A stretch of 64,000 nt of DNA from Octopus sinensis. Its lineage: Eukaryota. The stretch covers positions 47,058,001-47,122,000 of the forward strand of contig NC_043006.1 of assembly GCF_006345805.1 (NCBI RefSeq). The letters are read 5' to 3'. The translations under genes and the position numbers were made by a program. The notes beneath the pieces were generated by a model. It searched no databases. It was not told where the DNA came from and saw nothing but the letters and a program-made list of their open reading frames with translations. This document shows, one piece after another, positions 1 through 64,000 of the stretch (the stretch's first letter is position 1; every line of letters begins with the position of its first letter).

Positions 1-77
1 TATTTAAGTAATTTAACAGAATTCCACCATTAACATATAATTACCTCTTAATGTCTTCGTCTTAATTATTAAATTCC

Positions 78-162
<85 letters not shown>

Positions 163-343
163 TGTGGGTACGTACTTCGCTGTGTGTAGTGTAGTATGGG
201 TGATTGTTTTCTTTGCAATACGTTGTCAGTGTTTGCGAACGTTTGCGTGTGCATATGTGTCTATGAGTGCGTATATGAATGTCTATGGCTGTGTACGAGT
301 GTATGTGCGTGTATGTGTGTGTGTGTGTATGTGTGTGTGTGTG
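78..343. repeat. (TA)n/(TG)n compound microsatellite with degenerate TG-rich extension
   Basis: Directly visible; explains ORFs 62..397, 69..254 and 98..436. Confidence 0.95.
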
Positions 344-635
344 TTTCAACTGGTTGAAATAAAATATCTCAACCCGTTTTCTTGTAGTTATACACACTCA
401 ATTATTGTTTTGGTTCTTAATAGCTGCCTTAGATAATATACTAATATACTAATAATATACTAATATACTAATTTTTAAAAGCTTCTGCAACTGTCACTGT
501 TTATATGAATGTGGCCGACCAAAAATATTTTCAGTCAGTTATTGGTTTATACTCTCCAGTAGGTGGCGAGCTGGCAGAAATGTATGTATGTTTGTAATTA
601 TTTAGAACATATAGTAGAAAGGATTGTTATTATTG

Positions 636-809
636 TCTTCTTCTTCTTCTTCTTCTTCTTCTTCTTCTTCTTCTTCTTCTTCTTCTTCTTCTTCTTCTTC
701 TTCTTCTTCTTCTTCTTCTTCTTCTTCTTCTTCTTCTTCTTCTTCTTCGTCTTCTTCTTCTTCTTCTTCTTCTTCTTCTTCTTCTTCTTCTTCTTCTTCT
801 TCTTCTTCC
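636..809. repeat. (TTC)n/(GAA)n microsatellite
   Basis: About 170 bp of near-perfect TTC repeat; source of the poly-F/S/E/K ORFs. Confidence 0.97.
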
Positions 810-1137
810 AATCAGGACTCACGCCATAATTCCAGCCTATTCTAAGCTACTAAGAAAGCGTGTGGGAACTTGAAGATCCACCCACCACACCCGATAGACT
901 GGCGGTTGCACGGGTGCGAAAGCTACGTTGTTTTCCTCATTCCGTAAACGGTGGCTTTTTATGGGTGGGGAGCTGAACAATCCTGGGATACAGGGGATTC
1001 GCAATCATGACTAGGCTCTGAAAATTTACCACACCATAGTGGGTTATACTATGGTTCCTCTGCTTTATGACAGAAGTAGAAAGAAAGAGTGAGAGAAAAT
1101 TGTGGTGAAAGAGTGCAGCGGGGTTCAACACCACCCT

Positions 1138-3650
1138 AATAATTACAGGTATGAACCTGAACTTGTAATCTGGATAGAATAACTACAGATTCCTCAGTAG
1201 TTCAGAATACATGATCTCTTTTTCATTGATTTTCAGCTTTATGTTAACATACGCTGGGCGGTTAAATTTCACAACTGTGCGCAGTTTCTCTTCTCTATCT
1301 TAAATCATTGTATCAGGTCTGTTGTGCTTACATTCTATTGAGGTCTTCACAGGTACATTCCACCAGTATTCCCTTTTTATTATGAGTGGCTATGGCTTCT
1401 ACCATATTGCGGGTTCTTATTTCTTTGTCCTTAGGATTATCCTTCCAACGGATTTCATTACAGAGTAGAGTATCCTAGCTACAACGTAATGTTTCATCGA
1501 TAGATAATACCGTGATGGCATTTTTAGACAACTGCTTATGATGTGGGTGATATCTTCAGTGTGCACTCCAAAAAATCTGCATAGGTCGTCACATCTTGCG
1601 GCTTTTCCTGCATTTGTATCACATTTGTGCATCAGGTACTTGGTTGATATTTCCTGTTCCTGGATTGCAAACGCATATCCTTCAATATGGGAGGTAGTAA
1701 TTCGGCTGTTGGTCCATAATAAACTTCTTTCTACTAACATATCCATGCATAGTCTTCTGCTCATGTAGGCTCATACTTTCATCTGATGATACGTTGCGGT
1801 AGAGTCGTGCGACTTCTTTGGGCATGTATTCTCGGTTATCAGACAAAGAGTGTAGCTCAAGGAACTGCCTTCAAATTCTTAAGATGTTATCAGCCTCATG
1901 AATGCAAACTTGGTCAAGAGATGCACTTCGAATCTTGGTGGTTAAATGATGTTGCCGAAAGGATATGATGCGACATCCAAATGCATTTTCGATCGATGTT
2001 AAGCCTCTGCCACCTTCTTTTCGTTTTAAGTTGAGGCGGTCTACGTCTCAGTTTATGTGGAAATTATGTGTACTTGTTAGCATTTTTCGGGTTTTCACAT
2101 CAATGGCTCGGATCTCATAAAGCATCCAGTCTAGCAGCCCAAATGTTGGTATCAGTACTGGCACTACAAATACATTGTGGGCCACTGTTTTATTAAATGC
2201 AGAAAGTTCTGAGGTACAAATTTTCTTTATTTAGCAGTAATATTAGTGACATGTGTTTTGTTACAAGTGCTATTGTAAGATTTATTTTCATCCACCCGTA
2301 GACACCTGTTACATTCCACATCAGCTACAGGGGAAACGGTCAAATCATTGATGGAGATGTTACTAGCCTGGTTTATGGTTTTCCTCCTTTTCACAACCAT
2401 ATAACAACATTTATTCTGACCAAACTCCAACCCTATATTCTTTGAGAATGTTGTAACTAGGTCAAGGCTCTTTTTCATCTCATGTATTTTTTTTTGCAAA
2501 CAGTTTTAAGTCATTCACAATGAAACAGTATGTAATTTTGGTACTTCTGCTTCTTTGTAAACCAGTGAGATATCCTTCAGGCTTCCTTAACATGAACGAC
2601 AAGGGGTTTACAAAACGTATAAACATCACAGAGACGCTGTCTCCTTCGAGTATGCCCTTGTGATATTGTGTTCTGTCGGTGATAATACAGTCACTCCTTG
2701 TGTTTGATTTCAAGACGGTGGCCTAAGATGAAGCCAGGTCAGCTACGGCTTTGACTATTCTCACTGCAGATTTAGCAAGTTGAAGGGCTTCTAAAATCCA
2801 TGAGTGGGGAACAGAGTCAAAGGCTTTCATGTAGTCTAACCACATTGAAACTAGGTTCCTCCTATGCTCTAGCACCCTTCACATCACAATTTTGTTGATT
2901 AACAATTGCCCGGCACATTCCCAGACTCCTTCTTCGCAGTCGCTTGTTTTGTTGTGATAATGTTATTTGTTTCACAATGGTTCTGTAGGAAGAAGTTTAA
3001 ATATATTGTACATATCTTATACATTAAGTACTGGCAGTTTTTTGCCATGTGGGTAGTTCAGCATTTGGGCATCAATTTTGTCTCTGCCAGAGTTAATCAG
3101 TGTGGCATGCAAATGTTCCCAGTGAAAGCTTGATGGTACAGATTGATAAGATATGGACGGTACAATGTTAGCTTCTTGTACCAAAATCCAACAATCAAGT
3201 CTCTTTCATGTACTTTTCCATCCTGGAGTTTCTGGATCACAGAGTTTCACCATCAATGTTTTATGTCTTGGACGTCACGCAGGTGCAATAACTTTTTCGG
3301 ATTTCTTCCGGTCATAGAGCACCTTGGTTTAAATTCCTTCTCGTCACTCCAGATTTTCCTCCAGATTGAGTCTACGTGTTCTCATGGAGGAGCTTCCATG
3401 ATGTTTAATGCTTCTCCTCTTATGTCTCAGCATACTGCTGCCTGGTTGCGATTAAAGTTTTTGTTTATTGTTCTTCACTGACAGCTTTTAGCTCCTGCTT
3501 GAAAGTAATCAGTTTGCAAGTGAGTGTCCTCTTTCTGCTGTCTCTAAACATCATTTCTCTGTCCTTCTTTATTTTCTGTTGGTGGGACGTATAGTGATTT
3601 GCATGTTTGCGTCCAATACGCATTATTACATGACTGATGGCCTTCAGTAA
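1138..3650 (-). mobile_element. Decayed non-LTR retrotransposon of the R4/Dong (RLE) type: RT + CCHC + restriction-like endonuclease
   Basis: Minus-strand translations: RT motifs GILEGDSVS..VNPLS (cf. GIFQGDSLSP..LNPLS), ITYCFIVNDLKLFAK (cf. HLLYMDDLKLY) and FSKNIGLEFGQNKC; zinc-knuckle region AIQEQEI..CRF..EDITHIISSC..Y..KHYVVA; RLE region HNRPDTMI*DREKK..EKEIMYSEL..IPVII at about 1140-1330. Many stops and frameshifts. Confidence 0.9.
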
Positions 3651-3654
3651 CCAT

Positions 3655-3792
3655 GTGTGTATGTATGTATGTGTGTATGTATGTATGTATGTATTTATGT
3701 ATGTGTGTGTGTATGTAGGTATGTATGTGTGTGTGTATGTATGTATGTATGTATTTATGCATGTATGCTGTATCAGTCTATGTTTCCATCTC

Positions 3793-3865
<73 letters not shown>

Positions 3866-3911
3866 GTATCTATCTATCTATCTATCTATGTATCTATCTA
3901 TCTATCTATCT
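3655..3911. repeat. (TATG)n and (TATC)n microsatellites
   Basis: Directly visible. Confidence 0.95.
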
Positions 3912-4677
3912 GTTAGATTTTGAATCACTGCTACAAAGCCACTGGAGAAAGATTGGTTCCGTCTATTGAAAATAATCTGCTTTTTATCTGCTTATTTTTT
4001 TGAAGTTTTATTTACTTTGCAAAAACATAATGGGAGGTTTGTAAAACGTTATTCTGCGAAAATAGAGGGCCTGAGTTTCTGAAGATTGATAGACACTATT
4101 AATGTTATGAGCAGCAGCATCGATTTGCGAAATTTCTCCGACTCATCTGACATATCAGAACTCTGTAAGTACATGATAGAATTATTATTAAATCATCGAA
4201 CAGCCAGAATTATGAGAGCAACGGATGTAATCCGTCGGTGCATTTTTACTCACAGTAGCGTGCTTTGAAACAACACGGAGATCAACATTACATTCGCATT
4301 TTACATTTTCGAGATTGATAAATAAATTATCAGTAAAGAGCAACAGGAAGACGCTTTGCGCCTTCTTATCCGACGTTCTAACAATGTTACCAATGTGACT
4401 CTTTCCTACAGATTTTTGAGTTCTGAGTCCAAACCCTAATTTAGCTAACTCCGATGTCAGGTAGATTTTTTTCGCTTGATTTAATACCTCTATATTGTAT
4501 ATTTAATACCTCTACCTTATATTTGGGTTTGGTTTTAGAATTTATCTAATTTTTTAAAAAATCACAGTAAAATATAATTTTGTTAATGCGGTTTCCATAT
4601 CTATTTTTATATGTATACGTACCGAAGGGGAATGAAATTGTCCATATATGTGTGCGTGTGTGTCTTTTTTTAAATTT

Positions 4678-4815
4678 TTTTCAGTCATTTGACTGCGGCC
4701 TTGCTGGAGCACCTCCTTTAGTCGAGCAAATCGACCTTTGGACTTATTCTTTGTAAGCCTAGTACTTATTTTATCGGTCTCTCTTGCCGAACCGCTAGTT
4801 GACGGGGACACATAT
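4678..4815 (-). mobile_element. SINE family B, 3' half
   Basis: Reverse complement of the 3' half of the copy at 32451-32846 (tcagtcatttgactgcggcc..gctggagcacc..tttagtcgagcaaatcgacc..gtaagcctagtactta). Confidence 0.85.
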
Positions 4816-5857
4816 CCGTTAAGAACCACAGCGAGATCAGAGCGCCATTTCCTCCAAATTGATATGAATTCCAAACAATTGCAGAAAACCACCAAGAAAG
4901 TATGCATGCCATGTGGAAGTAGCTGAATGTGACTGTGGTTGAAAACTGACCGCATGTGAAACCTTTTCAGGGGCGAAAACTAATTTCGTCCCTGCTACTC
5001 CACTGAGGCCTGGCGAAACATTTCTGAAACTGAGATGTTGCTGATAGGGGAAGTTTCCCGATATTTCGATGGCTTCAGAGGAAGGGTTCCCTGAGTAGCT
5101 CCTGTAGTTTCCGCGCACTAAAGAATCTTCAGTGTTTATTTCACCAGTAAAATTAATTCGTCTATTATTATAATAGATTCAAGCAAGATTCGAAACAAAG
5201 TCTTCAAATATATTTGTAACGAAAATTAGTCTCCGTTTTAAAGTCACTGGTCAATTTGCATTTAAAATATCAGTATATACTATACCTGGTAAGAGATAGA
5301 GAAATTAATTAATTAAGGTGACTTTCTGAATATCGGATATCAGCATCCTTCTGAAGTTTATAGTAAATATGAGATTTCCTTGGAGAGTAACTGTCTGGCT
5401 GATATTAATATATTGCCGATGTCTTCAATGTTTCCTCTCTTAGAATTTCATTAATTTGTAATTAAAATATTATTTTATGTACTATTTAAGTAATTATCTT
5501 ACACTGATTAAATTTCAGGTTTAATTTCAGTCTAATTAAATTTAGGGTGGTTGAGTCTGATGTATTACCATTTGAGATAAGCACACAAAAAAATAAACAT
5601 ATAGAAATAAGATCGCACTTATAAATGTATGTATACTTACACACATACATACATACACGCACATATACATGTATTTGTGTATGTGTGTGAGTATGTATGT
5701 ATCTATATATATATATATATATTTACATATATGTACTAAATTTATTCATATGAAATCAAGTACACTTACTAGACACATATACATAATCACATTCGTATCT
5801 CCTATACGCATTCCGCAAAAGTATATCACATGCACAAACAGACACGCACATATATAG

Positions 5858-5906
<49 letters not shown>

Positions 5907-6014
5907 ATGGAAGATAGTTTTGTATGCATGTATAAGTGTATGGGTGACTATGCTTATACACATACACGCACACAAACATACGCACGCATTCTTCTAATTT
6001 TGTATATGTGTTGC

Positions 6015-6018
<4 letters not shown>

Positions 6019-6074
<56 letters not shown>
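6019..6074. repeat. (GA)n microsatellite
   Basis: Directly visible. Confidence 0.95.
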
Positions 6075-6078
<4 letters not shown>

Positions 6079-6329
6079 GTGTTCATTTGAATACGTATCT
6101 ATGTCGGGCATTTCAATACAGCGATATGACGGTTATGCTTATAACTTTCTCAAAAGTATTGACCATGAAAGTGAAGGAACAAGAATCCTTAACGTGTTGC
6201 AGACACAGTTGGTGAGTGACATACGTTTTAATAGCTAATAAATTTATTTTGACATTTTGGTTTAGTTTCCCTTACGCATTCAATCATGTAAAAATGCTTT
6301 GAACAACTTTAGTAATAGCCGTTAGATAG

Positions 6330-6450
6330 CGGTGGTGGTAGTAGTTGTAGTAGTAGTAGTAGTAGTTGTTGTTGTAGTGGTTTAGGTGTAGTAGTAGTAG
6401 TAGTAGTAGTAGTCGCAGCAGCAGCAGTTCTTGTAGTAGTAGCAGCAACT

Positions 6451-6490
<40 letters not shown>
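6330..6490. repeat. (TAG)n/(CAG)n imperfect microsatellite
   Basis: Directly visible. Confidence 0.9.
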
Positions 6491-6875
6491 CGATGGCTTC
6501 TAATTGTCTTTGTTTGGAGTTTCAGACCTAGGATTGGCCTCACCGAGCAACCATATGCAGGTTCAAAGTTATCCCATTCTAGATATATGTACCTATCTCT
6601 GCCCAGGTTATTTGGCTGTTATATCCTGTGGATATTTATCTTGCTTGTTACTTTATTATAATGATTGGTAATTTGGGCTAGGTTTGTTCTTATTCCTTGT
6701 AGAACTTATGAATAGCGAATTACCACCTGTAACCTGATATATTCACAAGTTTTCAGTAGTCTTTCAAGCCCTTAAAACCCTTCTATCCAGTCCCTAAGAA
6801 GCAGACTTTTTTTAGAAGCTCCACGGGGCATTCTATTTGAATCTACTTTAATCATAATATTCTTATTATCTCTGA

Positions 6876-7098
6876 GGCGTCGAGTTGGCAGAATCGCTAG
6901 CATACCGGGCAAAATGCTTAGCGGCATTTCGTCCGCCTGTACATTCTGAGTTCAAATTCTACCGACAGCCACTTTACCTTTCATCCTTTTGGTACCAAAT
7001 AATTAAGTACTTGTGAAACACTGGGGTGGAGGTAATCGACTAGTCTTCTCCCCCAAAATTTCAGGACTTTGGTCTTTAATAGACAGGATTATTATTAT
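6876..7098 (+). mobile_element. SINE family A (tRNA-derived head, Meta-like core), short-tail subfamily
   Basis: Head ggcg.cgag.tggcagaa, B-box gagttcaaatt, core ctttcatcctttt..taagtac..ctgggg..aatcgact, tail cccccaaaatttcagg..(att)n; matches copies at 25136 and 36937. Confidence 0.85.
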
Positions 7099-8390
7099 CA
7101 GGTCATTTAGAATGAAATGTCCGATTTTCTTATGCACAAAGTTTAATGGTCGTCAACTCTAATGTTTTATCCTGAGAATTTTTTTATACAACATTGAAGA
7201 ATTACATCATCACTTTTCGAAACGCAATTCATCGTATCTGAATACATTGTGATTTTTCTGATGTGAATCAATTTTTGTTAACATTATTAGTTTGGCATCA
7301 TCATCAGCAGATAAGAAAGTTATCTGTGAAACTTTGTTCCGATTTGAAACAGAATTGCATAGAATCACACTGCTCTTTCAAATTTTATTCCCTACCTCTT
7401 TCCTCAAACAATGACACCGCTTCTGCAGTAAAGTATTTTCTTTCTCGCATGTATAAATTGTTAATTAACCGACTGTGATAGCTATTTAATTAAAGGATAA
7501 GTAGACCTATGCACAACACTGCACTTGCGAAATGACTGCACCGGTCGGTTTAAATTTAGAAGTCACACAACCACCACACGTCACCCTAATACCACACGCA
7601 CTCAACTCACATATACCACGCACGTATGCACATGCCCACAAACATACACACATACACACATTTTTGTAATCAATCTAAACTAAAATATAAAAGCCTTTAT
7701 AAATTATGAGTCAATTCGTACATACTCGTCGTTTAAATGTATCATGCTTGAACACACGTTTACACACGTACATACGTATATATTACGCATAAATATGTAT
7801 GCGTATTTGTCTGTTTGCGTGGCTGTGATTGTGAATAAATGTTTGAATATTGTATGTATGTATGTATGTGTGTGAGTGTGATGACATTTGCCATTTCTGC
7901 TTCAATGATTTGAGTAGCAATAAACTAGTTGATACATTTCAATAAATTATTTCTATCCATTACATTATATACCATTGCACCGATTTGAAACTAGTCAATG
8001 CCATTTGGATATCTCACTCTTGGGGCTTTACTCACAATGTAAAACGACTCTCTGCACCGAAAGCAATGATATCTACACAAGATTAAGTTATATGATCTTC
8101 CCTTATAAACCTTTCATTACAGTCTCTACGGAATGAATATAACTTCCATTTTTCTCCACACAATTTCTCTACTAAAAACTTCCCTTTATATTTCTCTGCG
8201 CGTAACAGAACACAAAAAAACAATGATGCAATAAGGGTTTTTCAAAAATAATCATTTCACATAATATAAATGTCTCAGTTCTAAATTCTCGTAACATTAA
8301 TAGATTTTCATCCTGAGTTGCTATCAACCCGCTCAATATAACTCAATATAACTTTTGAGACTTCGCCTGACTTATTCTGTAAATTGGAAT

Positions 8391-8740
8391 GCAGGAGTGG
8401 CTGTGTGGTAAGAAGTATGCTTCTCAACCACATGGTTCCGGGTTCAGTCCCATTGAAGGGCAACGTGGGCAAGTGCATTCTACTGTAGCCTCACGTCGAC
8501 CAAAGCCTTTTGAGTAGAATTGGTTGACGGGAACTGCAAAAGTCCATCGTATATATATATAAATATATGAAGGGAATGTTCTTTATGTATGTTGCATGTC
8601 TCGTTTCTGTATTTCTTTGTTTCGTTGTTAAAAAAAAAACGCTTTCTATGTTTTTGCTTTCTATGTTCTCGTTTCGAATATTGTTGACGATTTTTTGATG
8701 TCCTGTACTAATATATGCATGTATATATACATACATATAC

Positions 8741-8835
<95 letters not shown>

Positions 8836-8904
8836 ACATACATATATACATACATACATACATATATATATATGTATGTATATGCATATAATGTATGTAT
8901 ATAT

Positions 8905-8947
<43 letters not shown>

Positions 8948-9216
8948 GTATTATTGGTAAAGAGGACAACAAACGTTAAGGCAAGACAAATATCTCAAGT
9001 AGCATACAAGATTATTATTGGTAAAAATAAGCATATTGTATACGACTGGAGATGTCTGCCTTCTTAGCTTTTCTTGTCCTCATTAACACATATATATCCG
9101 CTGCATCGAAAATCTGCTATTGCTTCATAACTACCGTCCCGGCTATAAACTTGGAGCCCTAGTAATACGTTGCAGCACTTACCTAGCGATTCAAATCGTT
9201 ATGATCAGCTGATACT

Positions 9217-9283
<67 letters not shown>

Positions 9284-9515
9284 TATATATATATGTATAT
9301 ACATGTATAGTATGTATGTATTTGTCACCTCCATCATCGCTTGACAACCAATGTTGGCGTGTTTCCGTCCCCGTAAGTTAGAGGTTCGGCAAAAGAAAGC
9401 CGGTAGAATAAGTACTAGGCTTACAAAGGTAAGTGCTGGGGGTCGATTTGTTCGATTAAATGCGTTGCCCCAGCATGGCCGCAGTGAAATGACTGAAAGA
9501 AGTAAAGGAAATAAA
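8391..9515 (+). mobile_element. SINE family B (tRNA head + CORE-like segment) split by insertions in its internal (TA)n spacer
   Basis: 5' half 8391-8551 (gcaggagtggctgtgtggtaag..ggttccgggttcagtccca..gggcaagt) and 3' half about 9320-9515 match the intact copy at 32451. Confidence 0.85.
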
Positions 9516-11361
9516 GTATAAAATACTTTAAGACGAACTTGACTGAAATCTCTACATGTTGCTTAATCAAATGGAAAGCGATTAAAACGGGAATTACGAC
9601 AAGTAATTTTATACTTTTCAGTTCTAAATATATTGCGACCAGATGCAGTGAATGGAATGTTTTTGATCACATGGGACTCGATCGCAGACCTGTTTCATGG
9701 CAATTGGTCCTGGGATACACATACTATTCAAAAAGCCCAATATGAAAAGCACATTTAAAATGAAATGACATTTGTATACTACAAATTTGAAAGAAAATAC
9801 TTTTCATTTCCCCTTTCTGAACAGATTATCATCAGTATATCCTTATAGGATACGTAAATGTTTATTATTTCTGTTAGTATTTCAGGGTGAAAATGTTAAG
9901 TGATGGCCTGAAGAGTATCTGCTTATGACATTTGAATGGTTCAACATTAAGAATGAATGGACCGCAGAATATTTTGAAATGATAAAAATTGTTTAAGTTA
10001 ATCGTTTAGAGTGACGAAAACTAGGTTATAAAGAGATAGTATTAGATAAGGATGCTTTCATATTCAGAAATTTTACACTCCGAAATAAAGTAAAGCTTCA
10101 TTCTAAAACCACTCAGATATCGAGGCAAGCGCTTTGATTTTAATTACCATCGACGTTTCCTCGACTGGCCTTTAATGAACAGGATTTGCTGACGCTAGGG
10201 AAACATTTTCGATTTAGGGTAGTCACAGCGAATGCACTAAACATTCAGGAAATATCATACATACATACATACATACTTATATATATATATATACATATAT
10301 AGGTGTGTGTATGCCTGCGTGTGTATATATAGATAGATATAGATATACGTATGTGTGTGCGCACGTGTGTGTGTATTCTGAGGATTCTAAACGTATTCTA
10401 ATGTAATCATTATTTTCCTTTGTACATCCTGATCATTTTCCATACAAGGCTTTTAAAATGCAAAATTATATATTTATATGTTTTGTAATTTTGCTTGTGA
10501 AATGAAACAACTGCAGGTGAATATGTTGATTAATTAATACATTAATTTGTATCTATTATATCTCTCTTTTTTCTAACTCGATAACAATGTTTGATATTTT
10601 ACGATATTTTATGTAATATATCCATTGAAGAAATATCTCTGCAAAATATAATATATTAAACCAGTGTATTTTGGATTAATATTACCTATAAGAGGAGACG
10701 GGAAGTTAATTTTTTTATTATTAACAGCAAATTCGTCTTCTTCCCTTACAGCTGTTTCAATTAATAATCAGTAAATATTAAGTAAATATTAAATGTATAT
10801 TTATATGACATGAGCAGAATATCTTCGGAAGAAAAAAAAACATACCATTGGAAATATGTATTCGTATGTGTTTATGGATTCATTATTAGCAGACTGAAAG
10901 ATACGGTTTATGATTTGTATTGTTATATGGTGGGGCGAGGGTTTACAGGTTGACTGGAAATAAGAGAGTTGGTAAATAGAATTAGAAAAATAGATGAATA
11001 AATTAAACAGAGACAAGAGAGCAAATTTAAATATAAATATGGTAAGTTTATAGTTAATAAAATAATGGAATATTAGTTTAAAAGGTATATATATATAAAT
11101 CACGCACACACACGCACAAAGTGGGATAGAATTTAAAGTAACTGTTAATATAATTTACTTTACGGTATGTTTGAATTAAGATTGCTTCTACGTTCCCCAT
11201 TCTTATAAACACCAAGTAGATATTTAACTCGCTTCCTGATCAGGAGAGCATCAAACCTCATGTGTGTGTAAGCTCACGTTTTCGCGGATACTTGTATGAG
11301 TGAATTTCCACGCGTCATGCAGCTTGCATAATGGCGTTTCCACATCCATATTTGTTAACGG

Positions 11362-11699
11362 TTATTACCTCCACCTTAGTAGGTATTGTTTCAGTCGTGT
11401 TTGTTCGTTTGTTTGTCTGTGGGGAAGATATCTCAAGAATGGCTGAATAGATTCGGATAAACCTCAAGTTTTGTCCTTGTGACTGGCACAAACTAATTAG
11501 ATTTTGGGATTCTGGATTATTTTTCTGATTTCTTACTTAATTTTTAAGAGCGTTCAAGGTTCTTTTTTTAGTATTTTCGTTTGTGAGAGCAGTCGAGTTC
11601 ATTTCAGATATTCTCATTTTAAAAATCATCTCTAGTTAATTGTTGAGAGGACGTTGGTGTTGACTTGGCAGAGGTTTGCGCTCTCTGAGTGATCTTGTT
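11362..11699 (+). mobile_element. Non-autonomous Helentron-associated (HINE/DINE-1-like) element
   Basis: Starts ttattacctccacc..aggt, followed by a gtttgtttgtctgt microsatellite; ends cttggcagaggt (subterminal inverted repeat of the start) plus a short hairpin gcgctctctgagtg. This is the known HINE layout. Confidence 0.65.
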
Positions 11700-12104
11700 C
11701 TTAATACTTTTCTTGTTGTATTGTGGGTTCGTTTCTCTTTTCCATGTGTGATTTTAGTTTTGATTTTCTATATAAATGAAGTTATTTCCTCCATCTTACT
11801 GTTTTTCTTTCTACAAAATGAGAAGATACATTGCGGAACTGTTATTTCAACGAGTTGTGTCTATTTGTCATCCAACAAGATACATCTTCATCACCTGATG
11901 CTGCTGAACCATTTACTGAGTGTCCCACCCGTCATAGATCGATGCTAGATATTTCGAAACAATTGTGGTTATTGATGATAAATTCTCGTATATTCCATCT
12001 TCCGTCATTCCCTTGCCATATATATGTATATATTTATTTATACTCGACTACTATGAAACCCAATACACATATCTTGGGCAAATAATCTGCTTAAAGGATA
12101 AAAA

Positions 12105-12222
12105 TGAGACGAAAGAAACTGGGATTTATTTTATCGACCCCGGTTTGATGAAAGGCAAAACCGACCGGAAAAGAATTTGAACTCAGACCGTAAAAAACGC
12201 CAGGCAAAATGCTGTTAAGCGT
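12105..12222 (-). mobile_element. SINE family A fragment
   Basis: tttatcgacccc..gatgaaaggcaaaa..gaatttgaactcaga is the reverse complement of the family A core. Confidence 0.7.
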
Positions 12223-13489
12223 ATTGGATGGAACATTGATTTGTTAGTAGGGAAACAAGAGAAAGTGTCTCCGATATCCATTATGATAGGGAAATTGCCT
12301 CATGTCCAAAAGTCTTGCAGCAGCTTTTCCTGAAGAGCATTGTAATATTAGTAAGATGCAATGCTTAATGTCAGATTTTACTACACAGATTAAGTAATGT
12401 TGCTTCACTCTAGTTCTCTAATATAAGTCCCATAGCAATAATTTAATACGTTATTATTAGAAATATATTTATAATTGCTATCTTAAACAAAAAACGACTC
12501 ATAAAATGTTCTAAATGCTATTTACAAATGAAAAAAATGCTGTGTAAATATGCGTAAATAATTCACTATATGTATATGTAATGGTGGGGGAGGAATTTCT
12601 TCTGCAGTATGTTAAATTATACGAATGGCTGATTGTGTTTGTGCTTACACAGAAGAAATAATCTACTTACAGCAAGCTATAATTCCCTTCTATTTTGCCT
12701 GCCACCTACATATTAAACATTTTTTTTCCTATTCGCTTCTATTGAATTTTCCATTTATTTCAAGGAGCCATAATTACCAAGGATTTTAGTAATTGTTATT
12801 CCTATTTAAACATCAACAAATGTTCACTAGATTGAAGAAAAATATCCAAATAAATAGAATCGTATAATAGGCTTTTTTCTCCTTCTTCACTAAAGACCTC
12901 AAAGAAAATACCTCATTGAAAGAGCAGCAAAATTATTTTCGAACAAGTTACATGCAACAATTTAGAAGTTAAATCCATTTACAAGATAAATCTACATGCA
13001 TGCTGAAATATTGTACATATAAATGCGAAAATACAAACATACAATCACGTACACAAATACATAAATGCATGCGCGCTCGAGAGATTGTATGTTCCTTCTC
13101 TTATTTCCTTCGTCTCTGTGGATCTATCGATCAACATATTTTTCGCTGAAACTATACGGTTCATTCATTTTAAAATTCTATAGCGCTATTTTTTTTCACA
13201 AATTCATAAGTATCGATTCATATATACACATACTTCTCTTCTTTCGTATGTACATACATGCTTACATGCACACATATACATATCTACGTACACACACACG
13301 CACGCACATACATGCACACACACACAGGAACATATATAAATATGCAATATATATACAGATGCAATATATATACAGATATGCAATATATATACATATGCAA
13401 TATATATACAGATATATAAATATATGTATATACATATGTATATATGTTATATAGATATATATAAATATATATAGAGAGAGAGAGACATA

Positions 13490-13491
13490 CA

Positions 13492-13558
<67 letters not shown>

Positions 13559-13563
13559 ATCTA

Positions 13564-13607
<44 letters not shown>

Positions 13608-13612
13608 ACTAT

Positions 13613-13670
<58 letters not shown>
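13490..13670. repeat. (TATC)n-(TGTC)n-(TC)n-(TA)n compound microsatellite
   Basis: Directly visible. Confidence 0.95.
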
Positions 13671-13671
<1 letters not shown>

Positions 13672-13749
13672 ATAAATATTAGGGAATAAATCCAAATTTA
13701 CAGGGAAAAAATCAGATTTAGGATTAAATCCAATTTTATAGTAAAATAT

Positions 13750-14081
13750 TATAAAATATTATTAGAGACAAAACCACTATTTTGCAAAACAAACAAGGAA
13801 AGACTTAATCAATACATAAAATTTTAATAAATAGTCAAAAAAACCGCCACTACAATTGTTACTTGTCTTGATCGACAATCTTCAGGTGGACTTCCAATAA
13901 GTCAGTTTCAAATTATAATTTGAAACTGACTTATTGGAAGTCCACCTGAAGATTGTCGATCAAGACAAGTAACAATTGTAGTGGCGGTTTTTTTGACTAT
14001 TTATTAAAATTTTATGTATTGATTAAGTCTTTCCTTGTTTGTTTTGCAAAATAGTGGTTTTGTCTCTAATAATATTTTATA
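13750..14081. repeat. Perfect 332-bp spacerless palindrome (166-bp arms, centre 13915/13916), PLE pseudo-LTR-like
   Basis: Arms read as exact reverse complements (tataaaatattattagagac...gtttcaaatta|taatttgaaac...gtctctaataatattttata). Confidence 0.95.
13942..13984 (+). ncRNA. Hammerhead ribozyme-like motif with one core mismatch; mirror copy at 13847-13889 on the - strand
   Basis: CCAC-CUGAAGA-UUGUC(gaucaa)GACAA-GUAA-CAAUUG-UA-GUGG: stems I and II pair, stem III is the palindrome ACAAUUGU, and GAAA reads GUAA. Confidence 0.7.
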
Positions 14082-14092
14082 TATATATATAT

Positions 14093-15895
14093 TTAAAATT
14101 TGGTATGCGATAAAATTTTCAGATGTTTGTCTTAAACATTCAGACAAGCAAATTCACAAATTAGATGGATGACATGAGATATTATTCCATTGAACTAACC
14201 ACATATTTATATTAAGATATAGATGATAAAAATATAGAAGTATAAGAATATAAACATAAAAATTAAATGGAGTACCATGACAGTAAAAAATATATTTAGA
14301 ATAGATTAAAGGAGGCGATTGAAGGGATCACTCCAAACCTACGCCCGTTTCACAAAAGTGTTAAGGGGCTGTAGGAAATAATCCAAATTCAACACACTGC
14401 AATCATATTTCCAAAGAATTAAACTTGAAAACCCGTAGAAATCTTCCCACTAATCCGGACTTATTGAACTTCGAATAGGATATTATCCACATCGTTCAGA
14501 AATTAAATTTCAAAGGATCACCAATCCAGTAAACAAAAAAAATCTCCCAAATTATCAAGGAAATAAAGAACTCTCCGAATTTGCATGTGTTAAATGATAA
14601 AACTGGAAATATCTACTGAATTCCAGTCGATGAACATAATAATCTATTACTGAAAGAATTGAAGTCTAAGTACAAAGTGACCACTAATAACGCTGTTAAG
14701 GATATTTATGCTAATCATTATAGGCTCTTTAGGGAATTAAACTTACTTGATAAAACTGAATCATGTACCGCTGAAACGCCTCATTTTACTTTAAAGGATC
14801 ATAAACCGGGATTTTGAAAGCAAACCTAGTATTAGATTAATTTGTCCCACGAAATCCGACTTGGGTAGAATTGGTATAGCTATAATTGATAAAATTCTCC
14901 CGCATGTTAGACATAGTAATAATAATTTATCTTTATGGCAATGTACTGGAGACACATGGTTTGTTTCCCTAAATAATAAAAATAAACAAACATTTTTCAG
15001 CTCGATAACGATAATAATTACAAATCAATAACTCCAGAGCTTTGGGATAAGGCAATAACCTTCGCTGAAAAATTTAAAGAAATATCCCCTTTGAAAAAGG
15101 ATGTAATTTTAAATGCCAGGAAAACCCTAATCGCATTTAATAAGAAGTGGACTCGAAGTGATAGCCAGGATAACTTTGATATAACTATGGGAGTCAGCGG
15201 ATTCGGCCCAGATTACTGATTTGGTGGGCCACTTTTTATTTTTGATATAAAAAGTAGTTTTCCCACTATTAAAAGAGGCCTTTATAGAGAAGATGGCTTA
15301 TTCGTGATCCCTATTTCATCCCTACGAAAGAGAGATGAAACTAGAAAAGTTTTATTAAAATTTCGAAAGAAGTATAATTTAAATATAACCCTTGATAATA
15401 CTACCAACATAGTTAATTTCTTGGATATTACCCTCAATTTAAAGAATGGCTAGTATTACCCATACCATAAGCCGAATAAGGTAATACAATATATAAATTG
15501 TAAATCAAATCATCTCCGTAGTGTCATAAACGGTATTACAACTTGTATATCCACTAGAATATCAAATTTGTCTAGTAATGAAGATATATTTAATAATCAT
15601 GCCACCCTGTATAATCAAACACTCAGAAAAAGTGAATTTAACCAGGAAATTTATTATATATCTAATACAATTTTTAAAAACCAAATTAAATAGCTATAAA
15701 TCAGTGAAAAGCAACCAGATAAATTGCCCAAATATGCAATTTGTGCATAAACAATGTGGTTTTAGAAATGAGAATTATAGGCATAAAAATGATATTAAGA
15801 AATCTAGAAAATGGGATATAATTTGGTTCACTTTAGGAACCTCTCTAAATCTGTTCAGAGGTAGTAAAGATATACCAATTAGAAATATATGTTGA
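14093..15895 (+). mobile_element. Decayed Penelope-like element reverse transcriptase
   Basis: Broken frames give DKTGNIY, TLKDHKPGF/ESKPSIRLICPTKSDLGRI, NFDITMG, GLYREDGL (15277-15300, cf. GLYRDDGL), VNFLDITLNL..YYPYHKPN, YINCKSNH, RISNLSSNEDIF and DIIWF, all typical of invertebrate PLE RTs. Confidence 0.88.
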
Positions 15896-16181
15896 GATAA
15901 GGGCTGCAAACCATAAAATTACATTTTATTAATTACCTCTCCATTTTCTCTTTATTCTTTAAATATACAAATATATGAACTATGGTTTATATGTTTACCC
16001 TATAGTTGAACATTATATGGATTGGTAACTAACCAGTAACTAACCCCTTAATGAGGTTTATAACCATTATTTGTATATACATAGATATATATATATATAT
16101 GCATGTATATGCCTCTGTATATATATACGTATATATACACACATATATATATATATATATGTATATGCGTCTGTATATATA

Positions 16182-16242
<61 letters not shown>

Positions 16243-16290
16243 GATAGGGAGTGAGTGACATAAAGCATACATATGTATGTAATTATGTCG

Positions 16291-16336
<46 letters not shown>

Positions 16337-17970
16337 ATATGTATGAATGTATAAATCTGCATGTATAAAATGCTCTCTTCCCAGTAGTTTTAGATTTCAA
16401 ATTTCAAGTGTAATTATTTTCAGTAACCTCTCTTTTACTGTAACACTTGTCCTTCCTCAAGAATATTTTTACCTTTTAAGAACATATTTCATGCCACTCT
16501 TTATCAGAAGAACTCCAATCGCCTTCCATATACCGATTTTTCCCGCAGAAAGTCTTTCCAGTTTTTACCATGCCATACATATCTTTACGTAGTGTTTGTC
16601 TTGGGGTATAGCTACCGCTGTCTCTCTTTCATTTTTAAGATGGAGATTTGTGTATTATTTTTCTTTAAATACAATGCATGTATCTTCTTAGGTACATCAT
16701 TGTGTGCGAGCATATCACGGATACGCCATACCGCTATGTATATAAATTTAAAACACAAAGAGAAGCTCGCCCTTAGTGCGAGCTTCTCTTTGTGTCTCAG
16801 CATTTACTTACTGTTTGTCTGCGTGTTTATGCATATGCTTAAGAGATCGAATGTGTGTATATGAAGCATGAAGCATTATTTGTTCTACTGATTTGCTCCC
16901 ATAATTTCTTTTGATGCCGCCACAACAAACGGAAATAAAAGTCTACGAACAATGCAGTCACCTACAGAACTTCTGCTCTCTTCTGCAGGCATTCATAAAC
17001 TTATGTGTGTTACTGTGTATCTGTTGACGTCTGAGTTTCTGTCTGCAACAGTGTTTTATGATTGCTTTGGCATGTCTTTGTATGTTTTGTGTGAGTGCGC
17101 GTCTGTATAAGTTGTATTGTTGTGGTGTATTTTCTGTTTGTTTTTGTTTAACTGTGTGCATGTTCGAGCGTGAGAATGGTATAAAAATCTTTTGATCTGA
17201 TCCACCAGTAGCATCAAGGGAAACATTTATGTATTGTTGACTGAAACTCAATTTTAAAATATTGTTTGTTAAGCTGGCACGCTCTTATAATTACTCGTAA
17301 AACATACCCAGCGCTCAAATAAAGCATATCTTGAATAATGAAGCCGTCGACACAAAAAATAAATCTGTGTAGGTCGGTGTTGACACATATGAATTCGTGC
17401 ATGTTTGTTAGTCTGTCTGGAGATCTGTGTATTTCTGTGTTTGTCTTTATGTGCGTCTATATGAACGTATATTCGTGTTCCTCTATGTTTGGGTATACTG
17501 TGTATTTTTCTGTGTAGCTGTATGTGTAGGAAGGATTAGAGTGTACGAGTATGCGAATCCGTTCGGAAAAAAATTCATGTGTGAGTAGCAGCAAGTGATT
17601 TGATTGGTTGAAATCATTGAAGTAAATCCTGTCTATAAAATGCGTCAACAGTTTTGTTCTCGCATATGCATGACAGAAAATGAAGAACAAACCCATAATT
17701 CCACAAATATTACTTTGAGACATTAATCATTACACTTAAAGTTACAGTAAATTTTGTATTATAAAGTATACTTTATTTGCAATGGAAGAAAAATGGCTGC
17801 TATTTATAACATATCGAACACGTAAAGCGTACGTGTACTTACATATAAACTGTACTGGATGGCTCTTTGTAGAGGCATACCAGGCATGGGTGAGTGGAGC
17901 GAAAGCGAAAGTTAATACAACTATGCTTTTACAGGCATAGATTCTTTTCCATAGAAACATGCACACACAA

Positions 17971-18384
17971 GGGGAGCTGGCAGAAACGTTAGCACGCCGG
18001 GCGAAATGCTTAGCAGTATTTCGTCTGCCGTTACGTTCAGGGTTCAAATTCCGCCGAGGTCGACTTTGCCTTTCATCCTATCGGGGTCGATAAATTAAGT
18101 ACCAGTTACGCACTGGGGTCGATGTAATCGACTTAATCCGTTTGTCTGTCCTTGTTTGTCCTCTCTGTGTTTAGCCTCTTGTGGGTAGTAAAGAAATATA
18201 TATTTCGTCTGCCGTTACGTTCTGAGTTCAAATTCCGCCGATGTCGACTATGCCTTTCATCCTTTCGGGCTCGATAGATCAAGTACCATTTACGCACTTG
18301 GGTCGATGTAATCGACTTAAGCCTTTTCTCTGTCCTTGTTTGTCCCCTCTATGCTTAGCCACTTGTAGGCAAAAAAGAAATAAG
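17971..18384 (+). mobile_element. SINE family A, long-tail subfamily: head + 2 tandem 184-bp bodies
   Basis: Unit starts (tatttcgtctgccgttacgttc) at 18017 and 18201. Confidence 0.92.
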
Positions 18385-18429
18385 TAATAAGAAATAAGAA
18401 ACACGTACACACATTTATGTGTGTTCAAG

Positions 18430-18526
18430 TGGTACTGTTTTATCGTTACCGAAACGATGACAGGCAGAGTCGACCTAAGCGTAATTTGAACTCAGAACGT
18501 ATAGACGGACAAAATGCTGTTAAGGA
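18430..18526 (-). mobile_element. SINE family A fragment, inverted relative to the adjacent copy
   Basis: ggtact..tttatcg..gagtcgacc..atttgaactcagaacgta. Confidence 0.7.
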
Positions 18527-19011
18527 TTATAATCCTTGTAGCTGAACATGGATCTTTTTTCTGTTTATCACAAAATTGAGATTCCATTAATGTTGCTGCC
18601 GTTCCTGTTGTTTTTGCCTTGCTTTTATTTAAATATCTATTTCTGTTTGCAATCACATAAAAGAGCAATATTCTTTAAAGTTTGAAACGACCTTCGTAAC
18701 AGCGATATTTTTATAATGCAGAGGGGATTTGATAGTGATATCTATCAACACGTATTTTTTTTTTTCATCAGGAAATAAGATTTCAAATAGGATCAGGCGT
18801 TTATTAGTTTGATTTTTCAAATGGATGCATGCCAATTTATGGCGTGAGGATTTGATTGGATTCTCAGTGAAATCAGCAAAGAACGTAAAGGAAATACAGA
18901 GACAGGGATACAAAACGAAACAGTGCATTGAAAACTACATGCAGAGTAATAGATTCAAATACACACACACACACATACAAACACACACACACACCACACA
19001 CACACACACAC

Positions 19012-19064
<53 letters not shown>

Positions 19065-19152
19065 CTATCTATCTATATATATATATATATTATATATATA
19101 TATATATAATATATATATATATATATGAATGTACACGTATATAAATATAAAT

Positions 19153-19186
<34 letters not shown>

Positions 19187-19453
19187 AGCATTTACATATA
19201 TAAATATAATACACGTATATGTTCATACATAGAGGTGTATATAGTACGCAATATTTAGTGTGCAGCACGCTACTCCCAATTTCCTATATGTATTAGTTCG
19301 TGTACCAATGAAACCTGGTTGTCAAGAGTAGAGACAATTGAATCTTAAAACGTAATCTACCACCGTAATGCTCACCCGCTCACTCGCAAGTATACACGCA
19401 CTCATACACAGGCATGCACACACGTACAGTTGCACACTCATATAGATTTTCTT

Positions 19454-19771
19454 GGTGGAGGTGCAATGGAAGAGTGGTTAGGGCAGCGGACTCGCGGTCG
19501 GAGGATCGCGGTTTCGATTACCAGACCAGGCGTTGTGTGTTTATCGAGCGAAAACACCTAAAGCTCCACGAGGCTCCGGCAGCGGGTGGTGGCAATCCCT
19601 GTTGTACTCTTTCGCCTCAACTTTCTATCACTCTTTCTTCCTGTTTCTTCGGTAACGCTGCGATAAACTGGCGTCCCGTCCAGCTAGGGGAAACATACGC
19701 TACAGAAACCGAGAAACCGGGTCCATGAGCCTGATTAGGCTTGAAAAAGGGCGCATAAATAAATTTTAAAA
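19454..19771 (+). mobile_element. SINE family C (tRNA head, V-domain-like segment) with 12-bp TSD
   Basis: A-box-like agtggttagggc, B-box ggtttcgattacc, V-like ctgcgataaactggcgtcccgtccag..gctacagaaaccg; TSD atagattttctt at 19442-19453 and 19772-19783. Confidence 0.88.
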
Positions 19772-21743
19772 ATAGATTTTCTTAAAACACACACACACAC
19801 ATACACACACACATATATAATCATGAATCGGTAATTCTTTATACGGCATGCAGTACCCAATTGCATAAAACAGCGTGGAAAACGGGATCGTTGCAGATTC
19901 TCTGAACATTTTTCTTTGTATAAATATGATTGTTTCGAGGGGTATTCTGGTATATAATGATGACCCTTAGTCGATACTCTGTTCAAATTATTATACGGTC
20001 GTGGAGTTGTTTTTGAAGATGGTATAGCTACTCATTTTTGATGTTGAAATGATCGCAAAGAAACTATATTTGTGGCATATATATGTATCGTCAATATTTT
20101 CTCAGAAAGTCTTTGGCACTTTTAGTAATGTGACCTGAATTTAAAATAAGTTTTGAAACTGCTGCAATGGTACTATTCCACAGAGCATTGCCAATGGATA
20201 CACAATGATCGACTATCGTTTTTAATAGAACTAATATGAAGAAAAGTGAATGAAATCTGTCAAATAATCCTTCAGTCGAATAATTGAAAAGTAATGTAAT
20301 TATTTGTACAAAAGCAAACATATTGACTACGAGACAATTACGCTCGTATGAGACAATTTCACATGGTCTTATTCATTCGGAAACAATAATACAATTTCTG
20401 ACTGGGAGTATAATGTTTCATTTAAAACTATAATATATTGTCTATCTTTGGAATAATGATACAAGAGTTATAAGTTGCGTACAATAAAGAATGAAATTAA
20501 ACATCACCTGAATTGCATGATGGCCAATAACATGCCATATTCAATGGCTCATAATCATGAAGAAGAGAAATAGAGTAAAAACCACGATAATACTTTTTGT
20601 CACATGAAACTTAACGAATGGAGATTACTTTTCTCAATGTTCGTTTTACTGTAGACACGGACAATCTTTCATGTACACATACACAAAGACAAACACACAT
20701 ACATTCGCACACATACACACATGCGCATAAATATATAAGAGCAGGCGAAGCTGCGTGGTTAGGAGGTTCGGTTTGCAGGCAGTTAGTCTTTAGTTCAATC
20801 CTACTGCGCAACACCTTGGGCTTGTTTCTTCCACTATTTCCTCCACACATAAATTACTTGAGAGTGGATACGCCCAAACTCACACACAAACACACGCGCA
20901 TACATTTATGTATATAAGTGTATGTGCTACGTGTGACGTTCGTGTTTGTTCTCACACCATTTGACATTCGTAATATTAATGTTTATTTAAGGGGTATTAT
21001 CCTGTGCGAGAAGAGCAGGTTATAACAACAAATTACCTGATGCATCAAAATCGTAGGGATACAGGTAAACAACCTAGGCGTAACAACCTGTTTTGGAACT
21101 AGCAACAGAGGATGTAATCTATAACTAAGGCGATATCACAGATTACCATTATATGTTTTAGCTGCAAGGCTTGTGGTCAAGGCTAGAAAGTTATACAACG
21201 AAATCTGCAAAGGGAATAGTTCTGAGGATATGCTTATAAAAATGGAAACTGATACGCAGGACATTGTCACTAATAACTGAAAATAATACTTAGGAAATGT
21301 CCTGTAAAAACTCCAATAAAATGCCTGTGTAAGAGAACAGCCATAATGCCCTGGTTGGAAAATCGAAATTCTTTACTATACTCGATATCAGTTGCCCAAC
21401 AGTGTTAGGATATTTCAAAGACGAGCAAGAAAACATATATGTTGCATGGATGCGAAATCTGAAGCTATTTAATTTGTACAATAAATGCTATATTTGTGCA
21501 TAAAATTGAATAGGTGAACAGCTGCTTCCACACCAATGGTGTGAAGCTTAAAAACCAGAGAAACATGCTTAATTAGGGGACTAGGGCTTTAAGTTAGCAA
21601 TAGGTTTGTCAAGACATGGAAGAAGTGTACAGAGAAATAAATTCACATATCAAGGCATATAGATTTATATATACCTGTAGCCATATATAGTATCAGGTAA
21701 GTATGTTAATTTTCAGTGCTCTCAAATTTGAAATCTTGAATTA

Positions 21744-21824
21744 CTGTACTGAAGAGGCGGATGAGAGAGTAGAAATATGATTTCACATTTTTCTCATCTC
21801 TCTAACTCCGAAACGCGTATACAG
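21744..21824 (+). ncRNA. Minimal (PLE-type) hammerhead ribozyme with intact core and long stem II
   Basis: CUGUA-CUGAAGA-GG..(GAGAG..AGAAA / UUUCU..CUCUC)..CC-GAAA-CGCG-UA-UACAG: stem I CUGUA/UACAG, palindromic stem III ACGCGU, predicted cleavage after A21819. Confidence 0.8.
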
Positions 21825-22030
21825 CTAATCAAAGCCACGTGGATTCGTTATTTTTTTCCTCTTTACCTACGTGGGTTGTTGAGTATTGCTGCTTGGGAGA
21901 TTTTCTTATGGTAATGAAATAGTAGTTTAACTGCTATTTCTAAATTTCGGTATGTGGTGAAGCAAATTTTGCTGAACCCCAATTATAATTATACTCATAA
22001 TTATAGAATTATATATATATATATATATAT

Positions 22031-22242
22031 AGTTAATCCAAACAAGAAAACACAAAAAAAAAACAAAAAAAACACAACAACGCGAATACGTGGAACAAAT
22101 AAAGTATTATTGGACGCTCAGGAAAGAAGGGAAGAAGGAGGGTCTAACGTTTTGAGCGGAGCTCTTCGTCGGAAACATAGGAGAAGGAAAGATCCCGAGA
22201 AGGGAAGACAGAGGAAAAAAATCGCCAGTGGTACTCACGAGG

Positions 22243-22245
<3 letters not shown>
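22031..22245 (-). mobile_element. (TA)n-flanked PLE pLTR-like fragment with degenerate HHR (22142-22176)
   Basis: Minus strand GUUU-CCGACGA-A-GAGC(ucc)GCUC-AAAA-CG-UU-AGAC: stems I and II pair, with two core substitutions. Confidence 0.6.
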
Positions 22246-22287
<42 letters not shown>

Positions 22288-23326
22288 GTGTGCATTGATA
22301 TGAATATGTATGTAGCATCCCATCCGAGATTCCGAGTGAGAGTTATTACAGCAACGTATTATACCATAAACCAGAAACCGGAGACATCAGGCAGATGTTA
22401 TCAGTATAATGACAGGAATCTTGACAGATACCAATCAAAGTGACTGGTAATAATAATGCAATAATGAATATATGGAGATCGGGGAATCAGCATCTATGAA
22501 TGAAGACAGCAAGAATAATCTGAACGTTGTTACATACGCACTATTCATAATTCTTTTGAGTGCCTTTATCAAATAGGGTCACTGAAAATAAAAGCGCAAA
22601 CCTGAAGCATTTATCTGTTGTTATAACACTGCTAGTAGATTTTTGGAAGGCTGATATTTCCTTTTTTAACAGGAGACATTTGCAAACAATAACGTCTTCA
22701 TCGACTTTGCTTGGATGCTAACCTGAAACAGAGGTATAGCATCGTTAATCGTATTGATACTTGCTTTTTCTCTGACTCTCACATACTCCTATTCTCTCAC
22801 ACGAATGCTTTATTAGATGAAGCTTATAGCCTGAAAACTTTTATTAAGGAAGGTTTTGTAACTAGTAAACTATTCTATAATTTGATCTATGCTCTACAAC
22901 TGGCTAACCAAAAGGTACGAGAGGGATCTGAAAGGTCCCTAGCTTTGGGTAAAAGAAAATGCAAGAAAATCAGATAACTCTGATTTTAATCAACAAAGAG
23001 CCGTCTCATATTCACACACTTATCACAGCAGTTCTTCAGTTTGCTTAACCCTTGGAAAAGAACTCAGAATTTTGGGCCCCGAACTAGGCCTTTCGCGATA
23101 TCCTTAAAGCAAGGAAGTTTTCACCACCTCCTGGTCTTCTTCGTGCGTTTAACATTGTCTTGGCTGAATGTTATTATAATCCAACGCTGCTTTTAGCCTA
23201 ATTGAATGATTTTAGTGAACGGATAGGATGATTTTCCCAATACATTATTCACTAAACTTATTCCCCGTAACAATATTTCCCAGCTTAACATAATATACTT
23301 CAGGCACATGGATTTACATGCAAGTG

Positions 23327-23471
23327 CAGTTCTATATTTAAGAGATGAGGAATTATGTACATTATTTAGGTTATTTACAATTGACAGATATTTGTCCTCA
23401 TCTTGATTGGCGTAGTGGTTAAGAGTGCGGGCTACTAACCCCAAGATTCCGAGTTCGATTCCAGGCAGTGT

Positions 23472-23503
<32 letters not shown>

Positions 23504-23694
23504 TAATAATAATAATAATAATAACAACAACAACAACAACATCGAAAGCTACCTTAGGAACGAGAACCCACTTTCGAAAGTTCCTAAAGACACCTCATGA
23601 AGGCTGGGGGGTATATCAGCCGAAACGTTGTGGTAACAACAAACAAGTTGAGGACAAATATCCGTCAATTGTAAATTATGTCAATAATATACAT
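23327..23694 (+). mobile_element. tRNA-head/(AAT)n/HHR element, copy 1, with inverted tail copy at its 5' end
   Basis: Inverted tail 23327-23405; A-box TGGCGTAGTGG 23408-23418; B-box GAGTTCGATTCC 23451-23462; (AAT)n(AAC)n; HHR 23589-23634 (CUCAUGA variant). Confidence 0.85.
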
Positions 23695-23909
23695 CTAAAT
23701 ATTGATACACATATACATACATGTACACTTACATGCATGAGTGTGTACATGTGTACGTATACATGTGTACATACACACATACACACGTACACACTTATAT
23801 ATATACATATATAGATTTGTACATATATACATCCGCGTGTCTGCATATCTCAAACTTCTTATCGTTGATGTTGCTTCTCCTCTCCCTCCGTATTCCCCTC
23901 TTCCTTCTC

Positions 23910-24180
23910 CTTCTACTACTACTACGAACACCACTACTACCACCACCACAACCAACACTACTACTACTACGACTACTGCCACTGCCACTGCTACCACTAC
24001 TACTACCACTACCACTACCACCAACAACAACAGCACTGCTACCACCATCAGAACAATCACTACTACTACTACTATTACTACAACTAATACTGCTACTACT
24101 ACTACTACTACTACAACTACTACTACTACTACTATTACTACAACTAATACTGCTACTACTACTACTACTTCTACTACATC
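23910..24180. repeat. (ACT)n/(ACC)n imperfect trinucleotide repeat
   Basis: Directly visible; explains the poly-T/L/V ORFs. Confidence 0.92.
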
Positions 24181-24369
24181 AGTAATTCGTAGTTTTTACT
24201 GCTGTTCTCATCATCACCTTCATAATAATTAGTGTGAATATTATCATTGAATTTCTTGAAATTTGCACGCGTTGAAACGTTCCAGGCAATGCGTTGAAAC
24301 CCTTTTCTTGTTGCATGCATAAAATAGCATCTCGTTACATATGCCCATACACATACACGCACACATAAG

Positions 24370-24370
24370 G

Positions 24371-24432
<62 letters not shown>

Positions 24433-24489
24433 CATAGATAGATAGATAGATAGATAGAGAGAGAGAGTGAGAGAGAGACATATAGATAA

Positions 24490-24556
<67 letters not shown>

Positions 24557-24613
24557 TACAGATAGGTAGAAAGACATATGGATAGACAGTTAGAAAGATT
24601 GACAGATAGATAA

Positions 24614-24676
<63 letters not shown>

Positions 24677-24677
24677 T

Positions 24678-24739
<62 letters not shown>
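24370..24739. repeat. (TAGA)n microsatellite arrays
   Basis: Directly visible. Confidence 0.95.
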
Positions 24740-25135
24740 GCAGTATAGACTGAGGATTCTCATTGGATTGTTTAACAGTTTACCTTCTCCACAGTCGACA
24801 TCGATATAGCTAAGCTGAAATACGTAAACATGTTTCTCTCCTAATAAGCAGACGATTGTTGGGGAAAACTCTCAAAACATCTATAATCTGGTGCTTTTGC
24901 ATCTGAACACAGCTGGCTGTAACAGCGTGTGATGTGAAGCATACAAAAAATGGCTTTAATAAACGGTTTTAGATTAATTTAAACAGTTCAACGAGTATAT
25001 ACATGTGCAGGAACATACATGCTGATTCTTGAAACGTTAATGATAGTTAGAATGGCGATGATGGTGTTAACAATAACCAAAGAAAATTTCTACATTGTCA
25101 ACAACAACTACTTCAAGTAAAAATCGTAGTAGTAA

Positions 25136-25350
25136 TAATCCTTTCTATTATAGGCATAAGGACTGAGATTTTGAGGGAGGGGAGTAATCGATTACATCGA
25201 CTAAGCGTTTCACTAGTACTTAATTTATCGACCTCGATAAGATGAAAGGCAAAGTCGACCTCATCAGAATTTGAACACAAAACGTAGTGACGAGCAAAAT
25301 ATCGCTAAGCATTTCGACCAGCGTGCTAACGATTCTGCCAGCTCGCCGCC
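25136..25350 (-). mobile_element. SINE family A, short-tail subfamily
   Basis: Ends ..gattctgccagctcgccgcc (reverse complement of the head); core aagatgaaaggcaaagtcgacc. Confidence 0.88.
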
Positions 25351-25374
25351 AAATCATCGTAGTAATAATGATTG

Positions 25375-25680
25375 CTGTTGTTTGTTCTTTCTCGAGCCAT
25401 GCCTGGCTCATAAGGGCCGGTTTCCCGGTTTCCTTGGTGCATAGGTTCCCCACTTGGATGGGACGCCGGTCCATCGCAGGTGAGCTGCAAGATGCAAGAG
25501 GAAACAGTGAGAGAAAGTTGTGGCGAAAGAGTCAGCAGAAGTGCGCCATTATCCCTTGCCGGAACGCGTGTGGCTTAGGTGTTTCGCTCATTTACACACA
25601 CATCACCCGGTATGAGATTCGAATCCGCGATACGTCGACCGTGAGTCCGCTCCTGTAACCACTACGCCATGTGCCTCCAC
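25375..25680 (-). mobile_element. SINE family C with 14-bp TSD
   Basis: Reverse complement homologous to 19454-19771; TSD agtaataatgattg at 25361-25374 and 25681-25694. Confidence 0.85.
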
Positions 25681-25906
25681 AGTAATAATGATTGTAATAA
25701 CAATATATTTTCTATAACAACAACAACAACAACAACAATTGTTCCTACAATAGGCACGTTGGCTGAAATTTCACGAAGGGTTAGTCGATTGTATCAATTC
25801 TTTTAATGGAAGGTTACTTATTTTAGAGCACCAAAAGAGATGGATTGCAAGGTCGCCTACGTTGGAATTTGAACTTTGAATGTACAATCGGAGGAGATCC
25901 TACTAA

Positions 25907-26307
25907 GCAGGAGTGGCTTTGCGGTAAGTTGCTTGCTTACCAACCACATGGTTCCGGGTTCACTACCACTGCGTGGTACCTTGGGCAAGTGCCTTCTACT
26001 ATAACCTCGGGTCGACCAAAGGCTTGCGAGTTGATTTGGTAAACGGAAACTGAAAGAAGCCCGTCGTATATATGTATATATATAGTTATATGTACGTGTG
26101 TGTAAATGCTTTTGTACCTGTGTTTGTGCCCCCCAACATCGCTTGGCAACCTATGCTGGCGTGTTTACGTCCCTGTTACTTATCGGTTCGGCAAAAGAGA
26201 GGGATAGAATAAGAACTAGACTTACAAGTCCTGGGGTCAATTTGCTCGACTGAAGGCGGTGCTCCAGCATGGCCACAGTCAAATGATAGAAACAAGTAAA
26301 AGAGTAA
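25907..26307 (+). mobile_element. SINE family B, full length
   Basis: Colinear with 32451-32846. Confidence 0.9.
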
Positions 26308-26349
26308 GCAAATCTGTAGTAACAATCCTGCGAAATCACAGTCTAATAG

Positions 26350-26760
26350 TAATAGTCCTTTCTGCTATAAATTAAGGCCTGACATTTGGTGGAAAGGACT
26401 AGTCGAATGCATCGATCCCAGTGCTTCCCTGTTACTTAATTTATCAACCCTTAAAAGATGAAAGGCAAAGTAGACCTCGATGGAATCTAAATTCAGGAAA
26501 CGTAGTGACCGGCGAAACACCGCTAAGCAATTCGTCCAGAGTGCTAAGAATTTTGCTAGCTCAGCGCCTTTTAGTAATAATGGTTACTTCAAATTGTGGC
26601 AAAAGTCCATCAATTTTACGGGTAGAAGGTGAGTCGATAACATCAATAACGGTACGTGGTTAGTTGTTTATTTTATCCACCACAAAATGATAGAAAAGCA
26701 AAATTAAACTCGTTGGCATTTGAATGCCTGAGGTAAAGAGCCAGCAAATATATCGTCGGA
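26350..26760 (-). mobile_element. Two successive decayed SINE family A copies (26350-26568 and about 26580-26760)
   Basis: Core aagatgaaaggcaaagtagacc and head remnant gctagctcagcgcc; the second copy is more degraded. Confidence 0.7.
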
Positions 26761-26838
26761 TAATTTTTTTTTGTGTCATGAAACGAATCTACAAATACGT
26801 TGATTTAATGCGACAACAACAAAGGAAAATACATTATA

Positions 26839-26873
<35 letters not shown>

Positions 26874-27399
26874 AAATATGATAATCTTCTCTTATTCATA
26901 ATCACACAATGGTGATATTATTGATGTTCACAACAAATACACTGCTATTACTATCATAATACAAATGGTTTTATTCTTTGGTAACAAGGGCCAAAGATGA
27001 TGGAAGCATCATGAGAGTGAGATTATGTATACATATGTGTGTGTGTCTGTATGGGTGGGTGTGTATGCATTTATGTATCAGTGTATGTAGGTATAATAAG
27101 AAATTATTTCAGTAGTGATCTGCGTAGTTTAAACGGATGAGATCAGAAAAAATAATTATTATAAGTACACATAAATAAAATAACAAGCGAGAGTAACAGT
27201 CATATGACAAGGTGTACCTCATAGTGTGTTGGCGGAGGGTAGCCACACACTGAGTTGTTCTATTGATGATGGTGATGATGATTATGATGATGATGATGAG
27301 GAGGATGAACAAAAATAATATGATGAAGCAAAAAGAATACCATATACAAATTTGTTGATTCACCACAAAAATCCCTGAACTTACATTGCAAAAACAACA

Positions 27400-27686
27400 G
27401 CAGCAGCAACAATAGTATTATTATTATTATTAATAATATTATTATTAGTATTATTATTATTATTATGATCCTCATCATCAACATCATCATCATCATGATC
27501 ATTATTATTATTTGTATTATTTTCATTATTAATATTATTGACATCACCATCGTCATCATCATCATCGGCATCATTATTATTATTATTATTATTATTAACA
27601 TTAATGTTATAAGTATTATTATTATTATTATTGTTATTATTATAATTATTTACATTATTATTAGTAGTATTGTCATTATTATTATT

Positions 27687-27719
<33 letters not shown>

Positions 27720-27775
27720 ATTATTATTATTACTGCTTGTGCTACTACTATTATTATTGGTAGTAGTAGTTGCTG
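27400..27775. repeat. (ATT)n/(ATC)n/(GTT)n compound microsatellite
   Basis: Directly visible. Confidence 0.92.
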
Positions 27776-28199
27776 TTCTTGTTAGAAAATGTTACCACAT
27801 AGATTTCTTGCTTACGCATTATCTGGCGGAGTGGATTTAGCATAGGAAGAGAAATGAAGAGAAACGAGAAGAAAGGAAAACAACGAAAGAAGACAAAAAA
27901 AAAACAAAAAAAAAACAACCTAAATACTGCATCAGATAATAAGATAATAGGAAGCTAAAACAAAAACACGCACGAAAAAAACACGAAGCAAGATCAACAG
28001 AATATACTATGACTTCAGTGTTTTGCAGCTGCGCACTCACATGAGGATGCGGCACATACGCATCCTCATGTTCATATATATACGTATATACATACACATT
28101 TCTACATACGCGTGTATATACATATATATATATATATCTATATAGGGAGAGAGAGAGAGAGAGAGTGAGCGGAAAAGAGAGAGAGGGAGAGAGAGATGC

Positions 28200-28250
<51 letters not shown>

Positions 28251-28381
28251 CATATACGTTTTCATACATACAAATATACATATATACATCCACATCCATA
28301 TCTCTGTTTCTATCTATCTATCAACCTATCTATCTTTCTATCTATCCATCCATCCATCCATCCATCTATCTGTCCGTCTAC

Positions 28382-28435
<54 letters not shown>

Positions 28436-28470
28436 CTATCTATCTATCTATTTATCTATCTATCTGTCCG

Positions 28471-28501
<31 letters not shown>

Positions 28502-28552
28502 CTATCTATCTATCTATCTATTTATCTATCTATCTGTCTGTGTTTTGAAAAT

Positions 28553-28583
<31 letters not shown>

Positions 28584-28624
28584 AGATATATATATATATA
28601 TATATATACAGAGAGAGTGTGTGA

Positions 28625-28680
<56 letters not shown>
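28200..28680. repeat. (TA)n, (TATC)n and (GA)n microsatellite cluster
   Basis: Directly visible. Confidence 0.92.
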
Positions 28681-28682
<2 letters not shown>

Positions 28683-29769
28683 TAGATAGATAAGTAGATT
28701 CATAGATAGATAGATTTTTCAGGTTTCCGTGTGTGCGATACAAATATATTTACACAATTTATTGAAACGAAAAGGAATCTAACACAAATGATACAGTGAA
28801 AACAATATATTTAGGAAAGGTCCCCTCGTGCTAAGTGTGGTGTTGTTGGTGGAGGTTTTGGGAGTATGGATAAGGTTATCGGTATTAAATGCATCACTGC
28901 TTTGCGGTGCAATAAATTCACGTGGAAATATGGAAATCTCGGCGTTCGTGCAGAAGTTCAACGGCGAATTGAAACCTGTGAAAAAGAAGCGACAAAACAA
29001 TCACACACGCGCAAGCTCATACTTACACATACTGCACTTATTTATGCACATATATATACATATATTTACTTGCATGTGGTTGCAAAAATATATTTGGCGT
29101 TTTGTTTTTTTCTTTCTTCGTTTATTTCGCTTTATATACATCGATTTACATAATATTTAAACGTGACGGAAATGCAACGATTGTGACCTGTCAGACAGGT
29201 TCAAAGTAGTGTGTAACAATACCGCGTGTAATTGTGTTCTTTTACGTCAGTGTTGTGAGCTAGCATGGTTTTGCATACAATATGTAAACACACTCACACC
29301 TATAAATGTACATACGTTGTTAAGGGAAACATTCTATCCAGCTTGTGTGAATGTCAATGTAAATCCCATTCTTATACACACACACAGCAGATATACATAC
29401 GTACGTACATATATATATATACATATATGTGTATGTATGTATATATATATATATATACGTATGTATATATATGTATACATATGTATATATATATGTATGT
29501 ATATATATATATGTATATGTATATAAAGAGAGATAGAGAGTGAGAGAGAGACCCATATATTCATAAGGTATATATACATATAATATATATATATCATATA
29601 TATGCATATACATAGATACACAAATACATACATGCGTATATATATACTAGTGTACATATATCAGGCTATGTTATTGGCAATATCTAATCCAGTACCACTT
29701 GATGGGGTTGTGCGGCGACTAAGCCTCACCTTCGCCAAGCAAGCGTAATAAAGAGCTGCTGAAAACAAT

Positions 29770-30230
29770 GTAGGATGAACAAGAGACGTGCCAAAACAAT
29801 GTTTGAATCCTGTAGCTATCTCGCAACAAGGAGCCAGAATATAGAAAAAAATAATAGTGATATTGAACTAGAGCTTTGTAATGCCATAGAGAGAGAAGGA
29901 TATTTGTTTTTCTTAAACAGTGGTGGAGGTTGTAGTAGAATCTGTACTGTTTATCTTGAGCATGAGCATGATACACTCCACAGCTTGTTTAAGATAGGAT
30001 CCCGTTGCACAAATCCTGACAGTTAAACCCGTTAAAACTCTTACAACTGCATCCATTTGTAATAACCAAAGATCCAAAAAAATCATTATTTTGAGTTTCT
30101 CTCTTGTCTGGCAAGCAGGGCACTATGGTGGTGTGGAATACATATTTTTATAACCGATATTTAACATGCTATGCATGAGCAGGTGTTGCTAAGAAAAAGG
30201 ATGTCGCTTTTCCGGCCGGTGATATTCATA
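29770..30230 (+). mobile_element. Probable relic of a Helitron PIF1-like helicase region
   Basis: ORF 29775..30026 contains GYLFFLNSGGGCSRI (cf. GxLFFLxGxGGxGKT Walker A) and TLHSLFKI (cf. TAHSxFKIP); highly degenerate. Confidence 0.45.
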
Positions 30231-30452
30231 TTGTATCTATAATCGGGTTTTGAAACCGTGCGAAAGTAGATAGGTCGAGACACCAGTAACTGCGAACCAT
30301 GAAGACATGAACTTCAGCTATTTGCTGGCAGTGGCTAAGAGTGCACTGCTGTGCATTAATTATTTCGGTGTGAACCGACCGGTGCAAAAAGTGTAGCCTT
30401 TGAGTGGTAGCCCATCGTCTAGTGTCCCTTACAGCTTCATGTTGTATGTGTT

Positions 30453-30515
<63 letters not shown>

Positions 30516-32450
30516 AGGACTTTCCTGTCGTAAATAACAGATGCGGATCCCTTAATTTGCTAGAGCCATCAATTCGATATTGCAAATATATGTATATAGA
30601 ATAACACACGATAAGAATCAAGTGATCGCAGATCAAACTGAAAATATTTTGCTACGTTCGCGTTGCTGTTCTATGAAGACTTTAATACGTCTACCAATTT
30701 ATCTCGTTCTCTCTCATTTTCTTTTAAAAAGTAGCCGTGTTTATTTTGAGGGTGAAGAAATACAGGAAATTACACAACATGCGATAGAAATATAGTGTGA
30801 AAAAACAACAAATCATAAATAATGTACAATCAAACGAAATGCACAAATAGAAAGTGCAATAGATATTGTAATGTTTCGGACGACATATATTAAAAAGAAA
30901 GAAAAGTTTTGAAACAAGCCTGAGAAAAATTTACTAGCATGTAAAATGGCGTACTATATTCGGTATTATATATTTATGCACTTTCCCCAAAATACTCGTG
31001 TTGCGTGTTATATCATGTTCCCATTTTAAAGAAATGAGAAAATATTTTTCACCCGTATTTAGTATATCTATTTAGAAAACACCCTAGGACTATTAATGAA
31101 TTCATATATAGAATAATTATGAACAACGATATTCGGTCTCCCAATGTTACGATACAAAACCGTAATGTTACCTTTAGTTACTGTTATATCACAATACTAC
31201 ACAGTGGCTGCGTGAGCTACGAAATCCTAATCGCCACTGTTATGTCGCACGTTTGGATGACCGCTACTCAGCTCTACTCCTAGTGCTACTCTTCGTCTAG
31301 ACTTCTCCCTCTATATCTACGTATTGGGATACTCTACTTCATCGTCTGGGGTCGTCCACACAACAGTTACATTAGAAAACATGAAAACGGAGCTTACTCC
31401 ACTCTGTTTCTGTTACTGTAAATGCTAATATCAGTATCAATACCTAGATTATTATCAAAATTACCATTCACATAATCCGTACTAATACGGGCATTGTTAT
31501 TAACAGGATTACTTACAATTCGAATAGTAATAGAGAAGGGAGAAAATATAACAATGATAAAAGTTTTTTCTATGAGTAACTCTAGTAGAATTATTCACTT
31601 GAAAAGGATTATATTCAAATTTTTACTCTACCTTTTCTTAATTTCCGACCATTTATAGCATATACGGGCAATATTTGTAGTTAATGCATACAGAAAAAGT
31701 TAAACAAAATATCGAGTACTTATTGACTAGTGAAATGCAATGCAAAAATGTTTTTATTTGTTTCTCTAAAACTATATTACAATAAAAACATTCTAAATGT
31801 CTCTTCCATTGTATTTTGTACTTAGTGTATATGCAAAAATACGCAGGCTATAAATATTAATGACAAACAAGAAGAAATACGGTGAACTATAAAAAGAAAA
31901 AGCAATTCGAAAATAAAAATATGTATGATATAAATGTTCGTGGATGTGAAAAAAAAATACATATTGCATTATCTTACGTAAGCTGTTCAATGATTCTATA
32001 AATAGGTTCATTAAAGAAGGAAGAAAATAGCCAAGGCGGTCAGGAAAATGTGTTTTTATCTTCAGGTTATTCTAGTGTGTTGAGACGAAAAGCGTTGATA
32101 GATTGGTGTATTTTTGCTGTGGTTAGTTAAAAGAAGTAATATCTGTAGCAGACTGTAGTGTACAGTAGTAATTGTTGTGCTTCAATATTTTAAAAATCAT
32201 GTCTTTAACGAGTCTAGGACGTTTACTCCTTATGGGCACTTACTTACCCCTGAGGTCAACAGATGATGATTTAAAACTTCTTAATTTATTAGACGGGGAT
32301 AATTAACCAATGGGTGTAATTGTTCCGAGGAGTAGTTACCGTCGGGGGGGGGGGTTGTCCTATGGAGGTATAGTAATAATTGCACTAGGGTAGGTAATTG
32401 TCCTGATACGTTCTTTAACAGATATTTCAAGAGATATTTTAATTGATTTA

Positions 32451-32846
32451 GGCGTAGGAGTGGCTGTGTGGTAAGTAGCTTGCTTACCAACCACTTGGTT
32501 CCGGGTTCAGTCCCACTGCGTGGCACCTTAGGCAAATGCCTTCTTCTATAGCCTCGGGCCGACCAAATCCTTGTGAGTGGATTTGGTTGACGGAAACGGA
32601 AAAAATCCGTCGTAGATATGTATATATAAGTGTGTGTGTTTATGTGTCTGTATTTGTCCCCCCCAACAACGCTTGACAACCGATGCTGGTGTGTTTACGT
32701 CCCCGTAACCTAGCGGTACGGCAAAAGATACCGACAGAATAAGTACTAGGCTTACAAAGAATAAATCTTGGGGTCGATTTGCTCGACTAAAGGCGGTGCT
32801 CCGGCATGGTCAGAGTCGTATGACTGAAACAATTAAAATAGTAAAA
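32451..32846 (+). mobile_element. SINE family B, full length (used as reference copy)
   Basis: tRNA-like head (tggctgtgtggtaag..ggttccgggttcagtccca), CORE-like accttaggcaaat, internal TA/TG spacer, 3' half ending gactgaaacaa..aaaa. Confidence 0.92.
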
Positions 32847-33089
32847 GGAAACGATTAAGATAAAATAAAATCCTGCAAAGACCAAAATATGAAAAAATGT
32901 TAAAATCTCAAAAGTCAAGATTTGGAAATGAAATTATCTTGATGAAATTATATACTAATAATTCAGTTGCTTAAATAATGTCCTGAAGCAGATATTTAGG
33001 TAAAAAAAAAACCGCAAAGGATGACAAAGCATGGTAGAGAGGACCACACGTTGAATGTAACGTGGACTACCTAATTTGTACCTTATAGT

Positions 33090-33304
33090 GATTTTAACTA
33101 TTGGCATAGAGCAAGTACTTTCGAGGGAGTCGATAAGTCAAATCAATTACATCGACCCCAGGGTGCAACTGAGACTCGTTTTCTCACACGTGAAAAGGTA
33201 AAAGCAAAGACCATCGTCGATGGAACTTGAACTCAGAGCCTAAAGACGCACGGAATGTCGCTCAGCATTTTCCCCGGCTTACTAACGATTCTGCTAGCTC
33301 GCCT
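33090..33304 (-). mobile_element. Decayed SINE family A
   Basis: attacatcgaccccag..ttgaactcaga..ctaacgattctgctagctcgcc. Confidence 0.75.
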
Positions 33305-34633
33305 GTCCGAAACTGGTGTCTTATATCAGTAAAACACACATAGTGGGGTCAATTTTCGGAGAAAAAACCTATTTGGTTTTCAAGTTCAAATTGTAGCTGG
33401 ATCCACAATTCACTACACCATTGTACAGTAGTAGTGTTACTTAAAAAACCCAAAAAAGACAAAACGGAAACCACGTAATAAGTGAATCAATTACAGCACT
33501 TTTATAAATTTCTGAGCATTGTGTCATTTTAGACATTATCACTTTATATACAACCGTGGTGGGCGAACGAATCTCCAGTGTGACTTATAATAAAATTTTA
33601 TTACGTGTTTCTAAAATGTGAATCCCAATGCCGTCGTGGTCGACAATTCGATTAATAAGACAATTTCGCTCGAATAGTTTTGTTGTTATAAACCAAACAA
33701 AAACAAAACAGAAATTCAACATTATTTACTTTTCTAAGTTTTTTTTTCCATCTCGTAAGATATTTAAAAGAAACGAATCTTCCATTTTGGAGGTCTTTGT
33801 ACAAGAATTCTAGATGAAATGACCCAGAAACGAAGATCACAGGACAGACACTATTAAGAGACGCATAGTTCTATTCCGTCAAAGCTTATCGTATTTCCTT
33901 CTGTCAAATTTAATGTATCCTTAGTTTATGTATACATATCATCTTACGAGCTTGGAGAAAAACAAATATCAATATAATCAATATATATATATAATATATA
34001 TGTGTGTGTGTATTCATATTTATGAATGTTCATATATATAATGTATATGTATTCATATATATATATATATATTATTTATATATATATATATATATATAAT
34101 ATATATATATAGATGTGTGTGTGTGTACATATATGATTAAAGAGCCCGAGTAAATGGCAGCAGTGAAGTGTGTTAAAGATATATGGTGTAAAGAATGGTT
34201 GACATACATAGCCGACATATTATATTTTATTTCTTTACAAAATCAATAATTGAATCGATATGCCTAATGTTTTGTATGATAAATGATTCATCAAAATAAA
34301 AACTTTATGTCTTATGTCTTCCAGTCAAGTATGAAATGATATGTAACATTTCTGAATATATCTTTGGTAAAACAGGTTTCAATTCACAAGGATTTAATAT
34401 ATGTCTGACTTAGCTCTCTGCTTTAAGACCCAGACAATTTATTGCATTGTGCCAATGCACATTTGAATTTTAGCAAGTTTTATACTTATACTGTATACAC
34501 ACACACACGCACATACATACATACATACATACATCTATATATAAAACATATATATATATATATATATATATATACAGTATATATACATATGTATATATAT
34601 ATATATATATATTATACATATATATATATATAT

Positions 34634-34681
<48 letters not shown>

Positions 34682-35871
34682 TATATGTTGTTACCAGCTA
34701 CGTGTGTATATGTATAAATACATGCTTAGATATGTAGATTAGCATTTACATATATACATCTACATATAAAAGTATGTATCTATGTATCTGTATACTTATC
34801 TATCTATCTGTTTGACTGCTTGCCTGTTTCTTTCTGTCTCTCTCTCTATCTCTATGTATCATACATACATACATATATAATATATATATTATATATATAA
34901 TAATATATATATATATATATATTAATTGTATATTTTAGATACACATGAATGTAGGTAAGTATACACACATATGAATGTAGGAAAGTATATATATGTAGAT
35001 ATATGTATATGCATAAATATGTGCATATATATATATATATATATTTATACATAATTATTGATATATGTATAAATGTGTATGTGTATGTGTATGTTCGACT
35101 TGGACTAATACATACCAAATTTTAATTTGAAAGATGCTGGAACTTGTGAGAACTTTACATATAAGTAGTGCTTATGTAAAATAAATAGTTTCAAAACCAT
35201 TGTTAGAATGGAACATTTTAACACAGCACGGAGCGATTTGCACTAATGAAGCACAGCTATGTAGATTCTCCCTTATTATTACATGAATACATTAATAGTA
35301 TTTCTTTATGTAAAGTGTCGTTGTGTAAAAGACAAAGTGTGCCTCAGTCGGACTTCAGGTTTTCTTCGCAAATAGAGTAAGTGAATAAAAAAAGGCCGCA
35401 CTATGTTATTATCTGTGAGATAAATACTCCCATATTCTCGACCATCCATTCATACACGCACACAGTCACGCACATACACACACATAAATGCATACATGCA
35501 TATGCGCACACTCGTTACGCCCGGAAACATACTTACACACAGACGCACACACACAGCCGCACGCACACACACATACACATACAGAGTAAGCAGAGGGATA
35601 TAAAGTTCAGGCAGAATACCACATTTCTCTGAGTAGAAAGCCGAGGCTGGTTCCTTCTGATGGTGCGTTATTTGGTAATCTTTCTTAAGTTCTCACCCGA
35701 TGTTCCAGTTTATTTCTTGGTTATAACGATCGTTCAGTGGAAACAGTTTGGGTTGCTATGATATACAGTTTTTCAGTAATTGGTTGAAGGACCTATGCAT
35801 TTACAAGAATGAGAAGATACAGTCTACAACCTCTCACACTTGATCCAGTCGAAAATAGGCGAAACTCTGGG

Positions 35872-35902
<31 letters not shown>

Positions 35903-36275
35903 CACACACACACACACACACCCTCCCCACCATGTAGTACTCACTGTTAGGTGAGGGTATTGGAAAAATATATACTAAATTTCACAGCAAACAATATCAC
36001 ACAGAGTACGGAAATCTAGTGAAAAACTTTGGATCGAGGTGTATATGCTTTTATAACTAATGAACTTTTTTCTGCAAATATCATTTTCCATTCCTCCTGT
36101 CTTATTCAGCCTGCAAATTATGGCGTGGAATGCTACACAGGTCTTGTGCTAAAGGGATCGCGGACTCAAGGGAGAGAAAATATTTTGCTGAAGAGCAGAT
36201 TGCATCACCTAATCCAGAAATCCACACAACGTTCTCGCTATCATGGGATCAACAGTCTAACTACTACTTCAGTAT

Positions 36276-36310
<35 letters not shown>

Positions 36311-36771
36311 ACACCAACACACGCACTCCCAGATACCACACACATATTTACACACAATCATATAAAACGGGACACATTATTATTCAATTTTATATTATTC
36401 AAATGCCATCATGTATTGTAAGTTGATACACTTTCACTTGGTAACCACAATTGTGCAGCGGGATATCATTTGAAGTGGCGATTACGTTGGGTTAGATGTA
36501 ATATTACGCTTGAGCATTGATGTAAGAGCATATGGGTTTCAGGAAAGGGATTAATGTTAGATTAAACTAGAATATATTTCTGTTATCTTGCAGCCGAATA
36601 CATTTTACGAGTTATTAGATGAGATAGCATTGATATGCTACGAATATCAATGTAATATATATATGCATGTATGTATGTATGTATGTATATATATAAATAT
36701 ATATGTGTGTGTTTGTGTGTATATATGTGTTGATATACATATACATAATGTATAATACATGCATGTTTATG

Positions 36772-36802
<31 letters not shown>

Positions 36803-36934
36803 TATATATATCATATATATACTTATGTATATATATGCATACATAAAATATATAAACACACAAACACATGCGCGCATCTCACTGATGTCATCTGTTCCTC
36901 TCAACACTCCAACGTCGATAATATAGAGTATCTG

Positions 36935-37148
36935 AAGGCGGCGAACTGGAAGAAACGTTAGCACGTCGGGCGAAATTCTTAGCGGTATTTCGTCTGTCTT
37001 TACGACTTGAGCTCAAATTCCACCGTGGTCAACTTTGCTTTTCATCCTTTCGGGGTCGATAAATTAAGTATCAGTTTTAGTACTGAAGCCGATCTAATTG
37101 ACTGGCCCCTTCCCTCAAACTTTCGTCTTTGTGCCTAGAGTAGAAAAG
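36935..37148 (+). mobile_element. SINE family A, short-tail subfamily, with 15-bp TSD
   Basis: TSD aatatagagtatctg at 36920-36934 and 37149-37163. Confidence 0.92.
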
Positions 37149-38164
37149 AATATAGAGTATCTGTGTAGTATTTGGATCGACATAATGACGTAATCCCTTT
37201 CACCATATTTGCGAGCCTTAATCTTAAATGAGGTAGAAACATTTCATGAAAATTGCTGGTTGGCAATATTTATGATTGCCAATTTTTTCGTGTCATTTTC
37301 TCATGCCAATATCTTTTTTTTTTTGTCTCCAAATACCAATTTGAATAAATTAATACAAATAATGGGGTGCAAGACAATCAATTGTATATTTTATTCAAAA
37401 TAATCTAAGCTAGACTCAAACATAAAAATGATAAATATCAAACCTACATTTTTTTGAAGCAATGAGTATTTTATTCGGTCGCTCTCATTAATGTCGATAT
37501 TGATGACAACTAAATCGAGAGCGATGACGACGATGACGACGACGAGAATGATGATGTTTAGCTGCAGGTCATCTTATATCAAACAGATCTATGAACAACG
37601 CTACTTCTGTTACGTGAATCCCGTCTATACCTCAGGCAAAGCGTATGAAGTAACACATCATTGAATTTGTTCTTTTACATTTTGTAAGACGGAAGATTAT
37701 AATTCTTAGCTCTTTTAGCAAGTCTAGCACTTGTAAGAAGTTTCTCCACAGTCTGTTTGTATGATGCCTATTGTTGCTGTAGAGACTATTACATAGAAGA
37801 CAAATTATTCGTGACGAAGAAACTTTTGAATCGGAAGATATTTTCCTTTGTCATTCATTTATTAATCTATTTATGTTTTGTCTTCCGGCGCTATGGCATG
37901 TATTTAATATATTTATGCATACGTAGAAATAATTTCAGTTAACCCTACTTCGTGCATTGTTTCGACATTAATTAAACATTGTTTTTTACGTGTTTTTGTA
38001 TTGATAGATGGCGGAATAGATTATGATTTCGACCAGGAAAACCTGGGTAGCTGTTTTTACAAGATTTCTGAATTTTTAAATTTTAATATTATCTTTACTC
38101 ACTCAGCAGATCATATGCTTTTCTACTCGTTGAAGCATGACCACATATATATATTATATATATA

Positions 38165-38203
<39 letters not shown>

Positions 38204-38379
38204 GAGAGAGAGAGGTTATGAGAAGTAATGACTTCAATAAGACCCAGAGGTGTCAGGTAATGCTGAGTACTTTAAATGAAACCCTCGATTCAATAACACT
38301 TTGTACAAACTCTATACTTGGTACGACCAATTTTAAATACTATCGGAACTTACTTATAAGGTATTGGAATTTTATATGT

Positions 38380-38630
38380 ACACCATTCTGTCTAAATAAT
38401 GTATCTACAGATGCAATATCCCTGCATATCTCACGTCTATGTTCATTCCTCCACTTCACTCTCTATTTCATATTTTATCTAAATTAAATATTGCTTAACC
38501 ATTTTCTCACACCCTCTGCAATGAAGGGACATAATAAATATCCTGGAAACAGCTGTAAGACCTTCTATTTACAAATGATCTAAAATCTTTTACAGCCTTG
38601 GATTTTTATGTCATTCTGAAAATTTGTTTT
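38380..38630 (+). mobile_element. Possible PLE pLTR remnant with degenerate HHR (38514-38560)
   Basis: UCU-GCAAUGA-AGGGACA..UAUCCUG-GAAA-CAGCUG-UA-AGA: palindromic stem III ACAGCUGU and GAAA intact, CUGANGA box damaged. Confidence 0.45.
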
Positions 38631-39989
38631 ATATATACCTATATATATTTTTATATATTCGCGCGCGTACACACACACTCATGCACATATATATAGGAGA
38701 GGATGAACACATACGTTATCTGGTATCGATATTGAGGCTGGGGATCTGAAATACTAAATTCCCTTTAATCCAAAGATGACCTTCACATTAGACTTATGTT
38801 CCTGTAAGTTTGATTTCGGTAGAGTTAGTAATGTGATTCTGAATACGGTAATACTTCTATTTAAGGACTATGTCGATTTGCATCTGCGGGATAACCCGTA
38901 TTATGATATTAAGTGGTTTGTCATCTTTAATCTAGACTGAGGAAAGATAGTGAATTTGGAATTACCAATGGTTTATTTGATTCTGTCAAGATTACCGACT
39001 CTCTAAAGTTGGTTCGAACTGGGTTGACTCTCTCCTAAAAGTTTATATTCTCCTTTCTTTTATAGCAAGACTAATAGAACGCTTACACTGGCCGTTAGAA
39101 ATCTTTATGTATCAATCTTGTTGAAAAGAAGAAACAAATAACTGCATCTCCTGAATTTAGCGTCAGATCTGAACTCCAATACTTACTACCCTTACCTTAA
39201 GTCAAGTGATAAGTTATAATATATAGATACATTATCCACGACTCCAAATTCTGTTAGGTCTAACATAGGAATATTCGCAACAACTCCCATACGATCAATA
39301 ATTAACCACTTCTAGTATAACTCTTGACGTTTCGGTGCATATGTATTAATGATAGCTTCACTAAGTACAGCTATTCACCTATAATTCTCTCCCTCTAAAT
39401 ATTTTCAATATCTTGAGCATATATATTTAAATAGCTATAGCTATTGTGTACGCATTGATCAAAATTTCTCAATGTTATTATTATATTCAAATTACATATT
39501 TTCTAATTCATATTTTTTCAGATTCATATTTCGCATCATTTCACAATAAATTTGTTGATTCTTCATTCATTTATCTCAATCTTTCACCTTATCATGTCTT
39601 ATTTTATTTTTTCTTTCATGTCTTACTCATTTTTATGTATATTTTCTTATCTATAAAATATTATGTTTCATCTATTCAAATGCCGTGTTGTTCTAATCAT
39701 CATATTGTTGAATAGCTTCTTCTACTTCTTTCGCTATCTCCCTGATATGCTTCTCTCCTACTCTTTCCTATTTAGATACAATTTTGCTGTGTTATTATTA
39801 CTATAGGTCTCAGAATGATTCCACTTGCATTACGACATTGTGTATAATCATGCATATATGTCATAATATGTGTTTACCTATGTATTTATATTCGCAGGCG
39901 TATATCTTTGAACATTTTTGTATTTATTTTGAATGTCTTCGTGTAGATGTGGTAAGTGTCATTGTGTATATATATAAATATATATATAT

Positions 39990-40070
39990 GCCCACGGACA
40001 TATGGCGTACGTTTCCGAGTTCGATTCCAGGCAGTGACCTGAATAACAACAACAATAATAATAATAATAA

Positions 40071-40116
<46 letters not shown>

Positions 40117-40149
40117 GTAATGATAATAATGATAATAATAATAATAATG

Positions 40150-40206
<57 letters not shown>

Positions 40207-40577
40207 CTTTCTAATTGATGTATCAATACCGGCTGATGACAACGTGTCTCTAAAAGAAATGGAGAAACTCTCAAAATACAAAGACCTGGAAATAGAGGTA
40301 ACTAGAATGTGGAATCTGAAAACAGAAACAATTCCTATCATAGTAGGTGCATTAGGCATGATAAAAAAATATTCAGACAAATACATAACAAAAACACCAG
40401 GACTTACAAACACATATAACATACAGAAAATTGCACTACTAGGCACTGCACACATCCTACGCAGAACACTTTCCATACAATAACAATCAGAGCATCACAA
40501 CAAATCACAGCACATACCCAAGGCACACAGAGTTGTGCTCGGTAGTGAAGTGAAAGCACCCTATAAAAATAAAACTA

Positions 40578-40641
<64 letters not shown>

Positions 40642-40643
40642 GC

Positions 40644-40702
<59 letters not shown>

Positions 40703-40830
40703 CATCGAAAAATACCTTAGAAATGAGAACCCATGTTAACAGCAAACAATACGTGGACGAATATCCGTCAAACGTAAATAATATAAATAATGTAAATAAT
40801 GCACATAAGTTCTCATCTCTTATATATAGA
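39990..40830 (+). mobile_element. tRNA-head/(AAT)n/HHR element, copy 2 (head and HHR internally deleted), interrupted by a Dong fragment
   Basis: atatggcgta..ttccgagttcgattccaggcagtgacctg(AAT)n ... aacatcgaaaaataccttagaaatgagaaccca..atatccgtcaaa..ctcatctcttatatatagaa. Confidence 0.8.
40205..40580 (+). mobile_element. 5'-truncated R4/Dong LINE 3' end (RLE domain + 3' UTR) inserted in (TAA)n
   Basis: Uninterrupted frame CFLIDVSIPADDNVSLKEMEKLSKYKDLEIEVTRMW..IPIIVGALG..IQKIALLGTAHILRRTL, stop at 40481-40483, about 100-bp UTR, (AAT)n on both sides. TAA targeting is established for Dong. Confidence 0.92.
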
Positions 40831-41496
40831 AATATATATGTGCGTGTATATATGTGTGTGTGTTTGCAGTTTTGGAAATTGGATGTGGAAAAACTTTTAG
40901 GACAGAAAAGGATCGAAAGATGACTCGGACCCAGATCTGCTGTAGACGTGAGAGCCGGTCTACCATTGAACTAGAGTAATATATCGAAGTTTTCCTATGA
41001 ATTTCAGAACCTCCATTCTTTCCCTAGAGAATTATCTGTTGTTGATATGATAGGAACTCATAATATATCATGAGCACGTGAAATAATTGTATTTTAAGTT
41101 TATCCTCGAAATTGCTTTATGTTTCCAAAATCCCCCACTCCCGCATTATCCATTACAATGCATCTTGGCTTAACGGCCTTCGATGATTGTCTTCGACGAT
41201 TGCTTACTCTATACATCCACCGTGTTGGTTTGGTTTGTTCGAAGCTCTAACTCTCTACAAAATTTATATGTTTAAAATTTGTGGATGCTGCTGTTTTTGT
41301 CGTTGAAAGCTCGAAATGAGGAGTAAGAAGTTGACAACTGAGGAGGGGTTAGACTTCGTTTGCTATTTTGTCCCCGTGCTTATGTCTCATTATGCGTTTT
41401 CGTATTTTTCACTCGTTTGTGGTGTCTTGTTTCTTTTTTTATATGTCTGTGTGTGTATGTATGTATGTATGTATGTATGTATGTATACTCATTCAT

Positions 41497-41894
41497 TTAC
41501 TCATTTACTTGTTTCAGTCATTTGACTGTGGCCATGCTGGAGCACCACCTTTAGTCGAGGAAATCGACCCCAGGACTTATTCTTTGTAAGCCTAGTACTT
41601 ATACTATCGGTCTCTTTTGCCAAACCGCTAAGTTACGGAGACGAAAACACACCAGCATCGGTTGACAAGCGATGTTGAGGGGTGGACAAACACAACACAC
41701 AAACATACACACACACACATATATATATATATACATATATACGACGGGCTTCTTTCAGTTTCCAAATCTACTCACAAGGCTTTGTTCGGCCCGAGGCTAT
41801 AGTAGAAGACACTTGCCCAAGGTGCAAGGCAGTGGGACTGAACTCGGAAACATGTGGTTCGTAAGCAAGCTACTTACCACACAGCCACTCCTAC
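41497..41894 (-). mobile_element. SINE family B, full length
   Basis: Reverse complement of 32451-32846. Confidence 0.92.
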
Positions 41895-42226
41895 ATATAT
41901 ATGTGTGTGTGTGTGTGTATGTGTGTGCAGAAGGTTGAGAAGGAAATCAAGAGATGATATATATAAGGAAAATCAGACAAGGTAGAACATTCTAAAATAA
42001 TTTTATCATGACGAACATTTTACTACCGGTTTCCGTTATTGCGACTTTTTCAAGCATGAAACTCAATTAAATGTAATCTTTTTAATCTATTTCCATAGTT
42101 TTCACATGCAAAGGACTTTTTGTTTTTTTTTATGCCTGTCTGTCTCTATTCTTTACTTTCGCAATGGCTGAGTAGCAGGTAGAATCAGTCCTAATGTATC
42201 TCTCTCTCTCTCTATCTATCTATCTA

Positions 42227-42271
<45 letters not shown>

Positions 42272-42982
42272 TATACACATATATGCAGCTATACAACGTA
42301 TAGAAGTGTGAAAGTATTTTAAACTGAAATATCCTTTTTGATGCCAATTCAATTTTCACTTGAGAAACGACTCGTATTCATTTATTTATTTCATAAGAAT
42401 ATTTTGTATCTTTTGTATGAAGTGTCCATTACTACGGATTGTAATGATCTATCTACTTTGGTTTATGCTTTCATAAGCATATTTTCATTTCAACTGTATT
42501 TTATCATTTTCTTGGCAGTTCGGAAGTTGATTAATCTATTTATGTCAATTGCGTAACGTATCGTAGCGGCATATAATTTCATATAGAAAATTTATTTAAA
42601 TACAATCGTCTCCAAAGAAATTATAGATAAAAAGCAGCAAAATTTTGAAAAATACAAGTAAAGAACCGGGAAACAGAACAATGACAACCAAATAAAATGC
42701 TTCATTATAACTACAATAAACCAAAATGTTTAATGAAACAAACTATATATAGTCGCAGAAATAGATTTAACTAACACAAAGCATACAGTATTAGAATTCA
42801 CTATAAGGAAAGATTATTTGAAAAGTCCTAAAACCGAAATATTCTCTTCAAAAGAATCAAGTGTAATAACGAATTGACTTTAAATAAACAATAACATCTA
42901 CGCCGTGTATTGAGTACTCGTTCTTTTAAAAACTAAAATGTTTTAAGAAATAAAACATACATCGAGATATATAGCCTAACAT

Positions 42983-43549
42983 ATCGTGAAGTATATTTCC
43001 ACCTAAATGTGGCAGACGCATAGGGGACGAGGTTACTATTGTTTATAACACAAGGAAGACATCTCCTATAGCTGGCTAACAACACACTGCCTGTGTTCCG
43101 ATTAGTATTTGCGAAAGTTAATCCTCTGAGTGAGGAGTAAATAGTAGCAGCACGGAATCGCTCAGAGATTTATTATTGCTTGATTCTCCGTTTTTGAGAT
43201 CAGCGACAGTTTGTCACTGGAAAAAGTATATGGTATTTTGCGTTTGGAAAGTATATGGTATTTTGCCCCCATAGATAGCTGGTGATTATCACACACTGAT
43301 GACGGGTTATTACACAGAAACTCAGGTCTGTGTGTATCACGTAAGACTAGAGATAGGAACGATTAGTTCCCTTCGCAAATACTAATCGGACACAAACAGC
43401 GTTTCGTTAGCCAACTGGAGGAGATGTCTTCCTGGGGCTATAAACAACAGTAGCATCATCCCCTATGGGTGCACCACATTTAGGTGGCAAATATTATTTA
43501 CGATTCCTTGCTGCTACAGTTTACTTCTCGCTCAGAGATTTATTACTGC

Positions 43550-43550
<1 letters not shown>
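42983..43550 (+). mobile_element. Retrozyme-like element: ~370-bp terminally redundant monomer (43159-43550) preceded by two inverted partial copies (42983-43160)
   Basis: Direct repeat cgctcagagatttatta(t/c)tgct at 43159-43180 and 43529-43550; 42983-43115 is the imperfect reverse complement of 43372-43504; 43120-43160 is the reverse complement of 43501-43540; contains a type I HHR; ends in (TA)n. Confidence 0.75.
43282..43340 (+). ncRNA. Type I hammerhead ribozyme motif
   Basis: GUGAU-uau-CACACA-CUGAUGA-CGGGU(uauu)ACACA-GAAA-C(ucag)G-UC-UGUGUG-u-AUCAC: stem I CACACA/UGUGUG plus GUGAU/AUCAC beyond an internal loop, full core, GUC site at 43326-43328; stem II has two mismatches. Confidence 0.8.
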
Positions 43551-43581
<31 letters not shown>

Positions 43582-43855
43582 TTCTTTTCAATTCTTGGCG
43601 GTAACAAGCTGCATGTGTGTGTGTGTGTGGGGGGCTGCTTCAAGGGACACATCGAACAAATTGTCAGTAGGGAATATTTAGATATTTGGTAGTTATTCTT
43701 TCTTCAAAACACGCGAATGGCTTCCGTACAGTTTCCATCATCTACATTGACTCGCAGGGCATAGGTTTTTCCTGGGGTTACTGCCCAATTTGCCACGCAA
43801 TGGAACTGAACCTGAAATCACAAGGTTTCTTACCAGAATGCCATGCCTGCTACAT

Positions 43856-43908
<53 letters not shown>

Positions 43909-45399
43909 ATATATGTGTGTGTGTGGTGTGTGTGTGTGTGTATATATACATATATGTCAGTATATATATATAATTATATACTCATGTTTGTATACATAGT
44001 CATGTGATTATGTGCCTATCATGCACGCTGCAATATATTGCATTTGATTTTTTTAACTTGAAATTTGAAGAAAAAATAAGATAAATCCTAGCACAGATAA
44101 GATATATTATTGTATTCTTCACTAATGCAATTTTTCTTCCATATTAAACAGTTTAGAACAATTAGAACGAAATGAAAATGTTACATATAAAATATCTGAC
44201 TCCAATATTTCCTATTTTTCTATTTCTGCAACATTTGATGTTATTGTTGTCACGCACAAAGATTAAAAAAAATATTCATCTCTACTTAAAAGAACAAGAG
44301 GCTTTGCGCCAATACATGTTTGCACGAAGAACTGATACACTAAAACACGTATGCACACACGTTGTTGTATATATATATACATATATGTACACTTTGTTGC
44401 ACATATATACATATATGTGTGTGTGTGTGTGTGTGTGATGTATTTACGTATGTATATATGTAGTGAGAAAGAAGCAGATTTTTATATATGTGTATGTGAT
44501 TGTGTATGTGTGTATGTGTCTGTGTGCGTGTGTGTTATTATTTTCCTTCTTCCGTGACCTAAACCGTTTGATTTGGTTTAGATTTTCAAAAGAATCCACA
44601 ACGCTGCTACTTTTTACAAAATATTTTTTCCTGTACAAGTTAGCTATGAATAATATTTTAAGTATAACACACAAACGTACATATAACTAAAGGTATTTTT
44701 TTAATGTAATAAACTATGCAGAAAAAATAATCCTGAAGGCACCTGCATATAATGTATTGTGCTTACGTCAGTTCACGTAACTTAGATATCCATTCACTTA
44801 GATTAAATTTGAAAACATACATAGATATGTCTTACATCTATGTATACAATAGTTAGGAACACATGTTTTATATTAATATCATAGCGTGATATACTCAGAG
44901 ATAAGGCCAAGATCTCATGTTTTATATTAATATTATCGTGTGATATAATTTGATATGGGTCTACAGGACAATTCCATTCAGATTTAATATTTCATATTTG
45001 CTGTAGGCATTTATTCTCGACATTCGAAAAGTATATACAAATAAATATTGGTTGAATTCCGGTTCCAATATAATGACATATGTGCTCCATAATTTATTTA
45101 TGTTTCCTACTAGACAGAGAAGAAAGAAAGGAAAAACTGAACACTTTCATGTTTTATGTTCCTTCGATCCTTATTTCATTACTGATGTTGTTATTGTTAT
45201 TGTTATTGTTCTGATTGTTTGAATATGTAAGCAAAAAGGTTAAAGTCGTGATGGTGTGTATTTGTTTGCTATAGTGTATCTGCCACTACGTCATCGAATC
45301 TGTCCTTCATTTTGACAGATTGAAAAACTTGAAAGGTATTTACAATTTCTAATTGAACCGGTGCTGCGTGATTTGTTTTGTGAGTAGCGAGAAATACTT

Positions 45400-45591
45400 G
45401 TTTCAAATTTTGGCACAAGTCCAGGAGGAGGTAAGTCATTTACATCAACCCAAGTGTTCAGCTGGTACTCGTTTTATTGACTTCGAAAGGGCGAAAGGCA
45501 AAGTCGACACCAATGGCATTTGAACTCAGAATATAACGTCGAGAGAAAGACTTCTAAGCAGTTTATCGGCGCGATAATGATTTTGCAAGCT
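45400..45591 (-). mobile_element. Decayed SINE family A
   Basis: gaaaggcaaagtcgac..atttgaactcagaa. Confidence 0.75.
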
Positions 45592-45640
45592 GAAAACATT
45601 CAAATATAATATTAATAATATTACAAGATATTTGTAAATA

Positions 45641-45857
45641 CAGTTCTATATTTAAGAGATGAGGAATTATTTACGTTATATTTATTATTTACATTTGACA
45701 GATATTTGTCCTCATCTTTGTTGTTAAAACAACATTTCGGGTTCGCGAAAATTCGAACCTGGGTTCTCATTTCTAAGGTATATTTCGGGCATATGGCGTA
45801 GTGTTTAAAAGTGGGGGCTACTAACCCCAAAATTCCGAGTTCGATTCCAGGCAGTGA

Positions 45858-45947
<90 letters not shown>

Positions 45948-46017
45948 CAACAACAACAACATAGAAAAATCCCTTAGGACTGAGAACCCAGGTTCGAAAT
46001 TTCCCCGAGACACCTGA
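45641..46017 (+). mobile_element. tRNA-head/(AAT)n/HHR element, copy 3, with inverted tail copy at its 5' end
   Basis: Inverted tail 45641-45787; head about 45790-45861; (AAT)n(AAC)n; direct tail truncated inside the HHR at gacacctga. Confidence 0.85.
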
Positions 46018-46451
46018 ATGGGTGTTCGTCATCTTGATGCCTTCAAAGAAATCCAGGTGATAATTGAGGAGCAGGTATTGGTTATGTTTGAAAATGGGTG
46101 ATGAAACATGGTTTGAGAGTTATTGATCTAGAAATTAACTTATGACCGAATGCTAGTCAATTGATCCAGGACATGGGATCTGACATCAGTGGGTAGGGAC
46201 TTGTGCGTTTTAAAATCGACGAGATGATCTCGAAACGGTGCACACTCCATATATCTACTGGGTTCCGGGATGCAGTGGTTTTCCTTGATTACGCTAGCAT
46301 GCAGAATTCTCTCCATATAGATACACATATGTGTATATGAATGGAAAAATAAATATATAATTTCCATCATTGCAAACTTAAACTTTAAAGGAACAAATAT
46401 CTTATTTATATTTTTTACATTTGATAGATATTTGTCATCTTGTTTGTTGTT

Positions 46452-46497
46452 AACACAACGTTTCGGTTGATATATCCTCCAGCCTTCATCAGGTGTC
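46452..46497 (-). ncRNA. Minimal hammerhead ribozyme motif
   Basis: GACAC-CUGAUGA-A-GGCUG..CAACC-GAAA-CG-UU-GUGUU; one stem II mismatch. Confidence 0.7.
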
Positions 46498-46574
46498 TTG
46501 GGGAAATTTCGAACCTGGGTTTTCAATCCTAAAGGTAGTTTTCGATGTTATCATCATCATCATCATTATTATTA

Positions 46575-46669
<95 letters not shown>

Positions 46670-46743
46670 CAGTTACTGCCTGGAATCGAACTGGGGGCGA
46701 AAAATAGCTTAGGAATGAAAACTCAGGTTCGAATTTTACCGAA

Positions 46744-46789
46744 GACACCTGATGAAGGCTGGAGGGTATAACAGCCGAAACGTTGTGTT
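46744..46789 (+). ncRNA. Minimal hammerhead ribozyme motif, intact
   Basis: GACAC-CUGAUGA-A-GGCUG(gaggguauaa)CAGCC-GAAA-CG-UU-GUGUU: stem I GACAC/GUGUU, stem II 5 bp, stem III replaced by the palindrome AACGUU, as in dimer-cleaving PLE HHR variants. Confidence 0.8.
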
Positions 46790-49700
46790 AACAACAGACA
46801 AGATGAGGACAAATATCCGTCAAATGTAAATAATGTAAATAATGTACACAATTCTTCATCTCTTACATATGGATCTATAATAGAAATCGAACTTGAAAAG
46901 TAATTTTAAAATGAATATGCTGTTGAAGATATGTTAATATACAGAGAGGCAACCGATAAAACAATAAAAGATTAATGTCAAGATCTCAACTAAGATCCGC
47001 TGTGCACTTCCCATTCACCAAGAGTCTGAAAAATATGAGACATGCTTGTAATGAGAAAGATGTTCTCTTTAGGCTATGAAACTTGTTATGAAATAATTAA
47101 TTGACATGTATATGTATTTATCTCACACAAAAATATTGTTGACCATTTTGTTAAATACGAAAGAATTCTTTGAACATACTTCTTTTTAACATTTTCATAG
47201 CATCAATGTCTGAGATATGTAAACATGGGCAATTTTTATTTCAGTTTCTTTTTCTCTACTGCAGATACAGCCTTAAATGTGTATAATAGGTCACAATAAA
47301 AAGGTGTTTAATTGTCGAAAGTAGTGTGGCTATGGATACCAGCAAAGATATAAACGCATAAGCACCTGACAAACATAGTCATGCTAGTAGCTGATACAGT
47401 TCACTGGTACCGCACACCATAATTGGATGAAGTGATGCTAAGTTGCCGCGCTTTGTGATCGCGATCAGAAGTACTTGAATTCGAAGTGAAATTATAACCG
47501 CATACAAAGTATACTACATACTAAAAATAGAAACGTTAAAGATATGACGCAACAGATACACATCTATAAGGCAGTCGATAAATCTGTGATGTAATTCTTT
47601 GAGTGACGTGCCATATTATTTTATTGAACCTATTTAACAAATAACTAAAGTCCCAAAACGTTTGGAATAAAAGAGCATTTCAAAGAGAACTTTATTGCAG
47701 TTAAGCTATATGATATAACCAGATTAGTTGTATGATCACCGCCGAGCAATTTATATATTATAGACTAGCGAATTGAATTTATCAAAAGAAAAATACTGTC
47801 AAAAATATCTCTAGCAGATAAAAAAGAAATGTGTTTTATTTAAGCCTTAACATAGGTCATAGAGTTTCTTTGCAGTGCCAGTATATATATGACAAGGAAT
47901 ATAATACGCGAGCAAAGGTATGTTACTGTTGTACGCACGTCAATCTTATTATTTATCAAACACACCACAAAAATACTCCAGATATAATCTGTTGGTTTGA
48001 CATAATGTATATATCTTGTGCCAGAATGAAGAATATCGTTTTTTTTATGGTAACATTAAAAGCATAAATATTTCTAATCTCTCTAGTGGGATATAAATAT
48101 ATTGATTCAAACCATATGACATTAAGAATACTGTTGGTTCATTGGTTCAGTGTGTCATATGGTGTCACATGCTGGCTAACAATGATTATTGATTCTTCTT
48201 TGTGCATTGGAAGTTACATAATTCGTACATTGCTTCACTAAATATACTAACATGAAAATGTTAGGAAATAAATTAGTTTGATTTACATAAACTTATGAGA
48301 TAAATCAGTGCATGTGTTGGATTAGGAAAGTTGTTTTACTTTGATCACAGGTGTAGGGTCAAAACTAATGGCATTTGAGTGGAATGCCAGAAAAAAAGCG
48401 CATTCAAACCAAATCTCCACTGAGACCGAAGCACATTCATCTACAGCCGTGTTTCTCGCTATATCAGTCAGCATTGATTTCTAGTTTTCGATCTAAGCTA
48501 GAAATTTATCTGTCGGGTAAGATGAAATTTGAATATCAAAACATAACTGACATGTAGTTGTGACTATGTATGTATGTATGTATCTATCCATCTGCCTATC
48601 TGTCTGTCTGCCTGTCTGTCTGTCTGTCTCTGTCTGTTTATCTACTTTTCTGCATACATACACACTCACATACACGTATACATGCATGCATGCTTACATA
48701 CATACATCCATACATACATATATACATACATATATACATACATATATAAATGCATGCATACATACATGCATATATACATACATATACATATATATATATA
48801 TATACATATATACATACGTGCATATATACATACATACATGCATACATACACACATTTAAATAACGTCACTTGACTTATAATCGAATATATCTTGTTTGCA
48901 AAAAAATATTTATAAAGAAACTGGTACAGATATAGTCATATGCTAAGCAGAAATCAGTTGGCAGATCTGTTATAACGGATAGGGAGTCTTACATTTTCAC
49001 TCTGAAAAGACTTGAAATCTCATAAAAAGTCATTGTGGGGCCGTTTAGGAACTCAGTGAAATGTTCATGCAGGAGTTTATAATAGCGTTGTGAATCTGCG
49101 ATCTACTTTTGTCTTTCAATAGATGCATTTAAAATATTCTAGAGGCCTTTATCTAGAATGAATAGTAGCCTTGATATTGATGAATTTAGCAAGGGGCTAA
49201 ATTTCCTGTATATTCTGCTTGTACCAGCATTCAATTAGGGCTTTAACTTGCTGTATATTGCATCCATTTAGAACGGCTTTATACTACATTCGTTTTTCAA
49301 TTAACAGTAGTCGCTTCTTCGCAAAATATTTTTATGAAATACATTTTAATGTTTGTGGTTGAGAGATACGCACCTACCTCTAGTGGTTTGAAATATGGTT
49401 AATCAAGCTGCACGAAGAACAAGTTGAACTTTATAATTTTTCTTTGAATTCGCTGCCAACAGGAATGAGTGTGTGTGGCGGTGTGATGAAATTCTGATAT
49501 TTTTTATGAGTAGGAGGGAGTACACACACGCGCGCGCAAATATACAGTATAACGAATGGTTTATCAAACATATCCAGAAACTGAACTGTGAAAAAACGCG
49601 CTGAAAGAGAATTATAAATAAACTCCGGCAGTATTTTAACAATGAAATCAAAGCCATAGCTTAATATTAATTTTAATTGATTTTAATTGCATTATATTGA

Positions 49701-51379
49701 TGTTTAAAGATGCTTTATGTATGTTAGATATGTTGATAGACATATGCTGCTATTTCCAGAAGATTTTTTGAAATCTCATTTCAGTAACCAATTTTATAGA
49801 GACCAATATAGAGACCAATTTCCAGTAACCACTTTATAGAGAAATGTTTCAAAAATTTGTAGTGCTTAATATTATAGCAATATACACCAAAACTGAATAG
49901 AACGAATTATATATGCATTGAATGGGTGTCATGACATTCCATGGTGTAATTCTTGTAGCAGGCGCTATAAGATAATGTCAATCACCGAACAATTACAAAG
50001 CCGCAGCAATGTCCATGTTCATCTAATATATATAGGTCTATGATTGGCACTAAGATTATAACTCGTAGAAGAACAAGTCAGAAACATGTTCGGAGGTGAT
50101 AGCAGACCAGTAAAATCTGACTCCTTTCCGAAAGATTTGTGTTCTTAGATTAGTTAAAATACATTTGTGACGTATTTCAACTTCTAGAATCAAATTTTCA
50201 GCAGTTACCGCGGAGAAAAAAATTGTCTGATATGGTAAAAGATGTAAAAACGACATATTTGCCCAGTGTTGCCCTAAGTTGTATTCCTATACGTTGTGTT
50301 TCTATCTCTTTAACCTTCCTCCATTACAATAAATTTTAGTGTTGTTCACCGTGCTTTCTTGACCCGAGATATAAATGAAACTAATAATTTTAGCTCCTCA
50401 GTACGACAGTAAAATTTCCAAAAGTTCCTTGGGTTACTGTATTCAGTACGTTAATAAAACTACAATGATATCCTTGCATCATTTTACAAACAAAAGCAAG
50501 AAAATGCATTCCATTAATATATCATAGTATTCTCTCTACCACTGGTAAACAAATTAAGACCCTATAATAAGACTAGTTTTCAAATTTATAGAAATACGAT
50601 TCTGCAGATTTGAAGCTGGAAATTTTGCGAAATAATCAAAATTTTCATTTCCAGTTATTAAAACAAATACTCCTGTTGCTTTTAATATATTTGATATATT
50701 AGAGATGAAATTCTAGATGTAAATAAATAATTCATTTCCAGTGTTTAGTATTTTATTAAATATTTTTCTAATAAAACAGATTTTATTGCCTTAAGATAGT
50801 TTTGAAATATATTGAAACAGTGAAAGCAGTTTCAAGAGTTTATCTATGATTTCAAGATATAAATATTGTAATTTGCGAAAATCGTTTAATAGTCTCTATC
50901 TTATTGCTTTTAAATTTCAATATAAAAGCCCTTTTTGAACAAATAGAAGTTGGAGGGTATATTCGAATAAGAGCTGAACAAGCATTCTTACATACTCAAT
51001 TGTATACTCCAATAATATGGATACAGGTTTATATACTCTACACGAACACCTACGAACACATACGGACACGCAAACACATACACACAATCATACGCACATA
51101 CACACACACGTATATGCAAGCATATATATCGTTAAGTGCTAACTAGGTTTTATCGGCGATAGCATTAGGGAAAAATAATTATATTTCATGACAAAACTTT
51201 TCTATATAAGCAAATTTAGATCAAAATGTGCATATTCAGATACACAGGAAATCCGCAATACATACAGAGAATATTGGAAATGAACATTCACCTATAACAT
51301 TATTGCATACAATTGGATAGTATTTGTAATTCTGTAACAAATGTTTCTATTTAGATGGTCAGCTCCTTTCTAATAATTG

Positions 51380-51438
51380 ACTATACATACATACATCATA
51401 CATACATGCATACATACATACATACGTACATACATACA

Positions 51439-51471
<33 letters not shown>

Positions 51472-51503
51472 TTATATATATATATATGTATATATATATA
51501 TAA

Positions 51504-51540
<37 letters not shown>

Positions 51541-51721
51541 TGTGTTGTTGCGAGAACATTCTGCATCGATGGACACAAATGCAGAAACATATCTGTATAT
51601 ATGCGTGTGTCTATAATATACATATATATGTGAGTGTATTCGTGAAGGTGATATATATTGCAAAAGGGAGATCGATGAATACACAGACATATAGATAAAT
51701 ATACATTCATACATATATATA

Positions 51722-51773
<52 letters not shown>

Positions 51774-51870
51774 TAGATAGAGAGAGATAGAGAGATAGAG
51801 AGATACATACATACATACATACATACATACATACATACATACATACATACATACATACATACATACATAC
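51380..51870. repeat. (TACA)n, (TA)n and (GA)n microsatellite cluster
   Basis: Directly visible. Confidence 0.9.
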
Positions 51871-52644
51871 ACAAACATATTAATACATAGGTTAATATAA
51901 CCAAAAACACATTCGTCTGTTTCTGTTTGGATGTAAGTATAATTTTACATTCGTACACAACACTTTGTGAATCCTTCTGCCCTTCTAGACATGATCGAGG
52001 AATGTTCGCTCTGAGAAAGAAAAATATTCTAATAAGATTAAAGTATTAAAGAATTAGAAAATATTAGAAATTTAATTTAACCGATATTGCATAGAAGGGA
52101 ATAAATGCAAGGAATTATTATGAAATTGTTTTCATATAAAAAAAAATCAGTGTAAACACGTACGCGTATAAATCAAATGTTAAAGTATGATATGTATACA
52201 CACAAGCACACACACACATATATACACACATACAGACCCACATATACACACACACGTAAATATGTAGATGGATAAAGATATATTAAAGTATATACAATAT
52301 TAAGATATATACAATATGCTTGTGTTTGTGTGGGTCTTGTGTGCGTGTGTGTGTAAACGTATACGGATTTGTATATTATAAAGATGTGAGTATGCGTATA
52401 TTTCTGCAAACACACAAGCCCACGCAGTCAACCATCTACATGTATGCATGTATGTGTGTATTTATGTATTTATCTATCTATCTATCTACCTATCTATCGA
52501 TTTATCTATATGTCTCCATATGTATAGGCAGTCTGTGTAAACCTGAAGATGTATTGTGACTCAAGAATCCTAAAATGAATGCTGCAGCAATAGAGGGCTG
52601 ATATACATAATTATATATATATACATACATACATAAAAATATAT

Positions 52645-52909
52645 TGTTTTATTCTTTTATCTTTTTCAGTCATTTGACTGCGGCCATGCTGGTGCACCGC
52701 ATTTTAGTAAAAAGTATCGACCACAGGACTTATATTTTGTAAGCCTGGTCCTTACAAAGTCTGGTACTTATTCTATCGGTCTTTTGCCGAATCGCTAAAT
52801 TACGGGGGCGTAAACACATCAACGCCAGTTGTCAAGCGACGGTGGTGGAGACAAATGCATGCACACACACACACACACATATATAGATATATATATTTAT
52901 ATATATATA

Positions 52910-52970
<61 letters not shown>

Positions 52971-53225
52971 GTATATATGTATATATAGATACATATATGA
53001 GCGTCAAACTAATACATCTGCTTGTTGTTCCTACATCTGTCTTCGCCTTTTGTTTTTCCGTAAATTTCAACTAATATATATATATATATTCTGTCTATCA
53101 AATTCAGTCACAAGGCTTTGGTCTGCCCCTGGCTATAGCAGAAGACAACGGCGCAAGATGACATGCAGTGAGACTGAACTCTGACCCTATGCTTGAGAGG
53201 CAAGCTTCTTACCACACAGTCACAC
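52645..53225 (-). mobile_element. SINE family B with expanded internal (TA)n spacer
   Basis: 3' half at 52645-52855; decayed 5' half at about 53040-53225 (..cttcttaccacacagtcac). Confidence 0.8.
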
Positions 53226-53289
53226 TTATACGCACAGACACAAACACGCATACACACACATACATAAAAAGAGTGTGAGAATATGGTAG

Positions 53290-53343
53290 ACTGATAGATA
53301 AGTAGATAGATTGATAGTTAGACTGACTGATAGACATACAGAC

Positions 53344-53421
<78 letters not shown>

Positions 53422-53443
53422 ATAGACAGATAGATAGATAGAT
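53290..53443. repeat. (TAGA)n microsatellite
   Basis: Directly visible. Confidence 0.95.
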
Positions 53444-54114
53444 ATTTTTGAGCTTGATACGTACATATACTTAGCTACATACATACACTATACCTGCATA
53501 CATATACATACATACATATACATAACTACATATATATACAAATGTTAATATATACATGGGTATATGTATAGAAAATCAAACACCGAAAAAATTCAGGAGT
53601 GAACACTTTTGTATAAATATATAGGTTTTCAAATATTTATATGTGTATATCATTTTTATTATCAGCATCAACAATGCCTTCATCTTTTGTGGAAATTGGT
53701 CCTTGGAAACCTCTAAATAACTATTATGAAATATATCAATATAATATAAAAATAACATACATTGAAATCACATATTGATACTAAAGGAAAATCATTGTTG
53801 TGTTTGTACATTTATGTAACTCAGAATTTAATAACATTCGTAATACAATAAACAAATTATCAAACCAGGCGTACGTGTTATATTGTATTTCTTAGGAACA
53901 CGGAAAAAAAATGTTAACGATCAAAATGTAAGATGGAATCAGGCAGGGAAAAGCTCTCAACAATCATAAAATTACATCATCTCCTATGTATATTTTGGTT
54001 CTGTGGGACTAACTTGAAGCATGTTAGGCTCTCATCATTCCTTCTAGTTTAAGCACGGCCATAGCGACTGAGGCCCTGTTATTACATTTATTTTGTCATT
54101 CAACAATTGCTATA

Positions 54115-54181
<67 letters not shown>

Positions 54182-54204
54182 TTATATATATATATATATA
54201 CGTC

Positions 54205-54700
54205 ATAAATGCTCATGGACAGAAAAATAAAATGCCCATTGATGAACCTCTGTATGAGTAACAATCTTGTTTGTAAAGGCACCGTACACACAAAGGGAGG
54301 ACCGTGCACTTATATTGGAGCAACGACTGATTCGTGGCATTCGACATCTTTGGCTGATTTTGTGTGGCAACTTAAAGAGAATTGGATTAAATATGATATA
54401 ACTTTATCCATAAGACACGCAGGAGTGTCTCTGAGTAATCCCTGCTTATTTTGTGGACCAAGAAGAAGTTCATAAATAGAATTTCTGAAAGACTGTAAAG
54501 ATACTTCTACGCTAATAAATGTAATTTCTCACGATGTAGTGGGAATTAATTTGAATAATCGTTACCCAAATTAATAACCATAAATTACCTTAAATACCTA
54601 AACGTAAATACGTGAAACCACGTGTGTGCTTATGGGTATGTCTTCGTGTAAGCTTCTACGAGCGAGTGTATCTGCGACATACAGCGTAAGAGGGGTAGTT
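54205..54700 (+). mobile_element. PLE GIY-YIG endonuclease fragment and downstream pLTR remnant
   Basis: ORF 54209..54475: KCPLMNLC..NLVCKGTV..TYIGAT..STSLADFVWQLKE..YDITLSI (cf. CPLxGxC..VVY..YIGxT..TxLSxYIWxLK). Begins at a (TA)n tract; very degenerate HHR-like trace at about 54653-54692. Confidence 0.75.
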
Positions 54701-55206
54701 TATACATAAATATCTACTAAGAGTTATACTTTTTTCGCTGTATAGTGTATTTGCTTCTTTGTGGATCAGAGACGTTATGTTAACGAGATACATCATGTAA
54801 TCACTTGTGGAGCCATATCAAAACCGACGGATACTCATAAACCAGTTGTTAAGTATTCTGCGTGTGAGGGATCGATTCTAGGTGGGCTGAAACATTTGTA
54901 GTGAACAATAAATATTCTCGTATCTTCCATCTTCCGTCTATGGACTGAAATTTTAAAAAAATGAAAGGAAGTTGTATATGTATATGTATATATATAAATA
55001 TATATATATATATATCGTGTTGAGTGATAAAACAGAAATATTCTGATGTCTGACTTGTGTGGTCTTATACTGTATTCAGCAATGGAAGCTTTATCTATTA
55101 ACTCAGTCACTAATCTATTAACAGATTGATGGTAACTTTATATAGTTTGGAATATGGTTGCATAGAGTAAATAACACATACGTACATTACATTTTCAGTG
55201 AATAAC

Positions 55207-55248
<42 letters not shown>

Positions 55249-56699
55249 TGTGTGTGTGTGTACATGTGCTTGTGTTTGTGTGTGCATGCGTGTGTGTATA
55301 TATGTGTGTCTGTATGATTGAGTGCTTGTGTGTGCAATTATGTATACATATTGAAGCCTATTACTGATGGTTACTGCGATGTTTCGACGTTAAAATAGTC
55401 TCAAAGTAATCTTAATGTATCAATTACACAATCCTATAAAACAGACAGACAGAGAGGCAGTGAGGTAGACAGTCGTGTAGACATGCAGAAAGTCAGATCC
55501 CCATGGCCACTCCGAAGGGGAAATAGACTGGTTTCGGTCTCTGTCAAATATCCATTTACGTCTCGGTCGTTTTTGGGTTCCTAGACATATACTAGCTGAT
55601 CTCGCCTTTTATACACACTGCAGTACAAACGACAATCTTTAGCCTATATAATGCCTGTACGTCTATCCAAGGTTTATAAAAATGCTCCTAATTTCTCCAG
55701 TTTAGATGAGGCATTCATTGCCGTTGTGTAAATAAGATATACTGCTGTACTCACTTCTCTCCTATCTCAGAGAATGATATCAGACATACTTTATGTGTAC
55801 CGTATTGCTATTTTTATTGCAATGTCATACCTATATTCCTCACTTTTAAAGCTGTAGTTATATTTTGTTTTAGTGTGTCTTTGTTAAGCCTATCACAATA
55901 ATCCTCCTTCAATGTTGCACTTCTAGATGGTTTTAACAACAATGTTGTGCCGCAAGTGAAGGTTCGACTTTAGGGGGCATGGTGATTGTGCGTGAGGTAT
56001 CTACCATTTCGAAAGAATCAACATTCGTTTTGTGTCAAAATGTTCAGTCCTAGAGCTTTTCTTACCTTTGTTAAATCTAAGGCATTGCTTTGCAAGGAAT
56101 CTAGAGCAGGTGATGAGGACATAGTTAATACCTACATCATGGCATAATCGACATTAATTGTTTTTTTGCAGTGGCGATGGTGACGCGGTTGGGGTAAACT
56201 TTGATTCTTTATTTCGCTTATGAAGTATTTCGTAACTATCTCCGTTCCAGAATAGCAAAGTCTCAGCTTTCTACACCGGGATATAACGTATCTACCAAGG
56301 TGTAGCAGAGCCTGCATTTCATGATGTGTATGTGCATATGTATGTATAAAAATTCGGGATAGGAGCAAAAATCAGATAAGAAGTGGCCTACAGGAATCCT
56401 TAAAGATATATTCAAGTCCCTGTCCCAAAATTGAAAGATAATTCACTCGAAATTAATGCATTTGCTTTTCAAAATAGTTTGAGAGAGACGTAGTGTAAAA
56501 CACATATATGTAACACAAATAATACGAATAAATAAATATACCACACGTATCAATCACAAGTGTATTGTGTATGTATGTAGATATGCTTGGTAGAGTATAC
56601 CATGGCTTTGGTGCAGACGCGTATATATTCGAGAGCTGGCAAAGGCACCAGCCCGGGTCTCTCATCACTCGCCAAATCATATACATTGAAATGCTGCAT

Positions 56700-56849
56700 A
56701 ATTCCTGGAGGAAAAGAAAGCTGCAATGTCACTCAAGCGAAATTTATTTTCAGTAAACTAGAATGGATCCAAAGAAAATTAAGTCTCCTGCTCAAGAACA
56801 CGCCTTGTCGTCAAGTCCATGAATCGAAATCATGACCTTGCGGTCGTGT

Positions 56850-56850
<1 letters not shown>
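56700..56850 (-). mobile_element. Decayed SINE family D head/CORE
   Basis: ctgctcaagaacac..gaatcgaaatcatgaccttgcggtcgtg. Confidence 0.55.
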
Positions 56851-56896
<46 letters not shown>

Positions 56897-57450
56897 TAAC
56901 AATCGTTTTTTATTTGGTATATCTTCATTTGTCTCGCTCATTTTTACATTTTGGCGTTTTGCTGAGATTTCTCTTGAGAATACATACTTCGTGGTAATGG
57001 CGATTTGACGTCTATGTTTAGCATATTAGGTGTCCACTTTAGTGGTCATTCCTCTTAATTTTGTATATATATACATACTTACATACACACATATATACGT
57101 TGTATGTATGTATGTATGTATGTATTTATGCATGTATGTTTCAGCAGTTCCAACACAGAATATTATCATGTTATCATTTCACCTTTTCATGACAGCCATA
57201 AGTAAATATTGTAGTAAGTAGGGACGTGAAATTAGGCATGTTTCAGTTTGAACGATATCGGTGACACTGATATAATGATGGGCTTGTATGTAAAAATTTG
57301 TTGTTTTTGTATTCGCTTGTTTTGTCACTTTTATTGTTTTTCTTGTACTGCGCTTTTGTTAGAAACTGTCTGGGATCTTGATGTGTGAGGATCTGAGAAC
57401 GAAATAGAGATATATTCGCGCACACACATATACATACATAGATACATAGA

Positions 57451-57525
<75 letters not shown>

Positions 57526-57536
57526 TATATATATAT

Positions 57537-57606
<70 letters not shown>

Positions 57607-58318
57607 TATATAATATATCCACGCGCACGCAGTTACAAGCACACATATGTTCCCAGACAAACATTAATTTACAAATCATATACGTAAGTCTATACAGATT
57701 AATGTGTGTATGTCTGTATTGTGTACATGTGTGTGTTTGTGTGTGTGTGTGTGTGAAAGAGATAGATAGAGAGAGAGAGGGGGGGAAGATAGATAGTGGG
57801 GGTTAATGCTTAAAATCTGAGAACAGTCAATATTCCTGTCTTCTATTTGTAGGAGATAACTCTTGGAAGCTTGCGGTGGATATGTGTCTATATTCGTGGA
57901 TGCGCGATTTTAAACTTGTACAGCGACTATTATGGTTGTGTACATGGATACACCCCCCCCCATACACACACAGTCACACAAACACACACACAAACGCAAA
58001 TATATATGCGTGAAAGGATGTGTTAATAATCATCACATCTAGCAGGCCAAGGGATTTCCATTGATTGTGTCCGCTGAAATATATGTAGTTATCTAAGCAA
58101 TCTGTTTATTTATATTTTTATGGTTGCTCACGTGACGTACCTCTCAACATATTTCCTCTCTAGTTTGTTCACTTTTATTTAAGTGTGTGTGTGTGTGTAT
58201 ACAGTGTGTATATATATATACATATATGTATCTATACACACACACACACATATATATATATATATGTAATATACACATATGTAGGTATATATATATATAT
58301 ATGCATACGTATATATAT

Positions 58319-58364
<46 letters not shown>

Positions 58365-58365
<1 letters not shown>

Positions 58366-58707
58366 AAAGGGTAAAGACCCCCTTCGGTCATGAATGACCA
58401 TGGGATTGCACCTAGAAAGTTACTCTCCTAGACACAAGTCTGGGCAAGGTTGTTTTTATGGAAGGCCAGCAGTCGCCCATGCATACCAGCCTCCCCTCTC
58501 CACGCCACCAGTGTTATCCAAGGGAAAGACAAAGGTCGATACAGCTTGGCACCAGTGACGTCGCAACTCATTTCTACAGCTGAGTGAACTGGAGCAACGT
58601 GAAAATAAAGTGCCTTGCTCAAGAACACAACATGCAGCCCGGTCCGGGATTCGAACTCACAACCTCACGATCGTAAGCTCGACGCTCTTACCACTGAGTC
58701 ATGCGCC

Positions 58708-58710
<3 letters not shown>
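58365..58710 (-). mobile_element. SINE family D (tRNA head + CORE-like domain), tail type 2
   Basis: Reverse complement: gaaggcgcatgactcagtggtaagagc..gagttcgaatccc..gttgtgttcttgagcaaggcactttatt..gttgctccagttcactcagctg; inserted in (TA)n. Confidence 0.88.
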
Positions 58711-58743
<33 letters not shown>

Positions 58744-59240
58744 TACATACATATGTATATACATATAATGTCATACATCAATCTAATCCTAAAAGGTTTT
58801 GCGTTAGTAATACTGTGTAAGCTTGCATGTTTCTTTTTTATTTGTTACAACTAATTATCTGTTCCTATCTATATGTATAATATATACGTGAATTCGTACA
58901 GATTGTGTGAATTAATGTCAGCGTTTCTCTGGTGCTTATGTGTATGTATTTTTGAAGTATGGTTAATTCTAGTATGAAGCTTTTCGTGTCATTCTTGTGG
59001 CGTGTGTGGTCCTTATTGTTTACAGTAGCCCGTGTCATATAGCGCAGCTATCATCACACCGTTGTCATCAATATATTTTATTAAACCAGTTGGTCACGTT
59101 TCAGAATTCCAGTCTCTGGTGAAATGAGGTCGAAATTTATAAAGATAGCAGTAAACTGTTTTTAAATCATTGTCATCACCTGTCTGGAGCCCGGAGAACC
59201 CCCATTCCATACACACACACACTCTCTCTTTCTCTCTCTA

Positions 59241-59271
<31 letters not shown>

Positions 59272-59412
59272 CGCACACTCACTTATGCACCCATTTACAT
59301 GCACACACATATTCACTCAGAGGCACATTGACATTCACACGTACACACCCACACATTCATATATATATATATATATGAATGTATGCCCACCCACACACAT
59401 TCACATTGACAC

Positions 59413-59467
59413 GCGCATTAAACGAAGCGTCTAAAACGAAGCGCCTTAAACGAAGCGCATTAAACGA
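59413..59467. repeat. 14-bp tandem repeat x4 (gcgcattaaacgaa)
   Basis: Directly visible. Confidence 0.85.
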
Positions 59468-59587
59468 GTCACACATGGTAAGTGTGAGGCTACATCTACA
59501 CTAATATTTTTGTAAAGAATTGTAGAAATATATGAGTTTAGAATATTTTTCTCAGTAAAATACTGAGAAAAATGTATTGTTTTTACA

Positions 59588-59940
59588 GGTATGGCTGTAT
59601 AATTAACTAACATACTTTATTACAGTGTGGTTTCGGTTTTAGCCTCACTGCACAGTAGAATGGGCAGGTATATCTTGCTATAGTCTCATGCTGATGAATA
59701 TCTTGTGAGGTAATTTTATAGAAATAATCTATATAGAATCACATCATACATATATTTATGTGGGTTTGTGTTTGACATCTGATTTTGATTTGTAACTTAG
59801 CGGCTCAAGAAAAGAGTTTGACAGGCTAAGTACCACATTTTAGAAATATAAGTACCCGGGCTGCATGGTTTCAAGTAAATATTTCAAAGTGGTACTCCAG
59901 CTTGGCCACTGTCTAATAACAGAAACAAGGAAAAGAAAAT
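59588..59940 (+). mobile_element. Old, decayed SINE family B
   Basis: gtaacttagcggctc..aaaagag..taagtac..ggtactccagcttggccactgtc..gaaacaag. Confidence 0.65.
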
Positions 59941-60095
59941 ATGTACTACTTAGTCAGGTTCTTGTATATGACATTGAAGGCCCATATTAACCATAGCTTA
60001 AATTGGCAACGTCATAAATTTCCAGTGAATGAGCATTCATGTACAACATGTAAAATTTCAGCATTCTTTCATAGCACTTATCAGAAATAGAGTAG

Positions 60096-60710
60096 TTTCT
60101 GCCAATTCACAGGCGGCGATCAGGCAGAAACGTTAGCGCACCGGGCGAAATGCTTAGCAGTATTCCGTCTACCGTTACATTCTGAGTTCAAATTCCGCCG
60201 AGGTCGACTTTGCCTTTCATCCTTTCGGGGTCGATTAAATAAGTACCAGTTACATACTGGGGTCGATATAATCGACTTAATTCGTCTGCCTGTCCTTGTT
60301 TGTCCCGTATGTGTTTAGCCCCTTGTGGGTAGTAAAGAAATAGGTATTTCGTCTGCAGCTACGTTCTGAGTTCAAATTCGGCCGAGGTCGACTTTGCCTT
60401 TCATCCTTTCGGGGTCGATTAAATAAGTACCAGTTACGTACTGGGGTAGATATAATCGACTTAATTCGTCTGCCTGTCCTTGTTTGTCCCGTATGTGTTT
60501 AGCCCCTTGTGGGTAGTAAAGAAATAGGTATTTCGTCTGCAGCTACGTTCTGAGTTCAAATTCGGCCGAGGTCGACTTTGCCTTTCATCCTTTCGGGGTC
60601 GATTAAATAAGTACCAGTTACGCACTGGGATTGATGTAATCGACTTAATCGCTTTGTCTGTCCTTGTTTGTCCCCTTTATGTTTAGCTGTCTGTGGGCAA
60701 TAAAGAAGAA
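60096..60710 (+). mobile_element. SINE family A, long-tail subfamily: head + 3 tandem 184-bp bodies, 13-bp TSD
   Basis: Unit starts at 60161, 60345 and 60529; TSD agaaatagagtag at 60083-60095 and 60711-60723. Confidence 0.93.
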
Positions 60711-61129
60711 AGAAATAGAGTAGATTTGTGATGTGTATATATACATTTCTGTAGATATATCCCGCACATTAGGTCACTGATACGTACCTGGTTGTTTGAG
60801 ATTTTGTAGAGGGTTTATTTTAAAAACATTGTCACAAACTTTGTTGGTAATCGTTCATTGTGTTGCATTTTCTATTGAATGAACATACCCTGTAGTAATT
60901 TCGCTTGCGTTTCTAACCATCGTTTCAAACTAGATTCATTCATATTAATAATTTGCATCCTTACTGGAAATGGTGAATTTATAGTGCGTGAAATTAATTA
61001 AACATTTAATGTGTACAATACGCTATAGGTGAAAAAATCGATATGGACACTGACTTTGTCGTAAGAGAGAATGATTGAATGTATGTTTAGTATTGACATA
61101 AGTTAACCTATTTAATATATCTCTCATAT

Positions 61130-61455
61130 GTGAAGGCGCGTGGCTTAGTGGTTAGGGCATTCGGCTCATGATCGTAAGGTTGTGAGTTCGATTCCCGGCG
61201 GCGCGTTGTGTCCTTGAGCAAGACACTTTATTTCACGTTGCTCCAGTCCACTCAGCTGGCAAAAATGAGTTGTACTTGTATTTCAAAGGGTCAGCCTTGT
61301 CACTCTCTGTGTCACGCTGATTATCCCCGAGAACTACGTTAAGGGTACACGTGTCTGTGGAATGCTCAGCCATTTGCACGTTAATTTCACGAGCAAGCTG
61401 TTCCGTTGATCGTATCAGCTGGGACCCTCGTCGTCGTAACCGGCGGAGTCTTTAG
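61130..61455 (+). mobile_element. SINE family D, tail type 1, with 11-bp TSD
   Basis: A-box TGGCTTAGTGG, B-box GAGTTCGATTCCC, CORE-like gttgtgtccttgagcaagacactt; TSD atctctcatat at 61119-61129 and 61456-61466. Confidence 0.9.
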
Positions 61456-61670
61456 ATCTCTCATATACATACAGACAATCCTATGCACACACCCGAAGCA
61501 CACAAAGCACACATGTGTATGTATGTTCTTTTCCTTCTTGTCTTAAGTTCAGAGTAAGTTTTGATCGGCCACATACTTTGTAACAAGGTTGTGAAGGAAA
61601 ACACTCTGTTTTAACCGTCATCATTTAGGTCTGATGAAAGTCTGGCAAAATTGTATAAAGTCCGCGATAT

Positions 61671-61940
61671 CGTACGTACGTACGTACGTACGTACGTACG
61701 TACGTATGTATGTATGTACGTATGTATGTATGTACGTATGTATGTATGTATGTATGTATGTATGTATGTATGTATGTATGTATGTATGTATGTATGTATG
61801 TATGTATGTATGTATGTATGTATGTATGTATGTATGTATGTATGTATGTATGTATGTATGTATGTATGTATGTATGTATGTATGTATGTATGTACGTACG
61901 TACGTACGTACGTACGTATGTACGTATGTACGTATGTATG
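61671..61940. repeat. (TACG)n-(TATG)n-(TACG)n microsatellite
   Basis: Directly visible. Confidence 0.95.
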
Positions 61941-62189
61941 GAAAGAAAACTTTGCAGATCTTTTCCACAGTCTTTCTGTTGTAAACATGGATATCATAAA
62001 TAAAATACCGCAAAGAGAGTACTGCAGCACATGAACAATACACCTTCAGGTGAAGAAGTAAATTTGGCATTACATATATTGAGATCAGATAGAGGTCCTA
62101 GATTGCACGGTAGTCCAGTGGAAATTCTGATAGCAGAGTGGTGGGTTTCATATTTTATCTAAAATACATAGCCTGATCATTCGTGTTTG

Positions 62190-62845
62190 GAATGAAGCTG
62201 CTGTGCCACAGTAATGCATAAATGGCATTGTAATCTGTATGTACTAGGGTAAGGGCCCAAAATCATTTGTCGTAATTCTAGAGGAATAACTCTCCTGGCA
62301 CATACCGGGAAGATACTTTCAAGGTTCATGTTATATTGTCTCGTTGAAAATGTGTGTCCATATGCGATCCAGATGACCAACGTGGTTTCAGAATTGTACA
62401 AGGAACTATGGATATATTTTCTGTGAGGCGCTGTGGATTGGTTTGTGTAAACTTTGTTGCCCAACACATTTTGTACGCATCTTTAAGAAACTACATAGAA
62501 GCACGACGGCTCAGATAGTCTTTAATGCTGATCTTTCACGCGAATTTTTGGTGAACAATAGCGTCAAACAGGGAGATATTCCTGCCCCTGCACTTTTCTC
62601 TATTTTGCTGCATTGCTTTGATATGCCTTCAAGGAAGGCAACAGGAGAATCGGAATCAGGTTTCGGATATCTTGTCGCTATTTTAATCTTAACCCGGTTT
62701 AATTGCAAAGCAAATACTTTCAAAACAATTGTCACAGAATCGCTTTCCGCTGATGATGTTTCGGCACACTCAGTAAAATATATGCAACATATAATGGACA
62801 GCTTTTTCACTGATTTTGTACATTTTGGACTCATAATTAGTCTTA
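62190..62845 (+). mobile_element. Decayed RTE-clade LINE reverse transcriptase fragment
   Basis: NSRGITLLAHTGKILSR, LCCPTHFVRIFKKLH, NSVKQGDIPAPALFSI, ESLSADD and FGLIISL match RTE/BovB-like RT motifs; truncated by (TATG)n at about 62850. Confidence 0.85.
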
Positions 62846-62931
62846 GGGAAGTATGTATGTATGTACGGATGTATGTATGTATGTATGTATGTATGTACGT
62901 ATGTATGTATGTATGTATGTATGTATGTATG

Positions 62932-62962
<31 letters not shown>

Positions 62963-64000
62963 GTTCTGCATTAGTAAGGCAACATGAAATGAAGTATCAC
63001 ACAATACCGTCACAGTTCGAGGAATCGAACGCACGACTTTATGATCACGAGTCAATTACACTAACTACTAAAGTATATGCCTTTACATTTATACGCATGT
63101 GTGAGTTTGTGTGTGTGTACACGCCTGTGCTTGTGGCTTGTGTGATTCTATGAGGGTTGAAGTGTATGGAAATAAAATGCTGGAAGCGCCATTCTATATA
63201 AAAGCATATTTTACGTCTCGAAACAAGCTGTAAAGCAATGATTTCAGAACCAAATTTATTAACTACTTCTACGATAATCTATCTTCTCTGAGTAGAAATA
63301 TTTCTTATTTGATGAAAACTAAGATTCACGACGTCATTCAGTGGTGTCAGATTTTCATAAATAATTAAACACTTAACAAGTTTTCTCAAGACCACACTTT
63401 GTTCTAAGAGAGATCTTGTTATACAGCAGACGTGCTTCATTTTTAATTGACACCACGAACAGCCTTGTTCGCTGAACAACTTGTTATCACATAGAACATT
63501 CCATTGCTTTATATTTATAGGTCATGCCACCCACTTGTCATGAATTTAGAAGATATGCCCAAATACGGCGTAACATTACTGATGCCTTCCAAAATAAATC
63601 AAACTCCTTCATTTGTGTTCGGAATTGTCAGTCTTATTGAAAAGTTGTTAGCATGTGTGAATCTACGATGTTAAATTTTGAAAGATTTATTTGACAGAAA
63701 GGAAAATATACAATCAACAACCGGTTGAAAGAAATGTGTGGATCAACAGGTCAACATCCAAACAATTCCAATTCCTTATAAATAATGAGTATTTCTGGAA
63801 GTCATCCAAAAAGGGTAAATATGGAAAAGATATTTAAATTTCTTCAATAATGTACTAGTAGGTGGTGGTTTCGCACGCAGGAAACAAATTAATTGTAAGA
63901 ATTCTTATTAATTTTAGAGAAGCAAGAAACTTTTAATTGGAAGCTAAGATGTTCGAATGAAGGGAGTGACTATTACGGATCATTCAGTTCGCTAAGCAAT

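What the first reader, a model, noticed from the sequence alone, without database searches (positions are those of the whole stretch)
23327..46875. Four-copy family joining a tRNA-like Pol III head, an (AAT)n spacer and a hammerhead tail: candidate Penelope-mobilised SINE
Seen at 23327, 39990, 45641 and 46403: A-box TGGCGTAGTGG, anticodon-like arm GGG-CTACTAA-CCC, B-box GAGTTCGATTCC, then (AAT)n, then a ~180-bp tail containing a minimal HHR (intact at 46744-46789). Three of four copies have an inverted copy of the tail abutting the head. In each, the inverted copy reaches the common end (..catctcttaaatatagaactg) while the direct copy stops earlier, and I see no TSD. Known: inverted, variably truncated pLTRs and minimal palindromic HHRs are PLE hallmarks, whereas ordinary SINEs take LINE tails and make TSDs; a tRNA head plus HHR is known in schistosome SM-alpha. 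Inference: a non-autonomous Pol III element moved by a PLE RT/GIY-YIG rather than a LINE. About 90 nt beyond the predicted cut site are also copied, so the template is not simply the 5' cleavage product.
Basis: partly seen in the sequence, partly recalled or inferred. Interest (0 to 1): 0.85.

Follow-up and report, generated by a model that had tools for sequence, protein, structure and literature searches.

The report
Penelope retrotransposon with a tRNA-derived promoter
The four repeats are short end pieces of a protein-coding Penelope-type jumping gene whose terminal repeat begins with a decayed tRNA copy that likely serves as an RNA polymerase III promoter for the whole element, a promoter type so far described only in non-coding jumping genes.

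Summary
The repeats are real, but they are not a SINE. Head, (AAT)n and hammerhead 'tail' are the pseudo-LTR (pLTR) of an autonomous Penelope/Poseidon element in the same genome, with an 835-aa RT + GIY-YIG ORF. The ORF end is followed by the head in 26 of 29 loci. The 'tail' is the ORF's first ~160 coding bases, with the hammerhead inside the coding sequence. Inverted arms, one-sided ~30-nt extensions (23 of 26 two-armed units) and 8-16-bp target duplications (about half) are standard Penelope features.

The unusual part is the head. It is tRNA-derived (best match tRNA-Asn) and keeps A and B boxes. 27 of 35 copies that reach it start there (1.7 expected), as do most ORF-linked upstream repeats that reach it. 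The 2.75-kb sense strand has no T4 run, against about 6 expected in the ORF from 63 related elements (P≈0.003). This points to Pol III transcription of a coding retrotransposon, which is inferred and untested.

The main rival is a passenger tRNA fragment, with 5' ends set by a hairpin or a Pol II start. Roughly 19,000 hammerhead-bearing arms exist, about 6% diverged. No report found in 9 literature searches; Repbase and Dfam could not be checked.

The parts
23327..23409 (-). Copy 1: inverted, 5'-truncated pLTR arm reaching the long end
23408..23475 (+). Copy 1: tRNA-derived head from +8 (A box 23408-23418, B box 23453-23461)
23476..23537 (+). Copy 1: (AAT)n(AAC)n spacer, part of the 5' leader of the element
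23538..23688 (+). Copy 1: pLTR 3' part = N-terminal coding region (codons 2-35 match at 23563-23664); hammerhead core mutated; short end
39990..40041 (+). Copy 2: head starting at about -6, internal deletion of about +14 to +46, B box kept
40194..40600 (+). 3' fragment of a Dong/R4-type LINE inserted in the (AAT)n spacer of copy 2 (not part of the element)
   Evidence: 96% identical to the long LINE in L148; family name recalled
40701..40837 (+). Copy 2: pLTR 3' part with the hammerhead deleted; long end
45637..45787 (-). Copy 3: inverted pLTR arm with internal deletion, reaching the long end
45787..45861 (+). Copy 3: complete tRNA-derived head, +1 to +75
45862..45957 (+). Copy 3: (AAT)n(AAC)n spacer
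45958..46017 (+). Copy 3: pLTR 3' part, cut off inside the hammerhead
46402..46549 (-). Copy 4: pLTR 3' part, short end; codons 1-34 of the ORF at 46526-46428
46550..46671 (-). Copy 4: (AAT)n spacer
46672..46695 (-). Copy 4: head remnant (+49 to +72, B box only)
46698..46882 (+). Copy 4: opposite arm reaching the long end; ORF start codon at 46715, codons 1-35 match
46744..46789 (+). Intact minimal type-I hammerhead motif inside the coding sequence; predicted cut after 46784
   Evidence: sequence read directly against the min-HHR definition in PMC4209133; cleavage untested

Best explanation
[quoted passage not shown] Shown: the layout is head, (AAT/AAC)n, ATG at about +139, an 835-aa RT + GIY-YIG ORF with the hammerhead in codons ~10-25, a 29-nt UTR, then the head again. 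Inferred: Pol III starts about 6-8 nt upstream of the head and reads through an ORF that holds no T4 terminator. The protein then primes reverse transcription at two internal sites about 120-130 and 150-160 nt into the ORF, as shown in vitro for the Anolis Poseidon. Priming in the upstream pLTR would give short, SINE-sized copies that end at the RNA 5' end, where a small inverted repeat lets the cDNA fold back and make inverted arms. Priming in the downstream pLTR gives longer, ORF-bearing copies. How an uncapped RNA would be translated is unknown; the A-rich spacer as a cap-independent leader is speculation.
For: Autonomy: ORF end followed by the head in 26 of 29 and by the tail in 27 of 29 loci other than the query (three are near-identical duplicates). 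Three real copies carry both pLTRs around the ORF (L223, L224, L227). A majority sequence from 17 long copies, refined on further loci, gives one open 835-aa frame with YVDD and a CCHH GIY-YIG; RVT_1 hits in 2 of 4 real segments. It is sister to P0001 (57%, same hammerhead-encoded N-terminus), 37% identical to Anolis P0011, and apart from two Neptune-like ORFs. Penelope insertion marks: both orientations in 34 of 63 units, one long plus one short end in 23 of 26 two-armed units, no ends between tail positions 153 and 168 among 91, TSD-like matches in 17 of 33. Head: 45 of the first 60 aligned columns match a tRNA-Asn(GTT) gene of this genome, the best of 24 compared, z 8.9. 5' ends: 27 of 35 units reaching +8 stop at the head start, 1.7 expected, P about 4e-29. 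Upstream pLTRs joined to the ORF start there in 3 of 3 and 5 of 9 further cases that reach the head. Terminators: 0 T>=4 runs in 2753 sense bases against 32 A>=4; 7 in 25.1 kb of decayed real copies; 5.9 expected from 63 related ORF stretches after allowing for T content, P(0)=0.003; Neptune-like ORFs of the same genome have 9-10. None of 28 relatives with sequence after the ORF has an A/B-box pattern there. The same ends and the head junction appear in runs of three other coded organisms.
Against: No transcript evidence. The two RNA runs were unstranded and dominated by embedded copies. The family is about 5.5-7% diverged and may be dead. The T4 result is moderate: P=0.028 under synonymous shuffling, 0.07 and 0.23 under first- and second-order Markov nulls; G>=4 runs are also absent (P 0.03-0.04 by shuffling, 0.12 against relatives); 2 of 63 relatives also have no T4, on shorter stretches. 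The sequence around the head start forms a hairpin (-9.6 kcal/mol as RNA, -5.4 as cDNA) that could itself cause the pile-up. 8 of 35 short units and 3 of 9 ORF-linked upstream pLTRs run through it into upstream sequence. A/B boxes are not clearly better kept than the rest once base composition is considered. Only 7 tRNA isotypes were compared, and the Asn genes were picked by a pattern derived from the head.
Confidence: 0.55

Rival explanations
1. Passenger head: an ordinary Pol II-driven Poseidon element once captured a tRNA or SINE fragment in its 3' UTR. The 5'-end pile-up comes from cDNA fold-back at the hairpin around the head start, or from a Pol II start that happens to lie there, and the lack of T4 is chance plus strand bias.
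For: Hairpin at -14 to +10. Many junctions are exact fold-backs centred on it. Read-through past it occurs. G4 is also absent. Known pLTRs hold the promoter and start site (PMC8557442, PMC6765202 passages).
Against: The pile-up lies just upstream of an intact A box at the spacing of a type-2 promoter (spacing recalled). The cDNA hairpin is weak. T4 absence stays significant against 63 relatives, and the G4 control does not.
Confidence: 0.3
2. Split labour: Pol III makes the RNA that is reverse-transcribed (short and full length), but the protein is translated from separate Pol II read-through transcripts of tandem or intronic copies.
For: Tandem copies with upstream UTR exist (L173, L381, L383). 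It avoids the problem of translating an uncapped RNA.
Against: No direct evidence; the sequence data cannot separate this from the best explanation.
Confidence: 0.1
3. The tRNA-like head is a processing signal: RNase P cuts long read-through transcripts at the tRNA 5' end to release unit-length RNA.
For: 5' ends cluster near tRNA position +1.
Against: T stem and acceptor stem are broken; no cloverleaf by RNAfold or ARAGORN. Several ends extend to -6 to -8 (L041, L274, L391). It does not explain the absence of T4.
Confidence: 0.03
4. One reading: an independent non-autonomous SINE with a Penelope-derived tail, amplified from its own short masters.
For: Short copies outnumber ORF-bearing ones: 8 of 63 units reach upstream sequence. 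A solo pLTR carries promoter boxes and could be re-transcribed.
Against: The head is built into the autonomous element. Free and attached heads share variants (position 64 A in 10 of 31 versus 20 of 80, P=0.82) and divergence (6.8% versus 6.2%).
Confidence: 0.02

Closest known systems
Penelope/Poseidon clade of EN+ Penelope-like elements, e.g. Anolis Poseidon PAc (PMC11167929; clade features in PMC8557442)
   Same: Single RT + C-terminal GIY-YIG ORF with CCHH and no CX2-5CxxC linker; pLTRs that include the ORF start; minimal hammerhead overlapping the coding sequence; adjacent inverted 5'-truncated copies; 30-40-nt one-sided tail from two internal priming sites; variable TSDs.
   Different: The pLTR starts with a tRNA-derived A/B-box head and an (AAT)n spacer; 5' ends sit at that head; the sense strand lacks T4. 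None of 28 relatives checked has such a head after the ORF.
TRIMp3: Cassandra, Helenus, Ajax (PMC10886601)
   Same: A small-RNA-derived Pol III promoter inside a terminal repeat (tRNA-derived in Helenus), with transcription starting within the repeat (shown for Cassandra).
   Different: Those are non-autonomous LTR elements of 0.3-1.3 kb with PBS and PPT; that paper ties their size to Pol III processivity. This element is a 2.7-kb coding PLE.
tRNA-derived SINEs, and schistosome SM-alpha/Sj-alpha hammerhead SINEs (PMC6765202)
   Same: tRNA-type head with A/B boxes at the 5' end, a hammerhead downstream, short dispersed copies.
   Different: Here the short copies are end pieces of an autonomous element. 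SM-alpha is described as non-coding and tandem, freed by ribozyme cleavage; here ~60-90 nt beyond the cut site are copied.
Animal non-LTR retrozymes (bioRxiv 10.64898/2026.07.22.740005)
   Same: Short hammerhead-bearing sequences related to PLE pLTRs.
   Different: Retrozymes are tandem non-coding repeats; the text has no mention of tRNA or Pol III. These copies are mostly single or inverted and carry a tRNA head.

Membership tests
EN+ PLE, Penelope/Poseidon clade | Single ORF with RT and C-terminal GIY-YIG endonuclease | tested here: met
   835-aa majority ORF; RVT_1 on real segments; C-terminal 291 aa align to P0011 at 32%, E 5e-41. Pfam GIY-YIG itself did not hit the segment tested.
EN+ PLE, Penelope/Poseidon clade | CCHH motif in the endonuclease; no CX2-5CxxC linker (which marks Neptune and Nematis) | tested here: met
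   motif lines; definition from PMC8557442 passages
EN+ PLE, Penelope/Poseidon clade | Phylogenetic placement with Poseidon | tested here: inconclusive
   Groups with 19 homologues including Anolis P0011, apart from two Neptune-like ORFs (100/100), but no labelled reference set was available. P0011 = PAc is inferred from host, length and its hammerhead-coded start.
EN+ PLE, Penelope/Poseidon clade | pLTRs flanking the ORF, containing a minimal hammerhead | tested here: met
   L223, L224, L227; motif at 46744-46789; same motif type after the ORF in 13 of 28 relatives
EN+ PLE, Penelope/Poseidon clade | Adjacent inverted truncated copy, 30-40-nt tail at one end, variable TSD | tested here: met
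   34 of 63, 23 of 26, 17 of 33
EN+ PLE, Penelope/Poseidon clade | Hammerhead self-cleavage as a dimer or with protein | not testable with these tools
   needs an assay; cofolding did not return the catalytic fold
EN+ PLE, Penelope/Poseidon clade | Internal promoter in the pLTR with a 5'-UTR intron (as in Penelope) | tested here: inconclusive
   The 138-nt leader is head plus spacer and the ORF is open from the first ATG, so no intron is needed; promoter type not testable.
tRNA-derived SINE | tRNA-derived 5' head with A and B boxes | tested here: met
tRNA-derived SINE | Non-autonomous, non-coding, a lineage separate from its partner | tested here: not met
tRNA-derived SINE | Transcribed by RNA polymerase III | not testable with these tools
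   indirect only: 5'-end pile-up, no T4
TRIMp3 (Cassandra/Helenus/Ajax) | Small-RNA-derived promoter in the terminal repeat | tested here: met
TRIMp3 (Cassandra/Helenus/Ajax) | Non-autonomous LTR element | tested here: not met
   coding PLE with inverted arms and tails
Non-LTR retrozyme / SM-alpha | Tandem non-coding units, each with a hammerhead | tested here: not met
   units are mostly single or inverted pairs and coding-derived

The most novel reading that the evidence does not exclude
An autonomous, protein-coding retrotransposon transcribed end to end by RNA polymerase III from a captured tRNA-Asn promoter. Its 2.5-kb ORF has been purged of T4 terminators, its uncapped RNA is translated through an A-rich leader, and its thousands of SINE-like copies are its own strong-stop products: LINE and SINE in one element.
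Probability: 0.45. Interest if true: 0.88.

Novelty: new variant of a known kind. Interest (0 to 1): 0.7.

Why it matters
The usual division is that coding non-LTR retrotransposons use Pol II and SINEs use Pol III, and Pol III elements are thought to be limited to about 1 kb (both stated in PMC10886601). A coding Penelope element driven by a tRNA promoter would break both rules. It would be a natural case of a Pol III messenger RNA, and would show a direct route by which SINE-like families arise: an autonomous element that carries the SINE head itself. The sharp 5' ends also locate the RNA start of a PLE and fit the internal-priming model from the Anolis element. In practice, the short copies would be mis-annotated as a SINE or as tRNA pseudogenes.

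Tried and rejected
Rfam scans and ARAGORN gave no tRNA or hammerhead call; one search listed only the best 150 of 212 matches, nearly all microsatellite miRNA-like hits. Repeat finding on the whole window was swamped by microsatellites.

The Pfam GIY-YIG search of G000 returned mostly TA-ended Neptune-like families; none of 30 loci plus 20 fetched regions matched the tail, so they were rejected as partners. Direct pairs of cores 1-6 kb apart did not flank an ORF. No shared sequence followed long ends in short copies.

'Joined only through shared (AAT)n targeting' was rejected: tails without a nearby head are truncated copies or are split by LINE insertions in the spacer (L143, L147, L148). My first majority sequence was frameshifted by the reference copy and was rebuilt. 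Relaxed ARAGORN on relatives was noise and was ignored. The lower substitution rate in the B box (3.6% versus 6.4%) was not used, because the box is T-rich.

Sequencing runs: no RNA holder listed; the two raw RNA runs were unstranded and showed no informative start. Earlier-finding look-ups by sequence, by place and by the full word list were blank. No structure prediction was run; it was not needed.
Full report
1. Observation. All four copies are present. Copies 1 and 3 have both promoter boxes; copy 2 has an internal head deletion and a LINE fragment in its spacer; copy 4 keeps only a B-box remnant. The motif at 46744-46789 fits the minimal hammerhead described for Penelope-like elements (PLEs): short stem I, core CTGATGA, one unpaired base, G-C first pair of stem II, palindromic AACGTT with no stem III loop (PMC4209133, parts 1-2 of 4 read). 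Its exact 39-base core has 1081 matches in G000 and 0 in the control. Only 5 of 88 arms found by other queries match it exactly, giving a rough 19,000 arms. The window is G000:C10:47058001-47122000 in a 2.72-Gb genome.

2. Head and tail are one unit. The tail follows the head in 28 of 29 head-found loci other than the window. Apparent lone tails are truncations, or are split by elements that insert in the (AAT)n spacer.

3. The unit is the pLTR of an autonomous element. Several copies continue upstream of the head into a GIY-YIG C-terminus. A search with that ORF end gave 2922 first-look candidates. In 29 loci besides the query, the head follows in 26 and the tail in 27. A search with an upstream part gave 323 candidates and copies with pLTRs on both sides (L223, L224, L227). 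A majority sequence built from 17 long copies and refined on further loci has one open frame of 835 aa, starting at an ATG inside the 'tail', 138 nt after the head start and ending 29 nt before the second head. Real copies are decayed, about 5.5% from the majority on long matches. The window tails translate to codons 1-35 at 76-88% identity. Homologues: P0001 at 57%, with the same hammerhead-encoded N-terminus, and Anolis P0011 at 37%. The endonuclease has CCHH and lacks the Neptune/Nematis linker, which places it with Penelope/Poseidon by the criteria in PMC8557442 (passages).

4. Insertion anatomy is standard PLE. I examined 63 units taken in genome order from the exact-core list: 30 loci, plus 34 later places, skipping those already fetched, with two loci merged. 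This sample favours younger copies. 34 have both orientations, and 23 of 26 two-armed units have one long and one short end. Of 91 ends, 42 fall at tail positions 126-152, 47 at 169-181, 2 earlier, and none in between. This is the 30-40-nt tail of PMC8557442, explained by two internal priming sites downstream of the hammerhead in PMC11167929 (parts 1-2 of 4 read), which also found cleavage unnecessary for insertion. That accounts for the bases copied beyond the cut site. TSD-like matches of 8 bases or more occur in 17 of 33 units with defined ends, against 3.6% in mismatched pairs; 4 of the 17 are simple repeats.

5. The unusual part. (a) The head matches a tRNA-Asn(GTT) gene of this genome at 45 of the first 60 columns, best of 24 sequences covering 7 called isotypes, z 8.9; the next non-Asn gene has z 6.2. 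The Asn genes were found with a head-derived pattern, so the isotype is likely rather than proven. It no longer folds as a cloverleaf. (b) 5' ends: 27 units start at +1 to +8, 8 run upstream, 8 start inside the head (one of these at a locus edge), 18 in spacer or tail, and 2 are masked by LINE insertions. Expected at the head start: 1.7 of 35, P about 4e-29. Some ends extend to -6 to -8, and many carry a short fold-back. Upstream pLTRs joined to the ORF start at the head in 3 of 3. In 20 of 24 further junction copies, 5 start at the head, 3 run upstream, 1 starts inside the head and 11 in the spacer or tail. (c) No T>=4 run in 2753 sense bases. Null means are 4.4 (base shuffle, P 0.007), 3.2 (codon order, 0.023) and 2.9 (synonymous, 0.028); Markov nulls give P 0.07 and 0.23. 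Against 63 related ORF stretches of at least 1.2 kb (of 80 loci) the expectation is 5.9, P 0.003, while the G>=4 control gives 0.12. Two of the 63 also have none. (d) None of 28 relatives with sequence past the ORF has an A/B-box pattern there. (e) ORF-attached (31) and free (80) heads share variants and divergence. (f) Runs of coded organisms B, C and D show the same long, short and head-start ends; the RNA runs were unstranded and say nothing on the polymerase.

6. Mechanism. Shown: layout, coding status, end distributions, absence of T4. Inferred: Pol III initiation just upstream of the head, read-through of the ORF, internal priming in either pLTR, and fold-back at the RNA 5' end. Unknown: translation. 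That T4 or longer terminates Pol III, and the usual spacing of start site and A box, are recalled, not tested. The strongest rival is a passenger tRNA fragment with a hairpin (-9.6 kcal/mol as RNA) or a Pol II start setting the 5' ends. The 5'-end data cannot separate the two; the T4 result favours Pol III moderately.

7. Prior art. Nine searches found no PLE with a tRNA-derived head and no coding Pol III retrotransposon. Closest: Cassandra/Helenus/Ajax (PMC10886601, passages), schistosome hammerhead SINEs (PMC6765202, passages) and retrozymes (bioRxiv 10.64898/2026.07.22.740005, parts 1-2 of 5 and a term search; supplements closed). PMC13282606 (part 1 of 3 and a supplement term search) lists 190 Penelope-like consensus families without describing such a head in what I read. 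PMC6962438 (passages) had nothing relevant. Subscription papers, Repbase, Dfam and SINEBase were not searchable, so the family may already be catalogued as a plain Penelope or as a SINE.

8. Verdict. A Penelope/Poseidon family (about 95% sure) with a new feature, a tRNA-derived head at the start of its pLTR. Pol III transcription of the whole element is about 55% likely. Novelty: new variant of a known kind. Interest 0.7.

Noticed in passing
window 40194-40600; L143, L147, L148, L149, L153: A Dong/R4-type LINE (RT, zinc knuckle, restriction-like endonuclease end; name and TAA targeting recalled) repeatedly inserts into the (AAT)n spacer of this element, from short 3' fragments to about 3 kb.
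   Followed up: partly
L004, L006, L011 (about 810-1450), L033, L128, L192: A second, apparently non-coding repeat ending in CTCTCTCACTC plus (AAT)n also inserts in the spacer; possibly a SINE that uses the same LINE.
   Followed up: no
L067, L068, L106, L107, L091: Abundant Neptune-like PLE families ending in (TA)n, with open frames of 775-883 aa; the main one has a degenerate hammerhead-like motif near its 3' end.
   Followed up: partly
tail position 61 across loci: The most variable non-CpG site of the hammerhead is N7 of the CUGANGA core (A in 23 of 136), which also gives a conservative Asp/Glu change.
   Followed up: no
window 46823-46850 and other copies: A 9-nt repeat in the coding tail varies between 2 and 3 units, keeping frame; short ends fall in or near it.
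   Followed up: partly
L112 and L294: Two independent insertions share the same target site inside another repeat (13-bp duplication in L112).
   Followed up: no
G000:C18:42005203-42047824; L260: A cluster of 14 tRNA-Asn(GTT)-like matches on C18, and a variant tRNA-Asn with 3 matches elsewhere that is the best match to the head.
   Followed up: partly
P0001: Closest sister protein (57%), with the same hammerhead-encoded N-terminus; its DNA was not obtainable, so whether it has a tRNA head is open.
   Followed up: partly
window 62377-63153 (+), 1417-1770 (-), 15463-15585 (+): Decayed LINE-like RT fragment, a LINE C-terminal-like fragment, and a weak match to PLE RT (41% over 41 aa).
   Followed up: no

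What the first reader, a model, noticed from the sequence alone, without database searches (positions are those of the whole stretch)
42983..43550. Retrozyme-like element: terminally redundant ~370-nt monomer with a type I hammerhead and inverted 5' copies
Seen: a complete HHR core (CUGAUGA 43296-43302, GAAA 43317-43320, GUC 43326-43328) with a stem I interrupted by an internal loop. It lies in a non-coding unit whose first 22 bp recur exactly 370 bp later (43159 and 43529), i.e. slightly more than one turn of a circle or tandem. Immediately upstream are two inverted pieces of the same unit, and the element ends in (TA)n. Known: metazoan non-LTR retrozymes are 150-400-nt type I HHR monomers that form circular RNAs and are thought to borrow PLE machinery; inverted 5' pieces are typical of PLE integration. 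Inference: this is a genomic copy of a cephalopod retrozyme/circRNA family. Stem II carries mismatches, so this copy may be inactive.
Basis: partly seen in the sequence, partly recalled or inferred. Interest (0 to 1): 0.85.

Follow-up and report, generated by a model that had tools for sequence, protein, structure and literature searches.

The report
Decayed hammerhead retrozyme, probably octopus
A 370-base non-coding repeat unit carrying a hammerhead (self-cutting RNA) motif is one old, damaged copy of a many-copy family in what is likely an octopus genome; it is probably a retrozyme, a parasitic element already known from other animals, and neither cutting nor circular RNA has been shown here.

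Summary
In detail: hammerhead core at 43296-43328, a 22-nt end repeat (21 of 22 identical, not exact) 370 nt apart, two inverted pieces (83% alike) and an (AT)n right flank. Contigs of two public DNA runs show a multi-copy family: depth in the direct unit is mostly 1,700-5,700, against 10 and 5 in the unique flank. Other copies run head-to-tail back into the unit's start at 369-371 nt with no ORF between. Family-majority letters restore a G-C pair in helix II and turn helix III into a perfect palindrome, the design of dimer-cleaving metazoan hammerheads. This copy has lost both and holds one hammerhead, so it is probably dead. Its inversion junction also appears in a second species about 10% diverged, so the insertion is likely old. 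The layout (inverted 5' arm, 46-nt tail at one end, AT-microsatellite target) is that of Penelope-like insertions. No RT gene lies nearby. Cleavage, circular RNA, a two-hammerhead tandem and the helix II closing pair are not shown; Rfam gives no hammerhead hit. Verdict: new family of a known kind.

The parts
43159..43528 (+). One full 370-nt non-coding unit (41% GC); other copies appear about 12 nt shorter around 43248-43275
   Evidence: depth mostly 1,700-5,700 vs 10.2 and 5.4 in the flank, head-to-tail joints of 369-371 nt
43282..43340 (+). Canonical-type type I hammerhead: helix I 6+5 bp, CUGAUGA 43296-43302, helix II 43304-43315, GAAA 43317-43320, helix III 43320-43327, predicted cut after C43328; damaged in this copy
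   Evidence: majority letters at 43310, 43314, 43322, 43324
43529..43550 (+). Terminal redundancy: repeat of 43159-43180, 21 of 22 identical
43505..43550 (+). 46-nt extension present at the right end only (the inverted arm's outer end stops at the equivalent of 43504); read as the one-sided Penelope 'tail' (inference)
   Evidence: tail described in 10.1101/2021.04.23.441226
43119..43160 (-). Inverted piece B, copy of 43501-43542 (35 of 42 identical)
42983..43115 (-). Inverted piece A, copy of 43372-43504 (110 of 132 identical). B and A together read as one turn of the unit lacking about 199 nt, the part with the hammerhead
43223..43266 (+). 19-nt direct duplication, 25 nt apart, apparently private to this copy
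   Evidence: depth falls to 90 and 140 at 43250-43279 and loose ends show other letters before 43276
43404..43455 (+). Core shared with far more abundant related repeats
   Evidence: depth 27,500-118,000 and loose ends at 43404/43408 and 43455 in all 4 runs
43551..43582 (.). (AT)n tract, likely the target site; the left flank ends in ...AACAT, so the empty site would read straight into the tract; no target duplication can be told

Best explanation
This is one old, decayed copy of a multi-copy, non-coding repeat family with a type I hammerhead motif, most likely a non-LTR retrozyme that was copied into the genome by the enzymes of a Penelope-like element. Shown: the motif, the many copies, the head-to-tail closure of the unit in other copies' DNA, the majority letters that restore helix II and a palindromic helix III, the inverted arm and the (AT)n flank. 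Inferred mechanism: intact tandem masters elsewhere would be transcribed; two hammerheads would pair through the palindromic helix III and cut after GUC; monomers of about 360 nt would be ligated to circles by a host RtcB-type ligase; a Penelope RT with its GIY-YIG nuclease would nick an (AT)n tract and copy a circle or an uncut multimer for a little over one turn (392 nt), which puts the cut site inside the insert rather than at its ends; priming from the other target end would give the inverted arm. This copy has one hammerhead with a broken helix II pair and a broken palindrome and is predicted to be inactive.
For: Depth mostly 1,700-5,700 over the unit vs 10.2 (X1) and 5.4 (X10) in the flank; 1,872 and 1,787 contigs laid. 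Five joint rows return from 43494-43549 to 43158-43191 with totals of 369-371 nt (two of the five probably come from one contig). 43314 is C in 58% (X1) and 81% (X10) of depth and restores G-C in helix II; 43322 C (58%, 62%) and 43324 G (79%, 74%) make 43320-43327 a perfect palindrome, duplex -14.9 vs -1.4 kcal/mol; only 4 of 252 double changes of that 8-mer do so. With 25 majority letters the circular fold goes from z -1.7 to -5.4 and beats 200 of 200 random same-kind substitution sets. The inverted arm has the X1 majority letter at 12 of 15 sites, and the direct arm at 5 of 5 sites listed in the inverted arm, so both arms decayed from a family sequence. 0 of 113 frames reach a Pfam cut-off. 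Helix sizes fit the canonical metazoan hammerhead of PMC4209133; unit size fits mussel retrozymes in PMC7229834; inverted arm, tail and (TA)n bias fit Penelope-like insertions.
Against: No Rfam hammerhead hit. The 10.1-11.1 pair is C.A here and no restoring letter is among the 40 of 213 rows shown; X10 and X17 list no C>G change at any place, so the usual G10.1 in this register is not a common variant. Even with majority letters the hammerhead fold is not the lowest-energy fold, as a monomer (-12.3 vs -24.8) or as a dimer (-45.3 vs -52.4). The majority letters are not shown to lie on the same molecule, and one helix III letter is a minority in X17 (35%). No listed contig spans two hammerheads, so long tandems are not shown. 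The RNA-guess runs give no sign of one abundant circle. In a 2026 preprint only 1 of 9 predicted retrozyme dimers cleaved in vitro. The mobilising enzyme was not identified.
Confidence: 0.75

Rival explanations
1. The unit is the pseudo-LTR of an autonomous Penelope-like element, and this locus is a 5'-truncated remnant with tail and inverted arm; no independent retrozyme cycle exists.
For: The layout is exactly that of Penelope-like insertions; retrozymes and pLTRs are sister sequences in Xenopus; recently active Penelope families are reported in Octopus vulgaris.
Against: Other copies close head-to-tail at 369-371 nt with no ORF between; only 0.04 and 0.02 of laid contigs run on into unlike sequence; no Pfam-level hit in 110 frames at 35-51.5 kb; the hammerhead is canonical (helix I 6 bp, short helix II), not the minimal kind described for metazoan pLTRs, which a different repeat in this window does carry.
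Confidence: 0.14
2. The family spread mainly as DNA (satellite-type amplification or hitch-hiking of the abundant 43404-43455 core), and the hammerhead is an inherited relic that never acted in the making of these copies.
For: The deepest part is the 43404-43455 core, not the hammerhead; the closing pair of helix II is unresolved; hammerhead folds are not lowest in energy.
Against: A lone insert with inverted arm, one-sided tail and microsatellite target fits retrotransposition; inversion joints also appear in other copies (43185/43433 in X1, 43367/43481 in X10); the family majority folds better than controls.
Confidence: 0.08
3. The hammerhead is a chance look-alike inside an ordinary SINE-like repeat.
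For: No Rfam hit; the loose descriptor is met by chance 0.08 times per 64 kb.
Against: Independent contigs restore a helix II pair and give a perfect helix III palindrome; no core letter change is among the rows shown; the unit closes on itself.
Confidence: 0.03

Closest known systems
Metazoan non-LTR retrozymes (Cervera and de la Pena 2020, PMC7229834; parts 2-4 of 6 read; supplement not readable)
   Same: Type I hammerhead in a non-coding unit of 150-450 bp, GC under 50%, many copies, head-to-tail closure; size like mussel units (350-390 bp); short helix III with palindromic tetraloop and a weak helix II base recall the axolotl motifs.
   Different: This locus is 1.06 units with one hammerhead plus an inverted arm, not a tandem array; cleavage and circles are untested; no sequence comparison with the published families was run.
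Solo (monomer) non-LTR retrozymes as non-autonomous Penelope derivatives (Li, Clavereau and Pollet 2026, 10.64898/2026.07.22.740005; parts 1-3 of 5 read; supplements closed)
   Same: Dispersed single unit of an HHR repeat family; proposed Penelope origin and mobilisation.
   Different: That survey covered 31 vertebrates, 3 insects and 1 coral, no mollusc; this locus fails its criterion for an active element (two consecutive units with complete hammerheads).
Penelope-like element pLTRs and insertion structure (Cervera and de la Pena 2014, PMC4209133, parts 1-2 of 4 read and 2 of 3 supplement files searched; Craig et al. 2021, 10.1101/2021.04.23.441226, passages)
   Same: Inverted 5' copy, tail at one end only, microsatellite target, type I hammerhead.
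   Different: No RT-GIY-YIG ORF here; tail 46 nt against 30-40 described; hammerhead canonical rather than minimal.
Rfam Hammerhead_1 matches in the giant squid genome (PMC6962438; passage read)
   Same: 235 hammerhead 1 matches were counted in a cephalopod genome, so hammerheads in cephalopods are on record.
   Different: The passage describes no element; this copy does not score against Rfam.

Membership tests
Non-LTR retrozyme | Type I hammerhead with intact core and helices I-III | tested here: inconclusive
   Core and helix I intact in this copy; helix II inner pairs and palindromic helix III restored by family-majority letters; closing pair 10.1-11.1 unresolved; no Rfam hit
Non-LTR retrozyme | Non-coding unit of about 150-450 bp, GC under 50% | tested here: met
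   370 nt, 41% GC, longest ATG frame round the circle 59 aa; no Pfam-level hit
Non-LTR retrozyme | Many genomic copies | tested here: met
   Depth some hundred times the flank in 2 of 2 DNA runs laid, about 1,800 contigs each; a rough order only, not a copy number
Non-LTR retrozyme | Head-to-tail arrangement of the unit | tested here: met
   Five joint rows closing at 369-371 nt in X1 and X10, and the 22-nt redundancy here
Non-LTR retrozyme | [quoted passage not shown] | tested here: inconclusive
   Absent at this locus; no listed contig is long enough to span two; no genome is held
Non-LTR retrozyme | No LTR, primer-binding site or polypurine tract | not tested
   No long direct terminal repeat and no tRNA gene in the window, but PBS and PPT were not searched for
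Non-LTR retrozyme | Self-cleavage of the RNA | not testable with these tools
   Folding energies only
Non-LTR retrozyme | Expression as monomeric circular RNA | tested here: inconclusive
   Two RNA-guess runs hold 110 and 200 family contigs, 2 and 3 of them 99% alike or more; contigs cannot show level, strand or circles
Autonomous Penelope-like element (pLTR) | RT plus GIY-YIG ORF attached to the repeat | tested here: not met
   0 of 110 frames of 45 aa or more at 35-51.5 kb reach a Pfam cut-off; low-complexity frames were left out; other loci not seen
Autonomous Penelope-like element (pLTR) | Minimal hammerhead typical of metazoan pLTRs (long helix II, short helix I, extra base after CUGANGA) | tested here: not met
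   Helix I 6+5 bp, helix II 3-4 bp against the description in PMC4209133; C43303 as the extra base cannot be excluded
Autonomous Penelope-like element (pLTR) | Inverted 5' copy, one-sided tail, microsatellite target | tested here: met

The most novel reading that the evidence does not exclude
An undescribed cephalopod retrozyme superfamily: hundreds of close copies, plus sister repeats with thousands that share the 43404-43455 core, still making abundant hammerhead-cut circular RNAs. This locus would be a fossil of a Penelope enzyme copying a circle from both target ends, the second pass skipping the hammerhead segment, so that a genome-wide map of ends would test directly whether retrozymes move through circular templates.
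Probability: 0.25. Interest if true: 0.55.

Novelty: new member of a known kind. Interest (0 to 1): 0.3.

Why it matters
The kind is known from corals, mussels and amphibians. The addition is a family in a probable octopus, which the paper searches did not find described (subscription journals, Repbase, Dfam and the 2020 supplement were not seen). How animal retrozymes move is still a proposal. This copy carries the full Penelope insertion signature on an ORF-less unit with the cut site inside the insert. Mapping the ends of many copies would test the circular-template and Penelope-helper model. The copy itself is an old fossil with no sign of a host function.

Tried and rejected
No whole genome is held, so copies were seen only through contigs of 4 of the 24 runs listed, with most table rows hidden. 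Rfam: no hammerhead in 40000-47000 or 43150-43548. Pattern scans for the hammerhead and for the 43413-43439 core found 0 matches in metagenome contigs and viral contigs. No RNA holder is listed on record; this says nothing on expression. Earlier findings: none by sequence, by the first word set or for this genome. The joint 43364->43168 (back 197 nt; X10 and X17) looked like the reciprocal of the deletion in the inverted arm, but its middle is 'not known' and it may be an ordinary diverged head-to-tail contig; not used. The idea that the inverted arm is older than the end repeat was not supported (1 or fewer mismatches in 23 has P = 0.06 at 18% divergence). An assembly artefact is rejected for 42650-43220: one X1 contig covers it with 1 difference, though X1 may be the source sample. 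One search's pattern was written from this site, so its shuffle control is no test. The stretch laid ends at 43549, so the right junction and the empty site were not checked in other samples. PMC10886601 (passages) was not relevant.

Full report
Observation. Helix I has 6 of 6 pairs, a 3x1 internal loop and 5 of 5 further pairs; helix II has 2 of 3 inner pairs and C.A at its base; helix III has 2 pairs and a four-base loop. A descriptor scan of both strands found 2 sites with helix I of 4 bp or more and only this one with 6 or more; 100 Markov-shuffled windows give 0.42 and 0.08 such sites. Rfam gave no hammerhead match at E up to 5 or 10. The end repeat is 21 of 22 identical at a spacing of 370. 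The inverted pieces copy 43372-43504 (110 of 132) and 43501-43542 (35 of 42). No other copy of the unit lies in the window. The surroundings are AT-rich and full of microsatellites. An octopus host is my inference from that repeat content and from recall; no call names the organism.

Family. No genome is held. Of 24 runs listed I laid 4 on 42650-43549 at 80% likeness: X1 (best holder, possibly the source sample), X10 (a second organism label), and X17 and X20 (guessed RNA). Depth in the unique flank is 10.2 in X1 and 5.4 in X10. Over the direct unit it is mostly 1,700-5,700, with 1,872 and 1,787 contigs laid. The tool warns that depth is no copy number; I read it only as an order of hundreds. 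Depth drops to 90 and 140 at 43250-43279, where this copy has a 19-nt duplication, so typical units are probably about 12 nt shorter. It rises to 27,500-118,000 at 43400-43459, where loose ends on both sides show related repeats that share only this core. Only 40 of 213 variant rows, 15 of 66 joint rows, 12 of 20 between-letter rows and 24 of 624 loose-end rows were shown.

Closure of the unit. Five rows join the end of the unit back to its start: 43494->43158 with 33 letters between (X1), 43504->43162 with 27, 43504->43158 with 24, 43528->43163 with 4 and 43549->43191 with 10 (X10; the last two have the same depth and are probably one contig). The totals are 369-371 nt. So other copies run head-to-tail with no ORF between. 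These are DNA contigs: they show tandem or permuted copies, not RNA circles. No listed contig spans two hammerheads.

Hammerhead in the family. Four variant rows fall in the motif. 43314 is C in 58% (X1), 81% (X10), 65% (X17) and 44% (X20) of depth and pairs with G43305. 43322 is C in 58, 62, 69 and 61%, and 43324 is G in 79, 74, 35 and 97%; together they make 43320-43327 a perfect palindrome. 43310, in loop 2, is C in 64, 73, 84 and 51%. The 8-mer duplex goes from -1.4 to -14.9 kcal/mol; 4 of 252 double changes of that 8-mer give a palindrome. This is the canonical metazoan design of PMC4209133: helix I 6 bp, helix II 4 bp, a 1-2 bp helix III with a palindromic loop, active as a dimer. Against: the closing pair of helix II is unresolved, and X10 and X17 list no C>G change anywhere, so G at 43303 is not common; the letters are not shown on one molecule; and the hammerhead fold is not the lowest-energy fold as monomer (-12.3 vs -24.8) or dimer (-45.3 vs -52.4; for this copy -16.9 vs -37.4). 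The competing fold pairs 43303-43308 with 43319-43324 and could keep monomers shut; that is a guess. With 25 majority letters the circular fold has z -5.4 against -1.7 for this copy (40 shuffles each), and 0 of 200 random same-kind substitution sets fold as well. The 25 come from 34 shown rows in the unit. I dropped 9: 2 at low depth, 5 that are a minority in X1, and 2 in the shared core that are a majority in X1 only. One kept letter (43472) is also a majority in X1 but not in X10.

This locus. The inverted arm has the X1 majority letter at 12 of 15 sites, and the direct arm has it at 5 of 5 sites listed in the inverted arm: both arms decayed separately from a family sequence. One X10 contig at single-copy depth (5.84) spans 43070-43394, across both inner junctions, with 31 differences and 13 gaps; another covers the flank 42650-42946 with 29 differences in 297. 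I infer that the insertion predates the split from organism E. X10 has no cover at 42950-42979, so this is not fully bridged. The outer end of the inverted arm equals 43504 and the right end is 43550, which leaves a 46-nt extension on one side. The left flank ends in AACAT and the right begins with (AT)n. Craig et al. describe an inverted 5' copy, a 30-40 bp one-sided tail and (TA)n bias for Penelope-like insertions. Two further inversion joints in other copies (43185/43433 in X1, 43367/43481 in X10) suggest this recurs. None of 113 frames reaches a Pfam cut-off: 110 frames of 45 aa or more at 35-51.5 kb after a low-complexity filter, and 3 from elsewhere in the window; 4 weak matches lie below cut-off.

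Mechanism. The predicted cut (after 43328) lies inside the insert, 222 nt from its right end, so the template was not a cut linear monomer; a circle or an uncut multimer fits. I commit to the retrozyme cycle of PMC7229834: tandem master, dimer cleavage, ligation, copying by a Penelope RT at a nicked (AT)n site for 392 nt, with a second priming that gave the inverted arm. That arm reads as one turn minus about 199 nt including the hammerhead; whether the enzyme skipped it or it was deleted later is open. All steps from transcription onward are inferred. The RNA-guess runs hold 110 and 200 family contigs and none in the flank; a multi-copy repeat would look so from read-through or from DNA, so they are no evidence of circles. 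Only 1 of 9 predicted dimers cleaved in the 2026 preprint, which lowers the odds of present activity.

Comparison and novelty. It works like, and probably is, a solo copy of a non-LTR retrozyme; cleavage, circles and an intact tandem master are untested. It is not an autonomous Penelope element at this locus. A separate repeat 3 kb away carries the minimal hammerhead typical of pLTRs, and recently active Penelope families are reported in Octopus vulgaris, so a helper is plausible if the host is an octopus. Searches for retrozyme or hammerhead with octopus or cephalopod terms found no description of such a family, only a count of 235 hammerhead matches in giant squid. The unread 2020 supplement, the closed preprint supplements and repeat databases may hold it. 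Verdict: real, a new member of a known kind, an old and probably dead copy; interest 0.3.

Noticed in passing
window 46749-46784 (+), 46492-46457 (-), 23594-23629 (+): A second, unrelated hammerhead family of the minimal Penelope type (extra base after the core, 5-6 bp helix II, GAAA-CG-UU). Two copies lie in opposite orientation across an (AAT)n tract; the third has a damaged core. The host repeat has several pieces in the window (23319-23679, 40013-40837, 45633-46879). Chance for the strict form is 0.017 per window.
   Followed up: partly
window 43404-43455: A core of about 50 nt shared with repeats roughly ten or more times deeper than the rest of the unit in all 4 runs; their flanking letters differ but seem, by eye, to keep similar hairpins.
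   Followed up: no
window 43446-43455 and 43512-43521: A 10-bp long-range helix appears in the fold with majority letters and joins the shared core to the tail region.
   Followed up: no
window 43364->43168: A joint going back 197 nt is seen in one X10 and one X17 contig, close to the ends of the segment missing from the inverted arm; its middle is not known.
   Followed up: partly
window 18017-18382 and 60160-60687: Tandem copies (2.0 and 2.9) of a 184-nt unit, 88% and 94% matches, that looks SINE-like by recall.
   Followed up: no
window 62377-63153 (+): A frame that resembles a decayed LINE reverse transcriptase by eye (recalled motifs), broken by a microsatellite; no Pfam match at E 0.01.
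   Followed up: partly
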